64,000 nucleotides of DNA, from the IMG/VR virus record IMGVR_UViG_3300037484_000435, positions 352,001 to 416,000 of that record. The stretch is one strand, 5' to 3'. Below are positions 1 through 64,000 of the stretch, one piece after another. The notes beneath the pieces were generated by a model, which worked only from the letters and a program-made list of their open reading frames with translations, did not search any database and had not been told where the DNA came from. How positions within the stretch are numbered: the first letter of the stretch is position 1; every line of letters starts with the position of its first letter. Made by a program: the position numbers and the translations under genes. The DNA is from a virus (Duplodnaviria; Caudoviricetes).

Positions 1-403
1 CTGATTTACCACTCGATAGAAGACCAGCCTCTTCAAGCTCCTTTACCCTTCGTTGCATAGCCGCTTCTTTTTCCATATCATTAATTTTCTGCTCTAGCTC
101 GGTGCTCTTTTCAGTAGCCTTCACCAAATCAGTTTTGGCCGAGTCAATCTCTGCCTTCAACGATATGATCTCTGATTCCAATGCTTCCTTCTCCGCAGTC
201 AATGACTCGATCTGCGTAGTGAGTTCTGCATTTTTCTCATTTGCGGCGACTTCTGCGTCACGAAGCTCAGCCAAGGTGGTCTCATATTCAGCGAATACTT
301 CCTCCATCTTGACCTTCTGAGTTGTTTCGTCCTCAGCCAGAACAGAAGCTACTGTGCTTTTGACTGTAGCTTTGATCTTTTGTCGCTCGTCTTTTTTACT
401 CAT
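1..403 (-). CDS. Acidic coiled-coil protein, probable capsid scaffold (runs off the left edge of the window)
   Basis: Not in the ORF track. Hand translation MSKKDERQKIKATVKSTVASVLAEDETTQKVKMEEVFAEYETTLAELRDAEVAANEKNAELTTQIESLTAEKEALESE... is open to position 1; GGAGG SD at 412-417; E/K/A-rich heptads; lies in the head/virion operon. Confidence 0.55.
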   Translation of the reverse strand, partial: MSKKDERQKIKATVKSTVASVLAEDETTQKVKMEEVFAEYETTLAELRDAEVAANEKNAELTTQIESLTAEKEALESEIISLKAEIDSAKTDLVKATEKSTELEQKINDMEKEAAMQRRVKELEEAGLLSSGKS

Positions 404-448
404 TAAAAATACCCTCCGTGTACTGTCTCCGCCATATAGCAAAAACTT

Positions 449-482
449 CCTGCGTTAGCAGGCTAAACCGTAGTACCTACGG
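449..482 (-). promoter_or_regulatory. Two tandem GC-rich hairpins in the leader of the scaffold gene
   Basis: CCTGC-gtta-GCAGG (449-462) and CCGTAG-tac-CTACGG (468-482). Confidence 0.4.
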
Positions 483-597
483 CGAAAACTTTAATTAGAG
501 TTAATTACCTTAATTCTTTGCCCCCACAAAACCTTTCCCTAATCCTATCTTTTGATTAAGATTATGTTCTACCCTTTAATATCTGGTTAGTTAAAAC

Positions 598-3129
598 TTA
601 TACATAATCAACCCCTAAACAGGTACCATATATTTGTATATTTTTAAAATTAGAGGTAGTTATTTTAAGTCGCATAATGTTGGAATTTCTAGGTACCAGT
701 CCAGATTTTCTCCCTACAATATAACTGTAATTATCTACTGTAGAAAGTATCTGAAGGTTAGTTATTTGTTCGTAATTGGCCCCGTCATCCGAGCTAACCC
801 AAACCTTAACATCCGTGCCTAAAGATACAGTGTCAACGAATTTACACTTAACAATTAATTCAATACTGGTGGGATTTATAGTAAAAGTAACCCACGGTTC
901 TGAGATTAGGGTCATTTCGGAATCAGAGGTCATATAATTGGCTGTAAATCTAGTTACTGATGGAATGTGGTCTACAATTTTAAAACCCACAGCAACATCT
1001 ATTGATTTAGTGACGGTAGGAATAAATCCACCAGTAGCTTCCCACGCAGAACGACCAAGTAAACTAGGCCTGACTTGGCGTTGGGAAATCTCCAACTGGT
1101 CTATATATACGTATGTGGCACTGTACCCGCTATTTATAAACATGCGGTAAACACTATACCCGCTCACCGTAGTTAAAGGGAACCATGGTGTAAAGATACC
1201 CGCCGCCATCTGTGGATAATCGGAGCCAGCATAAGTAGAATCCAAATCGTCCCATGTTCCTCCTTGCGACCTATAGCCCTGTAACTTAAATCTCTTCGGT
1301 GCATATGTTGTATTACTGGTTCTCCATCTCCAAGCATAGGGTATAAATGGTGATTTAGTATCTATCTGTACCCATTGGTTCGCAGAGCTACCAGAATTAT
1401 ACCAAGGATTAGTCCCCCCAAATGCGTACCAAGCATCATAGGAAGTATTGTAAATAGACGATGCTGAAGCACTAAAAGGTGCCGGATTTGTATTTGAGTA
1501 CATAGTAGGAACAACACTAAATTCTTGTCGGGATAAGTCGGAGTCAAGCCAGTTCCAAGCGTTGCTAGTTACCACAAAAGCATCTTTCAGTGCTCCCTCT
1601 GAGGTATTGTCAGGACTATTTACCCATACCTGATTAGCATCTAGGTATTGCCAATTACCATTGTTATTCTGGGCGATACTACTCCACCCAGAAACGGTCG
1701 TATAAATTTTCCATGTGCTCCTTTGGTCAAAGCTAAACGCGTAATCCAGTTTAGTCAGACCTTTACACCCTTGATCTATTCTTATAGAATCTAAATGTGT
1801 CCAACTCTTAGTTAAAAAATGTGAAGCATTAGTAGTATGAGTAACCATAATATCCTTATCATAGTTTATCTCTCTAAATGTGTATTTAATAAAAGTACCA
1901 CGTAAACCAGCCACACTATCTCTACCACCAAACACATACAATTGATTATTAAAAGTGTCCCACGCGGTAGCCGAGTTTAAGAAAAATTGGTAAGGTGTAG
2001 TAGTATTGTAAAAACTATTTGTGTCAAAATTGTAAACCAAAATATCTGATGTGAACTCACCAGTAGATGATTGCCCACCAATTATAATAAGACATCGGTC
2101 TATAGGGTCATTAGTCAAGGTATGCCCCCACATAGTAACATTACTAGTGTGCCTCTGCACCCAAGTGTTTGACTCGATCGCATAAAGCCAAAAATCACCA
2201 TATAAAGTCGTTCCAGCAGTACCACCATAAATTAGCATGCTTCTAGTATGAGAATCATAGGCAGCCCAATGGTCGTTTCTTGCAACTGGGTTCCCAGTGT
2301 CTGCCAGATTAGCCCAATAGTTATTAACAAAAGAGAGCTGAAACGTCTCCTTATAGTTAGTAGCATTATACAGCCCGCCCCAAACCAACATTTGATTACC
2401 CACAGGGTCGTATATGGCTGAGTGTGAATGTCTAACCCCAGGGCCATTTCCACTAGGAGTGAGCAATTGCCACGTTCCACCTACTATGGAATAAGACCAG
2501 GTGTCATTTACTAAACCTGACGCAGTTTGCCCGCCAAATAAAACCAAACTTCTACTTTGATTATTATAAATTAAAGTGTGATTATCTCTGCCCACAGGAG
2601 AGGCCCCCATAGGGGTAATGTTGGTCCAAACACTGCTCTCAATATCGTATTTCCATAAATCTGATTTCCTAGCCCCGTCATTACCTCCGAACAAGAACAA
2701 AGCTCTATCCTCTAAAGAGTAAGCCATCATAGAATTTTCGCGGGCGGATGGGTGTATCGAGGTAGATATTTCTGTAACGGTATTAGATATTTCATTACTA
2801 TATAAAGGGACAAGGATATTATTAGAGACAGTAACACCAGAAGAAGTGAAGAAGTTATCTAAGGTGGGTTGCAAGCTAGAAGATATACCAGACGCTGTGT
2901 ATAGTCGTTCACAATACCCAGCAGAGCTATAATGGATGATAGAGCTACTATCAATGCCAGATGCTGTAATATAGTTATCACAGCAAACATCGTCTAAAAG
3001 CACCCTACCCTTACCAAGAGACCATGCTTGTAAAGCAACATTAAAAAGAATACCAGAAGCTACAGGGCTGTCATCACCACGGGTTCCCGCCGTCCCAGAT
3101 CCTAGCTGATTACTATTAATTATTGACAT
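598..3129 (-). CDS. Kelch-repeat beta-propeller virion protein with inserted discoidin (F5/8 type C)-like domain
   Basis: About six Kelch blades (LFLFGG...DLWKYD...W, LVLFGG...DTWSY); SASASS...AWYAF...QWVQID...PKRFKLQG discoidin-like segment; C-terminal domain shared with the adjacent gene. Confidence 0.75.
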   Translation of the reverse strand: MSIINSNQLGSGTAGTRGDDSPVASGILFNVALQAWSLGKGRVLLDDVCCDNYITASGIDSSSIIHYSSAGYCERLYTASGISSSLQPTLDNFFTSSGVTVSNNILVPLYSNEISNTVTEISTSIHPSARENSMMAYSLEDRALFLFGGNDGARKSDLWKYDIESSVWTNITPMGASPVGRDNHTLIYNNQSRSLVLFGGQTASGLVNDTWSYSIVGGTWQLLTPSGNGPGVRHSHSAIYDPVGNQMLVWGGLYNATNYKETFQLSFVNNYWANLADTGNPVARNDHWAAYDSHTRSMLIYGGTAGTTLYGDFWLYAIESNTWVQRHTSNVTMWGHTLTNDPIDRCLIIIGGQSSTGEFTSDILVYNFDTNSFYNTTTPYQFFLNSATAWDTFNNQLYVFGGRDSVAGLRGTFIKYTFREINYDKDIMVTHTTNASHFLTKSWTHLDSIRIDQGCKGLTKLDYAFSFDQRSTWKIYTTVSGWSSIAQNNNGNWQYLDANQVWVNSPDNTSEGALKDAFVVTSNAWNWLDSDLSRQEFSVVPTMYSNTNPAPFSASASSIYNTSYDAWYAFGGTNPWYNSGSSANQWVQIDTKSPFIPYAWRWRTSNTTYAPKRFKLQGYRSQGGTWDDLDSTYAGSDYPQMAAGIFTPWFPLTTVSGYSVYRMFINSGYSATYVYIDQLEISQRQVRPSLLGRSAWEATGGFIPTVTKSIDVAVGFKIVDHIPSVTRFTANYMTSDSEMTLISEPWVTFTINPTSIELIVKCKFVDTVSLGTDVKVWVSSDDGANYEQITNLQILSTVDNYSYIVGRKSGLVPRNSNIMRLKITTSNFKNIQIYGTCLGVDYV

Positions 3130-3132
3130 AAA

Positions 3133-6100
3133 TTAATACCTAACGGCTACGCCCAAAGCATGAATTTCTACTCTTTTCGAGTTGTGAGTAGTTATTTTAC
3201 ACTTAATCCGGTTATCACTCCTTACGGTTAACGAGGTATCAATACCTTTTATAAAGGTGTGATCCTCCTCATTACGCAAGAGAGTCAACCCAGTAATTTG
3301 CGTGTAATTAGCACCGTTATCAGTACTGATCCAAACCTTTATGTCGCTATCCATCGTTAATGGGGAGTAAGCAACAATGTCCAACAGCACAAGGGCGGAA
3401 GTTGGATCATTAGCTGAGGCTTCCCACATCTCAGTAATCAAAATGATGTCACTTGTAGGTGCCGTATAATCTATGGAGTAAGAAATCATTTCTGGAACGT
3501 AATTATAAACACAGTCAAATCCGATAGCAAAATCTAGGGTTTTTGTACCTGTAGAAAACCCCCCAGTACCTGTGTATCCAGAAGTAGTAACATCAGACAA
3601 TACACTACTAGTCATTCTGTTGCCACTGGCTGTCATAGCCCACTGCAACGCTGAAATCTCATTATTGGTAGTTGCACTCTGCCATGTACTATTACTATTG
3701 AGAAACTCCCAATTACCTGAATTAGTCCTTACTATTGGTAACCAAGAGGTCCCACTAGCAACAACAAAAGACTGTCTGTTATCAAAACTAAGAGCATGGT
3801 ATATGTTAGAACTTCCTCTAACATCCACTGAAGGAGTTATATTCAGGATACTATCCCAAGCCTTCGTATTTAACTGGTTTCCGCTGGTAGTAGTAACGAC
3901 TATTCCAGATGGAGCCATCAGGTCCCATAGATTATACACAGTTATATCCTGGCTATGGTTTGGCAAGGCCACTGTATTACCACCATAAATATATAGATCA
4001 CCCGTTAAATCATTCCATGCATACATAAGATCGGACTTAGCCTGCGGAGTATACAAATCCGCGGATACCGTGTACATCGTGTTGGCAACTATATCGTAGC
4101 GGTAGAAGTCATTATACCGAGTAGCACTATACCCACCAAACAATAACAAAGAATGGGTCTTATAGTCATATCCGAGGGCCACCCCACACCTTACCGCTGG
4201 GCTCGCCCCTGTGTATTGCATTTGAATCCAAGTGTTAGACTCAATAACATATTTGTATAGAGTATTATAATAAGTTGTGGAGCCGTCAAAACCACCAAAA
4301 AGCCATATACACCTATTTATTGGATCATACGCCATAGATGCAGACCGTCTAGCCGAGGGTAGTGTTCCAATAGCAGCTATCTTTACCCAACTATTAGACT
4401 TAACATCATAATACCAAAACTCACTATATGTCGCTGCACCAGTACCGCCAAAAATGTACCACCTGTCATTGTCAGTATCATACGCTGACCCATACTGATA
4501 CCTATAAACGGGTAATGCCCCAGTAGGATATACAGTATACCAATTATTAGTAGCAAAATCATACTTCATAAGATCATTGGTATTAACACCCTCGCCCGAG
4601 AATAAAAAGACAGCATCTACCACAGGAGAATAAACCATAGATAGCCCCCGCCGTCGAGTAACACCTACGGGGGAACTAGATGTGTTAACACGGGATATAT
4701 TATTAGTAGCACAATCAATCTGCCAAAAATCATTATATGGGTGGTTACTATTATTTTGACCATAGCCGAGGAACACTTTATTTCTAGGTTTAACAAATAC
4801 CATAGCTCCATCATAGCGCATATCAGGATACCTATCAAGTAGAACATTAGTGGAAGGACTATAGGACCATAGGGAATTTCTATACTGGCTCCCCTGCCCA
4901 CCAAACACATAAAAAACATTGTTGTCGGTGTCAGTAGTATAGCCAAAAAAGTAGGTGGTATAGCCGGGCGTAGCGTATGCGGTATCGGGGGTAATTGCAG
5001 TCCAAGAGGTTTTAAAATTATAATTCCATACTTCAAGGGCCTTAGCGGCGCCCTGCCTGTAACCAGCAATGCAATAGAGATAGTCATTAACACTATCATA
5101 AAAACAACTGTGATCTCTCATTGTGTACGAAGATGAAGTAAGTTGTACCCACCTGTTGGGATTACTAGTATAATCCAACTTCCAAGTTTCCGCCACTTCG
5201 GACCCAGTATTTCCCCCCTGTATTATCATTGCTCCGCTGGCTGTTTGATAGATCGCCACATGCTCATCTCTTGCTGTAGGGCCGCTAGATAGAGACATCT
5301 GTCTCCAAGCATTAGTTCCGATAGTATATTCCCAAAGCTCAGAAACTCTTGAACCAGTGTTACCACCGAATATCAACATGGTACCACTATTGGTCATGTA
5401 AGTAGCGGTATGATACCGTCTAGCTGTTGGTCCCCCAGCATAAGTCTGCTGGGTCCACGTCCCAGACACCAGACTATATTTCCACATTTCATTAGTTACA
5501 GCGGCGATGTACCCACCCCACACTATTAGGTGCCTATTTACGGGGTCTAAAATCATAGAGTGCCCGTATCTTGCGGTAGGGGAACTACCAACTACATTAG
5601 CTCTGGTCCATTGACCGGATACAGTAGAATATTTCCATAATTCGTTAATAGCGTTAACAGACTGTTGTCCGTAACCACCAAACATCCAGACATTTTTCTC
5701 TACAGTATCATAGGACATAGCAGTATTATACCGCATATTAGGGCCATCATTCTGTATACGTGACCACCCACTGGTGGTTGAGGTCAGATAAGCTCCAGGA
5801 ACTACTTTGTTATCAGTAACTATAATGTCATAAATGCCCTTTATTGGGTAGGTCTGTTTATATAAGTCTAGTTTAACCTCGGCAAATCTATAGCCCGAGC
5901 CAGTAATAGCCATTATAGTTCTGGTATCGCCATAAAAATCAACAAGTAAACCTAGTTGAATATCTGTATTATCATTGCCCGCGCCCAAAGTTATCCTTTG
6001 GTTTACGGTAGTAGAGTTACCAAAAGTTTCCGCACTATAAGCACTAGTAATTACTATTTCATCTACCGAAGAAGTGGCGTCCACTGTGAAAGAATTGTTG

Positions 6101-6570
6101 TAATTCGTAGACCCCCTAACTTCTATAAAATTTCCTGTAGAGTAGGGTTGGCCTACACAAGGCAATCCCACCTTCCCACCACCCTTATTCACAGCGGCCC
6201 CGCCAGAAGTCAACGTGTAGGTCATACCTTCAAAATGTCCGTATTGTTCATTATCTTGTGCCCAACGATAAATACTTCCTTTTTTATCTGTGCGATGGAT
6301 ATCAGTAGGCTCAGTAAAGGTCAATACCGTATTATCGGACGTATTGGCAATAACGGTTTCGTAGTAACCTAAAGTATTATACCTAGCAACAGACTCAGAG
6401 TCTATTCCTTTAGAGCTAGAGAAATTATTCGTATATAAGTCGTAACCTTTAACAATAGGCTCCCCGCCCTGCCACGCTAGCATGATCATGGAATTTAGGT
6501 CTCTATCGTTAGATATACCTGTTTCCCCTTTATCTCCTGCTTGTGCTGTTACAAATTTAATTATTGCCAT
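3133..6570 (-). CDS. Large Kelch-repeat virion protein (about 12 blades, probably two propellers)
   Basis: Repeated R-x-x-H...FGG...(E/D)(L/F)W-x-Y...W units; N-terminal and C-terminal modules paralogous to 598..3129. Confidence 0.8.
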   Translation of the reverse strand: MAIIKFVTAQAGDKGETGISNDRDLNSMIMLAWQGGEPIVKGYDLYTNNFSSSKGIDSESVARYNTLGYYETVIANTSDNTVLTFTEPTDIHRTDKKGSIYRWAQDNEQYGHFEGMTYTLTSGGAAVNKGGGKVGLPCVGQPYSTGNFIEVRGSTNYNNSFTVDATSSVDEIVITSAYSAETFGNSTTVNQRITLGAGNDNTDIQLGLLVDFYGDTRTIMAITGSGYRFAEVKLDLYKQTYPIKGIYDIIVTDNKVVPGAYLTSTTSGWSRIQNDGPNMRYNTAMSYDTVEKNVWMFGGYGQQSVNAINELWKYSTVSGQWTRANVVGSSPTARYGHSMILDPVNRHLIVWGGYIAAVTNEMWKYSLVSGTWTQQTYAGGPTARRYHTATYMTNSGTMLIFGGNTGSRVSELWEYTIGTNAWRQMSLSSGPTARDEHVAIYQTASGAMIIQGGNTGSEVAETWKLDYTSNPNRWVQLTSSSYTMRDHSCFYDSVNDYLYCIAGYRQGAAKALEVWNYNFKTSWTAITPDTAYATPGYTTYFFGYTTDTDNNVFYVFGGQGSQYRNSLWSYSPSTNVLLDRYPDMRYDGAMVFVKPRNKVFLGYGQNNSNHPYNDFWQIDCATNNISRVNTSSSPVGVTRRRGLSMVYSPVVDAVFLFSGEGVNTNDLMKYDFATNNWYTVYPTGALPVYRYQYGSAYDTDNDRWYIFGGTGAATYSEFWYYDVKSNSWVKIAAIGTLPSARRSASMAYDPINRCIWLFGGFDGSTTYYNTLYKYVIESNTWIQMQYTGASPAVRCGVALGYDYKTHSLLLFGGYSATRYNDFYRYDIVANTMYTVSADLYTPQAKSDLMYAWNDLTGDLYIYGGNTVALPNHSQDITVYNLWDLMAPSGIVVTTTSGNQLNTKAWDSILNITPSVDVRGSSNIYHALSFDNRQSFVVASGTSWLPIVRTNSGNWEFLNSNSTWQSATTNNEISALQWAMTASGNRMTSSVLSDVTTSGYTGTGGFSTGTKTLDFAIGFDCVYNYVPEMISYSIDYTAPTSDIILITEMWEASANDPTSALVLLDIVAYSPLTMDSDIKVWISTDNGANYTQITGLTLLRNEEDHTFIKGIDTSLTVRSDNRIKCKITTHNSKRVEIHALGVAVRY

Positions 6571-6579
6571 ATTAACCTC

Positions 6580-8433
6580 TTACGTAAACTGTAAAACAGT
6601 AATTATCCCATGTTCTACTTCAATATATAGGGTCCCGTTAGTTCCTACAACTGTAGCGTTACCTGTGGTCCCTGTAACAGTAGTGTTTAGCCACCCTAGC
6701 TCTGGTTGCCACCAAATACCTGATGTTGTTATAGCACGCCCCAGTGGTTTAGTATAAATCCCTGAAGGGGTATTTTGTGAAAAGCTACCATCTACATCAT
6801 CCAGATAGATAGGTTTTCCTGCTACCCAACTCCACCCATCATAAGTTACTGCACCCCACAGTGTGATTTCACCTACAGCATCAGAATCTATTCCTCCTAC
6901 TTCAGTGACCAGCCCGCACGCATCTGCTTTTGCTTCGACGTCGGAGTTAGCTAGTTTATATTTTCCTAAGTCTGTGTAGTCTTGATAAACTACTTTGAAC
7001 CTTGAAAGAGTAGCCCCGCCCGTGCCCTGCGTAGTATAGTTGTCACGCATGGGGCCTGCTACACCTTGTAAACCTATCAGTCCTGATCCTGTCGGGCCTA
7101 GTGGACCTGGTACAGGAACATTAACAACTGTAGTAGCTCCCGCTATAGTGCCTACTTGCCAACCCAACTCAGGCTGAAACCAAACGGTAGCTGATTCTAG
7201 AGCCTGTCCCAGCGGTTTAACATAATACCCTGAAGTTGTTGGGGCTGTTTGCGTTATGGCACCTTTAGTAGTATCAACATAAATAGTTAATCCCTCGGAC
7301 CAATTCCAGCCCACATTAGTTACCTGCCCCTCAAGTGTAATCTCACCTAGGGCATCCATCGTAATACTTGTGGCAGTAACTATACCAATTGCATCTGCTT
7401 CATAGGGTGTACCGCTTTGGGTTGTTTTATAGTATTTTCCATCCGTTGGGTTTTCATATACAATATCATATTTAACAAGTAGTTCCCCTGCTGTTCCACT
7501 AATAGTTGCAGAAGTGGCTGCAGAGGATGGGCCACTTGGTATTGAAGAAATTTGTTCATCTACATAATCAATAATATCTCCGCTTGTAGTAGTCAGCATC
7601 GCCAAGGTAACCTCTCCGCCCGGCCCCCCGCTAATCTGTGCTACTATATCTCCGCTAACTGTCGTCATCTCACTATTACTAATAAAATTATCATTAACCC
7701 ACGACTCGGATGCTCCAGTAACCTCTCCAAACTGTGCAACTATGTCACCAGAAGTTGTTGTCAATTGCTCTAGAGTAACCCCGCCCGCATCCATTTGAGA
7801 TACCAAATCACCACTAATCGTTGTCATTTCATTAGTATCAATGAAAGTGGTATTGGCCCAAGACTGGGTTGCGTAACCTACCAAAGAAGGAATCTGTGAA
7901 ACTATATCTCCGCTGGTCGTAGTCAGTTGTTCTAGAGAAATACCCGCCTCGGCAATCTGAGAAACAATGTCCCCGCTTACCGTAGTAAGAAATGGTAATG
8001 TAATGTAGCTCTGATTATTAACCCAAACCTGCGTCGCGTAACCAGATAGGGACGGAATCTGTGAAACTATATCCCCCGATGTTGTTGTTAATAGAAGTAA
8101 AGATACCCCACCACCTATTTGTGAAACAATATCTCCACTGGTAGTTGTTAACTCCGAATTATCTATAAAATTTGTATTGGTCCAAATCTGTGTAGCATAC
8201 CCAGAAAGAGAAGGAATCTGATCCACTATATCACCACTTGTGGTTGTCAAAACCGCCAGAGTAATTCCACCAACACCGATCTGAGAAACAATATCACCAC
8301 TAACAGTTGTCAATACCGAATCAGATATTAAACCCAATCCACTAATATACCAAGTATTACCATCTAGGGTGGTGATTACTCCGTTGGTACCAGAAAGATT
8401 CTGGGGAACATGTGGATAGGTAATTATCTGCAT
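6580..8433 (-). CDS. Repeat-containing virion fibre/decoration protein
   Basis: Ten LTTxSGDIVxQI repeats, then two copies of a (K)YxxVY...Y...ADAxGxVT...GEITLxGxVT...W...IY.D domain separated by a short Gly-X-Y stretch. Confidence 0.6.
   Translation of the reverse strand: MQIITYPHVPQNLSGTNGVITTLDGNTWYISGLGLISDSVLTTVSGDIVSQIGVGGITLAVLTTTSGDIVDQIPSLSGYATQIWTNTNFIDNSELTTTSGDIVSQIGGGVSLLLLTTTSGDIVSQIPSLSGYATQVWVNNQSYITLPFLTTVSGDIVSQIAEAGISLEQLTTTSGDIVSQIPSLVGYATQSWANTTFIDTNEMTTISGDLVSQMDAGGVTLEQLTTTSGDIVAQFGEVTGASESWVNDNFISNSEMTTVSGDIVAQISGGPGGEVTLAMLTTTSGDIIDYVDEQISSIPSGPSSAATSATISGTAGELLVKYDIVYENPTDGKYYKTTQSGTPYEADAIGIVTATSITMDALGEITLEGQVTNVGWNWSEGLTIYVDTTKGAITQTAPTTSGYYVKPLGQALESATVWFQPELGWQVGTIAGATTVVNVPVPGPLGPTGSGLIGLQGVAGPMRDNYTTQGTGGATLSRFKVVYQDYTDLGKYKLANSDVEAKADACGLVTEVGGIDSDAVGEITLWGAVTYDGWSWVAGKPIYLDDVDGSFSQNTPSGIYTKPLGRAITTSGIWWQPELGWLNTTVTGTTGNATVVGTNGTLYIEVEHGIITVLQFT
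7560..8330 (-). repeat. Intragenic higher-order tandem repeat (5 units of about 55 aa, each with two TTxSGD motifs)
   Basis: Alternating xLTTxSGDIVSQIGxGG and ITLxxLTTTSGDIVxQIPSLxGYATQxW units in the translation; boundaries approximate. Confidence 0.85.
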
Positions 8434-8436
8434 ATG

Positions 8437-8760
8437 CTATCTGCCCTGCCCCAACTCCATGGTGATATCATAATCCGAGCTCACCCACCCGATAAGAGTT
8501 CCCGAGACAGATACAAATCTTGACTGTAGGGCTGCACCATTTCTTAAAGTCAAGTAAGCATTCGTTCCAGACTCAGTAGCAAAGAACCAAGTCTGAACTT
8601 CACGTGATTGTAATATGATATTCTTTGTATCACAATTAGTCGATATCTCCGTCCAGCCCCCACTCACTACAGTAAAAATCTGTATGTAGGGAATGGAAGA
8701 TATACCATCTACTATTGGTGTGTTTTCTATGTCTTTTGGTAATACATTTATTATGCTCAT
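8437..8760 (-). CDS. Hypothetical small beta-rich protein, probably structural
   Basis: 107-aa ORF tightly packed in the virion operon. Confidence 0.6.
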   Translation of the reverse strand: MSIINVLPKDIENTPIVDGISSIPYIQIFTVVSGGWTEISTNCDTKNIILQSREVQTWFFATESGTNAYLTLRNGAALQSRFVSVSGTLIGWVSSDYDITMELGQGR

Positions 8761-9350
8761 TCATCAAATTCCTGTTCTTCAAAAATTGGAGAGGGCATTA
8801 ACAACATAGGACTTATCCTAGCGGGGTGCCACTCTGACAGGGGAAATAGGTTAGAATATTCGGGGATTTTGTTGAGGGAGGAGGCTGAGACTTCGCTACA
8901 CATAAAAGCATTAGGATTATCTAGGAGGGGAGGATTCTTCTTGTCTATCTCTCTACGCAAAATTTTGATAACAAACCATTGGTATAAGAAATTAATAAAT
9001 AAGCCCCAATCATAAGGCCTGCCCACCAGACTAAAAGCATGGTCCGTCATAGTTTTGGTATAATCTGGATTAAGGTGAATAGGTTTTCTAAAAAAGACGT
9101 GAATATGGGGATTGTTAAAATACTTCTCAGGATCGGACATTATCACGCCTTCAGCTTCTGCTTCTATTATAGTGTGCCCGTCTACGGTGTAGAATGAGTG
9201 GGAAACGTTTATAGTAGAAAGTTCTTCTCTAGTAAAGATACAAATTCCCTGTGAAATCAGGTTGTTATCACGAAAACTGAAACCCACCATTCCAGCACCA
9301 TAATTTCCTACTCCGTCTCTGCCTATAAACTTTGGCTTTTCTACTCTCAT
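8757..9350 (-). CDS. Permuted papain-like amidase (YiiX/YebB, peptidase C92-like NlpC/P60)
   Basis: N-terminal His (SHSF), IEAEAEGV, LVGRPYDW and C-terminal MCSEV catalytic Cys in permuted order. Confidence 0.7.
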   Translation of the reverse strand: MRVEKPKFIGRDGVGNYGAGMVGFSFRDNNLISQGICIFTREELSTINVSHSFYTVDGHTIIEAEAEGVIMSDPEKYFNNPHIHVFFRKPIHLNPDYTKTMTDHAFSLVGRPYDWGLFINFLYQWFVIKILRREIDKKNPPLLDNPNAFMCSEVSASSLNKIPEYSNLFPLSEWHPARISPMLLMPSPIFEEQEFDE

Positions 9351-9352
9351 GG

Positions 9353-10060
9353 TTAAACCTTGTGGGCATCTATAGTTTTGTTTGCTATATAATCATATAG
9401 GTAAAACCCGTCTTTTTTAGCAATCAACAGTGTGCTATGTTGCATCGAATCCCCAATATTAAAATAAATCAGGTTATTAAGTTTTTTGATATAGGGAAAA
9501 AGGTGGGTATGCCCTGTAATTACATAGTCGAATTTTCCGTCAAATACATCTGCTATCTTTTGCTCATAATCCGCTATCACTTTATCGTATGGGTCATCCT
9601 TAATTCTTTCAGACAGACTCACTAGAGATTTTCTAGTATCTATTTTGGCCCACGCGTCAAATTTATTTATAAACCAAGCCATATAGTGAGAGAATCTTGT
9701 TTTTAGATAAGGATTATCATCCAAAACATTACCATGTAGACAAACCGCTATTTTATCACCAACTGGGAACCTAAGGGACTTATGAATAAATGGAAGTGTG
9801 TCTCTCAAAAAAAATAAAGAAGCATCATGATTACCAACCAAAATATGTAAATTGTCATGACCAAACCTAGAGACGACATAATCAATTAGAGGTTTTCCTA
9901 ATTCGAGACAGTTGTCTAGACCTGACACCCAGAAATCAAATGTATCACCAACAAGAACAAGTTTATCTATGTTCTCAGTTTTCTCTAAATAGGCTAAGAA
10001 ATCAAGGTATTTACTTTTCCCATCTCCGATGTGCAAATCTGATACGAGTAACGTGGCCAT
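9353..10060 (-). CDS. Calcineurin-like metallophosphoesterase, LpxH-like
   Basis: SDLHIG, LVGDTFD, GNHD, HGN, GHTH motifs; probable start ATG at 10060. Confidence 0.8.
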   Translation of the reverse strand: MATLLVSDLHIGDGKSKYLDFLAYLEKTENIDKLVLVGDTFDFWVSGLDNCLELGKPLIDYVVSRFGHDNLHILVGNHDASLFFLRDTLPFIHKSLRFPVGDKIAVCLHGNVLDDNPYLKTRFSHYMAWFINKFDAWAKIDTRKSLVSLSERIKDDPYDKVIADYEQKIADVFDGKFDYVITGHTHLFPYIKKLNNLIYFNIGDSMQHSTLLIAKKDGFYLYDYIANKTIDAHKV

Positions 10061-10061
10061 T

Positions 10062-11060
10062 TTAGGATAACCTCTCAAAAACTTTATTCCATTTTCTCAT
10101 CAAAAATGGAACCTTACATTGTGACAAATCCTTAAGTGCTAGATCAGCCCTTGCCCCACCAAACTGGTAAGTATACGCGTCGTACCCATTACAGTGTCTC
10201 CTAAAATAAGGAGATGCTGGTTTATAATTAGTTGGTGGTGGATACCACAAATCAAATTTTCTTTTTATTGGAGATAAAATCTCTTGATTTCCGAGTAATA
10301 TCAAATCCAAGGATTTAGTTGTCTTGCCATTTTTATTTAACTTGGACCTATGGATAATAGAACCATCCCCGTCAATGAATCCGACGATAAAACATTTGAG
10401 TAAATAATCACTGGGAATATTTGGTAAAGGCATAAACAAGCTCTTACCTCGTGTAACATTAAAATTCTTATCTAGGTCAGATATCCACTGAGATACTCCC
10501 ATTATTTCAAGACAGCAGTACCTCTTTCCTTTAGCTTCCCCACCGTTATCTCCACACCTAATATTTCCTGTATAATCCACATCAGACTTGAACGCCTCTA
10601 GATGAACTAAGTCCTGCTCCTGCAGATTTATCTTAACTCTATTCCTAGCAGCCCAAATAAAACCATCGGCGGCAAGAAATCCAGCCCAATAACAAGAATT
10701 AGGTGTATATGTAGAAAAGTAATTTTGGTTAACAGAATATATCCTCCTGTGTGTTACACCTAGTTTCCCCGCAACAGTACGTAACGAATTGCAAGTATGA
10801 TTAGGAAATAATTTCTGTAACTCTTCCTTGCTAGTCCTATCATATACCTCTACCAGTAATTGTTTCTCCGATTCAGTATAAATGTTTCTATCATGGGTAT
10901 TAAAACTTAGTTTATTGTGGTGTGCCATATCCTTAATAGAATTCCACGGTCTATATGACAACAATTCCTTTAGCTCAGAAAAACGTCCTTGAGGATATAA
11001 CTCCCCAATCAATTTCTTCTCTTCTTCCGTAAACCTATTATTAACTCTTTTTTTCTCCAC
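10062..11060 (-). CDS. Double-motif LAGLIDADG homing endonuclease with two N-terminal Myb/SANT-like repeats
   Basis: YWAGFLAADG and FIVGFIDGDG; N-terminal FTEEEKKLI / YTESEKQLL repeats; GTG start at 11060 after GGAGG. Confidence 0.9.
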   Translation of the reverse strand: MEKKRVNNRFTEEEKKLIGELYPQGRFSELKELLSYRPWNSIKDMAHHNKLSFNTHDRNIYTESEKQLLVEVYDRTSKEELQKLFPNHTCNSLRTVAGKLGVTHRRIYSVNQNYFSTYTPNSCYWAGFLAADGFIWAARNRVKINLQEQDLVHLEAFKSDVDYTGNIRCGDNGGEAKGKRYCCLEIMGVSQWISDLDKNFNVTRGKSLFMPLPNIPSDYLLKCFIVGFIDGDGSIIHRSKLNKNGKTTKSLDLILLGNQEILSPIKRKFDLWYPPPTNYKPASPYFRRHCNGYDAYTYQFGGARADLALKDLSQCKVPFLMRKWNKVFERLS

Positions 11061-11106
11061 GCTGATGCCTCCCATTAAGTCATCTGAGTCTGTCGATCCC
11101 AAAACT

Positions 11107-11199
11107 CTATTTTGTCTCCTTATCTAACACTTCTATAATCGTGAGGATAATCCTCCCAATCGCTAGCCCCAGCTCTATTCCAAATAATAGTTGTTGCAT
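11107..11199 (-). CDS. 30-aa hydrophobic peptide MQQLLFGIELGLAIGRIILTIIEVLDKETK
   Basis: Hand-translated; AGGAGG SD upstream; fills the gap between two genes. Confidence 0.55.
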   Translation of the reverse strand: MQQLLFGIELGLAIGRIILTIIEVLDKETK

Positions 11200-11275
11200 A
11201 TTAACCTCCTACAATCAACTGGTAACCATTTCCTAACAATTACCTGTTTTTTTATATGAGGTTACGGCCCACTCC

Positions 11276-11755
11276 TTAAAATGTGTAAGTATAAACATCA
11301 ACGCTGTTTCCGTCACTTAATTCTGATACTAAGGGAAATATTTTCCAAGCACCAGTGCTCATAACTTCCCAACTTAAACAGATTGATAAGTATTTTCCAC
11401 TCTTTTGCACTGGAACCTTAACATTGGATATCTTGGGTGGTAAATACCCAATAACCACACCATCATTATCACAAAGAAGAGGTGTAACTAAACAAGCACC
11501 ATTATTCTGCGTATGAGTCACATAACAAACCAAATGAGAGTTGTCCCCCACTACCACAGAGCCAGATACCGAAGTAACGTCCATAGAGTCGTTGGTAGAA
11601 ACAGATAAACGAGAGAGACCACCTGCAATTTTTCCTGTGGTAATGCCTACGACCTGTATCTGTCTAGTGTGGCCCCCAACAATTTCAGATCCCTCGAAAG
11701 TAGCCACCCATGTATCTGGATTCCTTGTGCTAATGCCAGTTGCTTGTTCAGCCAT
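11276..11755 (-). CDS. Hypothetical beta-rich protein, probably structural
   Basis: ORF track; probable start MAEQ at 11755 overlapping the upstream endonuclease stop. Confidence 0.6.
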   Translation of the reverse strand: MAEQATGISTRNPDTWVATFEGSEIVGGHTRQIQVVGITTGKIAGGLSRLSVSTNDSMDVTSVSGSVVVGDNSHLVCYVTHTQNNGACLVTPLLCDNDGVVIGYLPPKISNVKVPVQKSGKYLSICLSWEVMSTGAWKIFPLVSELSDGNSVDVYTYTF

Positions 11756-12620
11756 TTCTAAATTTTCGCTCCAAAATCGGAAAGATTTTTTCGGGATTCC
11801 ATTTTCTGTCAAGTTTAGGAATATGAGGAATATTATATAGTATTTGTATAATCTTCTGTGCCTTCCGTCCAGTTAAAGTATAAATACTTGCTTTACTTTT
11901 TCCTGCTTGACCAACTTTGTTATCAATCCCCACATTGCCGATTTGGTTAAAGATGTCTCTGATCCAGATCAGCATATTATAGGTTCCTACTATAGAAAGA
12001 AAAGGACTCTGTGTTTTTCCATAAAGCCCTAGAGATCCGTCCCCGTCTATATACCCAATGATAAAGGGAAGAGAGTTTGATAAACTCAATTCAGGAGGCT
12101 CCAAGATGTTTGTCTTTCGAGGAATAACATTAAAACTATTTTTAAGATCACCTAACAACCTAGGCACGCCTGAAATACAGAGAGTAGCAGATTCATCTGT
12201 CTTACAATAACGAATAACACCAGAATAACTTAATTTCTCCTTTATCATTAGTAAATGGCCCTCGTCACGACGATTAAGGTGGATGGACACTGCTTTTTTC
12301 TTTTCATAGATATACCCATCGGCAGCAATAAAGCCAGCTATGTAAGAATTTAAAGTGTTAGGTTTACTAAAAAATTCTGAGTTTACCTTGTACTTAGGAT
12401 GACTCTTACTGCTCCTATTTAGATTAACGTTGTTTTTTTTACTTAATCCTAAAAATAAGGCACGATCTCTAATTGACCAAGCTGATCTTCTAGGAAGAAA
12501 GTAAATCATATCCTTGTACATAAGTCCATTTTCAAACTCTCGAATAATAGTTTGGTCCTCCTCGTCTGTCCAATAATTCGGCAATTTCTTCGTGGGCACT
12601 CCTAGATGTTTTTCTGACAT
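11748..12620 (-). CDS. LAGLIDADG homing endonuclease with N-terminal Myb-like repeat
   Basis: YIAGFIAADG and FIIGYIDGDG; YWTDEEDQTI repeat. Confidence 0.9.
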   Translation of the reverse strand: MSEKHLGVPTKKLPNYWTDEEDQTIIREFENGLMYKDMIYFLPRRSAWSIRDRALFLGLSKKNNVNLNRSSKSHPKYKVNSEFFSKPNTLNSYIAGFIAADGYIYEKKKAVSIHLNRRDEGHLLMIKEKLSYSGVIRYCKTDESATLCISGVPRLLGDLKNSFNVIPRKTNILEPPELSLSNSLPFIIGYIDGDGSLGLYGKTQSPFLSIVGTYNMLIWIRDIFNQIGNVGIDNKVGQAGKSKASIYTLTGRKAQKIIQILYNIPHIPKLDRKWNPEKIFPILERKFRNG

Positions 12621-12635
12621 ATCTTATCTCTATGG

Positions 12636-12965
12636 TTACCTCCAACCTAGAGCGAACACCCCAAAAGTTGCAGAACCAGACGCAGTTACGTAAATATCTG
12701 TAACAGCAAAGCTCTCCACAATACGCCCGGTATTAGCGGCTATATTAATCAAGTCATTTGTGTTGCTATTAAGTTTTATACCTATAGCAGTACCCCCGTT
12801 TGTTATGGTCAACTTTACTGGAGCTGTCACTGTGTCGAAGAATGTGGTATAGGTCTTCAGGCTATAGTCTGTCCCCCCAGAAACGGTAATATCTTGGTAA
12901 GCGTAACCAGTATAAGGTTTTGGATCACTTGACTTTCTTCCGCTGTAATTGAAATCATCAGACAT
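12636..12965 (-). CDS. Hypothetical protein, probably structural
   Basis: 109-aa beta-rich ORF in the head operon with GGAGG SD. Confidence 0.6.
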   Translation of the reverse strand: MSDDFNYSGRKSSDPKPYTGYAYQDITVSGGTDYSLKTYTTFFDTVTAPVKLTITNGGTAIGIKLNSNTNDLINIAANTGRIVESFAVTDIYVTASGSATFGVFALGWR

Positions 12966-12978
12966 AGTTTAGTCCTCC

Positions 12979-14385
12979 TTATTTTTCGCTCTTAGAAGAA
13001 GGTTTTTTCCGAGCCAGATCACGCTCTAAATGGAAGGCTTCTAGGGCATATTCCAAAGATTCGATCTTTCTAGTTAACCACTCCAAATGTTTTCTTTTAG
13101 CAGTTTCGTCATCCAGTTCACCGGGGTCTTCCATACTCTCATTCACAACAATTTCTTCTTCATCGGTTATGCTGTTACGAGAATCAAATTTCCAAACACC
13201 GTGGTCATCTTGGAACCAACGCCTACAACTTTTATCCTTTCTATCGCCCGCCGCCTCACAGGTAGCGTTCGCAAATAGACAAGAAATTTCTTCTTGGTAA
13301 CGGTACTGCAAGCACTGGGCCGAATGAGAAGTGATATCGTTTGGTGTCTTCGGAGGACTACTTGGGGCAGGAACCATAGTAGGAGGGGCGTCACGTATAG
13401 TGTCGATCTGCTCGGCAACTTCCACATTTGTATTCTCCACTACTGGGGTTATCGCTGCCTCTTCTACTTGAGGTTCTGTAATTGTAACTTCGGGTTGAGC
13501 TGTTTCCTCCGGTTTAATTTCTTCTGTTACTTGATGGACCATAACTGTCCCTCCATGTTCACGAATTGATTTCATATATGAGTCTACTTTACGTAAATCA
13601 AGAGTTGGTATTAAAGTTTGGGAAGATGCCGCCATTTTTAGATCCTCACAATCGCAGCTTGTACTTTGAATTGTACAGCTAGGACAAGCAGGCTGAATCA
13701 CAAGACCTACACCTCCCCAAGTAATATTATGTAAATACTTATAAATCTTCATTTGTTTTTGAGTTGCATCAGCAAAGATCACATTAAGTGTGTGGGCTCG
13801 ATTAAACTCTTCTTCGGACTTAAATTCACCCATCAATTGCTCTATAAACTCCCCCAACCCAAAAGCCTCGGCCTCGTCTAAACTTAGCATTGTGCCATTT
13901 TCTAGCAAAATTGAAAAACTTTCTAGATAACACTCCATACTTAGAGCGTAGGCTTTTCTTTCAATAGGGCTCTGTAGTGCAGGAAATCTATCAATATAAA
14001 CTAACCCTCCAATTACTACATCAATCGCCTGCTTAGCAAGATCTGCTTGGGAAGATTGGGCATACTGTGCAACATCAATCATACTATTATCAGATCTATT
14101 GACGTAAACTCCAGAATAAATATGACCTACAACTTTATCTATTTCATGCTCAATATCAACAGCTTTATAGAGTAAAGATGGGTAAGCTTTAATAAGCTCG
14201 TCATTGGCAAAGAAAGCTCTATTAAGATTAGGCCCGCTTTCACACATTTTACCAGCAAAAACAACTAGATCCTCTGTAACTACATCAGGAAACGCAATAT
14301 GCTTGTACAGATCAGGAATAGCCTTTCTGTTGATAGAAAAGTCAATGGGATATCCTGCTGTGGCCTTCAATTTATACTTATACAT
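12979..14385 (-). CDS. Prohead maturation protease
   Basis: N.NRAFF..DEL..A..SL..K.VDIEHE..KVVGHI and ALSMECY pattern; downstream of portal; acidic Pro-rich linker and Cys-rich tail. Confidence 0.7.
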   Translation of the reverse strand: MYKYKLKATAGYPIDFSINRKAIPDLYKHIAFPDVVTEDLVVFAGKMCESGPNLNRAFFANDELIKAYPSLLYKAVDIEHEIDKVVGHIYSGVYVNRSDNSMIDVAQYAQSSQADLAKQAIDVVIGGLVYIDRFPALQSPIERKAYALSMECYLESFSILLENGTMLSLDEAEAFGLGEFIEQLMGEFKSEEEFNRAHTLNVIFADATQKQMKIYKYLHNITWGGVGLVIQPACPSCTIQSTSCDCEDLKMAASSQTLIPTLDLRKVDSYMKSIREHGGTVMVHQVTEEIKPEETAQPEVTITEPQVEEAAITPVVENTNVEVAEQIDTIRDAPPTMVPAPSSPPKTPNDITSHSAQCLQYRYQEEISCLFANATCEAAGDRKDKSCRRWFQDDHGVWKFDSRNSITDEEEIVVNESMEDPGELDDETAKRKHLEWLTRKIESLEYALEAFHLERDLARKKPSSKSEK

Positions 14386-15307
14386 CAGTCACAAACCTCC
14401 TAAAAATTTCGTATTTCCTAGTAAGCCTTAGGCACTCAGAGTTATATAAATATCTAAGAATCCTTACCGCTCGATCTCCATTTACAGTATATGTAAATAT
14501 ATTGCCAAGCTTAACTAAATTAGCAATGTAATGATTATTTGGAGGCATGTGAGTATCCATAAAAACTTTGATAAAGGACATTGTCTGCTCTGTCCCTGCC
14601 CAACTTGCCCTCAACAGCTTTTTTGAGCCGCCCTTTTGAATACTAATACACCCATCCCCATCAAGAAGTCCTAGAATAAAAGCACGTTGGCATTCAACGT
14701 TTAAGTGGGTAGGTGGCTTCAAAGTAAGTGACTTAACGGGAGTAATCAAAAAATTTTGTTTTAAATCACTCACCCAGAACCCTCCACAAAAATCAAGTCT
14801 AAGCATATGGCTCCCAGTTTTATGGATTGGGCCCGTGAATTTCGTGAGCCCAACAATCTTCTCAAGATAATCTCGGTCTCGCTCATGAATATGGATGTTA
14901 ACAACCTTATTTTTTTGAATACACCCATCGCTGGCTATAAAACCAGCAACTTGACTATTTAGGGCGGTTGGGATGGCAAAAAATTTATAGTCATAGGAAT
15001 AAGTAATCCTCCCATCTGGTCTAGTCCCTACCAAGCCTAAGTATTTTATTTTATGATTTACATCAGTAGGTGTCCTTCCTGTAAGTTTATTAGATATTTG
15101 CTTATCTGTCATTACTAAGTAATTCTCAAGAAGAAAGGATTCTTCATCTGATGTCCATCTCTGATTCTTCAGAACCTTTAACTTACTTAAGCGTACATAG
15201 ACACTTGGTACTCCTCGACCTAGTATATTAGCTATTTCCTTCACAGTGTACAGTGTTCTATTATTTTTTAGAAATTCAATCTCTTGATTGGTCCAAGGCC
15301 CACTCAT
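14378..15307 (-). CDS. LAGLIDADG homing endonuclease with two N-terminal Myb-like repeats
   Basis: VAGFIASDG and FILGLLDGDG; PWTNQEIEFL and RWTSDEESFL repeats. Confidence 0.9.
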   Translation of the reverse strand: MSGPWTNQEIEFLKNNRTLYTVKEIANILGRGVPSVYVRLSKLKVLKNQRWTSDEESFLLENYLVMTDKQISNKLTGRTPTDVNHKIKYLGLVGTRPDGRITYSYDYKFFAIPTALNSQVAGFIASDGCIQKNKVVNIHIHERDRDYLEKIVGLTKFTGPIHKTGSHMLRLDFCGGFWVSDLKQNFLITPVKSLTLKPPTHLNVECQRAFILGLLDGDGCISIQKGGSKKLLRASWAGTEQTMSFIKVFMDTHMPPNNHYIANLVKLGNIFTYTVNGDRAVRILRYLYNSECLRLTRKYEIFRRFVTDV

Positions 15308-15312
15308 AGAAT

Positions 15313-17337
15313 CTACTCCTCCTCATAAGAACCTTCTTCTTGTTCTAGAAGGCTAGATAATAAAACTTCCTCGTTCTCTTTTTCCCGCTTCAATACGGAC
15401 AAAACCTGTTGCATCTTAGCAATGTCGGATAACGATAAATCACCAAATGTATTAGCCAAAGACGCAGCTTGTCTAATCTCCTCTTTGACCGTTTTGGTCT
15501 CCTTCTTGATAACGTGTTTTGTCTTACCTTCGGGGGTTGCAGGTGCCGGTGTTTTTGGTGAGGGCTGGCCCTTAGGACGCCCCTCACTAGGAGTACCAGA
15601 TGGGGTTTTCTGAGTAGGTTGCACATCCCCACCACCTCCAGCAGATTTCTGGTAAGGTGAACCAATGATACCAATATCCCCGTCAACAACAGACTGCTTT
15701 TCCTTTTTCATCATTTTCTTTTCGTATCCTGGGTCAAAACCAAGTAACTTGAGAACGGTCTCGTAAGAAGCTATGCGTCGGTCTACGATCCCCATTAGGA
15801 GGGTCTTTATTGCAAGCTCATCTTTAAGAACGAACGTATCCCAACGAACCGTCGGGTATCGTTTGAACCCGTAAGACTCAGCAATCAGGCTATATTCTCT
15901 ATAAAGCCAACGAGTTACTTGCCGACGTGCATAGTTTATCAAAGCAGTTAGTGATTTAACTGATAAACTTAGAGCCTCTTTGCTGGTAGACCCAATCATA
16001 ACTCCATCCAGTAAGGCACGTGGAACCCGCATAGAACCAGAGATATCAACTTCAGCCTGCTCAAATTTCTTAGCCCCAAAAATCTGGTCTATATTTTCTA
16101 TCGGCAAACGTTTAACCGACAGGGTATGATTCCAGAATACACCAAAGGACTTCTGTGCCGTATTAAATAAATCAGCTACTGCTTGTATCTCTTCTTCATC
16201 TGTAACAGGAAAATCTTTATCACCAATAGTAACAACAAGAATTTCAGATGTGATACCATCTATGGTACTGTAATCCGCTTCCCTAAGTGCTTCCTTATAT
16301 TCAACAGCTTCCAAGGCTCTCACCATAGGATTGATGGCGTATTTTTCATAAGGCATCCTTCTGTTATCTATGGCCCCCACACAATCTGGATCCAGCTCTA
16401 CATCTTCTCCACTCTTAATAGCGGACTTAATTTCTGGAGGAAGATTATCTAGGACATTTTTTTCTGCAGGGGTCAGGGCACCCTTAACTTCTTCACGCTT
16501 AACTAATTGTTCTAACTCAGGAGATATCCTTAACACTACCCTAGTCTGATTAAATACTGGAGGACCAACCAATTCTATCTCAGTCGGATTCAACACTGTG
16601 TAAGCAATAGGTATAAAACCTTTAGACCACCTTTTCTTTCGTTCCGCATATTCAAACTTTTCCTCATCCGCTTGTTTATCCAGAACTTCTCCCATTTCCC
16701 ATAAACGTTTGTTAATTTCATACTCCTCATCAGATTCCCCCTGAGCCTTTTTGGGAGCCATAGGTTCTGGGGGAGTATCCACTGGTGATAAACGGTTTGT
16801 TTGTGGTTCATACTTTCCTAATACCTTATAGGTACGCACAAAACCTGAACGGAAAAACTCATGGAATATCCATTCCAAAACTTCCTCCATATCTACATCT
16901 TGACACCAGTTATCATAGAACTCCTTAACCTTCATGTCTTCACAATCATTCTCAAAGCCTGAGATAGATAAGTCACATAAGACATCTACATAAGAACCAA
17001 ACACATCTTTAGACCTATAATAGGACCTGATACGCTCATAGATTTTATGCGGGGGTTCATTAACAACGTCTGGTTTAGTCAGGTCCAAATCAGAACGAAG
17101 TAAATAATCTCGATACATAACGGAGGCTCGTGCCTTATGTTTAGTATGATATTCTTCTGGAACACCCGCCACTGTGCCTTGGTTTTTTAAAGATGCTAAT
17201 TTAACAGGTTTAAATATGTAATGTTTCTTGCCTTCCCCTGCATCTACAACGGTGGCCAATTCAGCACCGGGATAGTCCTTTATATAATCAGCAACTTCTT
17301 TTTTAGCCGCATTCAGCGGATTTTTCTTTCTAGCCAT
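15313..17337 (-). CDS. Portal protein
   Basis: 674 aa between TerL and the prohead protease; portal-like size and helical pattern with a low-complexity GRP-containing C-tail. Confidence 0.75.
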   Translation of the reverse strand: MARKKNPLNAAKKEVADYIKDYPGAELATVVDAGEGKKHYIFKPVKLASLKNQGTVAGVPEEYHTKHKARASVMYRDYLLRSDLDLTKPDVVNEPPHKIYERIRSYYRSKDVFGSYVDVLCDLSISGFENDCEDMKVKEFYDNWCQDVDMEEVLEWIFHEFFRSGFVRTYKVLGKYEPQTNRLSPVDTPPEPMAPKKAQGESDEEYEINKRLWEMGEVLDKQADEEKFEYAERKKRWSKGFIPIAYTVLNPTEIELVGPPVFNQTRVVLRISPELEQLVKREEVKGALTPAEKNVLDNLPPEIKSAIKSGEDVELDPDCVGAIDNRRMPYEKYAINPMVRALEAVEYKEALREADYSTIDGITSEILVVTIGDKDFPVTDEEEIQAVADLFNTAQKSFGVFWNHTLSVKRLPIENIDQIFGAKKFEQAEVDISGSMRVPRALLDGVMIGSTSKEALSLSVKSLTALINYARRQVTRWLYREYSLIAESYGFKRYPTVRWDTFVLKDELAIKTLLMGIVDRRIASYETVLKLLGFDPGYEKKMMKKEKQSVVDGDIGIIGSPYQKSAGGGGDVQPTQKTPSGTPSEGRPKGQPSPKTPAPATPEGKTKHVIKKETKTVKEEIRQAASLANTFGDLSLSDIAKMQQVLSVLKREKENEEVLLSSLLEQEEGSYEEE

Positions 17338-17357
17338 TTTCTATCATCTCCTTTTAA

Positions 17358-19130
17358 TTACCACATCCCGTAAGAACCGCCACGCGGTGTTATAATACCC
17401 ATAAGAGGCATCCTTTTAACAGGCCCTAATAACTTCTTTGTCATCGTATAAGTCACAAAACATAACATCAACCAAGCGGAATAAAGGTCCTTATGTCTAA
17501 CAAACCCACCACCAGTTTTAGGTAAATCATAGTGGGTCCTACCAGTTCTTGTCTCGCTCGGCTCTATACTTATGATTTGATTCATCATCTGGACAATAGT
17601 CTGGTAATCTGTGTGCTTTGCATTCAAAGCCTTATCTGAGGAATCTCCCTCCATAGATATAGTAGGAAAGGCAATTTCTCTTTTTTGTAACATCCCATAC
17701 GCGTATTGGTGAGCATCATCCAACCACGTAGGGCTAAAATCAATTTTCTGCAAAATATGTCGTCCTTTCTGCCCTCGGTAAGATTCATCATCCATATCAA
17801 ATATAGGAGCATAATTGGTACCATCTTTAGAAGTCAAACCTTTTGCTAAATAATCTATTATCTGAAGACCGCCACCGCCTGCGTCTGCCACAATGTGGAT
17901 GGGGTTAAATAAACGAGCCAACTCAAACAATCTCTCAACCATATCGGGGGTAAATGCGTCTTTCCCAAAATACTGCTCGGCCCTCACCACCTTCATTCCA
18001 GCATGGAGGTCATACTCAGCGATAACAATAGCCATAGCATCATTAACTCTGGCTGTGTCAAACGCCATAATATAAGTTTTTCCGGGTAATCCACTAGAAA
18101 GTATCTTTAAGGAATTATCTTTACACTTATCAACGTCGGAAGCTTTAAAGAACCCACCAGAATCTGATATCCACGCGGCTTCATATTCCATACGAAACTG
18201 TAGTGAGGACATATCTCGTTTAGCATCTTCAATACCTGCCTTTACTAACCACCCCTCTTCCAGAGACCAGTAAGGAATCTGAAATGTCGCGTAATCCATA
18301 GGATTATCCGTATAGGTTTCATCCAAACCGTCAGAATCTGGCCTCCGTATTCCATGCATACGATCCGAGTATTTACAATATAAACCATAAACCCAGTTGA
18401 AGGAGAAATACCCAGAAAGAAACATATGAATCTGGTTAGCCCCCGAACCCTTGTCCAAAAAAGACAAAAGTTGAGCCTTCTTCTCATCAGAGAAGTTTGA
18501 CGCTAAGATTCTTTTTTTCTCTTTAATAATTCTGACTTGTTTTGTAGGTTCCAAGGCACTAGCACCAAAAGGCCTCAAAACAGTCTGGAAGGTGTCCTCT
18601 GGAATAATGTTCGCCTCATCTAGTATAAGGGTATGCATACGGTTTCCACGAATCCTAGCCCCATCTGCTAATGGTAAGCCTATAATAACAGAGGGATTAT
18701 GCCCAGAAACAGCTTTGAAAACGAGGCGGCAGGAATCATTTGAAATGATGGGGGCACGTTCAGTACAAGCCTGAAGTAATGGGGAACGACTCCAAATCTG
18801 TGTAATTTCTTCAAATATCTGTTTAGACTGTCGAAAAGAAGCCGACATACAACCAACACGTCTACCTGGGTAAAGTAATGCCGTCAAAGTAGCCAAAGTA
18901 GCTGCCCCAAAAGTCTTACCAAAACCACGACATGCAACATTAATACTATTACGTGCACGCCAAATCCTATTTATAACTACTCGTTGTATAGGGGACAGTG
19001 AGAACCAATCGGTCTCTGTCTCTGAAATTGGGTTATAAAGCAAGTCTCTCGCGGCCAACGCGGGGTAACGTCTCCAAGCATCGACCAAATCTTTGCTTGC
19101 TGAAAATATATCTTGGTTTGGTGACCGCAT
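17358..19130 (-). CDS. terL: Terminase large subunit
   Basis: Walker A NVACRGFGKT, Walker B LILDEA, FRMEYEAAW linker, nuclease AFDTARVND and HKDLYSA. Confidence 0.92.
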   Translation of the reverse strand: MRSPNQDIFSASKDLVDAWRRYPALAARDLLYNPISETETDWFSLSPIQRVVINRIWRARNSINVACRGFGKTFGAATLATLTALLYPGRRVGCMSASFRQSKQIFEEITQIWSRSPLLQACTERAPIISNDSCRLVFKAVSGHNPSVIIGLPLADGARIRGNRMHTLILDEANIIPEDTFQTVLRPFGASALEPTKQVRIIKEKKRILASNFSDEKKAQLLSFLDKGSGANQIHMFLSGYFSFNWVYGLYCKYSDRMHGIRRPDSDGLDETYTDNPMDYATFQIPYWSLEEGWLVKAGIEDAKRDMSSLQFRMEYEAAWISDSGGFFKASDVDKCKDNSLKILSSGLPGKTYIMAFDTARVNDAMAIVIAEYDLHAGMKVVRAEQYFGKDAFTPDMVERLFELARLFNPIHIVADAGGGGLQIIDYLAKGLTSKDGTNYAPIFDMDDESYRGQKGRHILQKIDFSPTWLDDAHQYAYGMLQKREIAFPTISMEGDSSDKALNAKHTDYQTIVQMMNQIISIEPSETRTGRTHYDLPKTGGGFVRHKDLYSAWLMLCFVTYTMTKKLLGPVKRMPLMGIITPRGGSYGMW

Positions 19131-19131
19131 A

Positions 19132-19779
19132 TTATCTTATCATCCCATCTACAGTAGTTTGGTACTTATCTGGTCCAGCCTCTTCTGCCTCTTCCTTCTC
19201 CATAATAGCCAACTTTTCTGCAATAGATGCGGTTTCCCCAACCTCATACGCCTCTAATAAATCCAATATAGTAATATTTCCACCAGCCTTGGGGTCTATA
19301 CGCACATTCCTGTTGGTAGCCAAACTATCACTTAAACTTTGGTTCCTTTTCTTAAGTTTATCTATCGTTGCCATCACGTCAACAATAGCAGTCGGATTTG
19401 CCTTTGCCTTAGTTTGAGCATCCGCCAAGAGCCTATCTTCCATAATAATATTCTTACATAACTCCGCAACATTCTGTATGTCAGCGAAAGTAATCTTATC
19501 ATCATTAGAAAGCTCTTTTAGGTGTAGTTTAAGCAATTGTAAAAATCGCTTAGTTTCATCATTACTAAAAACTTTCTTGGTTGGTATAATTACTTCCAAC
19601 ATCTCTGGCGGAATCTCTATCTCGATCTCGGTAGTAATAGCCTTTATCATTTTAGCTTGTTCAGCTGACTGCTTACCTTGACTATATTGACGTAAATTCG
19701 CCCTAGATTTTGGGTTATAATTTTTCGTGTTTGTTTTAGCCTTAGGGGGCCGTCCCCTAGGTCTACCAGTTGTGGCCAT
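19132..19779 (-). CDS. Putative terminase small subunit with N-terminal AT-hook-like motif
   Basis: Immediately upstream of terL; GRPRGRPPK; helical body; probable start 19779 after GAGG. Confidence 0.5.
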   Translation of the reverse strand: MATTGRPRGRPPKAKTNTKNYNPKSRANLRQYSQGKQSAEQAKMIKAITTEIEIEIPPEMLEVIIPTKKVFSNDETKRFLQLLKLHLKELSNDDKITFADIQNVAELCKNIIMEDRLLADAQTKAKANPTAIVDVMATIDKLKKRNQSLSDSLATNRNVRIDPKAGGNITILDLLEAYEVGETASIAEKLAIMEKEEAEEAGPDKYQTTVDGMIR

Positions 19780-19780
19780 T

Positions 19781-19987
19781 TTATTCCTCAACCTCGTCAT
19801 AGGGGGCCCAACCTGCTCCTGCTGACTCCTGAAGTTTATCAAAAACTATTTGTAGCTCTGGGTAGTCTTCTTTCCAGTAATGAACTGCCGCAAATAGCTT
19901 GTCTAATTCTACCTCATTCAAAGTAAGCTCCAACTTAAAAGTTTCTGGTACATCTGTAAATTTTCTCATTAATAAATATCCCTCCAA
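19781..19987 (-). CDS. Hypothetical protein
   Basis: 68-aa ORF in operon context. Confidence 0.5.
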   Translation of the reverse strand: MEGYLLMRKFTDVPETFKLELTLNEVELDKLFAAVHYWKEDYPELQIVFDKLQESAGAGWAPYDEVEE

Positions 19988-20481
19988 TCGTCCATATGAA
20001 AACCTTCCTCTTCTATCGGTGAACCCTTATAAAAACCCTCTTTCATGTCACTCTCGGAACATATATCGTTTGAAGTATTAAATTCATCGTAATTGTCCCT
20101 AATCCATCTACAAATCTCTATCCTACTATACCCACACTTATCCAACCATTCAGCTGTGGTCATCGGAACATCCTTTTCTTTCTTTACTCCACTGTATTGA
20201 TTTAACAAATCAGCTGCGATAGAGTTTTTAGGTTGCTTCTTTGACTCAGATATCTTTTTCCTCACCCCTAAGGGCTTGGGTATCCCTCGGAGGGATTTAG
20301 ATATTTTTTCTTTAGTCTCGTCATCCTTTATCCTGTCCCGCATTTTATCAGCAATCTTATCTTTTGTTTCTTGAGAATGTTGATAACCCGGTTTTCTCCC
20401 ACGCTTTTTCTTATCCACGTTAGCGTAACGTAACTTGCCATCCATAATATCAAAGACGGATTGAATATATGACTCACTCAT
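19969..20481 (-). CDS. NUMOD3-motif DNA-binding protein (no nuclease domain evident)
   Basis: HSQETKDKIA, DETKEKISKSLRG and VRKKISESKK NUMOD3-type repeats. Confidence 0.7.
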   Translation of the reverse strand: MSESYIQSVFDIMDGKLRYANVDKKKRGRKPGYQHSQETKDKIADKMRDRIKDDETKEKISKSLRGIPKPLGVRKKISESKKQPKNSIAADLLNQYSGVKKEKDVPMTTAEWLDKCGYSRIEICRWIRDNYDEFNTSNDICSESDMKEGFYKGSPIEEEGFHMDDWRDIY

Positions 20482-20768
20482 TATTCGTCTCCTTCTATCT
20501 TACACAAGTTACCACATTTACTACAGATAACTATATAGGTAATCTTTGATACTGCCATCTCGTGTCCACAAGATTCACACGCGATACCATAACTTCTGGG
20601 AAGGCGGGGCAACTTCCTATTATTACCTATCTGTACTGGCAATTCTGGACCATAAACATCCGCCCATTTCCGGTGTTTGTGGATCATATCACGCCTTTTT
20701 TTGGTCATCTTGGTCCTATCTTCATCGAACATTTCACCCAGACTGGATGATTTTACTATATTTGCCAT
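20481..20768 (-). CDS. Small zinc-ribbon protein
   Basis: CESCG...CSKCG. Confidence 0.6.
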   Translation of the reverse strand: MANIVKSSSLGEMFDEDRTKMTKKRRDMIHKHRKWADVYGPELPVQIGNNRKLPRLPRSYGIACESCGHEMAVSKITYIVICSKCGNLCKIEGDE

Positions 20769-20772
20769 ATTT

Positions 20773-21048
20773 TTATCCCTTCGCTCTCATTGAATTTTGT
20801 AATGCCTTTAATTCACTAGTTAACTGGTTGACCTGGCTAGCCACGTCTCCCAGAAATTCCTTCTCCCTCCTGGCCTTACTATGCCACTCTTCTGTTGGAT
20901 AAATTTCTATTATAACAGCACTACACCCCTCAGGGCGTTGGTGAGGAGGAACATCCTCCAATTTCTCTTTTAGGGCCCACACAATGGAACCTTCATCATC
21001 AAACCACGCATAACCAGACAGTTCTAATTTGTTTTCTATTTTAGGCAT
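20773..21048 (-). CDS. Hypothetical protein
   Basis: 91-aa ORF with GAGG SD. Confidence 0.55.
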   Translation of the reverse strand: MPKIENKLELSGYAWFDDEGSIVWALKEKLEDVPPHQRPEGCSAVIIEIYPTEEWHSKARREKEFLGDVASQVNQLTSELKALQNSMRAKG

Positions 21049-21049
21049 G

Positions 21050-21724
21050 TTACTCTCCTCCTACCACCTTTAATTTTGGATATTGTCCAACTTTACCTGG
21101 AATTAAGTTTAATTCACCTGAGGCTAGGTCTTCGTCGAACCTCCCAACATGCAACCGGGCGTGACAGATCTTACAGAGATAGATACATTTCTCCAATTCT
21201 GGAACAACAATAGAATCCCAATCTTTGGCTGACAACAATGAAATTTGACTCTCTTTAGTAGAAGGATCAAGATGATGACACTCATAAATTTCATAATCTG
21301 TTGATTCTAATTTACAAATGTAACACTGATCACCAAAGTAGTCACCTACCCTAGCACTAAATTTTTGATGTATTTCCTTTAAACGCCGATTATTTTTTAG
21401 ACGACAAAGGTTGCACATTTTATGATTTTCTTCTGCTGGAGATCCACACCGTGTACATCTCCCTTCCTGAATGTATTTTCTGGTCAACTCACCGCTGGAT
21501 TTATTGTGTCTGGTTGAACAATATTCACATCTTGTTTTACCTTCAATTCTATTGTTTGTACCACACTCATTACATATTTGATTATTCTTCCAGACAATTC
21601 TACGGGCTCTCATGCTTTTAGCATTACACTCCTTACACCAACTATGAAGCCCGTCTTTACATTGTTTGGATTTACAAAACTCACCTACATCTTTGGTTAT
21701 CCCACACTTAGGGCATAACTTCAT
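21050..21724 (-). CDS. Multi-zinc-finger HNH endonuclease
   Basis: CPKC..CKEC N-terminus, several CxxC pairs, CHHLDP...CIYLCKICHARLH. Confidence 0.75.
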   Translation of the reverse strand: MKLCPKCGITKDVGEFCKSKQCKDGLHSWCKECNAKSMRARRIVWKNNQICNECGTNNRIEGKTRCEYCSTRHNKSSGELTRKYIQEGRCTRCGSPAEENHKMCNLCRLKNNRRLKEIHQKFSARVGDYFGDQCYICKLESTDYEIYECHHLDPSTKESQISLLSAKDWDSIVVPELEKCIYLCKICHARLHVGRFDEDLASGELNLIPGKVGQYPKLKVVGGE

Positions 21725-21728
21725 TATC

Positions 21729-22766
21729 TTACTCCTCTAGCTCCATTTGAGCGTAAATCAAACAACCATTCGCGACACTTCGAAGCGGATCTGGATTGGT
21801 TGCTCTACGAATATCACCTATCTCAAATGGAAAATTCTTTGACATAAGTGCAAAGGACATCTTTTCTAGATAGCCCTCTGGTAAACAAGTTCCACCCGCT
21901 ACTACGATAGGAATCTTCGACTCAAATCTGGGCATTTGTGTTAAATCTGTAAATTTCTTTTCCAAAGCATCTACCACATAATTTATAAGTGCATCATAAT
22001 AAATAGAAATTGCTTTCTGTAGTTTATCCTGCGGATTTAACAAATTTATACCAGATTCTTTTTCTGCCTGCACAATTGTTTCTGAAATTTTTTGTTGTTT
22101 AGCAACTGATTTATCTATGTAATCCCCACCACTAGCAATACTAAAAGAGATAAGGTTCTCTCCCATGTGGGTCAAAGAAAGATTGTGCATCCCGGCACCC
22201 GCTGATATTACGATTCCCGTGAGGTCATCATCCAAGAGTTCCGAATAGGCCAGTGCCATGGACTCCAACAACGGCATAGGTTTATAACCTAAACCCGTTA
22301 AAATCTCTGCCATACGGTTCTTGTGGTAGATTATATCGAAGTCTTCATCTACAGGATCCGCAGGGAATGTATACACACAAAGTTCTCCTGCTTTAGAGGC
22401 CCTGCCAACAACTGACTCTATCAACTTAGAAAGCATGCCGAATGTGTTTGCTTCACTATCGCTAAGTACGCCCTTTTTAAGGGGACGCTCCACAGGCTGC
22501 AACCTAATGTTCGCTAGGGAAATTGCGTGTTCTCCTACTATGTAAAATCGGCCCTCTTCTTTTAAAGTAAACGCTCCCTTCTGTTTAAGCATCTGCTCTA
22601 TCATTTTGGTGTTTGCTTTACCCTGTGGAATCATAACGAAGAAGGCATCCCGCTCCGATCTAAACTCCACCTGTCCGTCCTCTTTCATCCGAGCAACTTG
22701 CAAGAATGATGTTCCGACGTCTAGACCCACTCCCAACTTATAATTATTCTCCATAATCTCCTCCAA
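21729..22766 (-). CDS. Actin-like ATPase (MreB/ParM/MamK superfamily)
   Basis: Phosphate1 GLDVGTS, connect1 ESMALA, phosphate2 ISAGAGMHN, GGDYID, adenosine VAGGTCL, connect2 SVANGC. Confidence 0.85.
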   Translation of the reverse strand: MEEIMENNYKLGVGLDVGTSFLQVARMKEDGQVEFRSERDAFFVMIPQGKANTKMIEQMLKQKGAFTLKEEGRFYIVGEHAISLANIRLQPVERPLKKGVLSDSEANTFGMLSKLIESVVGRASKAGELCVYTFPADPVDEDFDIIYHKNRMAEILTGLGYKPMPLLESMALAYSELLDDDLTGIVISAGAGMHNLSLTHMGENLISFSIASGGDYIDKSVAKQQKISETIVQAEKESGINLLNPQDKLQKAISIYYDALINYVVDALEKKFTDLTQMPRFESKIPIVVAGGTCLPEGYLEKMSFALMSKNFPFEIGDIRRATNPDPLRSVANGCLIYAQMELEE

Positions 22767-22770
22767 AGTT

Positions 22771-23250
22771 TTAACCTCTCTTCCTTAATTTCTTTAGTTT
22801 TTCAACTTGACTAGTAATATTCTGTCCTTGTGTTACGGTTCCTACAGCGTCTCCAACTGCCTCTATTCCACTTGTATCGATCACATTCACATCAATATCC
22901 TCTAATTTTATAAAGTCTTTCTTTTTAGGTTCAATTTCTTTGCCATTTGGCTCCACAGGAACCTCTCTAATTACCTCCCTTATTACCTCTGGCTGTGCAT
23001 TCATCTTGTCTATCACTTTTTGCTGTTCCAGTATAATCTGGGATAGCTGGTCAATCTTCTTACTTTGATCCAGTGATATCTCTGTCTGTTTAGAAAGTAT
23101 TTCTAATATTTCTTTACTAGGATCGTTTATTATTTCCGCTGGAATCATCTGGGGCTCGGGTAGACCAAGCTTCTTCGCCCGTAAGCGTTCTTCTCTGCGT
23201 ACCTTACGTTTTTCTTCATTATCATTTTCCCAATACATAAATAACACCAT
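22771..23250 (-). CDS. Hypothetical coiled-coil protein
   Basis: 159-aa ORF in operon context. Confidence 0.55.
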   Translation of the reverse strand: MVLFMYWENDNEEKRKVRREERLRAKKLGLPEPQMIPAEIINDPSKEILEILSKQTEISLDQSKKIDQLSQIILEQQKVIDKMNAQPEVIREVIREVPVEPNGKEIEPKKKDFIKLEDIDVNVIDTSGIEAVGDAVGTVTQGQNITSQVEKLKKLRKRG

Positions 23251-23254
23251 ACCA

Positions 23255-23599
23255 TTATATTTCTATTCCAAACTTAATCTGTAACACCGCGTCTATAATA
23301 CTAGTTATGACCAAACCTATATAGGATGAGAAGGAACCTAACAGGCCTCCATAAAAAAGGTCCCAAAAAGGGTCTATCTTAAACACATCAAAACCAGTCC
23401 AAGTAATGAATACTCCCGACCAAAAACCTACACATATAACACACATTACCAGTTGGCACAACTTTTTAAGAAACAGGGACTCCTTATTTTTCTCATAAAG
23501 ATTTACAATAAATTCCCGTGCCTCCTGAAAAACTTTCTGCTCAACAATGATGCTAGACATCCAAAATGATATAATCATAAATAAAAAAATACTAAGCAT
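23255..23599 (-). CDS. Membrane protein, DUF1360-like
   Basis: Three hydrophobic segments and a CVICVGFW motif. Confidence 0.6.
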   Translation of the reverse strand: MLSIFLFMIISFWMSSIIVEQKVFQEAREFIVNLYEKNKESLFLKKLCQLVMCVICVGFWSGVFITWTGFDVFKIDPFWDLFYGGLLGSFSSYIGLVITSIIDAVLQIKFGIEI

Positions 23600-24312
23600 T
23601 ATGTTAAAACCTCTATCCCATTATTCTGTATATAAACAGTATCTTCCGCATGAGCACTAAGTTCATCCGAAGTTATCGTCCACCTGTGGTCAAAAAATAA
23701 TCTACGAATCGGGTAACCATATACTATAGGTTCTATAGTAATAAATTGTCCCTCATTAATAGATTCTTCAGACCTATTATTATAGTTGGGAATCATAGGT
23801 GATTCATGCATCTGGTCCCCTATCCCGTGCCCGTGAAAATAATTACAGGCCCTAAATTTGGGGTCTTGTTCCAAAACAGCTTGAATTAAACCCCCTAAAT
23901 CACCTACACCCATTCCTGCATAGATTTTATTAGATACTGTTGGGACCACACTCATAACTAAGCTGGCTAATTTATGTTTAAGTTCTTCCGCCGAAGGCAT
24001 CGCAATAGTTCGAGCCTTATCAACAAAAACACCTTTATAGCATATCGACATATCTACAGATATTATATGGTCATCCTGAACAACCCTATCTGGGTAACCT
24101 TGTACCACCTCATAATCTATACTGACACTCATATTAAAGGGGAAACCTGCTAACAATAACCCCGATATGGCTCCTCGATCTGCTAAGAACCTACCCACCT
24201 CGATGTTAAGGGCACCTAAATCCTTACCTGCACGGAGGTCACAAAAAATAAGGCCAAAGGCGTCGTTGAGAACGCCCCCAGCCTCTTTCATAATCTCGTA
24301 TTTAGTTTTCAT
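23599..24312 (-). CDS. map: Methionine aminopeptidase (M24)
   Basis: VDMSICYKGVFVDKART, HGHGIG..MHESP, IEP and HAEDT metal ligands. Confidence 0.85.
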   Translation of the reverse strand: MKTKYEIMKEAGGVLNDAFGLIFCDLRAGKDLGALNIEVGRFLADRGAISGLLLAGFPFNMSVSIDYEVVQGYPDRVVQDDHIISVDMSICYKGVFVDKARTIAMPSAEELKHKLASLVMSVVPTVSNKIYAGMGVGDLGGLIQAVLEQDPKFRACNYFHGHGIGDQMHESPMIPNYNNRSEESINEGQFITIEPIVYGYPIRRLFFDHRWTITSDELSAHAEDTVYIQNNGIEVLT

Positions 24313-24472
24313 CTTCCGAATTACGTGAAATAAAATTCGCGTAATCTATCGGTCTAATTCTAGGCGGTTTACGCTCTAAAGCCTCAGACCTAGCTCTACA
24401 TCTCCTACATTGGCAAGTTTCTCCATGACGTTCTTTTTTGTCACGTGATCCGTTCAATCTACCTTTGCCCAT
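24302..24472 (-). CDS. 56-aa basic protein with CxCxxC
   Basis: Hand translation MGKGRLNGSRDKKERHGETCQCRRCRARSE...; fills the gap with tight coupling. Confidence 0.5.
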   Translation of the reverse strand: MGKGRLNGSRDKKERHGETCQCRRCRARSEALERKPPRIRPIDYANFISRNSEDEN

Positions 24473-24474
24473 AC

Positions 24475-24741
24475 TTAAATCTGCCCCTCCAACCTATTTC
24501 TTTCTCGTAATTCCTTAACCAAATAACGGTTAGGCCACAATTCAAGCCATTTTCGGTTAGACCCACTACGTGCGTCAGCCTGAGTCAAACTCTCTGGCCG
24601 AAACCTTCGTGCCTCTAATTTTCTAGCATTAGAATCCCCCCGAACCTCATAAGGATTATCAGGATCGAAGACATTAACTTCGGGAAGTTCCCACTCTCGG
24701 GCCATTTTAACATACCTCCTAAAATGGTGATAACTATTCAT
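24475..24741 (-). CDS. Hypothetical protein
   Basis: ORF track. Confidence 0.5.
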   Translation of the reverse strand: MNSYHHFRRYVKMAREWELPEVNVFDPDNPYEVRGDSNARKLEARRFRPESLTQADARSGSNRKWLELWPNRYLVKELRERNRLEGQI

Positions 24742-25183
24742 TATGAGGCAATATGTTAGTTAATGCTTCTCGTTGCACGCAACTTTCGCACCACTCCACT
24801 CCATAATGAGTGTCCACTATCGTCGAACAAGGCCGACAAATTGTCCTACCACAGCACTCACACATTGTGCCATCGGTCTGATTATAAATTCCACTACAAA
24901 CTGGACAATAATCAGCAAGAGTTATGGTGCCCGAAGTTGCTAAAGTAATACAACCTGAGTAAGAAGTTAGAACCTTAGAATAGCCAAGGGTGGACAACCA
25001 CTGCTCACCGTGAGAACTTAACAACCAGTGTTTCACATACGTTATTGCTTGCTCCGACACATCCTCACTAGTAAAAGAAGTCAACCCATTGTACTTAGCA
25101 AAATTCCTTGTAATCTCTAATTGTTCAACAACATACTCTAGAGCATTGTGGTAGTATAAACGGTCAGTCGCATCTATAATCAT
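24734..25183 (-). CDS. Hypothetical protein with C-terminal Cys-rich zinc finger
   Basis: CPVC...CECC...CRPC...CESC. Confidence 0.55.
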   Translation of the reverse strand: MIIDATDRLYYHNALEYVVEQLEITRNFAKYNGLTSFTSEDVSEQAITYVKHWLLSSHGEQWLSTLGYSKVLTSYSGCITLATSGTITLADYCPVCSGIYNQTDGTMCECCGRTICRPCSTIVDTHYGVEWCESCVQREALTNILPHNE

Positions 25184-26076
25184 TTATTTAATCCTGCCAT
25201 TACGTTTAATTCTCCTTTTATACACTTTATTAATCGATTCAAATCCAACATTATTTGGGGAAATTTTAAAGAAAATGATTCCGCCAACCTAGATGTAAAT
25301 ACTATGACTCTATCTAGCCCATAATGTTCCATACGTTTTCCACATGCGATTTGTCTACGTTGAAACCAAGTAGGGTTTTTAGTTAAACACATCGTATCTC
25401 GGACCCTAAGTAATGTAAACACCAAGCCCCAGAGTACTGCCGAACTCAATCTTGGGTTCTCATTTAACTTGTCTAAAAACTCAGCGTACTCCCCATCTAT
25501 GAAATGGTTTACAATAACAGTCTCTTCCGACACGGAAAGCCTCCCACATATCAGGGCAAAATCCTGATAAGATAGGGACTGTACATAAGCTTGGTCTAAA
25601 AAAGACAACATTTTTGCCGTGTTAGTTATGGCCACCATATCATAACCACATGACACACATATAAACTTTGTGTAAACTGTTGGTAAATTAACACTTAACT
25701 GGGTCAAATATTGCTGACAAAACGCTTCTATTTGATTTGGAAAAAAGTCACTACAAATAATTTCACAAAATCCTAGAGATTTATATTTCTGTGTAATCTT
25801 TTTTGATGAAATCTTAATTACAAAATTAAGACCCTCTTTGGGTTCAACCTTATTACCAAATATGTAAGCAATAAGTTTGGGGCCAAATATTGTATAATTA
25901 CCATAAACTTTTAAATCAGATGATTTGGTCACATTTACAGCTTCTGTGACGCCCCAACCTTGTATCAATTTATCAATTACCAGCCCGCGGACAAAAGTAT
26001 TCTCTCCACTGAGGAAAACCTTGTTAATATTAGGTAACTCTTTTTGTAGGAACTCGGACGCATACATTACATACAA
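25180..26076 (-). CDS. DNA polymerase III delta-like clamp-loader subunit
   Basis: Adjacent to dnaX; VFLSGENTF degenerate AAA+ start; size typical of HolA-like proteins. Confidence 0.55.
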   Translation of the reverse strand: MYVMYASEFLQKELPNINKVFLSGENTFVRGLVIDKLIQGWGVTEAVNVTKSSDLKVYGNYTIFGPKLIAYIFGNKVEPKEGLNFVIKISSKKITQKYKSLGFCEIICSDFFPNQIEAFCQQYLTQLSVNLPTVYTKFICVSCGYDMVAITNTAKMLSFLDQAYVQSLSYQDFALICGRLSVSEETVIVNHFIDGEYAEFLDKLNENPRLSSAVLWGLVFTLLRVRDTMCLTKNPTWFQRRQIACGKRMEHYGLDRVIVFTSRLAESFSLKFPQIMLDLNRLIKCIKGELNVMAGLNK

Positions 26077-27161
26077 ATCTCCAAAGCAATCAATTGAAGC
26101 ATAAATTTTTTGTTATTACTAGAATTAAACTGGTCCGTGCGTCGGGCTAAGACGTCAGAAATATATAGAATACGTGGAATACCTATAGATTTGAAACACG
26201 CTATATACTGGTCTATGTAAAGAGGTTGGCCACCCGAGGAGACCAAAAGCAGATTAGACACAGCATCAACTATACCATCATTAAACAAAGTGTCAGGATC
26301 GACCCCCGACTCTAATATCTCCTGTAAAACCGCCCATAAACCTTTAGAATCCTTATTAGCCACACAATCCAAAATAGCAAAGGCCTTAGCTGAGTCCATC
26401 GAGCCGATAGAGAATAAGGCTGACTCTTGATTCCACCCCTTTTCCTTGCAATAAGGTATCACCTTTTCCAATAAGGTTAGGGCGTCCCTCATAGAATTCT
26501 TAGAAGCAAACGCAACTACCGCTGCCGCTTCCTTTATATCTTTGACCTTAATACCCTTCTCTTTAATTTGTTTTTTTATTATCTCAATAATATAGTCGGC
26601 TATAACTCCAGTCGGAATGCTCTTTAAATCCAAGGACACCAATCTAGATTTTATAGTGTCAGGGATTTTTGCTTTGTTCGTTGTACAAAAAATCCAAACT
26701 AAATGGGAAGGGGGCTCCTCTAAGACCTTCAGAAGGGCGTCCCACGAGGATTGTGACTTACCGAGACCTTGGGCCTCATCAACAATAAAAACCTTGTAGT
26801 TGCCCGCTATAGGCGTTAGCATCGCATGGTCCATTAACTTACGAATATCCTCGATGTTTCCATTTGTGGACCCACTCACCTCCATAATGTCTGGGTGATG
26901 CCCCGCAAGAGACATCTTACAACTCTCACACTCATTACAAGGTTCATAACCGTTCTGCCTATTCTGACAGTCCAACGTGCGGGCGAAAATACGGGCTAAG
27001 GTAGTTTTACCTAAACCTCTAACCCCAGATAGAAGTATACCCGCAGGTACACGATTAGCAGTAAGCATGCTCTTAAGAACTAAAGTTACTTGATCGTTGT
27101 ATATAACGTCTTCGAATTTAATCGGCCTTAATTGTGTTGCTAGATTGAGATACCGTTCCAT
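26067..27161 (-). CDS. dnaX: DNA polymerase III gamma/tau clamp-loader subunit
   Basis: RPIKFEDV, GVRGLGKTT, PCNECESC zinc module, VFIVDEA, LLKVLEEPP, TIKSR. Confidence 0.9.
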   Translation of the reverse strand: MERYLNLATQLRPIKFEDVIYNDQVTLVLKSMLTANRVPAGILLSGVRGLGKTTLARIFARTLDCQNRQNGYEPCNECESCKMSLAGHHPDIMEVSGSTNGNIEDIRKLMDHAMLTPIAGNYKVFIVDEAQGLGKSQSSWDALLKVLEEPPSHLVWIFCTTNKAKIPDTIKSRLVSLDLKSIPTGVIADYIIEIIKKQIKEKGIKVKDIKEAAAVVAFASKNSMRDALTLLEKVIPYCKEKGWNQESALFSIGSMDSAKAFAILDCVANKDSKGLWAVLQEILESGVDPDTLFNDGIVDAVSNLLLVSSGGQPLYIDQYIACFKSIGIPRILYISDVLARRTDQFNSSNNKKFMLQLIALEICM

Positions 27162-27531
27162 TTACATTCCAGTCCGTAAAGATATAGGTTGGCTTACCTT
27201 GCTTCATCGCAAGGTCGATTGTGTGTTTGGTTCCTTTAGATTGACCATCCCAAAAAGCTGCTATCATATCAGAGTAATCTACTATCTCTATATTCCTTTT
27301 ATATCCAGCAGACCTATCGTAAACACCGTTTACTCTCCATTTAGCAGGAAATACTTTCCAGTCGTGACCCTCTTCTTTAGCATAATCTATTGCTAGAGAA
27401 TCTGCACCCTGAGCCCCGCCAGAAACAATGGTACACTTCCACACCCAATAGGAACGGAGTAAATCATCTAATAGCCTTTTCATATAGGGATAGTCATTAA
27501 ACGTTCGCGATCCCACCACTCCTAATTTCAT
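27118..27531 (-). CDS. SLOG-family (DUF2493/YspA-like) protein
   Basis: GVVGSRTF, VSGGAQGAD, AGYKRN, AFWDGQSKGT. Confidence 0.8.
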   Translation of the reverse strand: MKLGVVGSRTFNDYPYMKRLLDDLLRSYWVWKCTIVSGGAQGADSLAIDYAKEEGHDWKVFPAKWRVNGVYDRSAGYKRNIEIVDYSDMIAAFWDGQSKGTKHTIDLAMKQGKPTYIFTDWNVNGTVSQSSNTIKAD

Positions 27532-28544
27532 TATGTTGGTCCCCAACCGCGTTTCTTAAGATATTCAACTGCCTTTTCCATATCACCTTTAGACTTCATC
27601 AAGGCTTCCCTACAATATATTTTGGGCTCACCAGTCCTATCCCTCAGGTCCTTTATCTTTGCTGTAGTAGCATAATCGTATATATCAATATCTTTGAGTT
27701 CTGGTAATTTTAATTCAGAAAAATATTTGTCATGGGCTTCACAACCGGCCTTAGATAACTGGTCTCGAAGTTTTTCGAAACCCTCTCTTGTCTTTTCTAA
27801 GGATTCTTTCATACCAACAACAAGTTCCTCAGTAGATGGCGGATTATTTACAAGATCGGCTAAAGAGAGATCCCCTGTATCCTTAGGTTTATCCCCATAA
27901 GGTCTGCTATCCCCTATATTCTCAAATTCACTGTTGAAATTTCGATAAAGAGCTTTATGGTCTTTGGCCACGTGGAACTTTTTGACATAGCCCTCTGGTA
28001 TGTCTTCACGTAACTCTACGTCTGCCCAACCATTGGGCAAAGGGTAAGCGTAATAGGGATAAGATTTGTTAGACCCACGAACGTAGGCCACGTTGATAGG
28101 AAGTCCCATCTGGTAAGCTAGACGACATCTGTGTTGCCCATCATTGATGATAAGTTTTATGTTTCCCCTACAATCAACGTACTCTTCAATTACAGGAGGG
28201 AGAATATCTATAGTCTTAATCTCAGCCACTTTACTGATATAAGGTTTGCCACCTGCTTCTATTGCAGTCTCAGTTGTATTAGAATAGTCAACTTTCAAGT
28301 AGCCATTCAATTGTAGAATATCCCACCCGAACTCGTTCATAATGTCCCACCGCAATTGTTCAATCTTCTTCAACTCACTAATAAGACAGTAACGCTGGGT
28401 TGGTGCCAAAACGGCGGGGTCAAAAGTTTCAATACTAATAAATGAATTTAGATAGGGCTGGGTGTTCCCGCCCCGTAGTTTGATATGTTTGAGTTTTTCA
28501 CACAACTCACCAGCAGATTTTGCTGAAATGTCAGAGAAGTCCAT
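27531..28544 (-). CDS. ParB/sulfiredoxin-like domain protein with C-terminal EF-Ts N-terminal (UBA-like) domain
   Basis: LPPVIEE...INDGQHRC core; C-terminal TAKIKDLRDRTGEPKIYCREALMKSKGDMEKAVEYLKKRG matches the EF-Ts N-terminal pattern (VKELRERTGAGMMDCKKAL...GD.E.A...LRK.G). Confidence 0.7.
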   Translation of the reverse strand: MDFSDISAKSAGELCEKLKHIKLRGGNTQPYLNSFISIETFDPAVLAPTQRYCLISELKKIEQLRWDIMNEFGWDILQLNGYLKVDYSNTTETAIEAGGKPYISKVAEIKTIDILPPVIEEYVDCRGNIKLIINDGQHRCRLAYQMGLPINVAYVRGSNKSYPYYAYPLPNGWADVELREDIPEGYVKKFHVAKDHKALYRNFNSEFENIGDSRPYGDKPKDTGDLSLADLVNNPPSTEELVVGMKESLEKTREGFEKLRDQLSKAGCEAHDKYFSELKLPELKDIDIYDYATTAKIKDLRDRTGEPKIYCREALMKSKGDMEKAVEYLKKRGWGPT

Positions 28545-28578
28545 TCCTTTTTTCCTTCCTTTCCTTGTTTAGTAAAGA

Positions 28579-28618
28579 TACTAGTGGGAAACTCCCCTAA
28601 GGGGTACCACCACTAGTA
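28579..28618. terminator. Intergenic stem-loop (possible terminator)
   Basis: TACTAGTGG...CCACTAGTA 9-bp stem enclosing CCCC-taa-GGGG. Confidence 0.45.
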
Positions 28619-28648
28619 ATAAATTTGAGAGATTAGCTTTTATTATCT

Positions 28649-28831
28649 TTACTTACCCAGTAGTATAAAACCACCAGATACCATAGCAAGAATAGCCAAA
28701 CCCATATAGACTAACTGTGTTGCGTAAACTGAGAGATGTAGTTGCCCGCTAACCAAAAACAAGGCACCACCAACAATCAACAAAATCGCAAGCAGTATTA
28801 GTCCAATATTTTTAATGATATCAATGTTCAT
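28649..28831 (-). CDS. Small two-TM membrane protein
   Basis: 60 aa, two hydrophobic segments, ends GFILLGK. Confidence 0.6.
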   Translation of the reverse strand: MNIDIIKNIGLILLAILLIVGGALFLVSGQLHLSVYATQLVYMGLAILAMVSGGFILLGK

Positions 28832-28844
28832 CCTTTGTTACCTC

Positions 28845-28901
28845 TTATATTAGCCGTAAAATAAGAATTACGACCAATACTATCACAAGTATTTCTAACA
28901 T
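28845..28901 (-). CDS. 18-aa hydrophobic peptide MLEILVIVLVVILILRLI
   Basis: Hand-translated; fills the gap between two small membrane genes. Confidence 0.4.
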   Translation of the reverse strand: MLEILVIVLVVILILRLI

Positions 28902-28911
28902 ATTTGCACCA

Positions 28912-29070
28912 CTATCTACCTATCAGGATTAAAATTCCTGCAACAAGTGCAACTATTCCCATCACAACATGCAGCACAGGATGCCCAACAGCAAAAACTG
29001 TACAAATACCTGGTATTACTATTAGCCAAATTGCTAATAACAAAAGTCCCCAATTTCCTTGAATAGCCAT
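28912..29070 (-). CDS. Small two-TM membrane protein
   Basis: MAIQGNWGLLLLAIWLIV...GILILIGR; AGGAG SD; likely paralog of 28649..28831. Confidence 0.6.
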   Translation of the reverse strand: MAIQGNWGLLLLAIWLIVIPGICTVFAVGHPVLHVVMGIVALVAGILILIGR

Positions 29071-29177
29071 TATCTTTCTCCTAAAGTCTATCAAGACACA
29101 CCAAGAGATCCCTAAACATTTCTGTTCCTATTATAGGAAAAAGGCTAGATCATTATTACGATTTTTTCTTGTTGGAA

Positions 29178-29993
29178 CTACCTATACTGCGACCTTGGTC
29201 TCCTCGGTTGTCGAGAAAAAAGTCCTAATTCTTTTCTTGTTGCATTTAAATAACTACACGACACACCTAATCTTCTGGCCACCAAATCCCAAGTTCCTTC
29301 CTCGTTATATAAATTAACAATCTCATCAGACGATACTCTTTGTGAAAGTCTTTCGGGCCTAGGAGGTATAGATATAATGGTTTTATATAAATTGTATTTT
29401 CTTGGCAAATAAAAATTACAATTCCCATATAGGAGATGTAATATTCTTTGAACAATAGGGTTTCCAGAAAACTCAATAATGTAATTCTCCCCATTTCGTC
29501 TGGGTGATTTTCTAACATCTCTGTCTGAGCCAACAAACTTGGCGAAGCCTCTCACCAAAGGTTTAGTATTTCTAAAATTAACACACCAGTGGTTACTACG
29601 AGTGCTATGACGATAAAAAATAGAGCCATCTCCGTCAAACAACCCTCTGTAGTAATGCACTTTTTGTTCCTTAGGAACCAGATTACAAGGTTCGAGATTA
29701 TAAGTTTTATTATGAACTAAGCCCAACTCTCTCAATCTAGTAGACATCATGGGAGATCTGAAAGCTAAGGAACAAGTGTGTGCTTTACCTCTAATCCTAT
29801 CACTAATTTTATGGTTGGATTTAATTGTCTCTTTAAAAAGTTCAAGCCATTCGATATCTTTTATAGATATTTCCATACCAATGGAGTTCTTTTGAGATAC
29901 AAAACCATCAGACGAAAGAACACCAAGCCAATAGGCTGGGCCCTCATAATTCAAATTATTAAAGTAATCATGGGTAAGAGTGTATTCTTTCAT
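29178..29993 (-). CDS. LAGLIDADG homing endonuclease with C-terminal HTH, directly downstream of tmRNA
   Basis: YWLGVLSSDG and YYRGLFDGDG; C-terminal EIVNLYNEEGTWDLVARRLGVS; probable start MKEY at 29993. Confidence 0.9.
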   Translation of the reverse strand: MKEYTLTHDYFNNLNYEGPAYWLGVLSSDGFVSQKNSIGMEISIKDIEWLELFKETIKSNHKISDRIRGKAHTCSLAFRSPMMSTRLRELGLVHNKTYNLEPCNLVPKEQKVHYYRGLFDGDGSIFYRHSTRSNHWCVNFRNTKPLVRGFAKFVGSDRDVRKSPRRNGENYIIEFSGNPIVQRILHLLYGNCNFYLPRKYNLYKTIISIPPRPERLSQRVSSDEIVNLYNEEGTWDLVARRLGVSCSYLNATRKELGLFSRQPRRPRSQYR

Positions 29994-30028
29994 ATAAAAA
30001 TAAATTCTCCAACAATTTAATGTACTTG

Positions 30029-30616
30029 TGGAGCTGGGCGGTACTGCCCCGCCGTGTAGTCTGGCTTTCAATTATGAGTCTCTAGGTATCGTAGCCCGTT
30101 TATACTCAAAGCAGAGTTTTCTAACTCTTCGGGACCCAGCGGTTAGTGACTGATAGCGAATTGGTTTCCCGCACGGTGGCGGTTGGCCTTCTCATCCCTA
30201 TCCCAGTTTCAGTTGCTGGAATACCTACGACCGTAGGATTTAAATTGGGGGCGTATTGGGGGTGTTTTAATTAAACTAACCCTGCTAGTGCTAGGTTCGG
30301 ATTGGCTACCAACATCTCCCTTTTTCTACGCCGCCTCCACCAGTTGGTGTTTAACCTCTCCAACAAGAGGGCACGCGTAACCAAAGTTACGTGCTCCACC
30401 CAGCTATTCTGTTGCAAAGTCAACTGGGGAACTCCACAAGTTCTATTAAACGCTCGCGAAAGTCAAGCTGTCGCGTTTGTCTTGCTCCAAGTAGGATAGA
30501 ACTGTATCGAAAATTGAATTTTCGGCATTTATTGTTTCGCATCATTTTACTGGATGATACACCAGGATACCAACTTATAACCTACTTTCACCACCTATCG
30601 ATCCTAGTTCAGCCCC
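30029..30616 (-). ncRNA. ssrA: tmRNA, unusually long (588 nt)
   Basis: 5' GGGGCTGAACTAGGATCGA and 3' GGCGG-GGCAGTA-CCGCC-CAGCTCC-A form an Ala acceptor stem with G3:U70; pk1 CTGG/CCAG with GTATCAT/ATGATGC; resume context ATAAAT-GCC; GGTATC/GATACC P2 pairing. Confidence 0.92.
30443..30526 (-). other. tmRNA tag reading frame AENSIFDTVLSYLEQDKRDSLTFASV followed by TAA TAG
   Basis: GCC resume codon just after pk1 and AATAAAT; double stop. Confidence 0.8.
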
Positions 30617-30656
30617 ATGGTGGTAGGAGGACTCTATTGAATCCCCCTTTCTTTCA

Positions 30657-31091
30657 CTATCTTAAGAATCTTTTATCTTGTCCCATCAAATACTTATCTA
30701 ATAGGACTAGAAGGTTCTCTAAAATATGGCATAATTCTTTAGCACCCTGCTCCCTTTTCTGATTACGTACAACGTAATTGGCACCATTATCGTAGTATTC
30801 AAAAATATCCTCGTAACCATTACCAGAAGCAATAACTACTACAGGGAGTAAAGACGCCATACGGTTTGACTTTATATTAGCCAAAACCGTGTTAATAAGT
30901 TTGGGAGGCGATTTCCCAACTAAGATAATGCAAGCATCATAAGATTTATCCTGTAATTTGGATGTTATATTTACGGTTTGCATCTCTAAGTTAGACTCCA
31001 ATACACCAGCTTTAGTCAATTGAACTATCCAAGCGTTCGCTTCCGCGGAGTCCTCACTAAAAATTAAAAATTTCCTGTCAAAATGTTCCAT
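30657..31091 (-). CDS. Degenerate response-regulator receiver-like protein
   Basis: PVVVIASG...DIFEYYDNGANYVV resembles stand-alone receivers; phospho-Asp position not evident. Confidence 0.5.
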   Translation of the reverse strand: MEHFDRKFLIFSEDSAEANAWIVQLTKAGVLESNLEMQTVNITSKLQDKSYDACIILVGKSPPKLINTVLANIKSNRMASLLPVVVIASGNGYEDIFEYYDNGANYVVRNQKREQGAKELCHILENLLVLLDKYLMGQDKRFLR

Positions 31092-31103
31092 AGTTCTCCT
31101 AAA

Positions 31104-31481
31104 TTACACGTGACCGGGAAGTTCTTCTCCGGGGGCAACATGGGCCATCTCTAACGTAATTATATTAGGACGTTTTCCTTTAACAAAGTTTGAGATGTTC
31201 AAGATAGGAATAGGCATCAATGGAAAAAATTTACCATTCTGCTCCTTCACCATTTCCTCCATAGCTCTCGCACCCTTTTTATTGGAAACTACTTCCATTA
31301 CGTAGTCATCATTAACAATGATTTCCCATATATTGGCCCGCTTATCTCTGACAAAGTCAGATAGTGCTTCTAAAGGAATATCCTCTAAAACCAATTCCTC
31401 AACCTCAGCCTCATTCATCAAATCTAGGATTTTCTGAGCATGTTCCTTAGTTGTCTTTATTTCTGCTTTAAAATATTCCAT
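31104..31481 (-). CDS. Hypothetical acidic protein
   Basis: Probable start MEYFK at 31481, coupled to the HU stop. Confidence 0.55.
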   Translation of the reverse strand: MEYFKAEIKTTKEHAQKILDLMNEAEVEELVLEDIPLEALSDFVRDKRANIWEIIVNDDYVMEVVSNKKGARAMEEMVKEQNGKFFPLMPIPILNISNFVKGKRPNIITLEMAHVAPGEELPGHV

Positions 31482-31482
31482 C

Positions 31483-31764
31483 TTATTTAACCGCGTCCTT
31501 AAGCAATCCCGAAGGTATGAACTTAGGGTACTTAGTAGCCTCCTTATTGATTTTCTTTTGGGTTCTTGGCTCAACGTATACCCTCGCTTTCTTCTCCACA
31601 ACATCAAAAGCACCAAAACCCCTTACGCTAATCCTCTGGCCAGCCTTTAGGGCCTGCATGATGTCATCAAATACGTTACGTATAATTGCTTCAGCATTCT
31701 TTTTTGTTACCTTTTCATCCTTAAACTGTGCGACACAGCTTTCCACTAGATACTGAAAATTCAT
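31483..31764 (-). CDS. HU/IHF-family DNA-binding protein
   Basis: ISVRGFGAFDVVEKKARVYVEPRTQKKI...PKFIPSGLLKDAV; probable start 31764. Confidence 0.9.
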   Translation of the reverse strand: MNFQYLVESCVAQFKDEKVTKKNAEAIIRNVFDDIMQALKAGQRISVRGFGAFDVVEKKARVYVEPRTQKKINKEATKYPKFIPSGLLKDAVK

Positions 31765-31792
31765 TCTTTCATCTCCTCTTACTTTCCTGTGT

Positions 31793-31826
31793 CTATATAA
31801 TATATAGTACACAAACTTATGTCTTT
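31793..31826 (-). promoter_or_regulatory. Conserved-spacer promoter motif, copy A (upstream of HU)
   Basis: AAGACA-TAAG-TTTGTGTACTA-TA-TATTAT on the minus strand. Confidence 0.6.
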
Positions 31827-32338
31827 AAAAAATCAGACCATTCGGGTATCCGGTATTTAATATTTACTACAGTTTGTAAATATTCAAACACCTCCATCCG
31901 TTTGGGCAATCCTCTCAATAGCCCCATCCCAGCTTCTGAAGGTGTCCTGTCTCCCTTCTTCGAATTACAGTCAACACAAGCTGTAACTAGGTTGTCCCAA
32001 CTAAAACGACCCCCTCGGGAACGAGGAGTACAGTGATCCAACGTTAGATTTGACGCAGTTCCAGCCTTACCACAGTATTGACATTTATAATGGTCTCTCA
32101 ATAAAATGTTTCTACGGGATAATTTCACCTGAAAACGCAAACTAACTTTTCCCAACAGCCTAAGGACTGCGGGTACTTTAAACGCACGGTTGACCGTACG
32201 TACTACTCTGTCAGCATACTCTAGAACTACATCCACTTTTTCATTGAACATGAGTCTGAACGTTTGTTTTAATGATAATATTTTTAGTGGGGTGTAGTCA
32301 TGTGACAACAAAAGACATGGGTGGGTTGAAGTAAACAT
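31817..32338 (-). CDS. HNH endonuclease (McrA-like)
   Basis: RDHYKCQYCG...LTLDHCTPRSRGG..SWDNLVTACVDCNSKKG. Confidence 0.9.
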   Translation of the reverse strand: MFTSTHPCLLLSHDYTPLKILSLKQTFRLMFNEKVDVVLEYADRVVRTVNRAFKVPAVLRLLGKVSLRFQVKLSRRNILLRDHYKCQYCGKAGTASNLTLDHCTPRSRGGRFSWDNLVTACVDCNSKKGDRTPSEAGMGLLRGLPKRMEVFEYLQTVVNIKYRIPEWSDFLKT

Positions 32339-32632
32339 CTACTTACCTCCGATTTTAATCTCCTCTGGCTCCTTCTTATCTTTGGATTTCTCAGTTTTTG
32401 CTACTGCCTTTAATGCTTCAGCAACAGCATGTTTAACAATCTCTGACACTTCATCCGCAGTATAAGTTTTCTGCGGTGATTCTCCTTTCTGTCTCTGCTT
32501 CAGACTACTCCACGCAGGTTGCCCAGGACCATCTTGCCTAGAGGGCCTATCATAGGGCTCCCCCGTGTCGTTTGGCCTGAAAGCAAAAAACGAACTGTCA
32601 GCCTTTGCATCCTTAATGTCATTCTTCGCCAT
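32339..32632 (-). CDS. Hypothetical protein
   Basis: ORF track, GGAG SD. Confidence 0.55.
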   Translation of the reverse strand: MAKNDIKDAKADSSFFAFRPNDTGEPYDRPSRQDGPGQPAWSSLKQRQKGESPQKTYTADEVSEIVKHAVAEALKAVAKTEKSKDKKEPEEIKIGGK

Positions 32633-32960
32633 AATATACTCCTTTTAATATAGCTACTATGTCCTTCTCATGGACCATTCTAAATTCAATGGATTTCCCA
32701 TTTACATCATCTAGAAACAAATCCGTACCAGCTTTCCAGTTGAAGATTACTACATCTCCAATGTGAACTTCATGGGGCATAAATAAACCTTCTCGAACAT
32801 AACCTTGACTTACCGCTTCCACTACGCCTTGAATTGGCATGTTCTTAACATTATCTGGGATAATTATTCCCCCAGGGGACTGCTTCGAACTTCCAATAAT
32901 CCTTATTAGGACCCCACCATTCAACGGAACGGGATTCACTGATAATGAAAAATCGCCCAT
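32619..32960 (-). CDS. groES: Co-chaperonin GroES (Cpn10)
   Basis: VPLNGGVLI, PGGIIIPD mobile loop, GVVEAVSQG, GDVVIF, HEKDIVAIL. Confidence 0.88.
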   Translation of the reverse strand: MGDFSLSVNPVPLNGGVLIRIIGSSKQSPGGIIIPDNVKNMPIQGVVEAVSQGYVREGLFMPHEVHIGDVVIFNWKAGTDLFLDDVNGKSIEFRMVHEKDIVAILKGVYYGEE

Positions 32961-32996
32961 TGTTACCTCCTGTACTAAGTAAGTTAATTCTTTGTG

Positions 32997-33902
32997 TTAC
33001 TTACTATATAATCTCTCATATCCTACGGCTGATACTGGTAACCCATTGAATTCTAAAAAGGTTTCAACTTCTCCAGATTTGAGGTTGACAACATTAACAC
33101 CTCCAGATGACGCAACGAAAGCATGTCCCCAGTCAATACGGCTGTCATACTCCACAGCCACGGATAAGAGGTTTTTAGTTCCTGATATGACATTGTAATA
33201 ATTAACGAGGTCACTTCCATTTCTCACATCCAATCCAGATGTTGTAGCTAAGAATACTGTATCAATACCTTGATAAGTGTTCACGAACATTTTATTCAGT
33301 TGGGTGTCAGTATAAGGTATGGTCACATCCCAAGATGAAAAATCCACAGGCTCACCATATTTAATTCTTAACTGATTGCTTTCCGCAAGATAGAGAGTCG
33401 GACCAGGGGAAATGAATACATCTCTACCCTCAGTTGTTAGACACGTGAGATAATCTTCTGTTCCCGACTTTTTCCAGTACAGGCCAGAAGAAGTCAAAAT
33501 ACCCAAGTAGGAATCAAGGGAATCCACCGCAATAATGTTGTCAGAAGGCAATCCGCTGAGCGTAGTATAGGATTGGTAAGCTTGAGAAGATAGATTGACT
33601 GGTGACATTATAGGGCACTGTGCCTGTTTTACTTTATCCCAAGAAAGTGTGTAAGTACCGTTATTTAGGGTGCCCGCAATAACGTCACCATCAAATACAC
33701 AGGAACTAGTGACTTTGGAAGGTGTCATAAAAAAACTACATTCAGGAAAGATACCATCTAAGTGTAGATAAGGATTTATAATAGTTAGGCCCAACTCGGC
33801 CCCGCACAGGTATCTAGGGGGATAATCCACATTATGATACCATCTGATGTGGCTCACCTCACCAACTGCTAAACCAAGTGCTTTCCAGAACAGAAGTAAC
33901 AT
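32997..33902 (-). CDS. Hypothetical protein with beta-propeller-like repeats
   Basis: LPSDNIIAV, LATTSGL and FVASSGGV resemble ligand-binding propeller repeats. Confidence 0.5.
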   Translation of the reverse strand: MLLLFWKALGLAVGEVSHIRWYHNVDYPPRYLCGAELGLTIINPYLHLDGIFPECSFFMTPSKVTSSCVFDGDVIAGTLNNGTYTLSWDKVKQAQCPIMSPVNLSSQAYQSYTTLSGLPSDNIIAVDSLDSYLGILTSSGLYWKKSGTEDYLTCLTTEGRDVFISPGPTLYLAESNQLRIKYGEPVDFSSWDVTIPYTDTQLNKMFVNTYQGIDTVFLATTSGLDVRNGSDLVNYYNVISGTKNLLSVAVEYDSRIDWGHAFVASSGGVNVVNLKSGEVETFLEFNGLPVSAVGYERLYSK

Positions 33903-34327
33903 TAATCAGCCTCAGTTCTCCTAGGTAAAATAGTCCCCTCTAAAGGTGGAGTCTCAAACAAACGTCCGTCAGGATTAGATTTCACTGTAATCTTATTCAA
34001 GGCACCTGATCCAACTTGAGGTAGATTATTTTTTGAGTAAAGAGTTCCGTCTGGATTCATTACTGCCTTAACTTCTGGCCTTCCAAAACTTTTAGTTAAC
34101 TCATTTAAAGATGGCTCTTCTTGGTTAAAGGCATCTGGATGTGGTAAATCCATTGATTTACAATCTTCTTCTATAGTAAGTAATTTTCGCATTAAGTTTG
34201 CTATTTTTTTAATCATACGTGGTTGTTGTAGTGGTCCAGAATTTTCAGCCTTAACTATCATCTTCTTAACCTTACGTTTTAAAAAGTGATATTCAGCTAT
34301 AAGGTCCCCTTGTAATCTTCTGCTCAT
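33902..34327 (-). CDS. Hypothetical protein (first gene of the minus arm)
   Basis: GGAGG SD; 141 aa. Confidence 0.6.
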   Translation of the reverse strand: MSRRLQGDLIAEYHFLKRKVKKMIVKAENSGPLQQPRMIKKIANLMRKLLTIEEDCKSMDLPHPDAFNQEEPSLNELTKSFGRPEVKAVMNPDGTLYSKNNLPQVGSGALNKITVKSNPDGRLFETPPLEGTILPRRTEAD

Positions 34328-34497
34328 CTCGATGGCCCCTCCTTCTTTCTTTTACTTAGTATCTAACCTACCTAAAACTGCGAGAGCTTCTCGGTGCTCT
34401 GTTTCTTATTAGCCTCGAACCTCTCAAAACGAATTAAATAAAATAAAAAAATCAAAAATTTACTAATAGGTAATAGCTAGGTTTTCCTGTTTGACGT

Positions 34498-34530
34498 CTA
34501 GTACTAATATAGTACACAAATTCATCTCTA
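34498..34530 (-). promoter_or_regulatory. Conserved-spacer promoter motif, copy B
   Basis: TAGAGA-TGAA-TTTGTGTACTA-TATTAGTAC on the minus strand, heading the minus arm. Confidence 0.55.
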
Positions 34531-34590
34531 ATTAAAAAACTTTTTTACGAATATTTTATCTATCCGAAATTATTAGGAATAAAAATTTTT

Positions 34591-34618
34591 GGAACCTGCT
34601 TTTGATTCTTTTATCAAA
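34591..34618 (+). promoter_or_regulatory. ECF-sigma (sigmaE-like) promoter
   Basis: GGAACCT-N16-TCAAA preceded by an A/T tract. Confidence 0.6.
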
Positions 34619-34650
34619 AATTAATAAGCACCTATTTCTATTTAATAGGA

Positions 34651-34683
34651 TAGACTTAGATTTGTGTACTAGATATAGTATAG
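34651..34683 (+). promoter_or_regulatory. Conserved-spacer promoter motif, copy C
   Basis: TAGACT-TAGA-TTTGTGTACTA-GA-TATAGT, heading the plus arm. Confidence 0.65.
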
Positions 34684-34692
34684 GAGTAGAAA

Positions 34693-34869
34693 ATGAATGA
34701 AGGGCTTAAGTTCAACGAAATCTCAACCTTTGATAAAGCTAAATATATTAAATGTAAAAAGAGCCGCTTAATTTTAGGGTGGCTAATAAAAAATAAATGC
34801 TGGTTATTAGTACGTTACTACTATAACTATATTCACCGGAGATTTTTACAAGGAGGAAAAGAGTTTTGA
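34693..34869 (+). CDS. 58-aa basic hypothetical protein (first gene of the plus arm)
   Basis: Hand translation MNEGLKFNEISTFDKAKYIKCKK...; AGGAG SD; stop overlaps the next start. Confidence 0.55.
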   Translation: MNEGLKFNEISTFDKAKYIKCKKSRLILGWLIKNKCWLLVRYYYNYIHRRFLQGGKEF

Positions 34870-35108
34870 CCACAATACCTGATTCTTTTGAGAATTATAA
34901 TAGTAGTATTATTGTTTGCCCAGAGTGCCAAACCATGTGCAATGACGATTTCGCTAAAGCAATCTTTGAGCCTATAAGTGGGATAGTCTTGGGATATATG
35001 CTTAGGTGCACACATTGCCGAAAGAAATCTTTCATTAACATGCTAGGTAAGCCACCCCTATTTGACCTGAGTGGCCGATATATGTTCTTAACAGGGAAGG
35101 AGGATTAA
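34866..35108 (+). CDS. Small zinc-ribbon protein
   Basis: CPEC...CTHC; GGAGG SD. Confidence 0.55.
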   Translation: MTTIPDSFENYNSSIIVCPECQTMCNDDFAKAIFEPISGIVLGYMLRCTHCRKKSFINMLGKPPLFDLSGRYMFLTGKED

Positions 35109-35115
35109 ATTATAA

Positions 35116-35874
35116 TTGCTAATGGATAATAAATTACCATTCGATATTGACAATTATCATAGAGTTTTTAAGAAATACCCAAAAAGTCTCATGCAAAGTG
35201 GGGACCGCGTATACGGAGTGTGGTTGATTGGCAATTACTATAAAAGAAAAGAAAATTTTCATGGAGAATATCCCCCAAGCTTTCTAGAAAGGATTTACGC
35301 CCTCTTTCCGAATAGAGAGAGCGTGCTTCATTTATTTTCTGGAACTATAAAAGATGGAAAAACATCAACAACAGTGGATATAAATCCAGACAGAAACCCC
35401 ACCATCGTGTGTGACGTAAAAGAAGTATCTAATTATCTTGAATCTAAATCATTTCAATTAGTTATTGCAGACCCACCTTACTCAAAGAAAGACGCTAAAA
35501 TTTACGGAGTACCTCTAGTAAATAAAAGACTAGCATTGAGGGAAGCCAGAAAAGTAACGGAGGATGGGGGAATACTGATTTGGTTGGATTTGCAGACTCC
35601 GATATATAGGAAAATAGATTGGAATTTATTAGGAATGATTGGAATCTCTTGTGGAACTAATAGGGCCTTTAGGGTAGCAACTATATTTCAAGCAACATCA
35701 GTTGAAGAGGAGCACAATGAACAGCTTGTCGAGTCTGGAGAGCAAGATTCGAAATCTAATGATTCAGATAAACGGGGAAGAAAGTCGCCTCTCTCAAGAG
35801 GTGAATACCACGAGACAAAATACCCCAAACAAACTCTTACAGAGAAAAGAGTATCTCAGCAGATTGCAGTCTGA
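35116..35874 (+). CDS. Amino (N6-A/N4-C) DNA methyltransferase
   Basis: SAM motif VLHLFSG and catalytic IADPPY. Confidence 0.75.
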   Translation: MLMDNKLPFDIDNYHRVFKKYPKSLMQSGDRVYGVWLIGNYYKRKENFHGEYPPSFLERIYALFPNRESVLHLFSGTIKDGKTSTTVDINPDRNPTIVCDVKEVSNYLESKSFQLVIADPPYSKKDAKIYGVPLVNKRLALREARKVTEDGGILIWLDLQTPIYRKIDWNLLGMIGISCGTNRAFRVATIFQATSVEEEHNEQLVESGEQDSKSNDSDKRGRKSPLSRGEYHETKYPKQTLTEKRVSQQIAV

Positions 35875-35923
35875 GTGTCTATTGGTCATCGAAAAAGAGA
35901 TTTCGTTTTTTCAAAATAACTAG
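35717..35923 (+). CDS. Hypothetical coiled-coil protein overlapping the MTase tail
   Basis: GAGGAG SD before the ATG at 35717. Confidence 0.5.
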   Translation: MNSLSSLESKIRNLMIQINGEESRLSQEVNTTRQNTPNKLLQRKEYLSRLQSECLLVIEKEISFFQNN

Positions 35924-36128
35924 CCTCGTCTATAGGACATATATGGGAGTGGGACGCTTAATAAATTTAGCTCGCTTTGGTAGGGATATAAGGCGTCAGG
36001 CGAGCATTTAACAACTTGACTCTGGTGAGAGTAGAGTCAATTGACACCGAGGGCCAATCGTGCAGGGCCCGCACCGACAAGGGGCTAAGTCTCTCTTGGA
36101 GGCTTAGCACAAGAGGAGGTAGATATCT

Positions 36129-36317
36129 GTGAGTTTAAATTATATTCCTGTGATTGAAAAGATTACGACACGTAATGGAGAGGAAAAGACGATTGAATGG
36201 AAAGGAAGAATAATTAATGTACACGGCTTCAAAGCCGCTGACCCTTCACGCGAAGTAGTAGAAGATGCTATTCGCACCCGCCTACAAACAGTCTTATTTA
36301 ACAAGACGGAGGTCTAA
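36129..36317 (+). CDS. Hypothetical protein
   Basis: GAGGAGG SD, GTG start. Confidence 0.55.
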   Translation: MSLNYIPVIEKITTRNGEEKTIEWKGRIINVHGFKAADPSREVVEDAIRTRLQTVLFNKTEV

Positions 36318-36658
36318 TGAAATACGTAAGAAAACACAAAGAGGTTGACGCTATAAAGCTAAACGAACCTGTTTATAGCAAAGAGGGTAAAGAACTGGCC
36401 CCTGCAGGGTATTGGTTAGTTACCGAGGGTAAAGAACAATATTATATGTCTGATGAGTCTTTTTTAACTGAATTCGAAATAAAAAGAGACATCTCTTGGA
36501 CAACAACGCAACCCCCCTACACTTGGACTCAGACCGCTCCCACGGATTCATGGCCTTTGGTGAGTAATGTAGACAAGGTAGAATATTATTCTGGAGATTT
36601 GCCACCAGGGCATTTTGTCTTTGTTTCAGATAACACAGAGGTTTGTACAAACCAGTAA
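36317..36658 (+). CDS. Hypothetical phage protein
   Basis: YVRKHKEVDAI...GYWLV...YYMSDESFLTEFE pattern common in phage proteins. Confidence 0.6.
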   Translation: MKYVRKHKEVDAIKLNEPVYSKEGKELAPAGYWLVTEGKEQYYMSDESFLTEFEIKRDISWTTTQPPYTWTQTAPTDSWPLVSNVDKVEYYSGDLPPGHFVFVSDNTEVCTNQ

Positions 36659-36682
36659 TATTTGTTTAGGTAATTTATTATT

Positions 36683-37515
36683 ATGAGAAATCAATACGGA
36701 GAATTCACAAGGTGGACAGAAAATGAAGATAATTTAATAACTATGAATTATGCGAAAACACCTATAGAACACCTGTGTAATTTATTGCCAAAACGGACAA
36801 AATCCGCAATAAGAACTAGGGCTAAAAAGTTAGGAGCTTCTCTGCGGGCTGGGGAAAAACAAAGAATTTATTCTGTAAATGAGAATTATTTTGCGTCACC
36901 AACAATAGATAATTGTTACTGGGCTGGTTATATTGCCGCCGATGGGTGCTTACTTCATCAAGGTAACAGGAGAATGCTCACATTTTGCATAAAAAATCTG
37001 ATGAAGACCATTTACTCAAACTTAAACATCGTTTGAACTATACAGGTAAAATAGAGTATGGAAAAGCATCAATTAAAGGTTACGGGATATATGACCAAGT
37101 TCAACTAAGAATAAACTCTTCTAAGATATTGGAAGACTTGGGGAGGGTATTTAACATGGGACAACGAAAAAGTTTCACGCTGAAGCCCCCAAATCTAAGT
37201 AATTTACTCTTTAAGAAGGCATTTATAATTGGGTTTATAGATGGAGATGGTTGTATAAGTACAACTTTTTCTAACAATAAACATCATTTAAGGGTGGGGT
37301 TGGTAGGAACTAAAGATGTTTTATTATGGATTAAAAGTATTTTTGACAAGTGCTATCCACCCAAGGAACGGGTGTCTAACGTATTACCACACGAGGGTTG
37401 TTGGCGATACGCAGTACAAGGAATACGTGCTATTGAAATACTGACGGACCTTAATAAAGTTCCTATATATAAACTGGATAGGAAATGGAAAATAATTAAC
37501 AAATTTGGAGTTTAA
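36683..37515 (+). pseudogene. LAGLIDADG endonuclease split by a frameshift at an A6 run (36991-36996)
   Basis: First half has a Myb-like repeat and YWAGYIAADG; second half in another frame has FIIGFIDGDG; adding one A joins ...LTFCIKKSDEDHL... Confidence 0.8.
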
Positions 37516-37516
37516 C

Positions 37517-38386
37517 ATGAAGAAAACATTGATGATAGGCATTAACGCCTATCCAGATTCACCACTTAACGGGTGTTTGTCGGACATCAGATTGATGTAC
37601 AAAGTATTAAAGGACATTTACGGCTATACAGACTTCCGAGTATTAGATGATCAGAAAGCCACAAAGAAAAACATACTTAAAGGTATGCAGTGGCTATGCA
37701 CGGGAGTCAAGAAAGGGGATGAACTGGTTGTAGATTACTCTGGCCATGGAACCCAATTGGCTTGCACAACTAAAACCGCTGGATTTGAAATAGATAATCT
37801 AGATGAATGCCTAGTGCCTTACGATATGGACTGGGAGGATCCTTTGCGGGACGATGATCTAAATCAATTTATAACAAATACGCCTAAAGGTGTTAAAATA
37901 TTATTTATTGCTGACTGTTGCTTCTCGGGAACTCTACTAAGAAATGGAATACTGCCACCTAAAGTAAAAAATCGTTATATGGCCCCACCATTGTACTCTA
38001 TTCTTACTGGGGAAATAAACCTAGATGAAGACCTGTGTATGATCTCATCCTCACGGAAGACGCGTGGTGATAAAACAGATGACAATAAAAGTATTCAAAA
38101 GTTACCATTTATTATACAGAGTACTGATCAGGGTGACGCGATACTTATATCTGGGTGCTCTGACAAACAGACCAGTGCTGACGCCTATATTAACGGGAGG
38201 TATCACGGGGCCTTGACCTTTTACTTAGCACAAACGCTGAAGGAAGCGAATTGGAATATATCTTACACCGACTTGGTCGTTAAAGTAAATGAGAAATTGG
38301 ATAGGGAACAATATGATCAGGATCCCCAGTGTGAGGGGCGTGCAGAATTTCTTGATAAACCTTTCCTTGGAGGAGTAAAAAAGTGA
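37517..38386 (+). CDS. Caspase-like protease (metacaspase, peptidase C14)
   Basis: GINAY...LNGC..D, DYSGHG catalytic His, ADCCFSG catalytic Cys, SGC...QTSAD, HGALT. Confidence 0.9.
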   Translation: MKKTLMIGINAYPDSPLNGCLSDIRLMYKVLKDIYGYTDFRVLDDQKATKKNILKGMQWLCTGVKKGDELVVDYSGHGTQLACTTKTAGFEIDNLDECLVPYDMDWEDPLRDDDLNQFITNTPKGVKILFIADCCFSGTLLRNGILPPKVKNRYMAPPLYSILTGEINLDEDLCMISSSRKTRGDKTDDNKSIQKLPFIIQSTDQGDAILISGCSDKQTSADAYINGRYHGALTFYLAQTLKEANWNISYTDLVVKVNEKLDREQYDQDPQCEGRAEFLDKPFLGGVKK

Positions 38387-38541
38387 CAGCCAATTATATA
38401 ATTTATGACCTGAAGGCCATAGCCGAGCAAGTTAGCAAACTCTTACCTGATTACACAGCAAAAGAATTAATGAGTTGGTCTATACCAGACATTATATGTT
38501 ACATGAGAGAATCTGGATATATAGTATATGGAGTAAACTAA
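38383..38541 (+). CDS. 52-aa hypothetical protein
   Basis: GTG start after GGAGGAG; stop abuts the next ATG. Confidence 0.5.
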   Translation: MTANYIIYDLKAIAEQVSKLLPDYTAKELMSWSIPDIICYMRESGYIVYGVN

Positions 38542-39480
38542 ATGGGGAGCAATAAAAATACATGGTCTTCTGAAGAAGATTTGATCCTTAAACAGTATTA
38601 CAAGGAATTAGAGTATAAAAAAATAGGAGAGTTATTGGGGAGAACCACCTCTTCTATAAAAGCACGATCTTTAAAACTTGGAATAACAAAAGGACGCTAC
38701 CAGACTGGTATTGAACAAAAAGAATTAGAAGAGTTGTATAAAAACCATACTCAACAAGAAATATCTGATAAATTGGGGAAAACATTACACTCTATTGTTT
38801 ATTGTCTTGGTAAGTGGGGAATAGAAAAAAAGAACTTTGTAAAACCCCATTCATATTCTGTTGATCAAAACTTTTTTACTCCTTTAACAGAGGTAAGTTG
38901 TGCTTTCGCAGGTCTAATAGCGTCCGATGGGACAATAGAAAAAAATAGACGTAGGTTATCTGTCATACTACATGCCCGAGATAGGAAGTTTCTTGAAGAA
39001 TGGGCATATGAAATCAGATATACTGGTCCTATAAGACAGTATACTCAATTTTCTAGATTTTCTCCACCAGATGGCACCCCTATGGTAGCACTAACCTTGA
39101 ATAATGTGCCAGAGTATGTTTCATGTCTGGAGACGACTTTTAATGTTACTCGTAATAAGACAAAATTGTTACTTCCTCCGCATCTTACGGAACAAAACCT
39201 TATTAAAGCATATTTAATCGGACTGATAGATGGTGATGGGCACATTAGTAAACATAACAAATCACTACGCCTTGGTTTTTGTGGAACCCTAGCCATGTGT
39301 GAGTGGTTTAAGAAACAAGTATCTCAAATTTATGGGATACATAATGAACATCGATATCTAATAAACAGAGGAAACTGCTGGTCCTACGAAATAAACGGCC
39401 CTAATGCACGAAGCATCTTGCTTGATTTAAAACAAAGTAAAGTCCCCAAGTTGGAAAGAAAATGGTCAAAAGTAATATAA
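38542..39480 (+). CDS. LAGLIDADG homing endonuclease with N-terminal Myb-like repeats
   Basis: FAGLIASDG and [10 protein letters not shown]; [10 protein letters not shown] repeat. Confidence 0.9.
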
Positions 39481-39977
39481 TACTATATCCAGATGAGAGG
39501 TTATCAACAACATGCAATACTACCTTAATCGAGGAAGCAGACGATGTCATTGTCCTTCTAGAAGAGACACTTTCTGGAGGGAATGGCGAGTATTTAGGTT
39601 ATGGCTTAGCCAGCAATCAGATAGGTATTCCGAAACGTGTCTGTATAGTCAGGTACAAGGGTGCGAAAATGGACCTAGTGAATCCTGTGATTCGTATCCC
39701 CACCGAACTTACATCATGTAAGGTAGAGACAGAGATAGAAGGGTGTCTGTCGTTTCCTGGAAAAGAAATAGCTGTGCCACGGTATAACCAAATTATTCTG
39801 CGGGCGGACAATTTTGGGGGAGAAATTCATCTTAGTGGCCTATGGGCACGCATTGTTCAACATGAGGTAGACCACCTAGACGCGAGAGGTATATGGGATA
39901 CCATTATAATTGGTCGCAACGACCCCTGTCCTTGTGGGTCAAGTAGAAAATATAAAAAATGCTGCGGAGCAAAGTAA
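39462..39977 (+). CDS. def: Peptide deformylase with C-terminal SEC-C motif
   Basis: [20 protein letters not shown]; tail [19 protein letters not shown]. Confidence 0.92.
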
Positions 39978-40189
39978 TGACATTCCTAGAATACTTAGAT
40001 GATTTGGTCGATAAAGCACAAGCTAATGTAAATGATTATGAACACTTTCATGACAAACGTTTGGCTGATATACGTAATATGGACGCTACAGATTCTTTTT
40101 TGTATGGAGTTGCTTCTGGAAAATTAGAGGCAACCAAGAATTTGAGGGATTTGGTGGAAGAATTGATGATTAGATTTGAGGGACCATGA
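39977..40189 (+). CDS. Hypothetical protein
   Basis: TAATG coupling to def. Confidence 0.55.
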
Positions 40190-40410
40190 ACAGTGGTCTG
40201 GCGGGAAAAATAGATTTTTGTATGTCGTGTAAACGTTTAGTGGATTACGCCCTAACAACAATACACAGACATCAACTATATATACAAATAAATGAGGAGG
40301 TTGAGGCACCTAATAATAGAGTCGCAATTCCTGTGTGTGAAAACTGTCAAGCAATGTTGAGGGAACACCTACCGGGGATAGATGGCTTTATAGTCGAAAT
40401 TCCACAATAA
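40186..40410 (+). CDS. Small zinc-finger protein
   Basis: CMSC...CENC. Confidence 0.55.
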   Translation: MNSGLAGKIDFCMSCKRLVDYALTTIHRHQLYIQINEEVEAPNNRVAIPVCENCQAMLREHLPGIDGFIVEIPQ

Positions 40411-40424
40411 TAAGGAGTCTTCCC

Positions 40425-40904
40425 ATGGAACAAATGAATTTTTCTATTTCCACATTGAACGGTGTTATTGCCCAGAAGTTGAAATCGTTGGCTTCTGTTA
40501 CTTCGGCAAAAGATATTAAAGAGATTAACAGTTTTTTAAGAGAATCTCAAAGATTAAGGAAGACTCTTTATTCCATAGGTGATTTCACCGAGGAAGAGGA
40601 ATACGAAAGTAATGAAGGGTCCTATGTAGAAGAGACCGAAGACCTAGACTATATGGGGATTTTAATACAGATATGCGAATATGTCAAAAATTTTCATGCC
40701 GTAGTTGATTTTAAAAAGGTAAAGGAAACCAAGTCTCAGTGGCTTTTGGATGAATCCGCGGAGCTCTTATCCGAGCTACGTAAGATGTTCGGTAGCCGAA
40801 TACCAGTAATTCCAGGTTCCATTGAGGGAAGGCAAGAAGATGTTGTTTGTGCAAATGACGAAGGCGATGAAACAAAAGAAAAACAACCAAAGAAACGCAA
40901 ATAA
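40425..40904 (+). CDS. Hypothetical acidic protein
   Basis: AGGAG SD; ORF track. Confidence 0.6.
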   Translation: MEQMNFSISTLNGVIAQKLKSLASVTSAKDIKEINSFLRESQRLRKTLYSIGDFTEEEEYESNEGSYVEETEDLDYMGILIQICEYVKNFHAVVDFKKVKETKSQWLLDESAELLSELRKMFGSRIPVIPGSIEGRQEDVVCANDEGDETKEKQPKKRK

Positions 40905-40927
40905 TATTGTAAACGGAGGTACACATA

Positions 40928-41470
40928 ATGTGCTGTGAAGACGAAAAAAAGGTATCAGAGGACGTGAGAGTGATTCACGATGAATTAGAAAAAGCAGATA
41001 CATGGATTTTTGCTGCTCAGGAAATTCTCCGACCAGAAAATGAGGAGTTTGACCCCGACCCTAAAGATATAGGTAATATCGAAGTGGCTCTGACCTTTGC
41101 TATTGCTAACATAAAAGAGGCAATAACCCTGTGCCAGATTTACCGAGGCAGTAGAGAAGAACCAGTTAAAGAAGACCACAAAGAAAATGTCTATGAGACT
41201 TTAGGAGGTTTTTTGGAGCCTAAATTGCCTCCTTTCAAACAGAAAATAATTGATAAATTTACTAAAGTAAATACTGATACCGGGACAATATACTACCCTA
41301 CAGACGCCGAAGGGAAGCCCGTTGATTTTAGCTTTAGTGAGGTGAGACTTCGGGAGGCTAAGCAAGCACTTTCCGATCTGGAAAATAAAATGGAATTTTT
41401 AAAAGCCAATAGAAATATTGAGCACATTAAATTGACACCAGAAGAACTTAAACTTTATAAGGACCGATAA
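40928..41470 (+). CDS. Hypothetical protein
   Basis: GGAGG SD; ORF track. Confidence 0.6.
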   Translation: MCCEDEKKVSEDVRVIHDELEKADTWIFAAQEILRPENEEFDPDPKDIGNIEVALTFAIANIKEAITLCQIYRGSREEPVKEDHKENVYETLGGFLEPKLPPFKQKIIDKFTKVNTDTGTIYYPTDAEGKPVDFSFSEVRLREAKQALSDLENKMEFLKANRNIEHIKLTPEELKLYKDR

Positions 41471-41656
41471 ATGGAGCAGCTATTAATGATTGACAGATGT
41501 AAATTCTGTGCCTCTCCCATTTATTGGGATGATGAGCAATCTCGCAGACGCTACACCTGTTCATGCTCAGAAAAGAACTCCAATTGTTGTTCTGACGGGG
41601 TATGTGAAGGGACATGCTTTAGCGAAGACGAAGATGGTGGAGACGTAGGTTGTTAA
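41471..41656 (+). CDS. Small Cys-rich protein
   Basis: CKFC...CSC...CC...C...C. Confidence 0.5.
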   Translation: MEQLLMIDRCKFCASPIYWDDEQSRRRYTCSCSEKNSNCCSDGVCEGTCFSEDEDGGDVGC

Positions 41657-41844
41657 AAAAAGTTATAAATATCGATAAGGCGGAGACGCATAGCTCCACC
41701 TTTAATTCTTTCAAATGTCAAAAATGTGGGGGATTTTTTAAGCCATTTAATCACTACTGCGAAGATTGTGGAACAGAAAGACCCTATACCTATTCTAATA
41801 AACTAACTCTTAGTCCATATAAAGGAATACATAATGAATCATAA
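41650..41844 (+). CDS. Small zinc-ribbon protein
   Basis: CQKCG...CEDCG. Confidence 0.55.
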   Translation: MLKKVINIDKAETHSSTFNSFKCQKCGGFFKPFNHYCEDCGTERPYTYSNKLTLSPYKGIHNES

Positions 41845-42040
41845 CGACCGAGTAATGAGATTATCTAAAGGAATAGACCAAGTATACGCAAATTTGTATA
41901 TGTGGCCACACTTAACTAGGTCCCAGCAAGACAAATTGGAAGCTCTTTACAATGATTTAACTTTCCAGTTTGTTAGAGCAAAGCGTTTAAAGCGTGAAGA
42001 GATAGAAAAGGAATTCAGCAAGGCCCGCGAAGCTCATTAG
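41834..42040 (+). CDS. Hypothetical protein; 3' end overlaps the tRNA
   Basis: ORF track. Confidence 0.5.
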   Translation: MNHNDRVMRLSKGIDQVYANLYMWPHLTRSQQDKLEALYNDLTFQFVRAKRLKREEIEKEFSKAREAH

Positions 42041-42100
42041 GATTGTAGCATCGGTATGGTAAATCGAAGGTAGGCGGTTCGAATCCGCCCACGGGCTCCA
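42023..42100 (+). tRNA. tRNA-Thr(GGU), atypical or degenerate
   Basis: GCCCGCG/CACGGGC acceptor (C6:A67 mismatch), anticodon arm TCGGT-ATGGTAA-ATCGA, T arm GGCGG-TTCGAAT-CCGCC, encoded CCA. Confidence 0.75.
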
Positions 42101-42118
42101 TCATCTAAGGGATAATAA

Positions 42119-43279
42119 ATGGAAAAATTAATAGACGACCTTCTTCATGAAGGCTTTGATTGGAACAGGACATATAACGATGCACCGGAAGGAATTTTCT
42201 TACTGAATGTTGACCATAATATAGTGATGGTTAATCAGACCATGCTGGATATGTTGGGTCTAAATTCTTATGAAGAAATTAAAGGTAAGAAATGCCACGA
42301 AGTTCTCCACGGGACATCTGTACCGCCAGAAATTTGTGTACACACGAAAGTGCTACATAGTAATCATGTTGAAGCTGTTGAAATAATACGGGGACAACGG
42401 GTTTATCATGTTGTAGAAACCCCACTATTCAGTAAAATAGGACATATTGTGGGGTATATACATTCCGCTTACGATATCACAGAACAAAAAGAAGCTGAAC
42501 GTTTGATGAAAGAGGCTCGCGATAAATTTGAAACTATTTTTACCCAATTTCCAATAGGTATTATCGTTACCAATCTGGACAACAGTAATATATTAGACGC
42601 AAATAATTATTTTTGTGAAATGTTAAATTACTCAAAAACTGAAATAACCAATCTGAATATTTATGATATTACTCATCCAGATGATATCAAATTAACTCGG
42701 GAACATTTGTCTAAAGCAGCGAAGGATGGAGCTAGTTATAAGATAACCAAAAGATATATTACTAAGTTTGGACAAATCCGTTGGGTATACATGGCGGTTG
42801 CTCCCGTTAAAGATGAAAAAGGGAATATCAAATACGCGTTCTCAATGATTGAAGATATTACAGATAAGGTATTTAGCCAACGAGAGATTGATAGACAGAA
42901 AGATTTATTGAAATCTTATGTCGATTTAGTTAGAGTAATTATTGTGGCGTTAGATATACATGGTCGTATCACTATGATAAACAAAAGAGGTAGAGAATTA
43001 CTAGGCAAAAAAGAAAATGACCTTATAGGAAAAAATTGGTTTATGAATTATGTCCCTGAACGAGAACGCACTAGGGTTTCAGAAATTTTTCAACAATTAA
43101 TACAAGGAGAGATTTCTCTGAATGGAGACCCACCAAACTACTTTACCAACACTATAAAAATAAAGGACGGGAAAGAGTGTTTAGTATTGTGGCACAATAC
43201 CCTTTTGCGTGATGCGGAAGGAAATATCTGCGGAGTTCTATCAGCAGGAGAGGATGTGGTAGACATCAATAAAGAATAA
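42119..43279 (+). CDS. Triple-PAS-domain protein with no output domain
   Basis: Three PAS/PAC repeats (NQTMLDMLG, NNYFCEMLNYSKTEI...ITHPDD, NKRGRELLG) each ending in a D(I/V)T-type PAC motif. Confidence 0.85.
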   Translation: MEKLIDDLLHEGFDWNRTYNDAPEGIFLLNVDHNIVMVNQTMLDMLGLNSYEEIKGKKCHEVLHGTSVPPEICVHTKVLHSNHVEAVEIIRGQRVYHVVETPLFSKIGHIVGYIHSAYDITEQKEAERLMKEARDKFETIFTQFPIGIIVTNLDNSNILDANNYFCEMLNYSKTEITNLNIYDITHPDDIKLTREHLSKAAKDGASYKITKRYITKFGQIRWVYMAVAPVKDEKGNIKYAFSMIEDITDKVFSQREIDRQKDLLKSYVDLVRVIIVALDIHGRITMINKRGRELLGKKENDLIGKNWFMNYVPERERTRVSEIFQQLIQGEISLNGDPPNYFTNTIKIKDGKECLVLWHNTLLRDAEGNICGVLSAGEDVVDINKE

Positions 43280-43566
43280 TGGAAGTTATTTGCGAAATTT
43301 GTAAGACTGACCCCGCCGTTGAAAAACATCATGTCCGACCCAAAAGTAAGGGAGGAACAAAAGGAGAAGTTGTCTGGTGTTGCAGTGATTGTGGTGGACA
43401 ATTCCACACACTATTCACCAATAATGATTTAGCCGATAAGAGTTTAGAGCAAATATTGGAAGATGATAAGATGAAAGACTATATATCTTGGAAAAAGAAA
43501 CATCCAGGACCCCACCGACACCGGATGTCAACCACTGTTAAACAATGGAAACGAGGGCATCGATAA
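43279..43566 (+). CDS. Small HNH-family protein
   Basis: CEIC...EKHHVRPKSKGG...CCSDCGGQFH. Confidence 0.75.
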   Translation: MEVICEICKTDPAVEKHHVRPKSKGGTKGEVVWCCSDCGGQFHTLFTNNDLADKSLEQILEDDKMKDYISWKKKHPGPHRHRMSTTVKQWKRGHR

Positions 43567-43578
43567 AGGAAGGAAAAA

Positions 43579-43899
43579 ATGGCTGAACGACTTGTCGTAG
43601 ATTGCGACAAATGCGGTAAGGAAACACAAACCCATATTAAAATCAACATACCCAATGGAAGTAAACGTACAGGGCCTAGCGGTTACCCAGATACCGATTA
43701 TTTGTATGAAGACCGAGACCTCTGTCCTACATGTGCAGCCAACTTGTTGAAATTTATGTTGGGGCATAGAAAATTTAGGAGTACAGAATTAGGAAGAACA
43801 GTAACAGAATTTAAGTATGACAAGGTGCACCCAGAAGGTAACCAGGAAACTGACGCAATCCTGCTGGCAAGGAAATATTTTGGAATAAAGGAACCTTAA
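43579..43899 (+). CDS. Hypothetical zinc-binding protein
   Basis: CDKCG...DLCPTC. Confidence 0.55.
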   Translation: MAERLVVDCDKCGKETQTHIKINIPNGSKRTGPSGYPDTDYLYEDRDLCPTCAANLLKFMLGHRKFRSTELGRTVTEFKYDKVHPEGNQETDAILLARKYFGIKEP

Positions 43900-43919
43900 G
43901 GAGAAAAAAGGATAAGACA

Positions 43920-44987
43920 ATGGAAAGATTTAAGATGTTAAATAATTTTGAGAAGGCTGCGGAGTCGTTTGACAAAATCAATGACTTGTTGGTATCAGAG
44001 CCTTTGAGTGACTACATTAATAAATGTGTAAAAGAAGATTCTCTATTTAGAACAATATGTAGCGTAGATCTCGACCCCGAATTAGACCGTGAGGGGTCTA
44101 ACGCTCTTTATGAGCTACCTATAAATGAAGTATCAATTTGGACATTACCTGGACTAGGCTACGTGGCCAAAGACTCAATAGAACTTGGAGAGGAAGCCCC
44201 AATTCCACTATTCTCTATATCGGCAGCCCGAGATTGGCCTTATAAGTATATGACCTCTGGTAGGGAAGACATTATACTTCGAGCCGGAAAATCGGTTGCC
44301 AAAATGATAACAGATTATGAGGACGAGGCGGGATTTAGGACAATTATACCTAGTGTTACCACAAGTTTTGGAGGAGCAGGGGTATTAACACCACGTCCAG
44401 CACATTTATATGAGATGCCAGCAGGTGATCCGGCAGCGGGGTATTTCTCTAAAGAGCTTATCAATCGAATGATTGTCGGGGCAGCACGGTCTGGGCAAAC
44501 TTTAAAAACATTATGGATATCCCCAGAAGATATGGCTGATATGCGTGAGTATACTGATCGAGATGTTGACCCAGTAACACGCCGAGAAATATTTCAGGCA
44601 GCTGGACTGGGCAAAGTATGGGGTATCACTTTTAGGGTTGTACCTCAACTCGGCGTCCGAGGTAAATTTAATATAGATGGCCACACCTCGAAAGGACTTA
44701 TAACCTGTAACGAAATAGGTAGGTATAATGATTACGCCGTCACCCACCCAAATATAAGAGACGAAAATGAAAACCTTCAGGTTGCTGGAGAGTCCCAGAT
44801 TTATGCGTTTTCTGCGGATATAGAGAAAATTTTTGTGATGCCTGTAGCAGAAAAATATACTGCTAGGTGGGATTATGCCTTAACCCGCCGACAACGGGCT
44901 GGATTCTATGGTTGGCAACGCATGGGTATGGGCCTGTTGGAACGAAACCATATTTATATGGGAATTATTGACAGGTATACACCATAA
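43920..44987 (+). CDS. Major-capsid-protein-like (HK97-fold) paralog 1, outside the head operon
   Basis: LPGLGYV, F.I.AA.DW..KY...R.DI, YEDEAG, ISPEDMADMREY, WD..L.RR...GFYGWQ.MGMG...MGIIDR; clear paralog of 61049..62125. Confidence 0.7.
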   Translation: MERFKMLNNFEKAAESFDKINDLLVSEPLSDYINKCVKEDSLFRTICSVDLDPELDREGSNALYELPINEVSIWTLPGLGYVAKDSIELGEEAPIPLFSISAARDWPYKYMTSGREDIILRAGKSVAKMITDYEDEAGFRTIIPSVTTSFGGAGVLTPRPAHLYEMPAGDPAAGYFSKELINRMIVGAARSGQTLKTLWISPEDMADMREYTDRDVDPVTRREIFQAAGLGKVWGITFRVVPQLGVRGKFNIDGHTSKGLITCNEIGRYNDYAVTHPNIRDENENLQVAGESQIYAFSADIEKIFVMPVAEKYTARWDYALTRRQRAGFYGWQRMGMGLLERNHIYMGIIDRYTP

Positions 44988-45000
44988 TAAGGAAAAAAAC

Positions 45001-45177
45001 ATGGCTTATTTAACGGAAGTAGTTTTACAGATAACTATTATTATGACTTTCCTTTGTATGTTTTGCAAAGGATTCTTGTATTACCGGTATCCAAGAATCT
45101 GTACACTTCTAACATTAAGTATTATTTATGGCTGTCTGCCTGCGTTACTGGCCGTCGCAATACTAGGAGCACTTTAG
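45001..45177 (+). CDS. Small two-TM membrane protein
   Basis: MAYLTEVVLQITIIMTFLCMFC...; AAGGA SD. Confidence 0.55.
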   Translation: MAYLTEVVLQITIIMTFLCMFCKGFLYYRYPRICTLLTLSIIYGCLPALLAVAILGAL

Positions 45178-45207
45178 AGATTGATTTGTGTACTAGTTAT
45201 AGTATAG
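45175..45207 (+). promoter_or_regulatory. Conserved-spacer promoter motif, copy D
   Basis: TAGAGA-TTGA-TTTGTGTACTA-GT-TATAGT upstream of 45271. Confidence 0.65.
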
Positions 45208-45270
45208 AACAACTAATTCAGGGGGAGCAAAGCCCCCTCGAATTATACATATTAAAAAAAGGAAAAAGAA

Positions 45271-45495
45271 ATGAGTATCCTACTGTATCTTGATGAGAGT
45301 GAACTTTCACTTATATTCAAATCCCTGCGATATCTAAGCAACTATGAGGCATCAGAAGAATTATTAAGTCTCAGGTTGAAGTTAGGTTTATTACATGGGG
45401 ATTTAGATCAGGAGGATTACGATGGACCAACAGTCAATTCAAATGATGCAGATGGTGATATCTCAACTGAACAATTTGAAGATGATGGTGACTAA
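45271..45495 (+). CDS. Hypothetical protein with acidic tail
   Basis: ORF track. Confidence 0.55.
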   Translation: MSILLYLDESELSLIFKSLRYLSNYEASEELLSLRLKLGLLHGDLDQEDYDGPTVNSNDADGDISTEQFEDDGD

Positions 45496-45643
45496 TCAGG
45501 TAGGACAATTGGTGCAAATGTTAGAACAACAAATATCGATTGTGACACCACCCAGTCTACCAACACCTACACCGCAACCGCCCACAACGGGGCCACAACC
45601 ACCTTCAGGCATCCCACCGGGCACGCCGCCGTCAGGTATATGA
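45485..45643 (+). CDS. Small proline-rich protein
   Basis: MVTNQVGQLVQMLEQQISIVTPPSLPTPTPQPPTTGPQPPSGIPPGTPPSGI. Confidence 0.45.
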   Translation: MVTNQVGQLVQMLEQQISIVTPPSLPTPTPQPPTTGPQPPSGIPPGTPPSGI

Positions 45644-45683
45644 CCGACGACGGGACAGCCCTTCTGGAGGAAGGGAGAGCACA

Positions 45684-45866
45684 ATGTTTTTTCGGACGGC
45701 AAGAGAATGCTTGTCTGACCTGTTATTTATTGTGAGCATAGTGGTACTAATTGAGGTATGCCTCTGGGCTATCACATTAGTACCATTTTTGCAATCAGGA
45801 ATAATAGCAATGTTCATAGGACAGGCATATCTTATGGGTTATAAGGACGGGCAATTATATGAGTAG
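45684..45866 (+). CDS. Small two-TM membrane protein
   Basis: Hydrophobic; GGAGG upstream. Confidence 0.5.
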   Translation: MFFRTARECLSDLLFIVSIVVLIEVCLWAITLVPFLQSGIIAMFIGQAYLMGYKDGQLYE

Positions 45867-46056
45867 TTCTGAACCTAAAAGACAGTGCCCGTTTCAAATA
45901 AATTATCGTTGCACCATAAAGTGTGAATGGTTTGACACAAAAAACGACCACTGTCTTATGTGGTCCTTCCATAATAAAGTGGCCGAGTTTGTTACCATCA
46001 TTCAGGATTACATTTCCACACAGATGAAGATCCGAGCAGGACGAGACTCAGAGTAG
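45859..46056 (+). CDS. Small Cys-rich protein
   Basis: CPF...C...C.W....C. Confidence 0.55.
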   Translation: MSSSEPKRQCPFQINYRCTIKCEWFDTKNDHCLMWSFHNKVAEFVTIIQDYISTQMKIRAGRDSE

Positions 46057-46071
46057 TCCTCGCGGGGGTTA

Positions 46072-46692
46072 TTGGTGAAAAAAACTATTTGTATAGTTTT
46101 GACTCTATTGCTATTAGTGTCGTGTGCCCACGCACCAAAAAAGGTTGAAGCAGACAAAACTATTAAACCAAAACAAGTTATCACAAAACAACCCCCGCCC
46201 AAGAAAAAACAAAATTTAGAACTTTTATTCCCTGTTAGAGGTGCCTATATAAGTTCGGAATTCGGGGGTAGAAAGGGCACTTATCACCGAGGAGTTGATT
46301 TGGCCGCTGCTATTGGGACCCCAATAAGAGCTTGTGCAAGCGGAAAAGTAATTGCTTCTGGGAGATATAAGTTTCTTACTGGGTATGGAAATGCCATACT
46401 CCTGAGTCATGGAGATAGGGTTTTCACCTATTATGCCCATCTGCACACTTTGAAAGTAAGCAAGGGTAATATGGTGAACCGAGGAGAAGTAATAGGGACA
46501 GTAGGAAATACTGGAAAAAGCAATGGCCCACATTTACACTTGGAACTCATAATACATGACAAAAACCACAACCCAGTTCCTTACTTCTTCATCGATAACT
46601 CCATAACAACTTCGGCCATGCTGTGGTTAAAGGGAGTAAAAAAATCAGTAGCGACTGGTTTGGGATTAAAGAGGTTAATAGGAGACTGGTAA
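46072..46692 (+). CDS. M23-family peptidoglycan endopeptidase lipoprotein
   Basis: Lipobox LLLVSC; HRGVD, YAHL and GPHLHLE zinc motifs. Confidence 0.9.
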   Translation: MVKKTICIVLTLLLLVSCAHAPKKVEADKTIKPKQVITKQPPPKKKQNLELLFPVRGAYISSEFGGRKGTYHRGVDLAAAIGTPIRACASGKVIASGRYKFLTGYGNAILLSHGDRVFTYYAHLHTLKVSKGNMVNRGEVIGTVGNTGKSNGPHLHLELIIHDKNHNPVPYFFIDNSITTSAMLWLKGVKKSVATGLGLKRLIGDW

Positions 46693-46934
46693 TGTGTGAT
46701 TTATTTAAAGATGGATACTGTGGGAATACACTTACTGAAAAACAATTAGAGGAGCTAGTCCTGTATACTGATGGTGACGGTCCTCAAATCTGTGTGCGTA
46801 ATGACGAAGAAACAAACAAAGAACTCAAACGGATACACGAGGAAAGCGTTAAAAAATATGGCACCTGTATAGCAGACCACACGAGTGTAGAAGATGTGGT
46901 TATTGTAGAGGAAGATGACGGGTATTGTGATTAA
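46692..46934 (+). CDS. Hypothetical acidic Cys-containing protein
   Basis: TAATG coupling; MCDLFKDGYCG... Confidence 0.5.
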   Translation: MCDLFKDGYCGNTLTEKQLEELVLYTDGDGPQICVRNDEETNKELKRIHEESVKKYGTCIADHTSVEDVVIVEEDDGYCD

Positions 46935-46957
46935 GGAGCGGGCATGATACCCGCTCC
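46935..46957. terminator. Likely bidirectional terminator between convergent genes
   Basis: GGAGCGGG-catgata-CCCGCTCC perfect 8-bp stem. Confidence 0.65.
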
Positions 46958-46968
46958 ATGGAAAGAGG

Positions 46969-47502
46969 TTAAGAATCTGAGACTTTAATGTCAATTTGTC
47001 TGGTGGGGTTTTCAACTGCGGGGGTATCCTCTTCAAAGAGGCCTTTCAGCCGAACAATGAGGATACCGTTTTTCAGATCAGCGTCGATGTCATCATTACC
47101 TCCAGTACGTTTTTGCCATGCAGCATACAATTTTGAATCAATTGGGAAGGAACGTCTGAAGTTAGACCTAAAAAGCTCTTTTCTATAGTAGCAACGATCC
47201 TCAACCTCTCGCTCGGTATCGGCACTTCCTGAAATGGTGAGCATACCGTTTTGGAGTTCAACCTTCAAGTTCTCTGGCTTAACATTAGAAATAGCAGCTT
47301 CAACGACAAGGTCTGCCTTATCTTTATAAGCATCTACTCTTGGGTAAGCCCTAGATTTTACTGAGTCGAACTTTAGTGGTTTTAAATCTGAGAAGAACTC
47401 AGTCATCAGTGAGTCAAATAAAGACTCGATCGGGGTGAAAAATTCATCCTTGATCATTGGAAAATTTTGGAACGTTTTTGGAATCATAAGATTTCCAGCC
47501 AT
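46969..47502 (-). CDS. Small heat-shock protein (Hsp20/alpha-crystallin)
   Basis: YPRVDAY, LVVEAAI..VKPENLKVEL..GMLTISG, EL.RSNFRRSF, ADLKNGILIVRL; GGAGG SD before the ATG at 47502. Confidence 0.9.
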   Translation of the reverse strand: MAGNLMIPKTFQNFPMIKDEFFTPIESLFDSLMTEFFSDLKPLKFDSVKSRAYPRVDAYKDKADLVVEAAISNVKPENLKVELQNGMLTISGSADTEREVEDRCYYRKELFRSNFRRSFPIDSKLYAAWQKRTGGNDDIDADLKNGILIVRLKGLFEEDTPAVENPTRQIDIKVSDS

Positions 47503-47561
47503 GGTACACCTCCGTGTTACCTTGAGTATTTGGTGCACATTTAAGCGTCACCGTGTTTTTA

Positions 47562-47589
47562 TTAGACACCCATCCTTATACTGGGTTCC
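47562..47589 (-). promoter_or_regulatory. ECF-sigma-type promoter for Hsp20
   Basis: GGAACCC-N16-TCTAA on the minus strand, preceded by AAAAACTTTTTT. Confidence 0.65.
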
Positions 47590-47608
47590 AAAAAAGTTTT
47601 TATAGGCG

Positions 47609-47636
47609 GGAACAATAAAATCTACCCGTTGTCTAA
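47609..47636 (+). promoter_or_regulatory. ECF-sigma-type promoter, divergent partner
   Basis: GGAACAA-N16-TCTAA upstream of the ATG at 47663. Confidence 0.65.
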
Positions 47637-47662
47637 CAATACAAATAAAAAGGAGATGCAGT

Positions 47663-47881
47663 ATGCGTTGTCCCGGACAAGACACCCGCTTTTGGCAACC
47701 TGGGGATATTTATGAAGTTTCATGTCCTCAGTGTGGAACGAAAATGGAATTTTTTAAAGACGACACTAGACGCACGTGTAAATCATGTGGACAAATTATT
47801 AGGAATCCGAAATTAGATGTAGGGTGTGCAGAGCATTGCCCTTTCGCTTCCGACTGCCTAGGAGTTTTACCAAAGGAATAG
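47663..47881 (+). CDS. Cys-rich zinc-ribbon protein (CPGQD...CPxCG...EFFKDD...CxxC...GCxxxC)
   Basis: Motif I associate with small proteins and HD-domain N-termini of Desulfobacterota; AGGAG SD. Confidence 0.6.
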   Translation: MRCPGQDTRFWQPGDIYEVSCPQCGTKMEFFKDDTRRTCKSCGQIIRNPKLDVGCAEHCPFASDCLGVLPKE

Positions 47882-47885
47882 CTCG

Positions 47886-48248
47886 ATGTTACGCTCAAAA
47901 TTGTTTACACTACTTGTGTTGCTGATTTGTGCTCCATTACTAATAGGTTGGACTTCTTTAGGTGTAGTAGAGCCATCTATGAGAGAGTTGGGCTTCAAAT
48001 TAAAGAAAAAAGAACAGATTAAGATTCCTTATACAGATCGAACCGAGACCAGATATACCTTTACACACAGGATACATCGTCTCGTAATAATAGATGAATA
48101 CCATAACGGTTTTATAGAAATTAGGGCTAATTATAAGGCAGGTAGTAAGGACCCTAACCAATGGAACCTCACTGTGAGACGGACAGTAGAACCTGATGCA
48201 TTTAGAGACACAATTTATCGTATATTTGTCTTAGGAGACACTAGGTGA
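47886..48248 (+). CDS. Hypothetical exported protein
   Basis: N-terminal signal-like hydrophobic segment. Confidence 0.55.
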   Translation: MLRSKLFTLLVLLICAPLLIGWTSLGVVEPSMRELGFKLKKKEQIKIPYTDRTETRYTFTHRIHRLVIIDEYHNGFIEIRANYKAGSKDPNQWNLTVRRTVEPDAFRDTIYRIFVLGDTR

Positions 48249-48517
48249 ACTTAAAAATAATAGTAATTTCATGTATTATATTGGTGATTGGTTCAATATG
48301 TTATGGAGCTATAAATCCGAACCCATTAGTAATAAGTAAATATGAACCAGACGTTGTGATTTTTGACCTTGATTACGATCTGCCAGATTTATCCCTAAAT
48401 TACATTACACCCGCTGATAAAACAACATCTATACTTGATTTGTTGTTTTGGGTGGGTTTATTTGGTATGTATATGATAGTTATTCTAGATATGACGTTTA
48501 GAGGAGACATAAGATGA
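48245..48517 (+). CDS. Small membrane protein
   Basis: Two hydrophobic segments. Confidence 0.55.
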   Translation: MNLKIIVISCIILVIGSICYGAINPNPLVISKYEPDVVIFDLDYDLPDLSLNYITPADKTTSILDLLFWVGLFGMYMIVILDMTFRGDIR

Positions 48518-48699
48518 CAAAATGCCCGTTATGCAAAGAAAGTAAATATATTAGATATACCCCTCTCCGTATGAAAGGGAAAGTGTTAACTTATATTGGG
48601 TGTACTAAATGTTGCTACTGTAAATTAATCAAAGAAGAAATGGACCCTACTAAGATAGAGGACTTAAAAGAAAGGAACAAGGGACAAATCTATGCTTAA
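48514..48699 (+). CDS. Small zinc-ribbon protein
   Basis: CPLC...CTKCCYC. Confidence 0.55.
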   Translation: MTKCPLCKESKYIRYTPLRMKGKVLTYIGCTKCCYCKLIKEEMDPTKIEDLKERNKGQIYA

Positions 48700-48928
48700 A
48701 GATAATGCTAAAAAATTAATCAAAACCTTAGATGACGTAGGACGCGGCGAGAAAAGATTACTTTTAGCTGCGTTAATGACACATACTTTATCAAGAACAA
48801 ATCCGATTTCAGACACAGATACGTATTTATACCGCCTGTGTAATTGTTTTGAAATACTGAGTAATACTGATTACCTAGAAAAACAATTTAAACGCAGTAA
48901 AAACTTTTCAAATAGTGAGGATGAATAG
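48692..48928 (+). CDS. Hypothetical protein
   Basis: ORF track. Confidence 0.5.
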   Translation: MLKDNAKKLIKTLDDVGRGEKRLLLAALMTHTLSRTNPISDTDTYLYRLCNCFEILSNTDYLEKQFKRSKNFSNSEDE

Positions 48929-49179
48929 TGTCTTGGGATGATTACAAAATACAAGATTTTAGAGTGGCACTCAAAAAATTCTACAAGGACCAAATAAGTT
49001 TAGATTATGATTCTCTAGCCAGCATAGCGACAGAAATCATAACCGATGATTTAGTAGAGGATTTAAAACAATTCGAATTTAATGATTCTATCTTGGCCGC
49101 TTTCGCAAACGGATTAGTGATAGGGCTGTTAGTTGCCGAAACCAAATACAAACCGAAAGACCCACTAATCAAACACTAG
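48928..49179 (+). CDS. Hypothetical protein
   Basis: ORF track. Confidence 0.5.
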   Translation: MSWDDYKIQDFRVALKKFYKDQISLDYDSLASIATEIITDDLVEDLKQFEFNDSILAAFANGLVIGLLVAETKYKPKDPLIKH

Positions 49180-49188
49180 GAACACGAC

Positions 49189-49485
49189 ATGACTGAAGAA
49201 GAGATAATGATGAAGGCTAAGGACCGTGTCGGGGTAACACCACAATTACTAAAGTTAGCGGAAGAAGCTAATGAGTTGGGGGCCTCAATATTACGTTTTA
49301 CAAATCGGGCCCCGTGGTCTCGTCCCGAAGAAACTCTCTTTATGGAGATGCTCGAAGAACTTATGGATGTGGATTTGATGGTAAAACAAGTCAAACTTTA
49401 TTTAGACGACGAAGTTTTAGGTTTAATTAGAAGAAAAAAACTTGATTGCTACGAAAACAGGGTGATAAGTTTGGAAAAACCGTAG
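49189..49485 (+). CDS. MazG-like nucleotide pyrophosphohydrolase domain protein
   Basis: KLAEEANEL...EELMDV all-alpha NTP-PPase pattern. Confidence 0.65.
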   Translation: MTEEEIMMKAKDRVGVTPQLLKLAEEANELGASILRFTNRAPWSRPEETLFMEMLEELMDVDLMVKQVKLYLDDEVLGLIRRKKLDCYENRVISLEKP

Positions 49486-49486
49486 T

Positions 49487-49801
49487 ATGAATAAATTACT
49501 AATAATAATAACAATACTAAGTCTGCTTTTTTCGTTTACTCTGCTAGTAAAAGAATACCAAACAGTAGAACGCTGGCAAGAAAAGGGTTTGAAACTTTAC
49601 AACAAAAAATTGCAGGACTTCAATAGTTGGAAGACATGTGTCGACCCAGGCAAGCCAGAGAAGTGGTTAACCGCTAACCCTGTATTTATTTCCCTAAAAA
49701 CTTGGGTAGAGATGCTAAGCAATTTGGCCTCCCTAATTATAGCCATTTCTAGCCTAGGAGTTTATACACGACTAAAAAGACAAAAGGCAGAAAAGACATG
49801 A
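49487..49801 (+). CDS. Membrane protein
   Basis: N- and C-terminal hydrophobic helices. Confidence 0.55.
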   Translation: MNKLLIIITILSLLFSFTLLVKEYQTVERWQEKGLKLYNKKLQDFNSWKTCVDPGKPEKWLTANPVFISLKTWVEMLSNLASLIIAISSLGVYTRLKRQKAEKT

Positions 49802-50673
49802 TCGAAATAATACGAGAAACAATACAAAACGAAAAACAAATACAATATGTTATAACTAGTCTAAACGGGGAAACTTGTTACCAAGAAAATTTTACAGTAG
49901 AAAGGTTTACACAAAAAGCTACTGTTCCTGGTAACCTCTATGACCGCGGCGTAACTGGGTGTGTAAAAAAAATTAATGAACAGTTTGATCGTGAATTAAA
50001 TTGGCTTATAATCAAGAAGTTAACTGAGTTACCTACTGCAGCTCGAATAATGGTGGATATACCACTGGATGAATTTGACACCCACTCGATAGTGTCATTA
50101 CTGTTAAAATACTACCCTAGTGGCAGACGAGAGTCGTTAAGGATAATTTGTTCACCAAGTAATTTTCGGGTGTTAGAAAAGGCGGTAATGAGTGATACCT
50201 CTATGTACGGTTCTTTCGCGTTTTCTAAAACTGTGTTGGAAGTCAAAGTAGAGGTAGAAGATATACCAGAAAACGAGATCTGGATTATTGATTTAGAGTC
50301 TTGGCGTGCACCCATATCTGTACCCTCTAATAGTGTAAATTACGAACCCCGAAGTAAATCTTATATTTACACTAGGAGTTATCGGATGGGTAGGCCAATT
50401 TGTGTGGGTGAGAAATTGATTCGAGTGAGACTACAGACTGAGGACCCTATGGAAAGAACGATGCAAGAATTATTGGACAAAATGCGTCTTCCACTAAGAA
50501 AGACAGACAAACCCCCTATTCCTTTGGGCAAATCTGTGTGGTTGACAGGAAACCCCGACGAAGGTATTCGGGTAACTAACAATGTCCCTACAGTAACGGT
50601 TAGCCTCAAAGAAACACCACAAATGTTTAACCCTAGTATGCCAGTTGACTTGAAAACCAAGAAGAAGAAATAA
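49798..50673 (+). CDS. Hypothetical protein
   Basis: 291-aa ORF; no motif recognised. Confidence 0.6.
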   Translation: MIEIIRETIQNEKQIQYVITSLNGETCYQENFTVERFTQKATVPGNLYDRGVTGCVKKINEQFDRELNWLIIKKLTELPTAARIMVDIPLDEFDTHSIVSLLLKYYPSGRRESLRIICSPSNFRVLEKAVMSDTSMYGSFAFSKTVLEVKVEVEDIPENEIWIIDLESWRAPISVPSNSVNYEPRSKSYIYTRSYRMGRPICVGEKLIRVRLQTEDPMERTMQELLDKMRLPLRKTDKPPIPLGKSVWLTGNPDEGIRVTNNVPTVTVSLKETPQMFNPSMPVDLKTKKKK

Positions 50674-50913
50674 ATGTGTTGGGTTTATTTGTTAGAGTGT
50701 TCCGACAAAACCTATTACTGTGGAGCCACCAAAAATATTGTAAGGCGAATCGATCTACACAACACAGGTAAAGGGGCAAAATACACTAAAAGTAGACGCC
50801 CAGTAAAACTTGTGTGGTCTAAAGAGTGTGGCTCTTACCGCGATGCTCTAAAAGAGGAGTGGAGGATTAAGCACTTGAAAAGAAAGGAAAAAGAGGCTCT
50901 CATAAATAATTAA
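50674..50913 (+). CDS. GIY-YIG nuclease (UPF0213/YhbQ-like)
   Basis: WVYLLECSD.TYYCGAT.N..RR...HN.GKGAKYT..RRPV.LV...A.KEE..IK. Confidence 0.9.
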   Translation: MCWVYLLECSDKTYYCGATKNIVRRIDLHNTGKGAKYTKSRRPVKLVWSKECGSYRDALKEEWRIKHLKRKEKEALINN

Positions 50914-50962
50914 CGTACTTCCTACTGGGGAATTAATGAAACCTTAGGATGGATTACAACAC

Positions 50963-52513
50963 ATGGATATAGATTTTAGAGACCCTGTGGAACGATTTTC
51001 CTTCATCTCCCTGCTTACCGGCCAAGTTATATATGACTATAATGTTACCACAGGAAAAATTGAGTGGTATGGGGCGGTAGAACAGGTCACAGGTTATAGT
51101 TTAAAAGCATTTAATGCTAAAGTAGATATACATAACTGGGCACAACTATTACACCTCGAAGATCGTGATAAAGCTCTGAGGTTATTGTTGGAAGCTTCAA
51201 CAAACAAAACTCAATACAATACTACTTATAGATTACGTAGAAAAGACAGTACCTATACCTACATAGAAGATGTAGGGTCATTCTTTTACGGGCCCGATGA
51301 CACTCCAGTCAGAATGTTAGGGGTTATGAAAGATATTACGGATGCAAGAAAAACACAACGTATGCTGATCCGAACTGAGAGACTTAAATCTATTGCTGAG
51401 CTTTCTGCTGGAGTATCTCATAATTTCAATAATGTGTTACAAGCGATTTTGGGGTGCACCCAAGTAGCAATGCTGGAACTTGAAAAAAATAATATACCCG
51501 GCACTATGGACTTACTCAAAAAAATTCTGGATAATTGCAACACAGGGGCCCGCACAGTAAGTAGACTGCAATCTTTTTCTTGTGCTAAAGAAGATTCCCC
51601 CGCACCTTGCGATGAGACTATAGATGTGTCCCAAGTTATAAAAAAATGTATTGATATGAGTGAACCTCGTTGGAAAACTATGCCAGAAAAGAGGGGCATA
51701 TTTATCGAAGTAAAAACATCTTTAGAAAAAAATCTGACCGTTAAGATGAAAGAGAGTGATTTAGTTGAGGTAATAATGAACTTAACTAATAATGCAGTTG
51801 ACGCAATGCCCTTTGGTGGAACACTTGCTTTCCGCACATTTCTAGACACTGAATTTAATTCTGTGGCTATCGAAGTAGTTGATACAGGAACAGGAATAGC
51901 AGATGTCAATAAGTCTTATATCTTTGAACCTTTTTGGACAACCAAAGGAAAAGAAGGTACAGGGTTAGGGCTAGCCTCTAGTTTTGGTATTATTTCATCT
52001 TATCAGGGGTCTATCAATTTAGAGAGCTCAGAAGGTAAAGGAACTAGTTTTAAAATTCTACTACCACAGGCCTCGGAGGGCCCAGAGGGCCAACCTTATT
52101 TAGACACAGTTGTCATGAATAAGGTGCTTAAGATATTAGTTATTGATGACCAAGAAACGATAGCAGAACTTTATGCTAAAGGGTTGGAGATGTTAGGGCA
52201 CGAGACCTATTCAGCCACCTCAGGCATTGAGGGTCTACCAATCTTTTATAGTAAACAACCAGACGTAATAATTTGTGACCTGACAATGCCAGAAATGAAT
52301 GGTTGGCAAATTGGTAACGTAATACAAGAGTATGTGGCTAGTTATCACATTAAAAAACCATTATTTATTATGTTGACTGGGTGGGGTATCTCAGATGAAC
52401 TAGAAGAGATAGAAAAGTCTGGGGTGGATATAATCCTACAAAAACCTACTGACTTAAAAACACTAGTGTCTGAAATTAGCAAGGCACTTAAGTTACAAAA
52501 GGAAATAAAATGA
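50963..52513 (+). CDS. Hybrid sensor histidine kinase PAS-HisKA-HATPase-REC
   Basis: PAS_3 (LHLEDR, YRLRRKD), H-box GVSHNFNN, N-box NNAVDAM, DTGTGI, FEPFWTTK, GTGLGL; receiver IDD...CDLTMP...TG...KP. Confidence 0.95.
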   Translation: MDIDFRDPVERFSFISLLTGQVIYDYNVTTGKIEWYGAVEQVTGYSLKAFNAKVDIHNWAQLLHLEDRDKALRLLLEASTNKTQYNTTYRLRRKDSTYTYIEDVGSFFYGPDDTPVRMLGVMKDITDARKTQRMLIRTERLKSIAELSAGVSHNFNNVLQAILGCTQVAMLELEKNNIPGTMDLLKKILDNCNTGARTVSRLQSFSCAKEDSPAPCDETIDVSQVIKKCIDMSEPRWKTMPEKRGIFIEVKTSLEKNLTVKMKESDLVEVIMNLTNNAVDAMPFGGTLAFRTFLDTEFNSVAIEVVDTGTGIADVNKSYIFEPFWTTKGKEGTGLGLASSFGIISSYQGSINLESSEGKGTSFKILLPQASEGPEGQPYLDTVVMNKVLKILVIDDQETIAELYAKGLEMLGHETYSATSGIEGLPIFYSKQPDVIICDLTMPEMNGWQIGNVIQEYVASYHIKKPLFIMLTGWGISDELEEIEKSGVDIILQKPTDLKTLVSEISKALKLQKEIK

Positions 52514-52662
52514 GGAAAACAGTTGTAAAAAAATTGTGGAAATTAGCGGCCTCCTTGGAACAGAAAAGTTCCATGACTAAAACACCCGAGGGTGCTGTTA
52601 GATGGGAAGGATTCGCTAGATTGTATAAAGACATGAAAAAGGCCTATAAGGCAGGGAAATAA
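52510..52662 (+). CDS. 50-aa basic hypothetical protein
   Basis: Hand-translated [19 protein letters not shown]...; fills the gap. Confidence 0.45.
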
Positions 52663-52664
52663 GC

Positions 52665-53267
52665 ATGAAACAAACATTAGTCCCGATTGTCATTGAGAAA
52701 ACTAGCAAGGGCGAGAGATCGTATGATATATATTCTAGACTCCTGAAAGAGCGTATCATCTTTTTGGGCACAGGTATAGATGATGATGTGGCCAATCTGA
52801 TAGTTGCTCAAATGTTATTTTTGGAAAGTGAGTCACCTGATAAAGATATTTATCTATATATTAATTCCCCGGGCGGGCATGTTACTTCGGGGATGTCTAT
52901 CTACGATACCATGCAATACATAACACCAGACATACAAACCATCTGTATGGGTCAAGCTGCCTCCATGGGATCGTTACTATTGGCCGCAGGTACCGCAGGA
53001 AAACGATTTGCTCTTCCTAACGCCCGTATAATGATACACCAAGTTATGGGGGGCACCAGTGGCCAGGCAACAGATATAGAAATACACGCAAAAGAAATCC
53101 TGAGAGTTAAAGACCAACTAACAAATATTTTATCACAGCACACTGGTAAGCCGTTTGACCAAGTTAAACAAGATTCGGAACGTGATAATTTTATGTCACC
53201 CCAAGAAGCTTTGGATTACGGACTTATCGACCAGATAATTACCAAGAGGAGTCTTCCTAAAGCATGA
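52665..53267 (+). CDS. clpP: ATP-dependent Clp protease proteolytic subunit
   Basis: [41 protein letters not shown]: intact Ser-His-Asp triad. Confidence 0.97.
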
Positions 53268-53494
53268 ACATAGCACAACTGAGAAAAGAACTAGACCATT
53301 ATCCCGCGGACTACGTTACTGTGATAAGCCGTAACGCAGATGGAACTTATGCCATCATCGCGATAGAGCCATCAAAATATGAGCAGGAAATGCAAGCTAG
53401 GACTATTACTCATGTAGTGCCTGATCGAAGGTCAGAAAGTAACCAAGATTTACCTAAGCGGGGCGAAATTGGAAGAAAAACCGGTGTACGTTAG
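53264..53494 (+). CDS. Hypothetical protein
   Basis: ORF track. Confidence 0.5.
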
Positions 53495-54044
53495 ACAACT
53501 TATTGAAAAATACCACAAATTTGGTATAATAAAGCGTAAGGGCCCAGATTATCCTGATGGTTTTAAATTGAAATCTGGTAAGATTAGTGATATTTATATT
53601 AACATAAGAGATTTAATACGTATTCCTTCTTTGTTCAACTTTACTATGCACGTAATGCATCAACTTATTACTGACAAATATGATAACACTGTGAAGAATC
53701 CATGTGTGTTAGGGATACCCACTATGGGGGCTGTTATCGCCCCTATAATGGCTTATAAAAAGGGGTGCAGATTAGTAGTAATAAGGCAAAATAAAAGAGA
53801 CCATGGCATTGGAAAAGAACTCGAAGGCGACTTGACCCCACACATAATCATGATTGATGATGTAATAACCTCTGGGTCATCTAGAGATGAGACAATAGAG
53901 CGGTATATCAAACCAGTGTTTGGGAAAGATTACCAATTAGATACCTTTGTTATAGTAGATAGAAGGGGAAGGAAAAAGAAAGCGGAGCGGGTATACGCTT
54001 TGGCAACGTTGGATGAAATCAGAAAATTTGACCCCCAGCACTAG
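53469..54044 (+). CDS. pyrE: Orotate phosphoribosyltransferase-like
   Basis: FKLKSGKISDIYIN, RQNKRDHG, PRPP motif IDDVITSGSS. Confidence 0.8.
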   Translation: MEEKPVYVRQLIEKYHKFGIIKRKGPDYPDGFKLKSGKISDIYINIRDLIRIPSLFNFTMHVMHQLITDKYDNTVKNPCVLGIPTMGAVIAPIMAYKKGCRLVVIRQNKRDHGIGKELEGDLTPHIIMIDDVITSGSSRDETIERYIKPVFGKDYQLDTFVIVDRRGRKKKAERVYALATLDEIRKFDPQH

Positions 54045-54080
54045 AGAGGAAATAAAATAAAATAGTTGTGGTGATATATC

Positions 54081-54335
54081 ATGAGTTTAATGGATGATTT
54101 AGAATTAGAGAAGGATATGCTTGAATTGGCTCTCTACAGAAAAAACGAATTAAAGTCTATATTAAGACCCCTCATAAGGCAATATGATGCGGTAAAAAAA
54201 GAAATAGAGGCCCGAAAGAAAAGGGCGGAAAGGTTAATACAGGAGAATCAGGATCGAAAGCTTGCACGGACTTATGGTGAATTTTTAGAGACTGTGAAGA
54301 TTGAAGACTACGATTTGGATTTTCCCAAGGAGTAA
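54081..54335 (+). CDS. Hypothetical coiled-coil protein
   Basis: ORF track. Confidence 0.55.
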   Translation: MSLMDDLELEKDMLELALYRKNELKSILRPLIRQYDAVKKEIEARKKRAERLIQENQDRKLARTYGEFLETVKIEDYDLDFPKE

Positions 54336-54336
54336 G

Positions 54337-54693
54337 ATGAAAATAACTAAATTTTCAACCATAATGGTATTAATATTATTGGTTGGTTTATTGTTATTGG
54401 GTGGGTGTACAGACTCCCCGAAAGCACCAGTAATGATGTCAGTAGAGGGGTTTGTTCGGGCAGTTGAAATTTCACGGATAACAAATTGGACAGGAGTACA
54501 TCCCCTAACAGCTATTTGGTTTGAGGATGGTCGAGTTAAATATTTTGTAAAAAGTTACCCAGACATGGTGAAACAGGGTTATAATAATAAGATTAATTAT
54601 AAAAGGGTCTATCTAGCTAATGGGGAATTTTATGATATGATAAAAGGCCCAGTAGAATTTCCAGAACCGAAAGAACCCAAACCTGAGAATTAA
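54337..54693 (+). CDS. Putative lipoprotein
   Basis: Probable start MKITKFS at 54337; lipobox LLLGGC. Confidence 0.65.
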   Translation: MKITKFSTIMVLILLVGLLLLGGCTDSPKAPVMMSVEGFVRAVEISRITNWTGVHPLTAIWFEDGRVKYFVKSYPDMVKQGYNNKINYKRVYLANGEFYDMIKGPVEFPEPKEPKPEN

Positions 54694-54768
54694 CTAACCT
54701 GGCATAAAAAGTAAGAGGATAGCGTTCGTGTTTACATGCCCTATAGAGGGCGGGAGAAGACCAAATAT

Positions 54769-54846
54769 ATGATTGAGTTTTTCTTAGCGTTGAGTGTGTT
54801 TCTCTTAAGTTTCTCCCTTTTCATTAAGATAGTAGTTCACAGATAG
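54769..54846 (+). CDS. 25-aa single-TM peptide MIEFFLALSVFLLSFSLFIKIVVHR (type I toxin-like)
   Basis: Hand-translated; GGGAG SD; flanked by a 12-bp inverted repeat (54715-54726 / 54902-54913) and internal hairpins. Confidence 0.5.
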   Translation: MIEFFLALSVFLLSFSLFIKIVVHR

Positions 54847-54942
54847 TTAAATAATCAACCGGGCTTCGGCCCCCTTCCAATTTTTCAGTTAGATGTTTGA
54901 AAACGCTATCCTCCCTAACCCAAAATAAATTTAGGATTTAAT

Positions 54943-55110
54943 ATGATTGGCAAAATACTGTCTTGCTTTATAGCAATATTTATCATACCGTTTTTTCTGG
55001 TGGCCTGTATATTTGCTGTTACAAGCCGCCCCCTCTCGTATGAACACCCTATTGCACGGATAGTCTTGATGGGCAGTTCTTACATCAACAAGCACTGGAG
55101 ATTAATCTAA
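54943..55110 (+). CDS. 55-aa membrane-anchored protein
   Basis: Hand-translated MIGKILSCFIAIFIIPFFLVACIFAV...; TAATG coupling to the next gene. Confidence 0.5.
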   Translation: MIGKILSCFIAIFIIPFFLVACIFAVTSRPLSYEHPIARIVLMGSSYINKHWRLI

Positions 55111-55394
55111 TGGCTGAATGTAGTGATTGTGATAAGCTGGGGAATTTTAATAAACTCCAGAAGATTACGTGGCATCTCTTGGAAATCACCGAGCTGATAG
55201 GTGAAGAGATACCTATTGTCTTCTTGCCCAGATGGGCCGACCCTGGAAAGGACCCGCTTAAAGGTAAAACATGTTTGATAGTTAGGAATCAGGATTTTAG
55301 ACAAGAACTGGAAAATATATATGGCTACGTCATGGACGGCATGAAGGATTTCGATGAGATAGAAAAACAGAAAAAAGAAGGAGGACTACACTAA
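55110..55394 (+). CDS. Hypothetical protein
   Basis: ORF track. Confidence 0.55.
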   Translation: MAECSDCDKLGNFNKLQKITWHLLEITELIGEEIPIVFLPRWADPGKDPLKGKTCLIVRNQDFRQELENIYGYVMDGMKDFDEIEKQKKEGGLH

Positions 55395-55892
55395 ATGGAC
55401 CCAACGAGACTAATGCAGACAGTTTATCCCGAAGAAACAGGCCTTACAATTAGGCAAGGACAAGTCGAACTAACTTGGGTTAAAGTGCATTCCTACGGGC
55501 AACATTTACTTATAAAAACCTATCTGCAGACAGACGAAGAAGCTGGTGGAAGAGCAGAGAATAGACGAGCAATGTTAGTAATGTTAGAAGGACAATCTTA
55601 TTACCACAATGGAGTGGAAGGTATCTACGAGAATGTGGGGGATTGTGAAAAAGCACCGCGTGAATTTGCTATAAGAACTCTGCTTATCAAAAGTCAATCT
55701 GACTTCCTTGACGCAAGGGGAGACTGGGATTATGAGAAATTAGTAAAAAGGAACATGCATGACAATTTGGATATGGTTATTTCCACCAACGGTAAGGCGA
55801 CCAACCTTAAGTCCTTTAGAAAAGGCCCGCGAGAAGGTAGATGGCTTACTTTTGAGGAGATTTCTACTTTGATGGGGTGTAAAAGTGGATGA
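55395..55892 (+). CDS. Hypothetical protein
   Basis: GGAGG SD. Confidence 0.6.
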   Translation: MDPTRLMQTVYPEETGLTIRQGQVELTWVKVHSYGQHLLIKTYLQTDEEAGGRAENRRAMLVMLEGQSYYHNGVEGIYENVGDCEKAPREFAIRTLLIKSQSDFLDARGDWDYEKLVKRNMHDNLDMVISTNGKATNLKSFRKGPREGRWLTFEEISTLMGCKSG

Positions 55893-56142
55893 TTACTTTT
55901 ATATCAGAGTCTGTGAAAGATGGGGATATGACAACTTGTGTGTAGCCGAACAACAAATAGACCCTAATACAGGAAGGTTTATCGATATAGAAGTTTACCA
56001 ATATGACCCCAATAGGTTCCGTGCCCTATATGAATACGCACACACACGCTATTCCACCTACTCTTCAGAAGACACGGAGTCAATGATTCAATTAAGATAC
56101 CCTAATAAAATTTGGGTGCTTAGGAGAAGAAACATCAAGTAG
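55885..56142 (+). CDS. Hypothetical protein
   Basis: ORF track. Confidence 0.5.
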   Translation: MDDYFYIRVCERWGYDNLCVAEQQIDPNTGRFIDIEVYQYDPNRFRALYEYAHTRYSTYSSEDTESMIQLRYPNKIWVLRRRNIK

Positions 56143-56210
56143 GAAAATAAAATTAACTAGCCTCCTGTGATAAATAAATGCTAATTACATATCTACAGGA
56201 GTAAGGAAAG

Positions 56211-57194
56211 ATGGAACAATCAAAAAACGTAAAGTGGTCTCTGGATGAAATCAACTTACTAAAGCAGCTATATCCTAATCCAAAAAATAAACAACAAATC
56301 TTAGAATTATTGCCACACAGAACGTGGGGAAGTATAAGGACTGAGTCCTACAAGTTGGGCGTAACTATGGAGAAACCCACTAAATGTTTATTAGACTTCT
56401 CAAACATAGATTCTGAAGAAAAAGCTTATATACTAGGATTTATAGCGGCGGACGGATTTATTTCCAATACAAATAAACAGTTTAATTGCTGGGTTTTAGG
56501 AATACAAATAGCAGAAAAAGATTTAATTTTATTAAGGCAAATAAGAGATTTATTGAACCCCAATCTTAAATTGAGTTGTACACATTACGCAGATAAACCT
56601 AATTGGTCAGATTGTTACAGATTAACAATGTATGATAATAAATTATGTAATGACCTCAAGGCACACGGAATTACGGAAAATAAAAGTAAAACATTGACAC
56701 CCTCAAATGGAATACCAGAGGAACTTATCCACCATTATATTCGTGGATATTTTGATGGAGACGGCAGTTTCTGGATTCGGAAGGGAGACGGTCGTCTCTA
56801 TGCTGGGTTTGCTGGAAGTGAATCTATGATGAATTATATATCAACTTGGTTCAAACAACAATATAAACATGAGTGTACCTTACGGAAGAAAGAAGGATGT
56901 TATTTGTTAACTTATTGTGGATTTACTGCGATCAATTTAGCTAAACTTCTATACTCCGATGCTACTATATATTTAGAAAGAAAATATTTAAGAGCAGCGA
57001 AGTTCTTCGATAAGGAACGACAAGAGCATATAATAGACAAATTAAATGGAGACAATATATGTAAATTATATAAAGAGCTGGGAACATGGACAAAAGTTGC
57101 TGAATATTTAGGAGTTAATGTAAGTTATATATCACGAATAAAAGATGGAAAACGAGGTAAAATAGGAAAACTTAATTGTGACAAGTTTAATTAA
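56211..57194 (+). CDS. LAGLIDADG homing endonuclease with N-terminal Myb-like repeat and C-terminal HTH
   Basis: YILGFIAADG and YIRGYFDGDG; KWSLDEINLL repeat; C-terminal ICKLYKELGTWTKVAEYLGVN. Confidence 0.9.
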   Translation: MEQSKNVKWSLDEINLLKQLYPNPKNKQQILELLPHRTWGSIRTESYKLGVTMEKPTKCLLDFSNIDSEEKAYILGFIAADGFISNTNKQFNCWVLGIQIAEKDLILLRQIRDLLNPNLKLSCTHYADKPNWSDCYRLTMYDNKLCNDLKAHGITENKSKTLTPSNGIPEELIHHYIRGYFDGDGSFWIRKGDGRLYAGFAGSESMMNYISTWFKQQYKHECTLRKKEGCYLLTYCGFTAINLAKLLYSDATIYLERKYLRAAKFFDKERQEHIIDKLNGDNICKLYKELGTWTKVAEYLGVNVSYISRIKDGKRGKIGKLNCDKFN

Positions 57195-57717
57195 AAACAA
57201 TATAGGAAGACCCTGTCTTGTAACAGTCGGAGGTCCTCAAGCTTCGGGCAAAACAACTTGGTCTGAAAATTTTTTAACACAAAATCCTAATTTTGTGTAT
57301 ATATGTTCAGACCTATATTGGCCTGTGGACCAACAGGGCCAACGCTACTGGACAGACGACAGCGGAACGAGGAAATGTTGGTATTCGGACCCATTGCCGT
57401 CAGAACTGAAAGAGAGGGCGTATTCGTGGGCACATAAAAAAATGCTGGCTTACATGGATGTTGGGGATGATATTTTATTTGAAGGGACCTTAGTGGATAA
57501 GCACACTAGGAGGAACTTGTTATATGACGCGTGGATGAGTGGTTACGAGGTTCACGGTATATTTTTATTACCCTCATTGTTGGTTTGTGCCCAAAGGAAT
57601 TCTAAGCGAGCCCACCCTGTGCCTGATGTGGTTTTGGCCCGCACCTACGCTAAGGTAGAAGTGCCAGAGGAAGAGGAAGGCTTTGCTACTTTAGAAATAA
57701 GGAAAATGGAAAAGTAA
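57178..57717 (+). CDS. P-loop kinase (AAA_33 / polynucleotide-kinase-like)
   Basis: GGPQASGKTTW, ILFEGT, CAQRNSKR..VP..V. Confidence 0.8.
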   Translation: MTSLIKNNIGRPCLVTVGGPQASGKTTWSENFLTQNPNFVYICSDLYWPVDQQGQRYWTDDSGTRKCWYSDPLPSELKERAYSWAHKKMLAYMDVGDDILFEGTLVDKHTRRNLLYDAWMSGYEVHGIFLLPSLLVCAQRNSKRAHPVPDVVLARTYAKVEVPEEEEGFATLEIRKMEK

Positions 57718-57718
57718 A

Positions 57719-57967
57719 ATGGCAGATAGAACGTCAGCAGGATTATTCGGAAATATATTTGAATATATTGTAGGACACACCGAAATGGATGTAGAGGATT
57801 TCATAAAGTGGTTATGGAAACAACAAGAGAACTATGACTTTAGTCCTTATCAGATGGGGTGCGATGATGCTCTGTTAGAATTAGGATTAGCTAAATATAT
57901 TAAGAAAGACGATTTTGATATTATAATATTCAAAGGAGATGAAAGATGGGACGAACAGAATACCTAG
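57719..57967 (+). CDS. Hypothetical protein
   Basis: ORF track. Confidence 0.55.
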   Translation: MADRTSAGLFGNIFEYIVGHTEMDVEDFIKWLWKQQENYDFSPYQMGCDDALLELGLAKYIKKDDFDIIIFKGDERWDEQNT

Positions 57968-58155
57968 TAGAGTGTTTATCAAACTTGGGACATGTCTTTG
58001 AACAGTCGGTCGGCATTTGGTTGGATGAAGGTGCGGAACGAAAGGCAATGCTAGTAATAAATGATAAACAACTATTCGAAGATTTTCAAAGGATTGTGGA
58101 AGCAATTAAAACTGGGGTTCATCCGACTATGCAAGCTGACCCACGAATTAAGTAA
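57946..58155 (+). CDS. Hypothetical protein
   Basis: ORF track. Confidence 0.45.
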   Translation: MGRTEYLVECLSNLGHVFEQSVGIWLDEGAERKAMLVINDKQLFEDFQRIVEAIKTGVHPTMQADPRIK

Positions 58156-58398
58156 ATGAAAGTAGACATATCGACAGTTATTAAACAAGATGATTTTATC
58201 CAAGGGTTTAAAAATGGCTTCTCACAGATTGAGGCTAAATATGGGTGGATATGTCCTAAGTGCGGAGAATATGTTTACAACTTTGCAATAGAAACATTTA
58301 GTCACTACAATCGTGACCCCGCTTTTAGAGACACTGTCATAACCAGAAGTATCGAAATGCCCGAATCTTGGGTATGTGAGGAATGCAAGAAGAAATGA
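58156..58398 (+). CDS. Small zinc-ribbon protein
   Basis: CPKCG...CEEC. Confidence 0.55.
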   Translation: MKVDISTVIKQDDFIQGFKNGFSQIEAKYGWICPKCGEYVYNFAIETFSHYNRDPAFRDTVITRSIEMPESWVCEECKKK

Positions 58399-58568
58399 CC
58401 AGTAAATATATGGAACGTGAAGAACTATTGAAATGGGTATGGAATAAAATTCGACCTAAAGCTCCATACTGTAATATTTTGGATGAAGACCAAAAAGCCT
58501 ACGATACTATAAAAAATATCCTTATGAATGAAAGAGGGGAGCCACTAGAGGACTCCCCCACAGATTAA
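58395..58568 (+). CDS. Hypothetical protein
   Basis: Probable start MTSKY at 58395. Confidence 0.45.
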   Translation: MTSKYMEREELLKWVWNKIRPKAPYCNILDEDQKAYDTIKNILMNERGEPLEDSPTD

Positions 58569-58735
58569 CAACAACCGTCAGCACAGGAAGGACATAGGTC
58601 TCGGCAGAATTCTTTAACCATTTCTTGTTTAACCCTTTCTCTCCGAGCCTGTGCATCTAGGTTGTCAAAGTCTTCAGGCTTTAAACCTAGGTTTTTGTAA
58701 AGTTTAGAGTATTTTTCAAGGTGTTCGTCTTTCAT
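58565..58735 (-). CDS. 56-aa antisense-island protein with Cys-rich tail
   Basis: Hand translation MKDEHLEKYSKLYKNLGLKPEDFDNLDAQARRERVKQEMVKEFCRDLCPSCADGCC; AGGAG SD. Confidence 0.6.
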   Translation of the reverse strand: MKDEHLEKYSKLYKNLGLKPEDFDNLDAQARRERVKQEMVKEFCRDLCPSCADGCC

Positions 58736-58744
58736 ATTACGCTC

Positions 58745-58906
58745 CTAGCCCATATAGCATTCAGTGCATACGCAACGGGGATTCCACTCCCAGTTCCAAA
58801 AATTGCACTCTTCTTGTAGGACATCTTCCTGTCCTTCGCTTTGCTGATCGGGCTCCCGAGCCAAGACATCCCTTGATTCCCAATGTTCTTCTGTGTATTC
58901 GTTCAT
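58745..58906 (-). CDS. 53-aa acidic antisense-island protein with Trp/Cys-rich tail
   Basis: Hand translation MNEYTEEHWESRDVLAREPDQQSEGQEDVLQEECNFWNWEWNPRCVCTECYMG; GGAGG SD. Confidence 0.6.
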   Translation of the reverse strand: MNEYTEEHWESRDVLAREPDQQSEGQEDVLQEECNFWNWEWNPRCVCTECYMG

Positions 58907-58971
58907 GGTAATTACCTCCGCGTAAATTTACGCCTATTAACTTAGATGCCGAAGAGGCAAAAAGGATTCAA

Positions 58972-59295
58972 ATGAAAATAGAAAAAATAAAACCATTCGA
59001 AGGGAGAACAATAAAATTTGCTACCTCAGATCGAAGTAACGACTTAATATGGCGACTAGAAGACAAGATTAATGAAATAATAGATGTCTTAGATATAGAC
59101 TTGCCTGATGATTATTACAAGTGTGAATGTGGTTGTGAGTGGTTTGAGCACACACATAGACAAACCCTAATGAATCCCCCACAAGATATTGTAATATGTA
59201 GGGACTGTAAAAAACGACAGTATATATCGAAGCATAGGTTACCGAAGGCACCAAAATATAAACGCTATGGGATATGGAAGAAAAATGAGGGCTGA
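58972..59295 (+). CDS. Hypothetical zinc-ribbon protein
   Basis: CECG...CRDC. Confidence 0.55.
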   Translation: MKIEKIKPFEGRTIKFATSDRSNDLIWRLEDKINEIIDVLDIDLPDDYYKCECGCEWFEHTHRQTLMNPPQDIVICRDCKKRQYISKHRLPKAPKYKRYGIWKKNEG

Positions 59296-59497
59296 CAGAC
59301 TCGACGAATTAAACAGACAAGAAACGATAAAATGGGAGCTAGAGACGGCTGAGTGGGAAAAGAAAGCAAACAGATGTCTTTACTGTAGAGCTAAATTTGA
59401 AAGACGCTTAGCCGAAAAGAATTGTGTGGCTTGTGGGGCTAAGTTGCCTAAATATAAATGGCCCAAGGCACCCCCGCTCAGGTGGGTTGAGAAATGA
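59285..59497 (+). CDS. Small zinc-ribbon protein
   Basis: CLYC...CVACG. Confidence 0.55.
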   Translation: MRADRLDELNRQETIKWELETAEWEKKANRCLYCRAKFERRLAEKNCVACGAKLPKYKWPKAPPLRWVEK

Positions 59498-59724
59498 AAT
59501 TAAGAGATATATGCTTGGACACTTTTAAATATTTTGAAGAAGATGAGACAGAAGTAGTGTGTTACCTATACCATATTGCAGAAATAGAGGATTTGTTTAT
59601 GGTGCAGGGCGAAACTTTAAATGAACTCGCGTGGGCCCACATTAAGGGTATGGAGCCTGCGATGTTCTTTTGGGAAAGCCTTAAGAGAGGCGGAAATATA
59701 TTAGAACGAATAAGGGGAGACTAA
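59494..59724 (+). CDS. Hypothetical protein
   Basis: ORF track. Confidence 0.5.
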   Translation: MKLRDICLDTFKYFEEDETEVVCYLYHIAEIEDLFMVQGETLNELAWAHIKGMEPAMFFWESLKRGGNILERIRGD

Positions 59725-59912
59725 TGGAAGAAACAAAAAAAGAGACACCAGAAATGGGTGATCGTATGGAAGTGATAGAAAGTTTAGTTATGGATAAATT
59801 AATTGAGTCCATTAAAGCTGACTACGACGGTGGAGTTGACCGTTACGGGAGATTATTAGTAGATTTGCTTCATACGAAAGCCGCCCTAATGAAAGCATAT
59901 GGTCGGAATTAG
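59724..59912 (+). CDS. Hypothetical protein
   Basis: ORF track. Confidence 0.5.
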   Translation: MEETKKETPEMGDRMEVIESLVMDKLIESIKADYDGGVDRYGRLLVDLLHTKAALMKAYGRN

Positions 59913-59917
59913 GAAAA

Positions 59918-60490
59918 ATGCCGAAATATTTTTTTACTAGCGACACACATTTCTTTAACGAAAAAATTATGGAGCACTGTAAAAGACCCTTTAATAACGT
60001 GGAAGAAATGAATGATAAGCTAATATCTAACTGGAATAAAACAGTTTCTGTAATAGATTACGTTTACCATCTAGGTGACTTTGGTGGGAGCTCATTAATA
60101 GATAATCAGTCAGTATTTAATCAACTTAATGGACGTAAGTACCTGATAAGAGGTAACCACGATTATAGTTACACCACACCCACTGGCTGGGTCTGGGTAA
60201 AAGATACCGCCATGATAAATATTGGCGATCAGTATATTTGGTTATCTCATTATCCACATCGCCTGTGGAATAGGGCTGGGCAAGGTGTTTGGCATCTATT
60301 TGGCCATGTGCATCGAAATAAAGCAGAATACTGGCTATCGTTTAATGTTGGTGTTGATGCTTGGGACTACACCCCTATTAGTTTCGATAAGGTAAAAAAC
60401 CATATGAAGCGTCTACATTTTGAGCAAACATGTGTAGAACAACTCCCAGGTCTTTTTGATGAATACCTAATAGGAGAGGAGGAATTTTGA
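59918..60490 (+). CDS. Calcineurin-like metallophosphoesterase (phage type)
   Basis: TSDTHF, VYHLGDF, RGNHD, LSHYP, GHVH, NVGVD. Confidence 0.9.
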   Translation: MPKYFFTSDTHFFNEKIMEHCKRPFNNVEEMNDKLISNWNKTVSVIDYVYHLGDFGGSSLIDNQSVFNQLNGRKYLIRGNHDYSYTTPTGWVWVKDTAMINIGDQYIWLSHYPHRLWNRAGQGVWHLFGHVHRNKAEYWLSFNVGVDAWDYTPISFDKVKNHMKRLHFEQTCVEQLPGLFDEYLIGEEEF

Positions 60491-61038
60491 GTTTTGACTC
60501 TAAGGAAGAACATGAAGCGTGGTTAAAGGAAAGGGATTCCTACGACAAAGATTTTAAGCAACCTACAATCGAATTGGAAGTGCACCTAGGTGAGAGTGAT
60601 TATTGGCAGATACAGCGTGGCCAACGGGGACGAATCTATAAAATGCAAAATAGACTCTTGCTACTCCGTTTAGAACCATACTGGATCGTGAAGTATTATC
60701 TTGAAGGTGAACTAGAACTCGCCGCTTACTACTTAACACAAGAAGCAGCTCTATTCGAGATGGACCGAATAATGGAATTCGGTAAACATGATGAGCGAAT
60801 GGTCTGCCACTGCGGTCGTTGTAATGCTATGTTTGACGCGGGGTCAGTTGCTAATCTATGTCCTATGTGTGGGGCTGACCATAATGGCAAGGACTTCAAA
60901 GAGTATTCAGGCTGGTCAATCTGGAATCTTAAGCCCGCAGATTATGCGGCGAGCATGTATCTGGAATGGAAAGACCATCTTAAGTGGAGAAAACAGAACG
61001 GAACATTGCCAAAATGGTTTGACGAGGATTTAATGTAA
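60487..61038 (+). CDS. Hypothetical protein with zinc ribbon
   Basis: CGRC...CPMCG. Confidence 0.6.
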   Translation: MSFDSKEEHEAWLKERDSYDKDFKQPTIELEVHLGESDYWQIQRGQRGRIYKMQNRLLLLRLEPYWIVKYYLEGELELAAYYLTQEAALFEMDRIMEFGKHDERMVCHCGRCNAMFDAGSVANLCPMCGADHNGKDFKEYSGWSIWNLKPADYAASMYLEWKDHLKWRKQNGTLPKWFDEDLM

Positions 61039-61048
61039 GGAGAATAGA

Positions 61049-62125
61049 ATGGAAAAGACAAAGTATGTTGAGGAAATGAGAAGGGTTACGGAGCAAACTC
61101 GAAAAGAACAAAAAGGGGATACTTTAGAGGAAATATCAAAGTATATTCAGGACCAAACGGCTGAATACTCCTACGTGCGGAACTTGTGTGACACCGAGCC
61201 TATTACTAAATTTGAGTTGGAAACACCTATGAAAGAGCCTGCATGGCTTCTCCCCAGTCTAGGTTATGTGGGTATGGACACTTTTGAGGCTGGTGCTACT
61301 AATTTTCTTCTGGGAGTATTTTCGGTGCAAGCCGCTAAAGAGTGGCCTACCAAATATGATGAGGAAAATCGTTTTGATATTTGGGTGAAGGCATTCAATA
61401 ATACCGCGAGAGCTATAGCATCTTATGAAGTAGAAGCCTTTTTCAGATTGCTGGTGGCTATGAGCACAACACATTGTGGGGTAGGCGATGTGTGGGCAGA
61501 GTGCGGGGTTGACCCTATATACGCACCCATAGCAGAGCCAAATCCACCTGTAAAATATTGTGCAGTAGAGCTAATCCACAGGATGGCCCAGATTATGAAG
61601 AATCGTGGTGAAATTCTCGACACCGTAATTGTTGGTCCCGAGGACCTAGCCGATTTACGGGAGTATAAAGACACGGCCCCGTTAGTAGCAAAAGAACATT
61701 TCTTTACCCCAGCCGGTAAACTCTCATTCCTTATTGGGGACCAAAGTTATGATGTGCAAATAGTTGAGTGTGAGGATTTAGGTAAGAAAGGTAAATATAA
61801 TATAAACGACCAAACATCAGACTTTGGGCCTTTTATAGGACAGGCACATAAAGACAATAGTTTCAACGACTATAAAATTACTAACGGAAATGTGCTGGAT
61901 GAAAATGGCAACCTAGTTAAGGCAGGTGAAACTCAGATTTATGGTTTCAGTAAAGATGTTAAGAAATATCTTAAGATGCCTATAACCTACCCCTACACGG
62001 CTTATTGGGACCCGTATTTAAGCCGAAGAAATCAATCGGGGTACTATGGTTGGCAGAAAATGGCTATGGGCTGTCTGAGTAACCGATGTGTAGTCATGGG
62101 GATAATTGACAGAAGTAAAGACTAA
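61049..62125 (+). CDS. Major-capsid-protein-like (HK97-fold) paralog 2, outside the head operon
   Basis: LLPSLGYV, F.V.AA.EW..KY...R.DI, VGPEDLADLREY, WDPYLSRR...GYYGWQKMAMG...MGIIDR; paralog of 43920..44987. Confidence 0.7.
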   Translation: MEKTKYVEEMRRVTEQTRKEQKGDTLEEISKYIQDQTAEYSYVRNLCDTEPITKFELETPMKEPAWLLPSLGYVGMDTFEAGATNFLLGVFSVQAAKEWPTKYDEENRFDIWVKAFNNTARAIASYEVEAFFRLLVAMSTTHCGVGDVWAECGVDPIYAPIAEPNPPVKYCAVELIHRMAQIMKNRGEILDTVIVGPEDLADLREYKDTAPLVAKEHFFTPAGKLSFLIGDQSYDVQIVECEDLGKKGKYNINDQTSDFGPFIGQAHKDNSFNDYKITNGNVLDENGNLVKAGETQIYGFSKDVKKYLKMPITYPYTAYWDPYLSRRNQSGYYGWQKMAMGCLSNRCVVMGIIDRSKD

Positions 62126-62961
62126 TGATTAAAACACGCAACGAAAAAGAAATAGAGTTTGTTGTTGCGTCAGGGGCTTTGGGTTGGTATGGTAATGGGT
62201 GGCCGTGGGAAAGGCCTCTAGTAAAATTGGGGCTAATAGACCCATCACTCTTTACCATCACCACCAAAACTCTGACTCGATTTATAAATAGAGGACGTTG
62301 GTGGGCTGTTAGGCCTGTTAAGGGCGGAGTATGGAATAATATGGGGCTACCTAATAATGGATTTAAGTGGTGGCTGGGACAATACAGAGAGAAATATGGC
62401 ACATTACCTTACAAAACTCTAGTTTCGATCGCCCCTGATACACGTGTAGATGCCCGTCGTATGATAAGTTGGGGCATGGAAGAAGAAGACTTAGAGTATG
62501 ACCCTAATTTCGTAGGTTATGAATTAAACTTGTCCTGTCCCAATACACAACCAATGAAATTTGAACTGATAAAAGAAATAGTTAAGGTGGTAGGGGATGG
62601 GACTGGTCATATTTATGCTACTATTTTAAAACTTAACTATCAGCAAGCCTTTTATTCAGAAGGCTTTACAGATGAGCAACTAAAAGAATTACTCCCTTAT
62701 TGTGATGCTATCTCACTAAACTCGGCCCCGCTCGCCTACGGGAAAGGTGCATATTCAGGAAAGGTAGCACAGCAATATAATTGGGCGACCGCGGAACATT
62801 TACAAAATTTGGGTTTCAAAGTTATCTGGCCCAGTCTATGGGAGTATGAAGACATACAAAAATGTTTTGATAAGGGGGCGGGGGCAGTATCATTTGGAGC
62901 GGTGCATTTACTAAGGCCTTGGGCTCCCACACAGTGGATTAAGAGGTATAAATCCGCATGA
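62125..62961 (+). CDS. pyrD: Dihydroorotate dehydrogenase-like (class 1) flavoenzyme
   Basis: VASGALG, TTKTLT, NNMGLPNNG, ELNLSCPN, LKL, AYSG; compact and divergent. Confidence 0.7.
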   Translation: MIKTRNEKEIEFVVASGALGWYGNGWPWERPLVKLGLIDPSLFTITTKTLTRFINRGRWWAVRPVKGGVWNNMGLPNNGFKWWLGQYREKYGTLPYKTLVSIAPDTRVDARRMISWGMEEEDLEYDPNFVGYELNLSCPNTQPMKFELIKEIVKVVGDGTGHIYATILKLNYQQAFYSEGFTDEQLKELLPYCDAISLNSAPLAYGKGAYSGKVAQQYNWATAEHLQNLGFKVIWPSLWEYEDIQKCFDKGAGAVSFGAVHLLRPWAPTQWIKRYKSA

Positions 62962-63134
62962 ACTTAATAATGACATACTTAGCATTACTATCAAATGCGT
63001 TTGGCATTGGAATATGGACAGCAATACTATTACAAATGATTATTACTGCTCCATTTAGTTTTTGGTTGACTTTCGTAGGAGTAACTATTATATTTTTTTG
63101 TTTTTTCGCTGCTATAAGAGTAGCAATAACCTAA
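62958..63134 (+). CDS. 58-aa two-TM membrane protein
   Basis: Hand-translated MNLIMTYLALLSNAFGIGIWTAILLQM... Confidence 0.55.
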   Translation: MNLIMTYLALLSNAFGIGIWTAILLQMIITAPFSFWLTFVGVTIIFFCFFAAIRVAIT

Positions 63135-63145
63135 AAGGAGTATCT

Positions 63146-63385
63146 ATGAATGAAATAGAACAGTATCTCGCAACAATAACAAAATTGTGCGAGGACAAAA
63201 AGAAAGAGTTTGATGACATAAAAGATGAGGACATCAAACTAAAACTGGAGTGGTTACGGGACCAATTTTTGGGTATTATAATGTCAATAGCCTTGAAAAA
63301 TATTGAAGAGGCCCAAAAATATGAAGAAGCATTGGAAAGGTTTCAAAAGAAAGGCGAGCACCAGAGCAGATTAATTCACCCCTAA
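63146..63385 (+). CDS. Hypothetical protein
   Basis: AGGAG SD; probable start MNEIEQ at 63146. Confidence 0.55.
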   Translation: MNEIEQYLATITKLCEDKKKEFDDIKDEDIKLKLEWLRDQFLGIIMSIALKNIEEAQKYEEALERFQKKGEHQSRLIHP

Positions 63386-63395
63386 GGAATACGAA

Positions 63396-63665
63396 ATGTT
63401 AACTAAAGGTTTCTTAAGTGACGACGAAAAACGTTCTATTAGAGAACAGCTTTTTGCGATGATGAAAATCGTGGGGATTCCCGAACAGTTAACGCTGTGG
63501 ACGGAGCCCCCACCACATGACCACCGCTGTCTTCGGGCCCCTTTGGATGTGGCTGAATTTATAGATATGCAACCGTACCGTGAAGACGGAGATGACCTTA
63601 TCTGGGCTATGCGATATATAGACAGCAATGGTCGTAAAAATACTATATTCTTTAAGAGAGTTTAG
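63396..63665 (+). CDS. Hypothetical protein
   Basis: ORF track. Confidence 0.55.
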   Translation: MLTKGFLSDDEKRSIREQLFAMMKIVGIPEQLTLWTEPPPHDHRCLRAPLDVAEFIDMQPYREDGDDLIWAMRYIDSNGRKNTIFFKRV

Positions 63666-63667
63666 GG

Positions 63668-63895
63668 ATGAAATTTGAAACACTAAGAGAAGAAGCAGAA
63701 GCAGTGGCCGAAAGGTTAAGAGAGTTGAAATATGATGAGGTCCGCTTTATTGTGATGAATGATGATGTGGTATATTCCGTAGATAAGAAAAAATTTATAT
63801 TTATGGAAGACCTTCCTCAAGAGTTTGATAAAGGGGATTACACAGCTTTTGACTGGGCTACATGTAAAGCCAAGGAGTTTAAAAATGAGATTTGA
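63668..63895 (+). CDS. Hypothetical protein
   Basis: ORF track. Confidence 0.55.
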   Translation: MKFETLREEAEAVAERLRELKYDEVRFIVMNDDVVYSVDKKKFIFMEDLPQEFDKGDYTAFDWATCKAKEFKNEI

Positions 63896-64000
63896 ACCGA
63901 GTTTAATTTATGGGTCAGCAGGAGACATAATATATGTTACCCTGCTGGATGACAACGGCAAAGTGTTACCAATAAAGAGTGACCGTTGTATTGTATTTAC
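63885..64000 (+). CDS. Partial ORF running off the right edge
   Basis: MRFEPSLIYGSAGDIIYVTLLDDNGKVLPIKSDRCIVF; AGGAG SD. Confidence 0.4.
   Translation, partial: MRFEPSLIYGSAGDIIYVTLLDDNGKVLPIKSDRCIVF

Follow-up and report, generated by a model that had tools for sequence, protein, structure and literature searches.

The locus and the fusion gene

The window analysed here is a 64,000-nucleotide stretch of a 545,322-bp single-contig virus record that carries 40 tRNA genes. On its minus strand lies a gene in which a ParB-CE domain is followed by a linker and by a short tail resembling the N-terminal domain of elongation factor Ts (EF-Ts). The features discussed below are as follows.

27531..28544, minus strand: fusion ORF (P0001), made up of ParB-CE domain, mosaic linker and EF-Ts-N-like tail; 337 aa, model mean pLDDT 89
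27900..28544, minus strand: ParB-CE domain, residues 1-215 (PF24392), of Srx/ParB-like fold
28128..28142, minus strand: DGQHR motif, residues 135-139, which aligns with the phosphate-binding Box II (GxxR) of ParB/Srx-fold proteins
27669..27899, minus strand: linker, residues 216-292, delimited by the AlphaFold model and block comparison
27546..27668, minus strand: three-helix module derived from the EF-Ts N-terminal domain, residues 293-333, by sequence and structure match
27118..27531, minus strand: SLOG (YAcAr) gene, whose probable ATG overlaps the fusion stop by one base (TAATG)
29178-30071, minus strand: LAGLIDADG-like ORF; the earliest start open to it already falls within the 3' end of the tmRNA-like gene
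30029-30616, minus strand: tmRNA-like gene, 588 nt, found upstream of ParB-CE across the clade
21729-22766, minus strand: volactin (actin-like; PF25216, E 2e-67), kept in the clade gene run

In related phages the gene run leads from Cpn10, HNH, HU, two small genes and the tmRNA-like RNA to ParB-CE, and continues with SLOG, clamp-loader genes, methionine aminopeptidase and volactin; SLOG is the usual downstream neighbour in the clade and is missing from some members. Copies of the tmRNA-like gene that are 72-95% identical lie upstream of ParB-CE in loci L001, L008 and L009. The gene was missed by ARAGORN at default settings and by Rfam, which was empty over 26000-33000, and relaxed ARAGORN output was mostly noise. 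In L001 a gene of similar size to the LAGLIDADG-like ORF, with a faint LAGLIDADG match, lies on the opposite flank of ParB-CE and separates it from SLOG. We found no EF-Tu or other translational GTPase, full EF-Ts, ThyA or SmpB in the phage genome, promoters and terminators were no more frequent than chance predicts, and the stretch was found in no RNA run.

The fusion is genuine

An earlier sequence-only reading had described a single frame holding both an INDGQHR motif and an EF-Ts-like C-terminal segment, and we find both in the one open frame 27531-28544 (minus strand), whose AlphaFold model (mean pLDDT 89) shows two confidently modelled domains, one at residues 1-215 and one of three helices at about 291-331, joined by a linker. 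That reading had named an assembly artefact among the things that would refute it. A 2,082-bp Logan contig, made by a second assembler from the probable source run (a sediment metagenome) and probably from the same reads, is identical to 27000-28535 with zero differences and spans the junction. The proposed search for the architecture in other phages returned five further fusion proteins (P0002, P0003, P0013, P0025 and P0041) deriving from three other assemblies; P0002, P0003 and P0025, together with the split pair P0004/P0060, come from different contigs of one JGI sample. The two parts do occur as separate genes in one relative, as an assembly or read-through artefact would have it, but the fusion homologues and the error-free contig refute this explanation in practice and leave it next to no probability.

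The N-terminal ParB-CE domain

Residues 13-177 match Pfam PF24392, the 'ParB-like catalytic effector domain' (ParB-CE), over the whole model (positions 1-147 of 147; E 1.7e-34, 119 bits against a cut-off of 23), the conserved DGxHR site being common to both, and an Atlas ParB-CE cluster has the same fold as the fusion N-domain (TM 0.88 by target). Nicastro et al. 2023 is reportedly the defining paper for ParB-CE. Foldseek matched the model to Srx, ParB, SerK and SbnI with probability up to 0.99. Similar to Srx, SerK, SbnI, Noc and ParB, the fusion N-domain has the fold and the GxxR phosphate-binding motif, although its identity to them is 10-15% and it lacks the Srx cysteine and the HTH and clamp domains. 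The catalytic cysteine of sulfiredoxin sits in a GCHR motif; here the motif is GQHR, with Q137 at that position, and in many relatives it is GMHR, which rules out a sulfiredoxin. A canonical ParB partition protein is likewise ruled out, as neither family profiles nor the model show an HTH or a C-terminal clamp dimerisation domain in the fusion protein and parA is absent among the flanking genes scanned. The ParB/Srx-type call of the earlier reading therefore stands for the fold and is narrowed to ParB-CE within it.

An alignment of 52 homologues shows no variation at D135, G136, H138, R139 or about a dozen further positions (among them Q50, Y52, E120, Y164, Y165, K188, K189, R201 and R214), so the nucleotide-phosphate site looks intact. 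In the ParB/Srx fold, for which Box II (GxxR, phosphate-binding) has been defined, NTP specificity is predictable neither from sequence nor by AlphaFold3 (PMC12704722), and gene context is what points to a substrate. The closest cellular ParB-CE sequences (34-42% identity) belong to Desulfobacterota, Peptococcaceae, Nitrospirota and other anaerobes, which would fit a sediment host and does not pin that host down. Of 80 bacterial ParB-CE loci, 67 have a dCMP deaminase no more than 4 kb away, 23 have a HAD phosphatase, and 13 carry a thymidylate-synthase-like DUF4346 fusion. Because these bacterial operons centre on dCMP deaminase, the substrate is probably a pyrimidine deoxynucleotide, and by analogy ParB-CE is a probable pyrimidine-nucleotide enzyme. 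The deaminase link also occurs at two viral ParB-CE loci. In the viral records L099, L101 and L102, ParB-CE has deaminase and/or thymidylate-synthase-like and HAD neighbours.

Compared with the usual ParB-CE, the fusion protein has a 122-residue C-terminal extension (the median tail is 7 residues in 176 loci) and its gene stands in the tmRNA/SLOG/clamp-loader run, not by dCMP deaminase, HAD or thymidylate-synthase-like genes. It is flanked by SLOG, DnaX-like and small membrane genes, and the locus is no operon of the deaminase/thymidylate-synthase-like/HAD type; a deaminase-family gene and ThyX are present in the phage genome, more than 200 kb away. Having left the deaminase operon, ParB-CE may have changed its substrate in the phage clade. 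The GenBank phage collection gave zero ParB-CE homologues and matched the tail only by host tsf-like sequences, and PHROGs gave nothing beyond weak unnamed families.

The tail descends from EF-Ts

TIGR00116 matches the tail at model positions 5-45 of 293 (E 1.5e-6, 28 bits against a cut-off of 104), and the best PDB sequence match of the tail is E. coli EF-Ts (E 1.6e-5). When the tail family profile was run against the PDB, EF-Ts scored E 8e-16 and the best non-EF-Ts UBA 3e-4, so that the generic UBA domain, which the earlier reading had offered as a way to overturn its EF-Ts call, is not what we find. In a library of 1.84 billion proteins the top tail matches outside the clade were almost all EF-Ts or EF-Ts fragments. 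The tail superimposes on the EF-Ts structure with an rmsd of 0.4-0.7 Å over 41 residues at 41% identity; however, structure-only Z scores are a near tie (7.6 for EF-Ts, 5.5-6.9 for other UBAs), and because structure alone barely tells EF-Ts from other UBAs the assignment rests on sequence. The Pfam EF-Ts_N score of 19-24 bits falls under the gathering cut-off of 33, which marks the tail as a diverged copy. Judged on these matches, the tail descends from the N-domain of bacterial EF-Ts and is not a generic UBA.

Similar to the EF-Ts N-domain (PDB 1EFU chain B, 7VMX; PF25025), the tail keeps K9, R12, T15, G16 and C22, and also A25, L26, G31, D32 and A36. It differs from EF-Ts in sitting at a C-terminus, in having PKIY for GMMD, in scoring below the family cut-offs and in lacking the core domain and the TDFV exchange motif. 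A full elongation factor Ts is ruled out by the last of these, and the absence of the core excludes nucleotide-exchange activity.

EF-Tu-contact residues

Tail residues K298, R301 and R312 correspond to EF-Ts K9, R12 and K23, the last with a conservative change from K to R. The R12 equivalent is present in 8/8 clade tails and position 9 is K or R in all eight; these exposed EF-Tu-contact residues (Arg and Lys) are kept in every tail while pairwise identity goes down to 30%. Purifying selection acts on the tail: pN is 0.17-0.32, while pS has reached saturation (0.77-0.87). The EF-Ts patch G18-M19-M20-D21, on the other hand, is P-K-I-Y in the P0001 tail and variable in all eight, whereas 110 true EF-Ts domains have G in 100%, M in 95%, M in 96% and D in 90% at positions 18-21. 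The P0001 tail is among the most diverged, agreeing with 18 of 37 consensus positions as against at least 23 in the 110 true domains. Mutagenesis of E. coli EF-Ts by Zhang in 1998 reportedly found that M19 and M20 matter for binding to EF-Tu. Natural EF-Ts tolerates change at positions 20-21, where the M. tuberculosis factor has L and A. Among mutants of the latter, L21A and K24A do not figure with those that broke the complex (PMC9529903).

The N-domain of EF-Ts contacts EF-Tu residues around 114 and 144-155, and binding cannot do without M. tuberculosis R13 (R12 in E. coli), which touches P114 and E155 of EF-Tu (PMC9529903). Two of the three indispensable residues of M. tuberculosis EF-Ts belong to the core domain (PMC9529903), and with that core missing the affinity of the tail should be low. 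From these correspondences docking of the tail on EF-Tu is plausible and would probably be weak. Modelled as a complex with E. coli EF-Tu, the tail alignment scored 0.00, which speaks neither for nor against docking.

An accessory and mobile tail

Six of 45 phage-clade ParB-CE orthologues carry the tail, 'tail-less' being judged by protein length, so that some short contigs may cut a tail off (e.g. P0016); the downstream gene was checked for P0007, P0008, P0020, P0030 and loci L015-L018 and L095-L102. In P0020 and P0030, at the same syntenic position, the tail is absent and the next core gene follows directly, and in P0006 and P0007 the linker is kept and the EF-Ts module absent. P0004 and P0060 are the ParB-CE domain and the tail as adjacent genes, and P0077 is a stand-alone tail gene of 144 aa that has a ribosome-binding site of its own and, upstream, an in-frame stop. 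On the ParB-CE tree the proteins with a tail fall into more than one clade (at least 3 changes; a single clade is rejected by the AU test, p 2e-121; P0041 was omitted from the careful tree as a long branch). Between the close kin P0001 and P0002, which share 96% identity in ParB-CE and 76% in the tail, the tail diverges faster than the enzyme. The tail has also been swapped between ParB-CE domains: P0002 and P0041 share 40% in ParB-CE and 95% in the tail. P0041 (L001:8001-9086, on a 647-kb contig) occupies the same slot with a ParB-CE about 40% identical to the clade orthologues and a near-identical tail, an apparent replacement, by sequence comparison, of the catalytic domain in place.

In the AlphaFold model the linker is a disordered stretch, a long helix (238-275) and a second disordered stretch. 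It is a patchwork of short blocks, different subsets of which occur in different relatives, and P0025 joins the two domains by a short, unrelated linker. The tail is thus an accessory, mobile module. Five other viral ParB-CE records (three of them incomplete, searched with no positive control) gave no tail match, and a shared-word search for shorter tail-only proteins gave none at a sensitivity low enough to miss P0077.

EF-Ts N-domains also occur in unrelated phages, where the same module ends proteins of 94-104 aa (L003:2845-3159, L004:2854-3138 and L005:528-812), and Atlas holds viral clusters of about 50 aa that resemble it, which we take as a lead only. These small proteins and clusters share with the fusion the C-terminal position of the module and the absence of an EF-Ts core; they differ in that the N-terminal parts of the L003-L005 proteins are short and unrelated, while the carrier in the fusion is a conserved enzyme domain. 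We know of no small phage protein with an isolated EF-Ts N-domain that has been experimentally characterised. The ParB-CE fusion is the sole enzyme-fused form of a phage EF-Ts N-domain seen in our analysis. The L003-L005 domains retain G-M-M/L. Seven further proteins (P0074, P0076, P0085, P0088, P0089, P0091 and P0095) lack an EF-Ts core and consist of, or contain, EF-Ts-N-like repeats in tandem, two to five per protein.

What the fusion may do

We tentatively favour, as possible rather than established, a nucleotide-pool enzyme that carries a weak EF-Tu-docking tag, the two parts being largely independent. ParB-CE is a core gene of this clade, whose members are very large phages, and here it carries an accessory C-terminal module. 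Its enzyme domain would bind and hydrolyse, or phospho-transfer, a pyrimidine (deoxy)nucleotide, for example dCTP/dCDP or dUTP, and to judge from the bacterial operons it could feed or guard the dCMP to dUMP to dTMP route for phage DNA synthesis. The tail would use R301, K298 and R312 for weak docking on the EF-Tu of the host, at its helix-D face, filling the EF-Ts site without catalysing nucleotide exchange, and the fusion would serve to carry and express the tag from a conserved operon. Because the tail is optional and swappable, the enzyme is probably not aimed at, or acting on, EF-Tu. Against this account, the GMMD patch is lost and the P0001 tail highly diverged; two of the three indispensable EF-Ts residues lie in the missing core, so that affinity should be low; ParB-CE lies outside the deaminase operon in the phage clade, so that its substrate may differ; and that the same enzyme was fused more than once could mean real coupling.

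In a doubtful yet serious alternative, the tail is EF-Ts-derived and has lost EF-Tu binding in this lineage. It would ride on the ParB-CE gene and survive because it is a small, stable set of helices that binds some other partner, or because it deceives a defence sensor that reads the EF-Ts surface. The replacement of GMMD, its variability in eight tails, the proline at the invariant G18 in P0001, the faster divergence of the tail than of the enzyme in close kin, and a phage without its own EF-Tu to co-evolve with would all fit such a loss. The EF-Tu-contact Arg and Lys, however, are kept in all tails even at 30% identity, and the natural variation of M. tuberculosis EF-Ts at positions 20-21, together with its L21A and K24A mutants (PMC9529903), also speaks against such a loss.

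The earlier reading had gone further and proposed an EF-Tu-docking nucleotide enzyme that might modify, sequester or shield EF-Tu. Its domains are there, but the step to an action on EF-Tu is weakened by mostly tail-less orthologues and a pyrimidine gene context. The Lit site on EF-Tu lies near residue 59. The type IV Thoeris caspase cleaves EF-Tu at R45/R59 (10.1101/2024.10.24.620036), and because the N-domain site lies away from the cleavage sites at 45-59, and would leave that region uncovered, direct shielding of EF-Tu by the tail is not expected. That the tail aims ParB-CE at EF-Tu for modification, nucleotide turnover or shielding from defence proteases and toxins nevertheless has points in its favour: the domains are fused in at least three ParB-CE lineages and adjacent in a fourth genome, P0025 fuses them through an unrelated linker, defence systems are known to target EF-Tu (10.1101/2024.10.24.620036), the clade has a tmRNA-like gene immediately upstream of ParB-CE and the phage has 40 tRNA genes, and ParB-fold relatives include phosphotransferases (Srx, SerK). 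Since most orthologues are tail-less with an equally conserved active site, and the family context is pyrimidine nucleotides and not translation, we consider this unlikely. Equally improbable, to our minds, is the joint claim that the EF-Ts N-domain is a portable phage EF-Tu-docking tag coupling ParB-CE, and hence nucleotide pools, to translation elongation, with ParB-CE regulated by, or acting at, EF-Tu during infection. Least probable of these functional readings is a DNA-positioning CTPase switch working with volactin, the tail being an interaction tag: volactin does lie 4.8 kb downstream, in the same conserved run in all long-enough clade loci, but the missing HTH and clamp dimerisation domains and the nucleotide-metabolism operons of bacterial orthologues make it very unlikely.

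Novelty and a second candidate module

The architecture is new and its parts both belong to known families. Our literature search, to which the defining paper of ParB-CE was external, found no paper on a ParB-CE/EF-Ts-N fusion, nothing relevant on ParB-CE, on DUF4346 with thymidylate synthase or on phage EF-Ts mimics, and a tested function for neither ParB-CE nor a phage-borne EF-Ts N-domain. If the tail binds EF-Tu, it would be a compact mimic giving phages access to the most abundant translation factor of the host; if it does not, the fusion would be no more than the usual shuffling of domains at a phage locus that varies. The clade offers a natural series of fused, split, stand-alone, tail-less and swapped forms in which this is cheap to test.

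Outside the window, the same phage encodes a 187-aa protein with a ribosomal L7/L12 C-terminal domain (L014:1123-1686, minus strand; genome 461462-462025), matched by PF00542 at E 6.5e-7 and 30 bits, above the cut-off. The L12 C-terminal domain also contacts EF-Tu and EF-G, and by analogy this protein may be a second elongation-factor-docking module in the phage.

Follow-up and report, generated by a model that had tools for sequence, protein, structure and literature searches.

An oversized, conserved one-piece tmRNA gene in an uncultured huge phage

The window analysed here, a 64,000-nt stretch of the 545-kb genome of an uncultured phage, harbors the phage's own tmRNA gene on the minus strand (30616-30029; 588 nt from G1 to the discriminator A, as delimited by sequence reading and orthologue alignments). 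A free-standing LAGLIDADG homing-endonuclease gene (29178-29993, minus strand; Pfam LAGLIDADG_3, E 4.8e-4) begins 36 nt past the tmRNA, lies beyond the RNA itself and has no counterpart at this place in any relative. This gene is a paralogue of another in the window (56211-57194; E 8e-31), the latter scoring 1.5e-10 in Pfam. The local order of genes is Cpn10, HNH, HU, two proteins of 131 aa and 144 aa, a gene-free gap of 470-770 nt, and ParB-CE. The gap can be found at the syntenic place in all syntenic relatives' contigs mapped except L142, seven of these contigs (five from JGI sample 3300075153 and two from ENA) having been compared as gene maps only. Collinear tmRNAs occupy the gap in L135 (561 nt), L144 (518 nt), L140 (516 nt), L138 (501 nt) and L141 (386 nt), while L142 has no tmRNA gene at the syntenic place, so that the tmRNA is dispensable in some lineages. 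No match of the region was found among GenBank phages (blastn), the flanking proteins returned distant relatives or none (tblastn), and a search for related loci with one 1145-aa protein found none. The tmRNA gene is very probably a trait of a clade of huge phages from sediment and freshwater.

An earlier note on this DNA, made from the letters alone, had described a 588-nt tmRNA with an alanine acceptor stem, a first pseudoknot, a resume codon, a tag enclosed by a short helix, an unusual T-loop and no encoded CCA, and every one of these elements can be read directly on the minus strand, to which all the following coordinates refer. The 7-bp acceptor stem, in which the 5' strand GGGGCTG (30610-30616) pairs with CAGCTCC (30030-30036), includes G3:U70, the alanine identity pair. 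The discriminator A stands at 30029 and is followed by CAA (30028-30026) where CCA would stand. Beside the 3' strand of the acceptor lies the T-arm (GGCGG/GGCAGTA/CCGCC, 30037-30053), with a 7-nt loop that departs from TTCRANY and a 5-bp stem that is paired in all six orthologues; no D stem is present. The tRNA-like domain is joined to the remainder by a long helix, P2, of about 35 pairs, many of them compensatory (5' strand 30567-30596, partner at about 30057-30097; RNAalifold, columns 21-58 with 597-635). Pseudoknot 1 (30539-30565), directly upstream of the resume codon, consists of P3 (CTGG/CCAG) and P4 (GTATCAT/ATGATGC), both of which covary. Helix 5 (30440-30502), established by sequence reading and comparison with L135, is formed by GTTCTAT (30502-30496) and ATAGAAC (30446-30440) and encloses the 3' two thirds of the tag together with the stop codon; in L135 its strands are CTAT(C)CTA and TAGGAATAG, the pairing being kept while the letters have changed. 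The region of pseudoknots 2 and 3 (30342-30436, from orthologue alignments) holds a conserved GCAACAGAA motif and a CCTC..GAGG..TAAAC..pseudoknot module, which occurs one extra time in L138. In all, about 417 nt of the gene lie downstream of the tag stop codon, close to the 400 nt or so first estimated. In the minimum free energy fold, both the acceptor stem and the T-arm are closed (z = -2.4).

The tag frame (30446-30526) starts at the resume codon GCC (30526-30524), which is preceded by …UAAAU and aligns to the model's resume codon in the partial Rfam alignment. Twenty-six codons give AENSIFDTVLSYLEQDKRDSLTFASV, a peptide ending in FASV and lacking the terminal AA, as had been noticed, and a TAA at 30448-30446, within helix 5, is followed by a second stop, TAG, at 30445-30443. 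With its 26 residues, the tag is roughly double the common size; standard tmRNAs most often encode one of 10. The possibility that the real resume frame differs had been raised beforehand; the long frame is the real one, being open and conserved in six lineages (25-26 codons, 6/6), with at least one of the two other frames closed in each orthologue. The pattern AE(D/N)xS(I/F)(F/L)D..(V/I)L(S/A)(Y/F).EQD(K/R) is conserved across orthologues, and 6-7 synonymous codon changes separate the three closest tags. No protein with a peptide similar to the tags was found in the phage genome (tblastn).

Covariation analysis with relatives, which the earlier note had called for, indicates that all helices carry compensatory changes. 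Compensatory double changes affect 44 of the 110 consensus pairs and 90.8% of cells are paired, values that rest on six distinct sequences and on a consensus structure derived from the same alignment. When the partner strand was slid, 7-14 pairs and 40-49% pairing were obtained, and 500 column shuffles gave a mean of 20 and a maximum of 29. The acceptor stem takes the forms GGGGCTG/CAGCTCC, GGGGCCG/CGGCTCC, GGGGCAC/GTGCTCC and GGGGTGC/GCACTCC among the six orthologues, all paired and all keeping G3:U70. Similarly, P3 of pseudoknot 1 can be CTGG/CCAG, GGGT/ACCC, TGGC/GCCA or CGGT/ACCG, P4 covaries in RNAalifold (columns 59-65 with 74-80), and the four variants of the T-stem are all paired. The oversized one-piece phage tmRNA is thus genuine and conserved.

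Automatic detection of this gene is poor. ARAGORN gave no tmRNA call on the source region, and at lowered thresholds (ps70, ps50) it returned only spurious "permuted" calls with nonsense tags, which were rejected. Rfam at the gathering score gave no call either, and the E-value mode yielded partial weak matches only, the best for the source copy being a 27.3-bit match with one half of RF04321 and a local one of 9.8 bits with RF00023; neither the source copy nor L140 reaches any curated tmRNA threshold. In contrast, RF00023 calls four orthologues end to end (positions 1-374) at 73.4, 61.9, 55.8 and 49.4 bits, above its gathering score of 47 bits, which the source copy does not reach. Of the ARAGORN and Infernal check suggested at the outset, the Rfam part succeeded for these four relatives, and both parts missed the source copy, whose membership among tmRNAs rests on orthology and anatomy. 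ARAGORN identified none of the six orthologues correctly, reporting L144 only, with a spurious tag. It is the tool of huge-phage surveys (PMC7162821); since it recovers 0/6 and the Rfam model misses two, tmRNA counts for huge phages are underestimates.

With the standard tmRNA (RF00023; E. coli SsrA), the gene shares the gene order, G3:U70, the lack of a D stem, helix 2, pseudoknot 1, an alanine resume codon, a stop codon in helix 5 and a pseudoknot ring before the T-arm. It differs in its 588 nt, in a domain of about 145 nt that stands for pseudoknot 4, in the GGCAGUA T-loop and in the missing CCA. A typical tmRNA has about 350 nt, the longest in a survey of 274 sequences having 425 nt (PMC1168896), and in a database of 97,179 sequences no non-intron form passed a 500-bp size cut-off applied jointly with one on the bit score (PMC11915505). 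With 501-588 nt in five of six lineages, the present RNAs would be the longest non-intron, non-permuted tmRNAs that we found described.

The roughly 200 bases above normal tmRNA size are accounted for by added folded RNA modules. Insert A (30255-30328, about 70 nt; orthologue alignments) lies inside the helix GGAGGCGGCG/CGCCCCC and can be found in the source phage and L138, partially in L135, but is missing from L140, L144 and L141. Insert B (30098-30241), the multi-helix domain of about 145 nt in the pseudoknot 4 position, was defined by RNAalifold of four orthologues, shows compensatory changes in at least four stems and has the invariant loops …CCACCGTGCGGGAAACCAA…, …GGGTCCCGAAGAG… and …GAGTATAAAC. 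It matched none of the Rfam families at E<=10, and in IMG/VR both its core motif and the family-specific pseudoknot pattern are confined to the relatives L144 and L145. Metagenome contigs were also searched with a 16-mer from this insert; the 120 matches listed were all chance occurrences in GC-rich DNA. The orthologue sizes of 386, 501, 516-518, 561 and 588 nt suggest that the ring grew by whole folded domains. The pseudoknot ring is the part of tmRNA that tolerates replacement, and the length probably arose there from a stepwise gain of folded modules.

The T-loop deserves separate consideration. GGCAGTA-N5-CAGCTCCA can be found in 119 viral contigs, 98 of them with a perfect T stem, and in 84 of these 98 the 5' end lies downstream, i.e., the gene is permuted, which bears out the earlier note's statement that a GGCRGUA T-loop is typical of alphaproteobacterial two-piece tmRNAs. 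Phage-borne two-piece copies are present in Pelagibacter myophages and in the Methylophilales phage Melnitz (PMC9004378), and the source gene is likewise phage-borne. It shares with the alphaproteobacterial form the GGCAGUA T-loop, GGAUCGA in the D-loop analogue and GCAACAGAA after the tag, and its two halves match RF04321 and RF01849 weakly. However, it is not permuted: the 5' end stands before the tag and the T-arm comes last, with no GGGGCTG downstream of the T-arm and no such T-arm upstream of G1, in agreement with the one-piece order first proposed. The tags of its clade read AE(D/N)S… instead of ANDN…(L/I/V)AA, and its orthologues include canonical T-loops, namely TTCGACT (L138, L144) and TTCGATT (L141) along with CGCGATA (L135) and GGCAGTA (L140), the 5-bp stem being paired in each. 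The flanking stems are identical, and the T-loop was probably replaced within the lineage, from UUCGACU to GGCAGUA or CGCGAUA. Gene permutation and the alpha-type T-loop can therefore occur apart from each other, given that orthologues of one clade carry UUCGAYU, GGCAGUA or CGCGAUA, and these variants offer a natural series in which to ask about the role of the loop for SmpB or the ribosome. Some GC-rich phage contigs (L128, L127/L012 and L034) also contain one-piece genes with a GGCAGUA T-loop, and L128, which adjoins phage tRNA genes, has CAA for CCA as in the source gene. These tmRNAs differ in being 344-359 nt long, in their short ANDN…AA tags and in scoring 62-77 bits with RF00023; they have no sequence relation to the inserts, their likeness in MAFFT alignments being confined to the two ends.

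These observations are best explained, at a probability that we put at roughly 80%, by a functional, standard-order one-piece tmRNA of a huge-phage clade, enlarged by folded modules, whose processing, charging, SmpB dependence and tagging would proceed as follows. When consensus promoters were scanned for, no promoter-like site lay immediately before the 5' end, and the sole site within the gene was no better than chance, which points to read-through from upstream followed by processing; most likely, the tmRNA shares a transcript with the genes upstream of it and is excised in the same way as the tRNAs of the phage. The 3' trailer would then be removed and CCA added by a phage or host CCA-adding enzyme. 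The phage itself encodes an enzyme of the CCA-adding type, and 13 of its 40 tRNAs lack CCA, most of the 13 carrying the same CAA(GAA) trailer. G3:U70 should lead to charging with alanine by host AlaRS, and host SmpB would be needed for delivery to stalled ribosomes, as the phage encodes neither protein (searches of the phage for SmpB, AlaRS, Lon and an S41 protease found none). Translation is expected to resume at GCC, add the 26-residue tag and end at TAA.

As to the fate of tagged proteins, the C-terminal end …AASV is a variant of the ssrA tag that confers slow but strictly ClpXP-dependent degradation in Salmonella (PMC11003136), and the orthologous tags end in VAA, LTA, YAG and ATV, so that the C-terminus drifts among small or hydrophobic residues without settling on a new defined signal. 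The idea put forward in the earlier note, that tagged proteins are diverted away from host ClpXP, is thus not upheld: the …ASV end is itself a slow ClpXP-dependent degron (PMC11003136), and the ends drift. Tagged proteins are probably degraded by the host or the phage Clp protease, more slowly than LAA-tagged ones. The phage has its own ClpP, a possible sink for them (52665-53267, plus strand; PF00574, 294 bits), and a Clp-type AAA+ protein, an unfoldase, whose 350-aa N-domain matches no known family and is also conserved in a 260-kb relative. It can be hypothesized, tentatively and at rather low odds for the two parts jointly, that trans-translation is semi-private, the tag being an orthogonal degron or adaptor-binding peptide for the phage Clp unfoldase feeding a ClpP-family protease of the phage, and the 145-nt domain a protein- or ligand-binding control module. 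For the latter part, a precedent is the tmRNA gene of phage Melnitz, in which an extra structured element, a glutamine riboswitch, is located in the 3' domain (PMC9004378). Adaptation of a tag to a different protease, Lon, has its precedent in mf-SsrA of Mesoplasma florum (PMC9382460), whose tag, like that of the source phage, is far longer than that of E. coli and has no LAA end. However, the Mollicute tag has NYAFA at its end and accompanies the loss of ClpXP, whereas the source phage has ClpP and a Clp-type ATPase and no Lon, and the two tags share no sequence. Conserved as it is among phages that additionally encode ClpP-family proteins and Clp ATPases, a tag of 25-26 residues is a candidate, open to testing, for a means by which phages control the tagging of proteins during infection.

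Alternatively, the transcript of the one-piece gene might mature into two base-paired pieces, with insert B or A cut out at the pseudoknot 4 position. In alphaproteobacteria, a single helix is left of pseudoknot 4 and the tmRNA is divided there, exactly where insert B lies (PMC1168896); the T-loop and D-loop-analogue sequences match the alpha two-piece type, and each half on its own matches the permuted model RF04321 (27.3 and 18.1 bits). Nonetheless, such maturation appears improbable. Unlike a discarded spacer, insert B is better conserved than anything else in the 3' half, and it is also carried by L144, which has a canonical T-loop. Furthermore, contigs from four metatranscriptome studies, which derive from relatives of the source phage and from libraries that can hold DNA, contain insert B, single contigs bridging both its borders by at least 31 letters. 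The tmRNA pieces of the relatives in these contigs fall only inside 30061-30592, with none in the flanks; 30250-30320 and both flanks have no cover, which is not counted as absence.

Another reading is that the RNA mainly competes with or modulates host trans-translation, by titrating SmpB or occupying stalled ribosomes, the fate of the tag being secondary. The phage has no SmpB of its own, the tag-less tmRNA of mycobacteriophage DS6A inhibits host tmRNA in E. coli (PMC11915505), and tag-less, TLD-only minis with the same T-loop can be found in other viral contigs (L059). Yet all six lineages keep a conserved frame of 25-26 codons, the resume context and stops in helix 5, which a pure decoy would not need, and we regard this reading as very improbable.

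It has also been considered that the extra 240 nt or so are a self-splicing intron, the mature RNA being of normal size, as the earlier note had named among the findings that would overturn its claim. Like the source gene, tmRNA genes of the intron form exceed 500 bp; their introns are of group I and in some cases carry a LAGLIDADG gene (PMC11915505); a LAGLIDADG gene directly adjoins the present one. However, the only known intron site in tmRNA is the T-loop (PMC11915505), and here the T-arm is contiguous, with no match to Intron_gpI or other intron families in Rfam at E<=10. The added length is made up of two distinct modules that come and go between lineages; as for the endonuclease gene, it is located beyond the RNA, and relatives carrying the same inserts do without it. 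RNA-library contigs of relatives do skip insert A, but so does the DNA of L140, and these apparent joints reflect DNA of relatives devoid of insert A and not splicing. Splicing thus has very little to commend it.

Lastly, a decaying relic of a captured tmRNA gene, as might be imagined from its being missed by ARAGORN and Rfam, its non-canonical T-loop and its unencoded CCA, deserves hardly any credence and is already contradicted by the comparative data, with compensatory changes throughout the helices, a tag frame open in 6/6 orthologues and a CCA-less trailer common to 13 of the phage's own tRNAs.

The tmRNA gene on the minus strand of the window is real, conserved, phage-encoded and one-piece, and is characterized by its record length, a new folded domain replacing pk4 and a long conserved tag. 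Phage tmRNAs, including two-piece ones, have already been described (PMC7162821; PMC9004378). Read from 30616 to 30029, the gene is complete and in standard order: an acceptor stem GGGGCTG/CAGCTCC carrying G3:U70, then GGATCGA as the D-loop analogue, the long helix 2, pseudoknot 1, a leader rich in A, the resume codon GCC, a frame of 26 codons encoding AENSIFDTVLSYLEQDKRDSLTFASV and closed by TAA TAG, helix 5 (GTTCTAT/ATAGAAC), a hairpin-rich stretch of about 390 nt and the T-arm GGCGG-GGCAGTA-CCGCC, with discriminator A followed by CAA in place of CCA. This minus-strand reading agrees in all details (stem, pk1, tag, helix 5, T-arm and CAA) with the earlier note on 30029-30616. A 40-nt leader (30617-30660, minus strand; counterpart at 13460-13500 of L135, a relative) separates G1 from the stop codon of the preceding 144-aa gene; in it, a conserved hairpin GGGGGA…TCCTCC is followed by …CCTACCACCAT immediately 5' of G1. 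No promoter-like site was found in this leader, and the hairpin and CCTACCACCAT may provide a processing or RNase P context.

Relatives were reached through homologues of the 301-aa protein encoded at 32997-33902, and are contigs of related huge phages, one of them of 658 kb. They share a common gene order (300 aa, Cpn10, x, HNH, HU, 131 aa, 144 aa, a gap of 470-770 nt without a called gene, and ParB-CE), and the gap holds a collinear tmRNA in the relatives compared at the DNA level, L135 (13501-14064, 561 nt), L140 (13372-13890, 516 nt), L138 (13278-13781, 501 nt), L141 (3380-3768, 386 nt) and L144 (6427-6947, 518 nt), the last located by a motif search with insert B, a domain described below. 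The syntenic place in another relative, L142, has no tmRNA. The neighbourhood, about 25000-38500 in the window and syntenic in L135 and L140, is conserved and rich in translation and protein-quality genes; near the tmRNA are found Cpn10, an M24 methionine aminopeptidase, a C14 metacaspase, a peptide deformylase fused to a SEC-C motif, and ParB-CE fused to an EF-Ts-N-like tail.

Typical tmRNAs are about 350 nt long and the longest of 274 was 425 nt (PMC1168896), while in a database of 97,179 sequences a size limit of 500 bp and a limit on bit score together removed every non-intron form, the commonest tag length being 10 aa (PMC11915505). The alignments point to modular growth within the pseudoknot ring as the source of the extra length. 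The 386-nt tmRNA of L141 combines a canonical T-loop with an encoded CCA and a tag whose last residues are VAA; by our own reading of its sequence, it also keeps four pseudoknot modules. In L138, the CCTC..GAGG..TAAAC pseudoknot module is present in one extra copy, together with insert A, the module of about 70 nt found at 30328-30255 in the window. Insert B, a domain of about 145 nt (window 30241-30098) occupying the place of pk4, is carried by the window tmRNA, L140, L135 and L144. Comparative folding gives it five to six helices with invariant loop sequences, and compensatory changes include those from UCCAG/CUGGG through CUCGG/CCGGG to CCUAG/UUAGG, from GGGAU/GUCCC to GAGAU/GUCUC and from CAG/CUG to CCGG/CCGG. 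A search of Rfam with insert B gave no family at E<=10, and the core motif of this insert is restricted in IMG/VR to the relatives L144 and L145.

The structure of this tmRNA clade is evidently under selection. In a test that comprised six sequences in all and took its consensus structure from the tested alignment, the RNAalifold consensus of five orthologues contained 110 pairs, of which 44 by our count (43 by the tally of the RNAalifold run) showed compensatory double changes, with 90.8% of cells paired. Sliding the 3' partner by 1-3 columns left 7-14 compensatory pairs and 40-49% of cells paired, and 500 within-column shuffles gave a mean of 20 and a maximum of 29. Helix by helix among the six orthologues, the acceptor stem occurs in four variants, each fully paired and each with G3:U70, the T stem and pk1 stem P3 also occur in four, and pk1 stem P4 covaries. 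The tag frame is real: from GCC it is open over 25-26 codons in all six sequences, and at least one of the two alternative frames is interrupted in each. The encoded tags are AENSIFDTVLSYLEQDKRDSLTFASV (window), AEDSIFDTILAYKEQDERDNLGFASV (L140), AEDSIFDTILAYVEQDKRDNLGYATV (L135), AEDVSILDAVLAFTEQDRSEVTLTA (L138), AEDNSFDMLSAFCEADRKVSVAYAG (L144) and AKKSFSDIVLESVAYFENTSSHVAA (L141). Among the three closest, 6-7 codon changes are synonymous and the other 4-8 mostly conservative; conservation is higher in the first two thirds than at the C-terminus.

The window tmRNA is called neither by ARAGORN nor by Rfam at the gathering score. In E-value mode, only partial matches are obtained: positions 56-185 of RF00023 match at 9.8 bits, with GCC falling on the model's resume codon, and the permuted model RF04321 matches as two halves (27.3 and 18.1 bits). 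With a cut-off of 47 bits, RF00023 calls L138 (73.4), L144 (61.9), L141 (55.8) and L135 (49.4 bits) end to end at exactly matching coordinates. ARAGORN reports L144 alone among the orthologues, with a wrong tag.

Regarding the T-loop, the pattern GGCAGTA-N5-CAGCTCCA is found in at least 119 viral contigs, 98 of which have a perfect 5-bp T stem. In 84 of these 98, the 5' end GGGGCTGAAnTAGGATCGAC is located downstream, at a distance of 8-170 nt from the CCA, i.e., the permuted two-piece arrangement; ARAGORN called 49 of these contigs permuted tmRNA, with tags ANDN…(L/I/V)AA. This bears out the earlier note, according to which a GGCRGUA loop is typical of alphaproteobacterial two-piece tmRNAs. 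The loop is also found in ordinary one-piece genes of 344-359 nt in three GC-rich phage contigs, L128 (1498-1847, minus strand, ending CAA), L127/L012 (L127 1498-1859, minus strand) and L034 (5719-6065, plus strand, ending CCC), which score 62-77 bits with RF00023 and are not called by ARAGORN. The combination of one piece and GGCAGUA is therefore not unique to the window phage. These three are of normal size, have ANDN…AA tags and adjoin tRNA clusters. The T stem (GGCGG/CCGCC) and the acceptor strands of the window tmRNA are the same as those of L138, whereas the loops of the two are GGCAGTA and TTCGACT; elsewhere in the clade the loop is CGCGATA (L135) or TTCGAYT (L144 and L141). Such different loops on the same stems argue that the alpha-type loop was acquired, having arisen or been imported, within a one-piece lineage, either by convergence or by gene conversion from another tmRNA. 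The D-loop analogue partly tracks the T-loop: GGATCGA accompanies the variant loops, while L138 has GGATTCGA and both L141 and L144 have GGTATCGA. Smaller elements with a GGCAGTA loop were also observed. At L059:764-845 (plus strand, about 82 nt), a 'mini tmRNA' consists of the tRNA-like domain only, with an encoded CCA and without a tag frame, and resembles the reported CDS-less tmRNA of mycobacteriophage DS6A. Four unrelated viral contigs (L019, L035, L084 and L094) have very short acceptor-plus-T-arm elements of about 68 nt, in which the T-arm with this loop comes last and the tails are CTA, CTG or CCT in place of CCA.

The phage record in IMG/VR is 545,322 bp long, the window being its bases 352001-416000, and contains 40 tRNA genes. 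CCA is lacking in 13 of them, and in most of these the discriminator is followed at once by CAA, frequently as part of CAAGAA (genes surveyed for CCA or CAA(GAA) include those at 46207-46281, 75644-75728 and 521251-521327 of the whole record, G000:C1). Since the tmRNA trailers are CAAGTA in the window and CAAGAA or CAAGGT in orthologues, the tmRNA gene follows the tRNA-processing pattern of the phage and is not degenerate; CAA(GAA) may be a 3'-processing signal common to both. A CCA-adding-type nucleotidyltransferase is encoded at about G000:C1 480894-481271. A tRNA with anticodon CTA (amber suppressor; tRNA-Pyl by ARAGORN's label) lies at G000:C1 47126-47202; the tag stops are TAA then TAG in the window tmRNA and TAG in L141.

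The phage encodes ClpP (window 52665-53267; Pfam, 294 bits), a second ClpP-family protein and a 677-aa Clp-type AAA+ protein (L269:1057-3090, minus strand, a stretch of the same record equivalent to about G000:C1 127990-130023) with AAA_2 and ClpB_D2-small at residues 352-611 and an N-terminal 350 aa without a Pfam match. This ATPase has P-I-G-I at what we take to be the position of ClpA's ClpP-docking IGL loop. Its homologue in a 260-kb relative (L270) is 51% identical, and a ClpP-family gene is present in that relative as well. SmpB, AlaRS, Lon and S41 (Tsp) were not found in the phage. The proposal in the earlier note that tagged proteins may be diverted away from host ClpXP finds no support in what is known: an ssrA variant with AASV at its end is in standard use as a 'slow' degradation tag, and its breakdown is abolished by clpXP deletion in Salmonella (PMC11003136). 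Across the clade, the three C-terminal residues of the tag drift (ASV, ATV, LTA, YAG, VAA) among small and hydrophobic ones. In Mollicutes, long tags are re-tuned to another protease, Lon (PMC9382460). The N-terminal two thirds of the present tag, which are conserved, may be a binding site for an adaptor or for the unfoldase that the phage encodes.

Cleavage of the window tmRNA into two pieces is improbable, in that single metatranscriptome contigs of relatives span both borders of insert B. Contigs from four metatranscriptome studies contain pieces of relatives' tmRNAs, 87-100% alike, which are confined to 30061-30592, with none falling in the protein-coding flanks; apparent 'joints' in them correspond to relatives without insert A, as in the DNA of L140. 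The support from RNA libraries is modest, because it comes from contigs rather than reads and because DNA can be present in such libraries. A spliced intron, named in the earlier note as another possible source of the extra length, is rejected: the T-arm, where all tmRNA introns known so far sit in the T-loop (PMC11915505), is uninterrupted, the group I model has no match in the window tmRNA, and the extra sequence consists of two separate lineage-specific modules. LAGLIDADG-type genes occur elsewhere in the relatives, none beside the tmRNA. In the window, a free-standing LAGLIDADG homing-endonuclease gene (29178-29993, minus strand) begins 36 nt past the tmRNA 3' end; it contains the motifs LGVLSSDG and RGLFDGDGS and has a paralogue at 56211-57194.

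Follow-up and report, generated by a model that had tools for sequence, protein, structure and literature searches.

Two intact, dispersed paralogs of the major capsid protein in the accessory arm of a 545-kb phage genome

The window analyzed here, a stretch of 64,000 nucleotides covering positions 352,001 to 416,000 of IMGVR_UViG_3300037484_000435, is part of a 545,322-bp virus record from an uncultured sediment phage, and the sole sequencing run found for it is DNA from a sediment metagenome. Its plus strand carries, amid mostly small genes, two genes for proteins resembling the major capsid protein (MCP), here called paralog A (P0001) and paralog B (P0002); the portal, large terminase and scaffold-like genes are on the minus strand. 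The relevant features are the following, with positions counted from the first letter of the window and negative positions lying beyond its left edge.

-2062 to -959 (349938-351041 of the virus record, G000), minus strand: canonical MCP gene (P0128/P0003), located by a search of the phage's own genome
1..442, minus strand: start of a coiled-coil scaffold-like gene that crosses the window's left edge (ORF map)
34661..34671, plus strand: core of a promoter-like motif, TTTGTGTACTA within a conserved stretch of about 35 nt, heading the arm with both paralogs
43279..43899, plus strand: two small genes of 95 aa (weak HNH_5 match) and 106 aa, directly upstream of paralog A
43920..44987, plus strand: accessory MCP paralog A (P0001), 355 aa, intact ORF with an HK97-fold model
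45185..45195, plus strand: next copy of the promoter-like motif, about 200 nt past the paralog A stop
61049..62125, plus strand: accessory MCP paralog B (P0002), 358 aa, intact ORF with an HK97-fold model
62125..62961, plus strand: pyrD-like gene with a weak DHO_dh match (Pfam E = 0.004, below the cut-off)

The sequence-only reading of this stretch had described two full-length, mutually homologous proteins encoded among small accessory genes, on the strand opposite to the head genes and away from portal, scaffold and protease. The gene map agrees with that setting, both reading frames are open over their whole length, and the two proteins align with 36% identity over 365 columns (BLASTP, E = 1e-66). 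The conserved motifs that it had quoted are found in P0001 as well as in P0002, namely LP.LGYV, AA..W..KY...R.DI and PED.AD.REY, the NDY...DEN...AGE.QIY block and the C-terminal G.YGWQ.M.MG...MGIIDR. Strong Shine-Dalgarno sites precede both genes, and codon usage is average for the paralogs (43rd and 61st percentile) versus the 85th percentile for the canonical MCP.

Profile searches returned no Pfam match and no PHROG match for P0001 or P0002, the curated capsid models considered being Pfam Phage_capsid (PF05065), Phage_capsid_4 (PF25209) and those of PHROGs. The canonical MCP itself matches Phage_capsid weakly (17.9 bits versus a cut-off of 24.2), and the best PDB match by sequence, phage G gp27, is also weak (E = 0.18). 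The AF2 models of P0001 (pLDDT 89.6) and P0002 (pLDDT 92.1) both have the HK97 fold, which is characterized by an N-arm, E-loop hairpin, long spine helix, and P and A domains. Foldseek searches of the PDB with these models gave 333 matches for P0001 and 281 for P0002 at E ≤ 0.001, with HK97, T5, DT57C and Kp7 leading at probability 1.0; the best matches of P0001 are the HK97, DT57C and T5 capsids (probability 1.0) and those of P0002 are likewise phage capsids. Encapsulins enter these lists at ranks 31 (P0001) and 28 (P0002), below phage capsids, and the Atlas feature neighbors of the paralogs are capsid clusters. Fold and length are complete in both proteins, no domain is missing, and both are collinear with the canonical MCP; capsid proteins rank first for both models, as expected from the HK97 fold that had been proposed from the letters.

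A third MCP copy had been predicted to follow the scaffold-like gene in the head operon, outside the window, and it is indeed there. The canonical MCP gene lies on the minus strand two genes downstream of the scaffold-like gene (whose Pfam matches are coiled-coil only), about 1 kb past the left window edge, and its product is 94.7% identical to the ortholog in a relative. When aligned over the full length with this protein, P0001 is 55% and P0002 47% identical, and their genes are 44 and 61 kb away from it on the opposite strand. Since both paralogs accompany a separate canonical MCP, neither is the only MCP in the genome. P0001 and P0002 are intact HK97-fold proteins and duplicates of the phage lineage's own MCP.

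All three MCP copies are also present in a 647-kb and a 658-kb relative at the same syntenic places. The syntenic orthologs of paralog A (P0007 in the 647-kb and P0009 in the 658-kb genome) share 55% identity and those of paralog B (P0123 and P0122, respectively) 51 to 55%. Across relatives, canonical MCPs are 94 to 99% identical versus 51 to 70% for the extra copies, in a setting where ordinary proteins of the 545-, 647- and 658-kb genomes are about 45 to 85% identical. For the same genome pairs, differences in the extra copies outnumber those in the canonical MCP 6- to 50-fold; the paralogs change at about the pace of neighboring arm genes while the canonical MCP is almost invariant. Despite this divergence, every genome examined has both A and B as full-length open frames, and their being intact and syntenic in all three genomes indicates that selection maintains both genes. 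Conservation reaches 90% or more among 48 canonical MCPs at 105 positions; of these, the clade A consensus keeps 76% and the clade B consensus 72%. The most diverged part is the N-terminal stretch of about 70 residues, a region that in other phages with HK97-fold capsids probably meets the scaffold and neighboring capsomers. A comparison of synonymous sites is precluded by the identity of the two DNA copies of P0123 and by the strong divergence of all other pairs.

In a phylogeny across related genomes, rooted with distant relatives, the extra copies form one long-branched clade nested within the canonical MCP family. This topology indicates that the extra copies arose by duplication followed by acceleration. 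The accessory clade comprises at least 35 members or representatives, in several diverging subfamilies, and each genome has two to three copies. The 647-kb relative also has an intact fourth paralog, of which only two fragments are present in the 545-kb genome; the relative's ortholog is itself without one conserved internal segment. About 45 residues are missing behind the spine helix in the fourth subfamily (P0166) only, P0001 and P0002 having no large deletion. The extra copies are old, keep their positions among the relatives and belong to a larger clade that evolves fast and has gained and lost members, points that the sequence-only reading had missed. A tblastn search with P0001 against 50,697 phage records gave no match to a cultured relative, and a scan of IMG/VR gave only six loci, on short contigs.

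The arm that holds both paralogs is headed by the TTTGTGTACTA motif, of which there are 13 oriented copies in the 545-kb genome. Other copies precede genes for the sliding clamp, RecA, DnaB, PolA and a glycosyltransferase, and a genome scan found none in the structural block at 220 to 383 kb. The arm-heading position is kept in the 647-kb relative, where a copy likewise follows the paralog A ortholog (L005, 12010), and the copy just past paralog A makes this gene the 3'-most one of the first unit in the arm. The 95-aa and 106-aa genes upstream are 69% and 63% identical to syntenic genes of the 647-kb relative, but their conservation does not extend to the P0037 context, which is more distant. 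Among the contexts examined across the clade, those of paralog A included, no partner gene is conserved next to the paralogs, and in none of 12 clade contexts does a paralog lie beside the MCP gene in a late head module. Genes for a PAS sensor and hybrid histidine kinases are also encoded in this arm (Pfam).

Tailed phages offer one precedent that is long established, since T4 gp24 is a vertex paralog of the MCP gp23, is the less conserved of the two, and can be either lost or bypassed; it also shows that a reduced domain is not obligatory for a vertex paralog. To our knowledge, no role other than a structural one has been demonstrated for the MCP paralogs of tailed phages, and extra capsid-gene copies are known there only as vertex proteins encoded beside the MCP gene (T4, Jabs). 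The likeness to T4 is that of a large-headed tailed phage with a diverged paralog of its HK97-fold MCP. However, gene 24 adjoins gene 23 among the late head genes, whereas the copies described here are far from the canonical gene on the other strand, and there are two intact copies plus a remnant behind a motif common to replication genes, with a place in pentamers only hypothetical. Outside virions, the HK97 fold is used by encapsulins, some systems of which have two shell paralogs; those are cellular and come with a cargo gene, whereas the present genes are phage genes derived from the phage's own MCP without a conserved neighbor. Mimivirus and chloroviruses build very large capsids and carry several diverged MCP copies, some at special vertices or unassigned, but their MCPs are double jelly rolls from another virus realm and serve as an analogy only. 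A literature search turned up no account of huge phages with dispersed MCP paralogs. The closest recent case is mycobacteriophage Jabs, in which one MCP (MCPh) forms hexons and another (MCPp) the 11 pentons, with T4 named as a further two-MCP case (bioRxiv 10.64898/2026.07.24.740622). Jabs likewise has two HK97-fold MCPs within one phage, but its genes are adjacent (ORF72 and ORF73), unlike the dispersed copies here. A far shorter chain, a reduced axial domain and a bent spine helix distinguish its MCPp, whereas P0001 and P0002 are full length.

By analogy with T4 gp24 and Jabs MCPp, we tentatively favor the explanation that the paralogs are low-copy specialized shell subunits. They would still serve in the shell, taking up vertices or other special positions of the lattice, assembling together with the canonical MCP into the very large head and being supplied from transcription units outside the head operon. 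The complete fold and length, the retention of most canonical-invariant positions, the intact and syntenic genes in three genomes and their strong Shine-Dalgarno sites all favor this explanation. A subunit that occupies a single lattice environment may also be less constrained than an MCP that occupies many, which would fit the gap in rates. Against it stand the distance and strand of both genes relative to the canonical MCP, an arm motif that precedes replication and DNA-modification genes and is missing from the structural block, the average codon usage and the diverged N-terminal region. The number of copies, two to three per genome rather than one with a fourth broken here, and the lack of a reduced axial domain as in Jabs MCPp speak against it as well.

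The main rival explanation, possible but in our view somewhat unlikely, is that the paralogs are non-virion accessory proteins, produced alongside early or middle genes and active inside the infected cell. The paralogs would then be a birth-and-death family copied from the capsid gene and expressed with replication-class genes, which we likewise regard as somewhat unlikely, and they might be decoys or blockers against host sensors of capsid protein, or poisons of capsid assembly in competing relatives or satellites. Their location among small accessory genes, downstream of a motif found before replication genes too, their accessory-gene pace relative to the canonical MCP, the diverging subfamilies with one copy lost here and the average codon usage are all consistent with such a role, and the near invariance of the canonical MCP may mean that mutation does not allow it to escape a sensor. 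On the other hand, the literature yielded no phage HK97 paralog acting in this way, a look-alike of the trigger might itself set off the sensor, no conserved defense-related partner gene adjoins the paralogs, and the timing is deduced from the motif. Birth and death is not decisive either, since vertex paralogs have also been gained and lost in T4-like phages. Fast change, the fragmented fourth copy and the internal gap in its intact ortholog could be read as duplicates without a special role that are drifting toward loss, but we consider this improbable, as A and B are full-length and open in all genomes examined although ordinary proteins are only 45 to 85% identical, more than 70% of the canonical family's invariant positions are retained, and the clade is large, with 35 or more members or representatives.

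The complete fold and the retention of most assembly-type residues would also permit alternative major shell proteins that alter head size or surface under some conditions or in some hosts, perhaps under the control of the sensor kinases encoded in the same arm. Nothing links those sensors to the paralogs, however, and average codon usage speaks against mass production as the diverged N-terminal region does against a simple swap, so that we regard this as quite improbable. Least probable of all, in our estimate, is an encapsulin-like use in which a small intracellular shell, self-assembled from one of the paralogs or from both, would enclose an enzyme such as the product of the pyrD-like gene. 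The HK97 fold with encapsulins among the structural matches fits such a shell, and the TAATG overlap between the paralog B stop and the pyrD-like start, on which the sequence-only reading had based its suggestion of a cargo, is real. The suggestion itself is not supported, as the adjacency is not conserved across the clade: the pyrD-like gene directly follows paralog B or its ortholog only in the 545- and 647-kb genomes, a single gene separates the two in the 658-kb relative, and no pyrD-like gene follows P0120, P0124 or P0140; we judge it to be a mere neighbor. No other neighbor is conserved across the clade, phage capsids rank above encapsulins in both fold searches, and the paralogs descend from within the phage's own MCP family.

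With these genes, phages of the largest class are seen to maintain capsid-gene copies, two or three in number, at dispersed places, and the nearly frozen canonical copy set against spares that evolve at accessory pace is a clean natural experiment on capsid protein constraint. If the paralogs serve as subunits at special sites, they have a bearing on the construction of heads that hold half-megabase genomes. If instead they act in the cell, they would represent a new class of phage accessory protein made from a structural gene, and would be the first HK97-fold capsid paralogs known to serve a phage in a non-structural role.

Several further features were considered. The ClpP encoded in the arm was rejected as a second prohead protease, being of the cellular type (E = 5e-88) and dissimilar to the head operon's protease-like gene. 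AATTAACT with a hairpin was likewise rejected as a late promoter common to the MCP operon and the paralog B unit, because it marks HNH_2/LAGLIDADG homing-endonuclease genes and is not kept at these two sites in the relatives. A k-mer search for a late-promoter motif returned ribosome-binding sites only, and scans for sigma-70 patterns were at chance level. Between paralog A and the next motif copy, there is a weak hairpin at 45050-45072.

The two accessory copies are full-length, mutually homologous proteins, as the sequence-only reading had claimed: both ORFs are open, all the motifs it quoted are present in both, and the products align end to end with 36% identity (E = 1e-66).

Capsid-protein paralogs in the window (coordinates, strand, product)
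43920-44987, +, paralog A (P0001), 355 aa, open ORF
61049-62125, +, paralog B (P0002), 358 aa, open ORF

Neither has a match in Pfam or PHROGs, and the closest PDB sequence match, the phage G capsid protein gp27, is nonsignificant (E = 0.18). AlphaFold2 models, built on an alignment of 70 of the 125 metagenomic homologs gathered, have mean pLDDT values of 89.6 (P0001) and 92.1 (P0002). Foldseek searches against the PDB return the capsid proteins of HK97, T5, DT57C, Kp7, and many other phages with probability 1.0, with encapsulins ranking below phage capsids for both models. All domains are present, and the models have a strand hairpin leading into a helix of 30 residues, like the HK97 E-loop and spine helix, so that the HK97 fold proposed earlier is borne out by structure search.

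The parent virus record (545,322 bp) is rated complete, and a search of this whole genome gave a third full-length copy at genome positions 349938-351041 (− strand), two genes past the scaffold-like, coiled-coil gene that spans the window's left edge. A head-operon copy had been predicted beyond that scaffold gene. This copy has weak matches to Pfam Phage_capsid and Phage_capsid_4 and the highest codon-usage bias percentile of the three paralogs (85th versus 43rd and 61st), and its 90%-identity cluster includes copies from contigs of 647,399 and 658,305 bp. We regard its product as the major capsid protein (MCP), and therefore neither finding named earlier as speaking against accessory copies, a structure search without the HK97 fold or one of the two being the only MCP of the genome and the dominant virion protein, applies here.

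The window covers genome positions 352001-416000 and has a G+C content of 42%, the standard bacterial code fits well, and the sole public run containing this stretch is a sediment metagenome. Its left half encodes, on the − strand, the large terminase, the portal, a ClpP/crotonase-like protein, several homing endonucleases, and large virion-type proteins. Transcription diverges at about 34.3 to 35.1 kb, and the arm on the + strand, at genome positions 387 to 434 kb, consists mostly of small genes.

Other genes of the head operon and the + arm (window coordinates unless stated)
10062-11102, 11748-12620, 14378-15307, and genome 348359-349525, −, homing-endonuclease genes interrupting the head operon
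42023-42100, in the arm, tRNA-Thr (GGT)
42119-43279, in the arm, triple-PAS sensor
46969-47538, − (opposite to the arm), HSP20
50963-52513, in the arm, hybrid PAS histidine kinase with receiver domain
52665-53267, in the arm, cellular-type ClpP (E = 5e-88)

One of the head-operon homing-endonuclease genes comes just past the canonical MCP gene, and the places of such insertions in a relative's head operon partly differ from those seen here. Outside the window, the genome search also gave a 14,712-aa open frame on the − strand around 313 kb.

The genome contains 13 copies of a promoter-like motif (about 35 nt, invariant core TTTGTGTACTA), every one oriented toward downstream genes; nine lie at further genome sites and the others in the window.

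Copies of the TTTGTGTACTA motif in the window
31805, −
34510, −
34661, +, heading the + arm
45185, +, about 200 nt past paralog A (pattern scan: TAGAGA-17-TATAGT at 45175-45203)

The following copy is at window coordinate 68125, beyond paralog B, and positions 34661 and 45185 are kept in a relative. Elsewhere the motif precedes genes for the sliding clamp, RecA, DnaB, a PD-(D/E)XK nuclease with family A polymerase, glycosyltransferases, and an epimerase, and none of the 13 genome copies falls in the 220- to 383-kb block that holds a giant tape-measure-like ORF and the head operon. This distribution suggests that transcription of the paralogs may be separate from that of the late head genes; internal promoters are possible.

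All relatives are metagenomic. In the 647-kb relative, one 135-kb contig has the same layout as this genome: a scaffold-like gene is followed by the canonical MCP, and orthologs of both paralogs lie on the other strand; the paralog A ortholog (P0007) is preceded by a PAS-sensor gene and two small genes, and the paralog B ortholog (P0123) lies between metallophosphatase-like and pyrD-like genes. The 658-kb relative carries orthologs of A (P0009) and B (P0122). No portal, scaffold, or head protease adjoins an accessory-clade member in any of the 12 contexts examined, the two in this window included.

Among these three large genomes, the canonical MCP is 94.2 to 99.4% identical, paralog A 55 to 70%, and paralog B 51 to 69%. 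Ordinary syntenic genes show 45 to 78% identity between this genome and the 647-kb relative and about 50 to 85% between the two relatives, and therefore the paralogs change like average accessory genes and the canonical MCP is the outlier. Since the adjoining scaffold-like gene is only 67% identical (this genome versus the 647-kb relative), the near-invariance of the MCP reflects constraint on the MCP gene itself rather than a recent exchange of the entire module. The paralogs are most diverged over about their first 70 residues. In 48 canonical sequences, 105 positions are at least 90% conserved; 80 of these are retained in the A consensus and 76 in the B consensus, and some derived states at such positions are common to A and B.

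Among 1.84 billion representative proteins searched with a profile, 240 relatives scored at E ≤ 0.001. In a tree made by a quick search method and rooted with distant relatives, the accessory copies form a single clade (35 rows, SH-aLRT 99%). It is nested within the canonical family, where it and the canonical subclade containing this genome's MCP meet in a polytomy, with 97 to 99% support at the enclosing nodes. This placement is not what long-branch attraction predicts, because attraction would draw the clade toward the outgroup. Measured from the shared node, canonical tips lie at 0.19 to 0.43 and accessory tips at 0.84 to 2.1 substitutions per site. The tree indicates a duplication within the lineage, then acceleration, then a split into several subfamilies. 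A B-like copy (P0140) shares one 192,760-bp contig with a canonical MCP. A further subfamily is represented in the 647-kb genome by P0166 (315 aa, 31% identity to the canonical MCP), encoded 8 kb downstream of the paralog B ortholog; about 45 residues are missing behind its spine helix, a gap that takes out the PED.AD.REY block.

Syntenic counterpart of P0166 in this genome
genome 424431-425065 (window coordinates 72431-73065, outside the window; 993-1626 of locus L046), +, adjacent short ORFs of 144 and 64 aa

One ORF matches the N terminus of P0166 (E = 0.001) and the other its C terminus (E = 1e-11); these matches mark them as what is left of the two ends of a fourth MCP paralog, which the 647-kb relative retains intact. 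Beside a different canonical subclade, a second long-branched MCP-like clade (P0148-P0170 and P0196) may be an independent capsid-gene duplication with acceleration; for its members P0151 and P0152, the longest contig is 27,184 bp.

The retention of the full fold, most family-invariant residues, and open frames across deep divergence argues that the paralogs continue to form contacts of the HK97 type and that selection acts on them. In T4, the penton protein gp24 is an MCP paralog, and to our knowledge the penton is the only demonstrated use of such paralogs in tailed phages (T4 gp24, Jabs MCPp). The preprint on Jabs gives its MCPp, likewise an MCP paralog, as the penton protein (bioRxiv 10.64898/2026.07.24.740622). 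A subunit limited to one lattice site should also change more freely than an MCP that fits many. We therefore tentatively place first the possibility that the paralogs are low-copy specialized shell subunits. Counting against shell subunits are the remoteness of the genes, the motif shared with replication genes, unexceptional codon usage, divergence at the N-terminal end, how many copies there are, and the fact that one of them was lost; an intracellular accessory role, which we rate as somewhat less probable than shell subunits, accounts for these features about equally well. Proteins that form a compartment, act as a conditional MCP, or are drifting duplicates rank lower.

The sequence-only reading had also raised the pyrD-like gene as a speculative cargo. 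The TAATG coupling it described is present, the stop of P0002 overlapping the start of this ORF, whose Pfam match (E = 0.004) is below the cut-off. Direct adjacency to paralog B is seen only in this genome and the 647-kb relative; in the 658-kb relative one gene intervenes, and the pyrD-like gene is missing after the accessory-clade members P0120, P0124, and P0140. The surroundings of paralog A likewise vary with distance. Neighbors this variable give no grounds for proposing a cargo or fixed partner of either paralog, and the cargo idea is dropped.

MCP paralogy in large tailed phages is known; as far as the accessible text of the huge-phage and megaphage literature goes, which covers comparative genomics of jumbo phages and a multi-omics study of phage G, the dispersed arrangement is not found there and appears new.

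Clade B proteins have 7 to 8 cysteines versus 2 to 3 in canonical and A copies, four of them invariant in the clade (P0002 positions 47, 171, 342, and 347); Cys47 is common to clades A and B, and canonical MCPs have Phe or Tyr there. Finally, AATTAACT followed by a hairpin lies 36 to 59 nt 5′ of the start codons of six HNH_2 and two LAGLIDADG homing-endonuclease genes, and seems to be a 5′ element that these mobile genes have in common.

Sites of AATTAACT plus hairpin
genome 24668, 36797, 69905, 75827, 515200, 541809, +
genome 524258, −
window 56152, +
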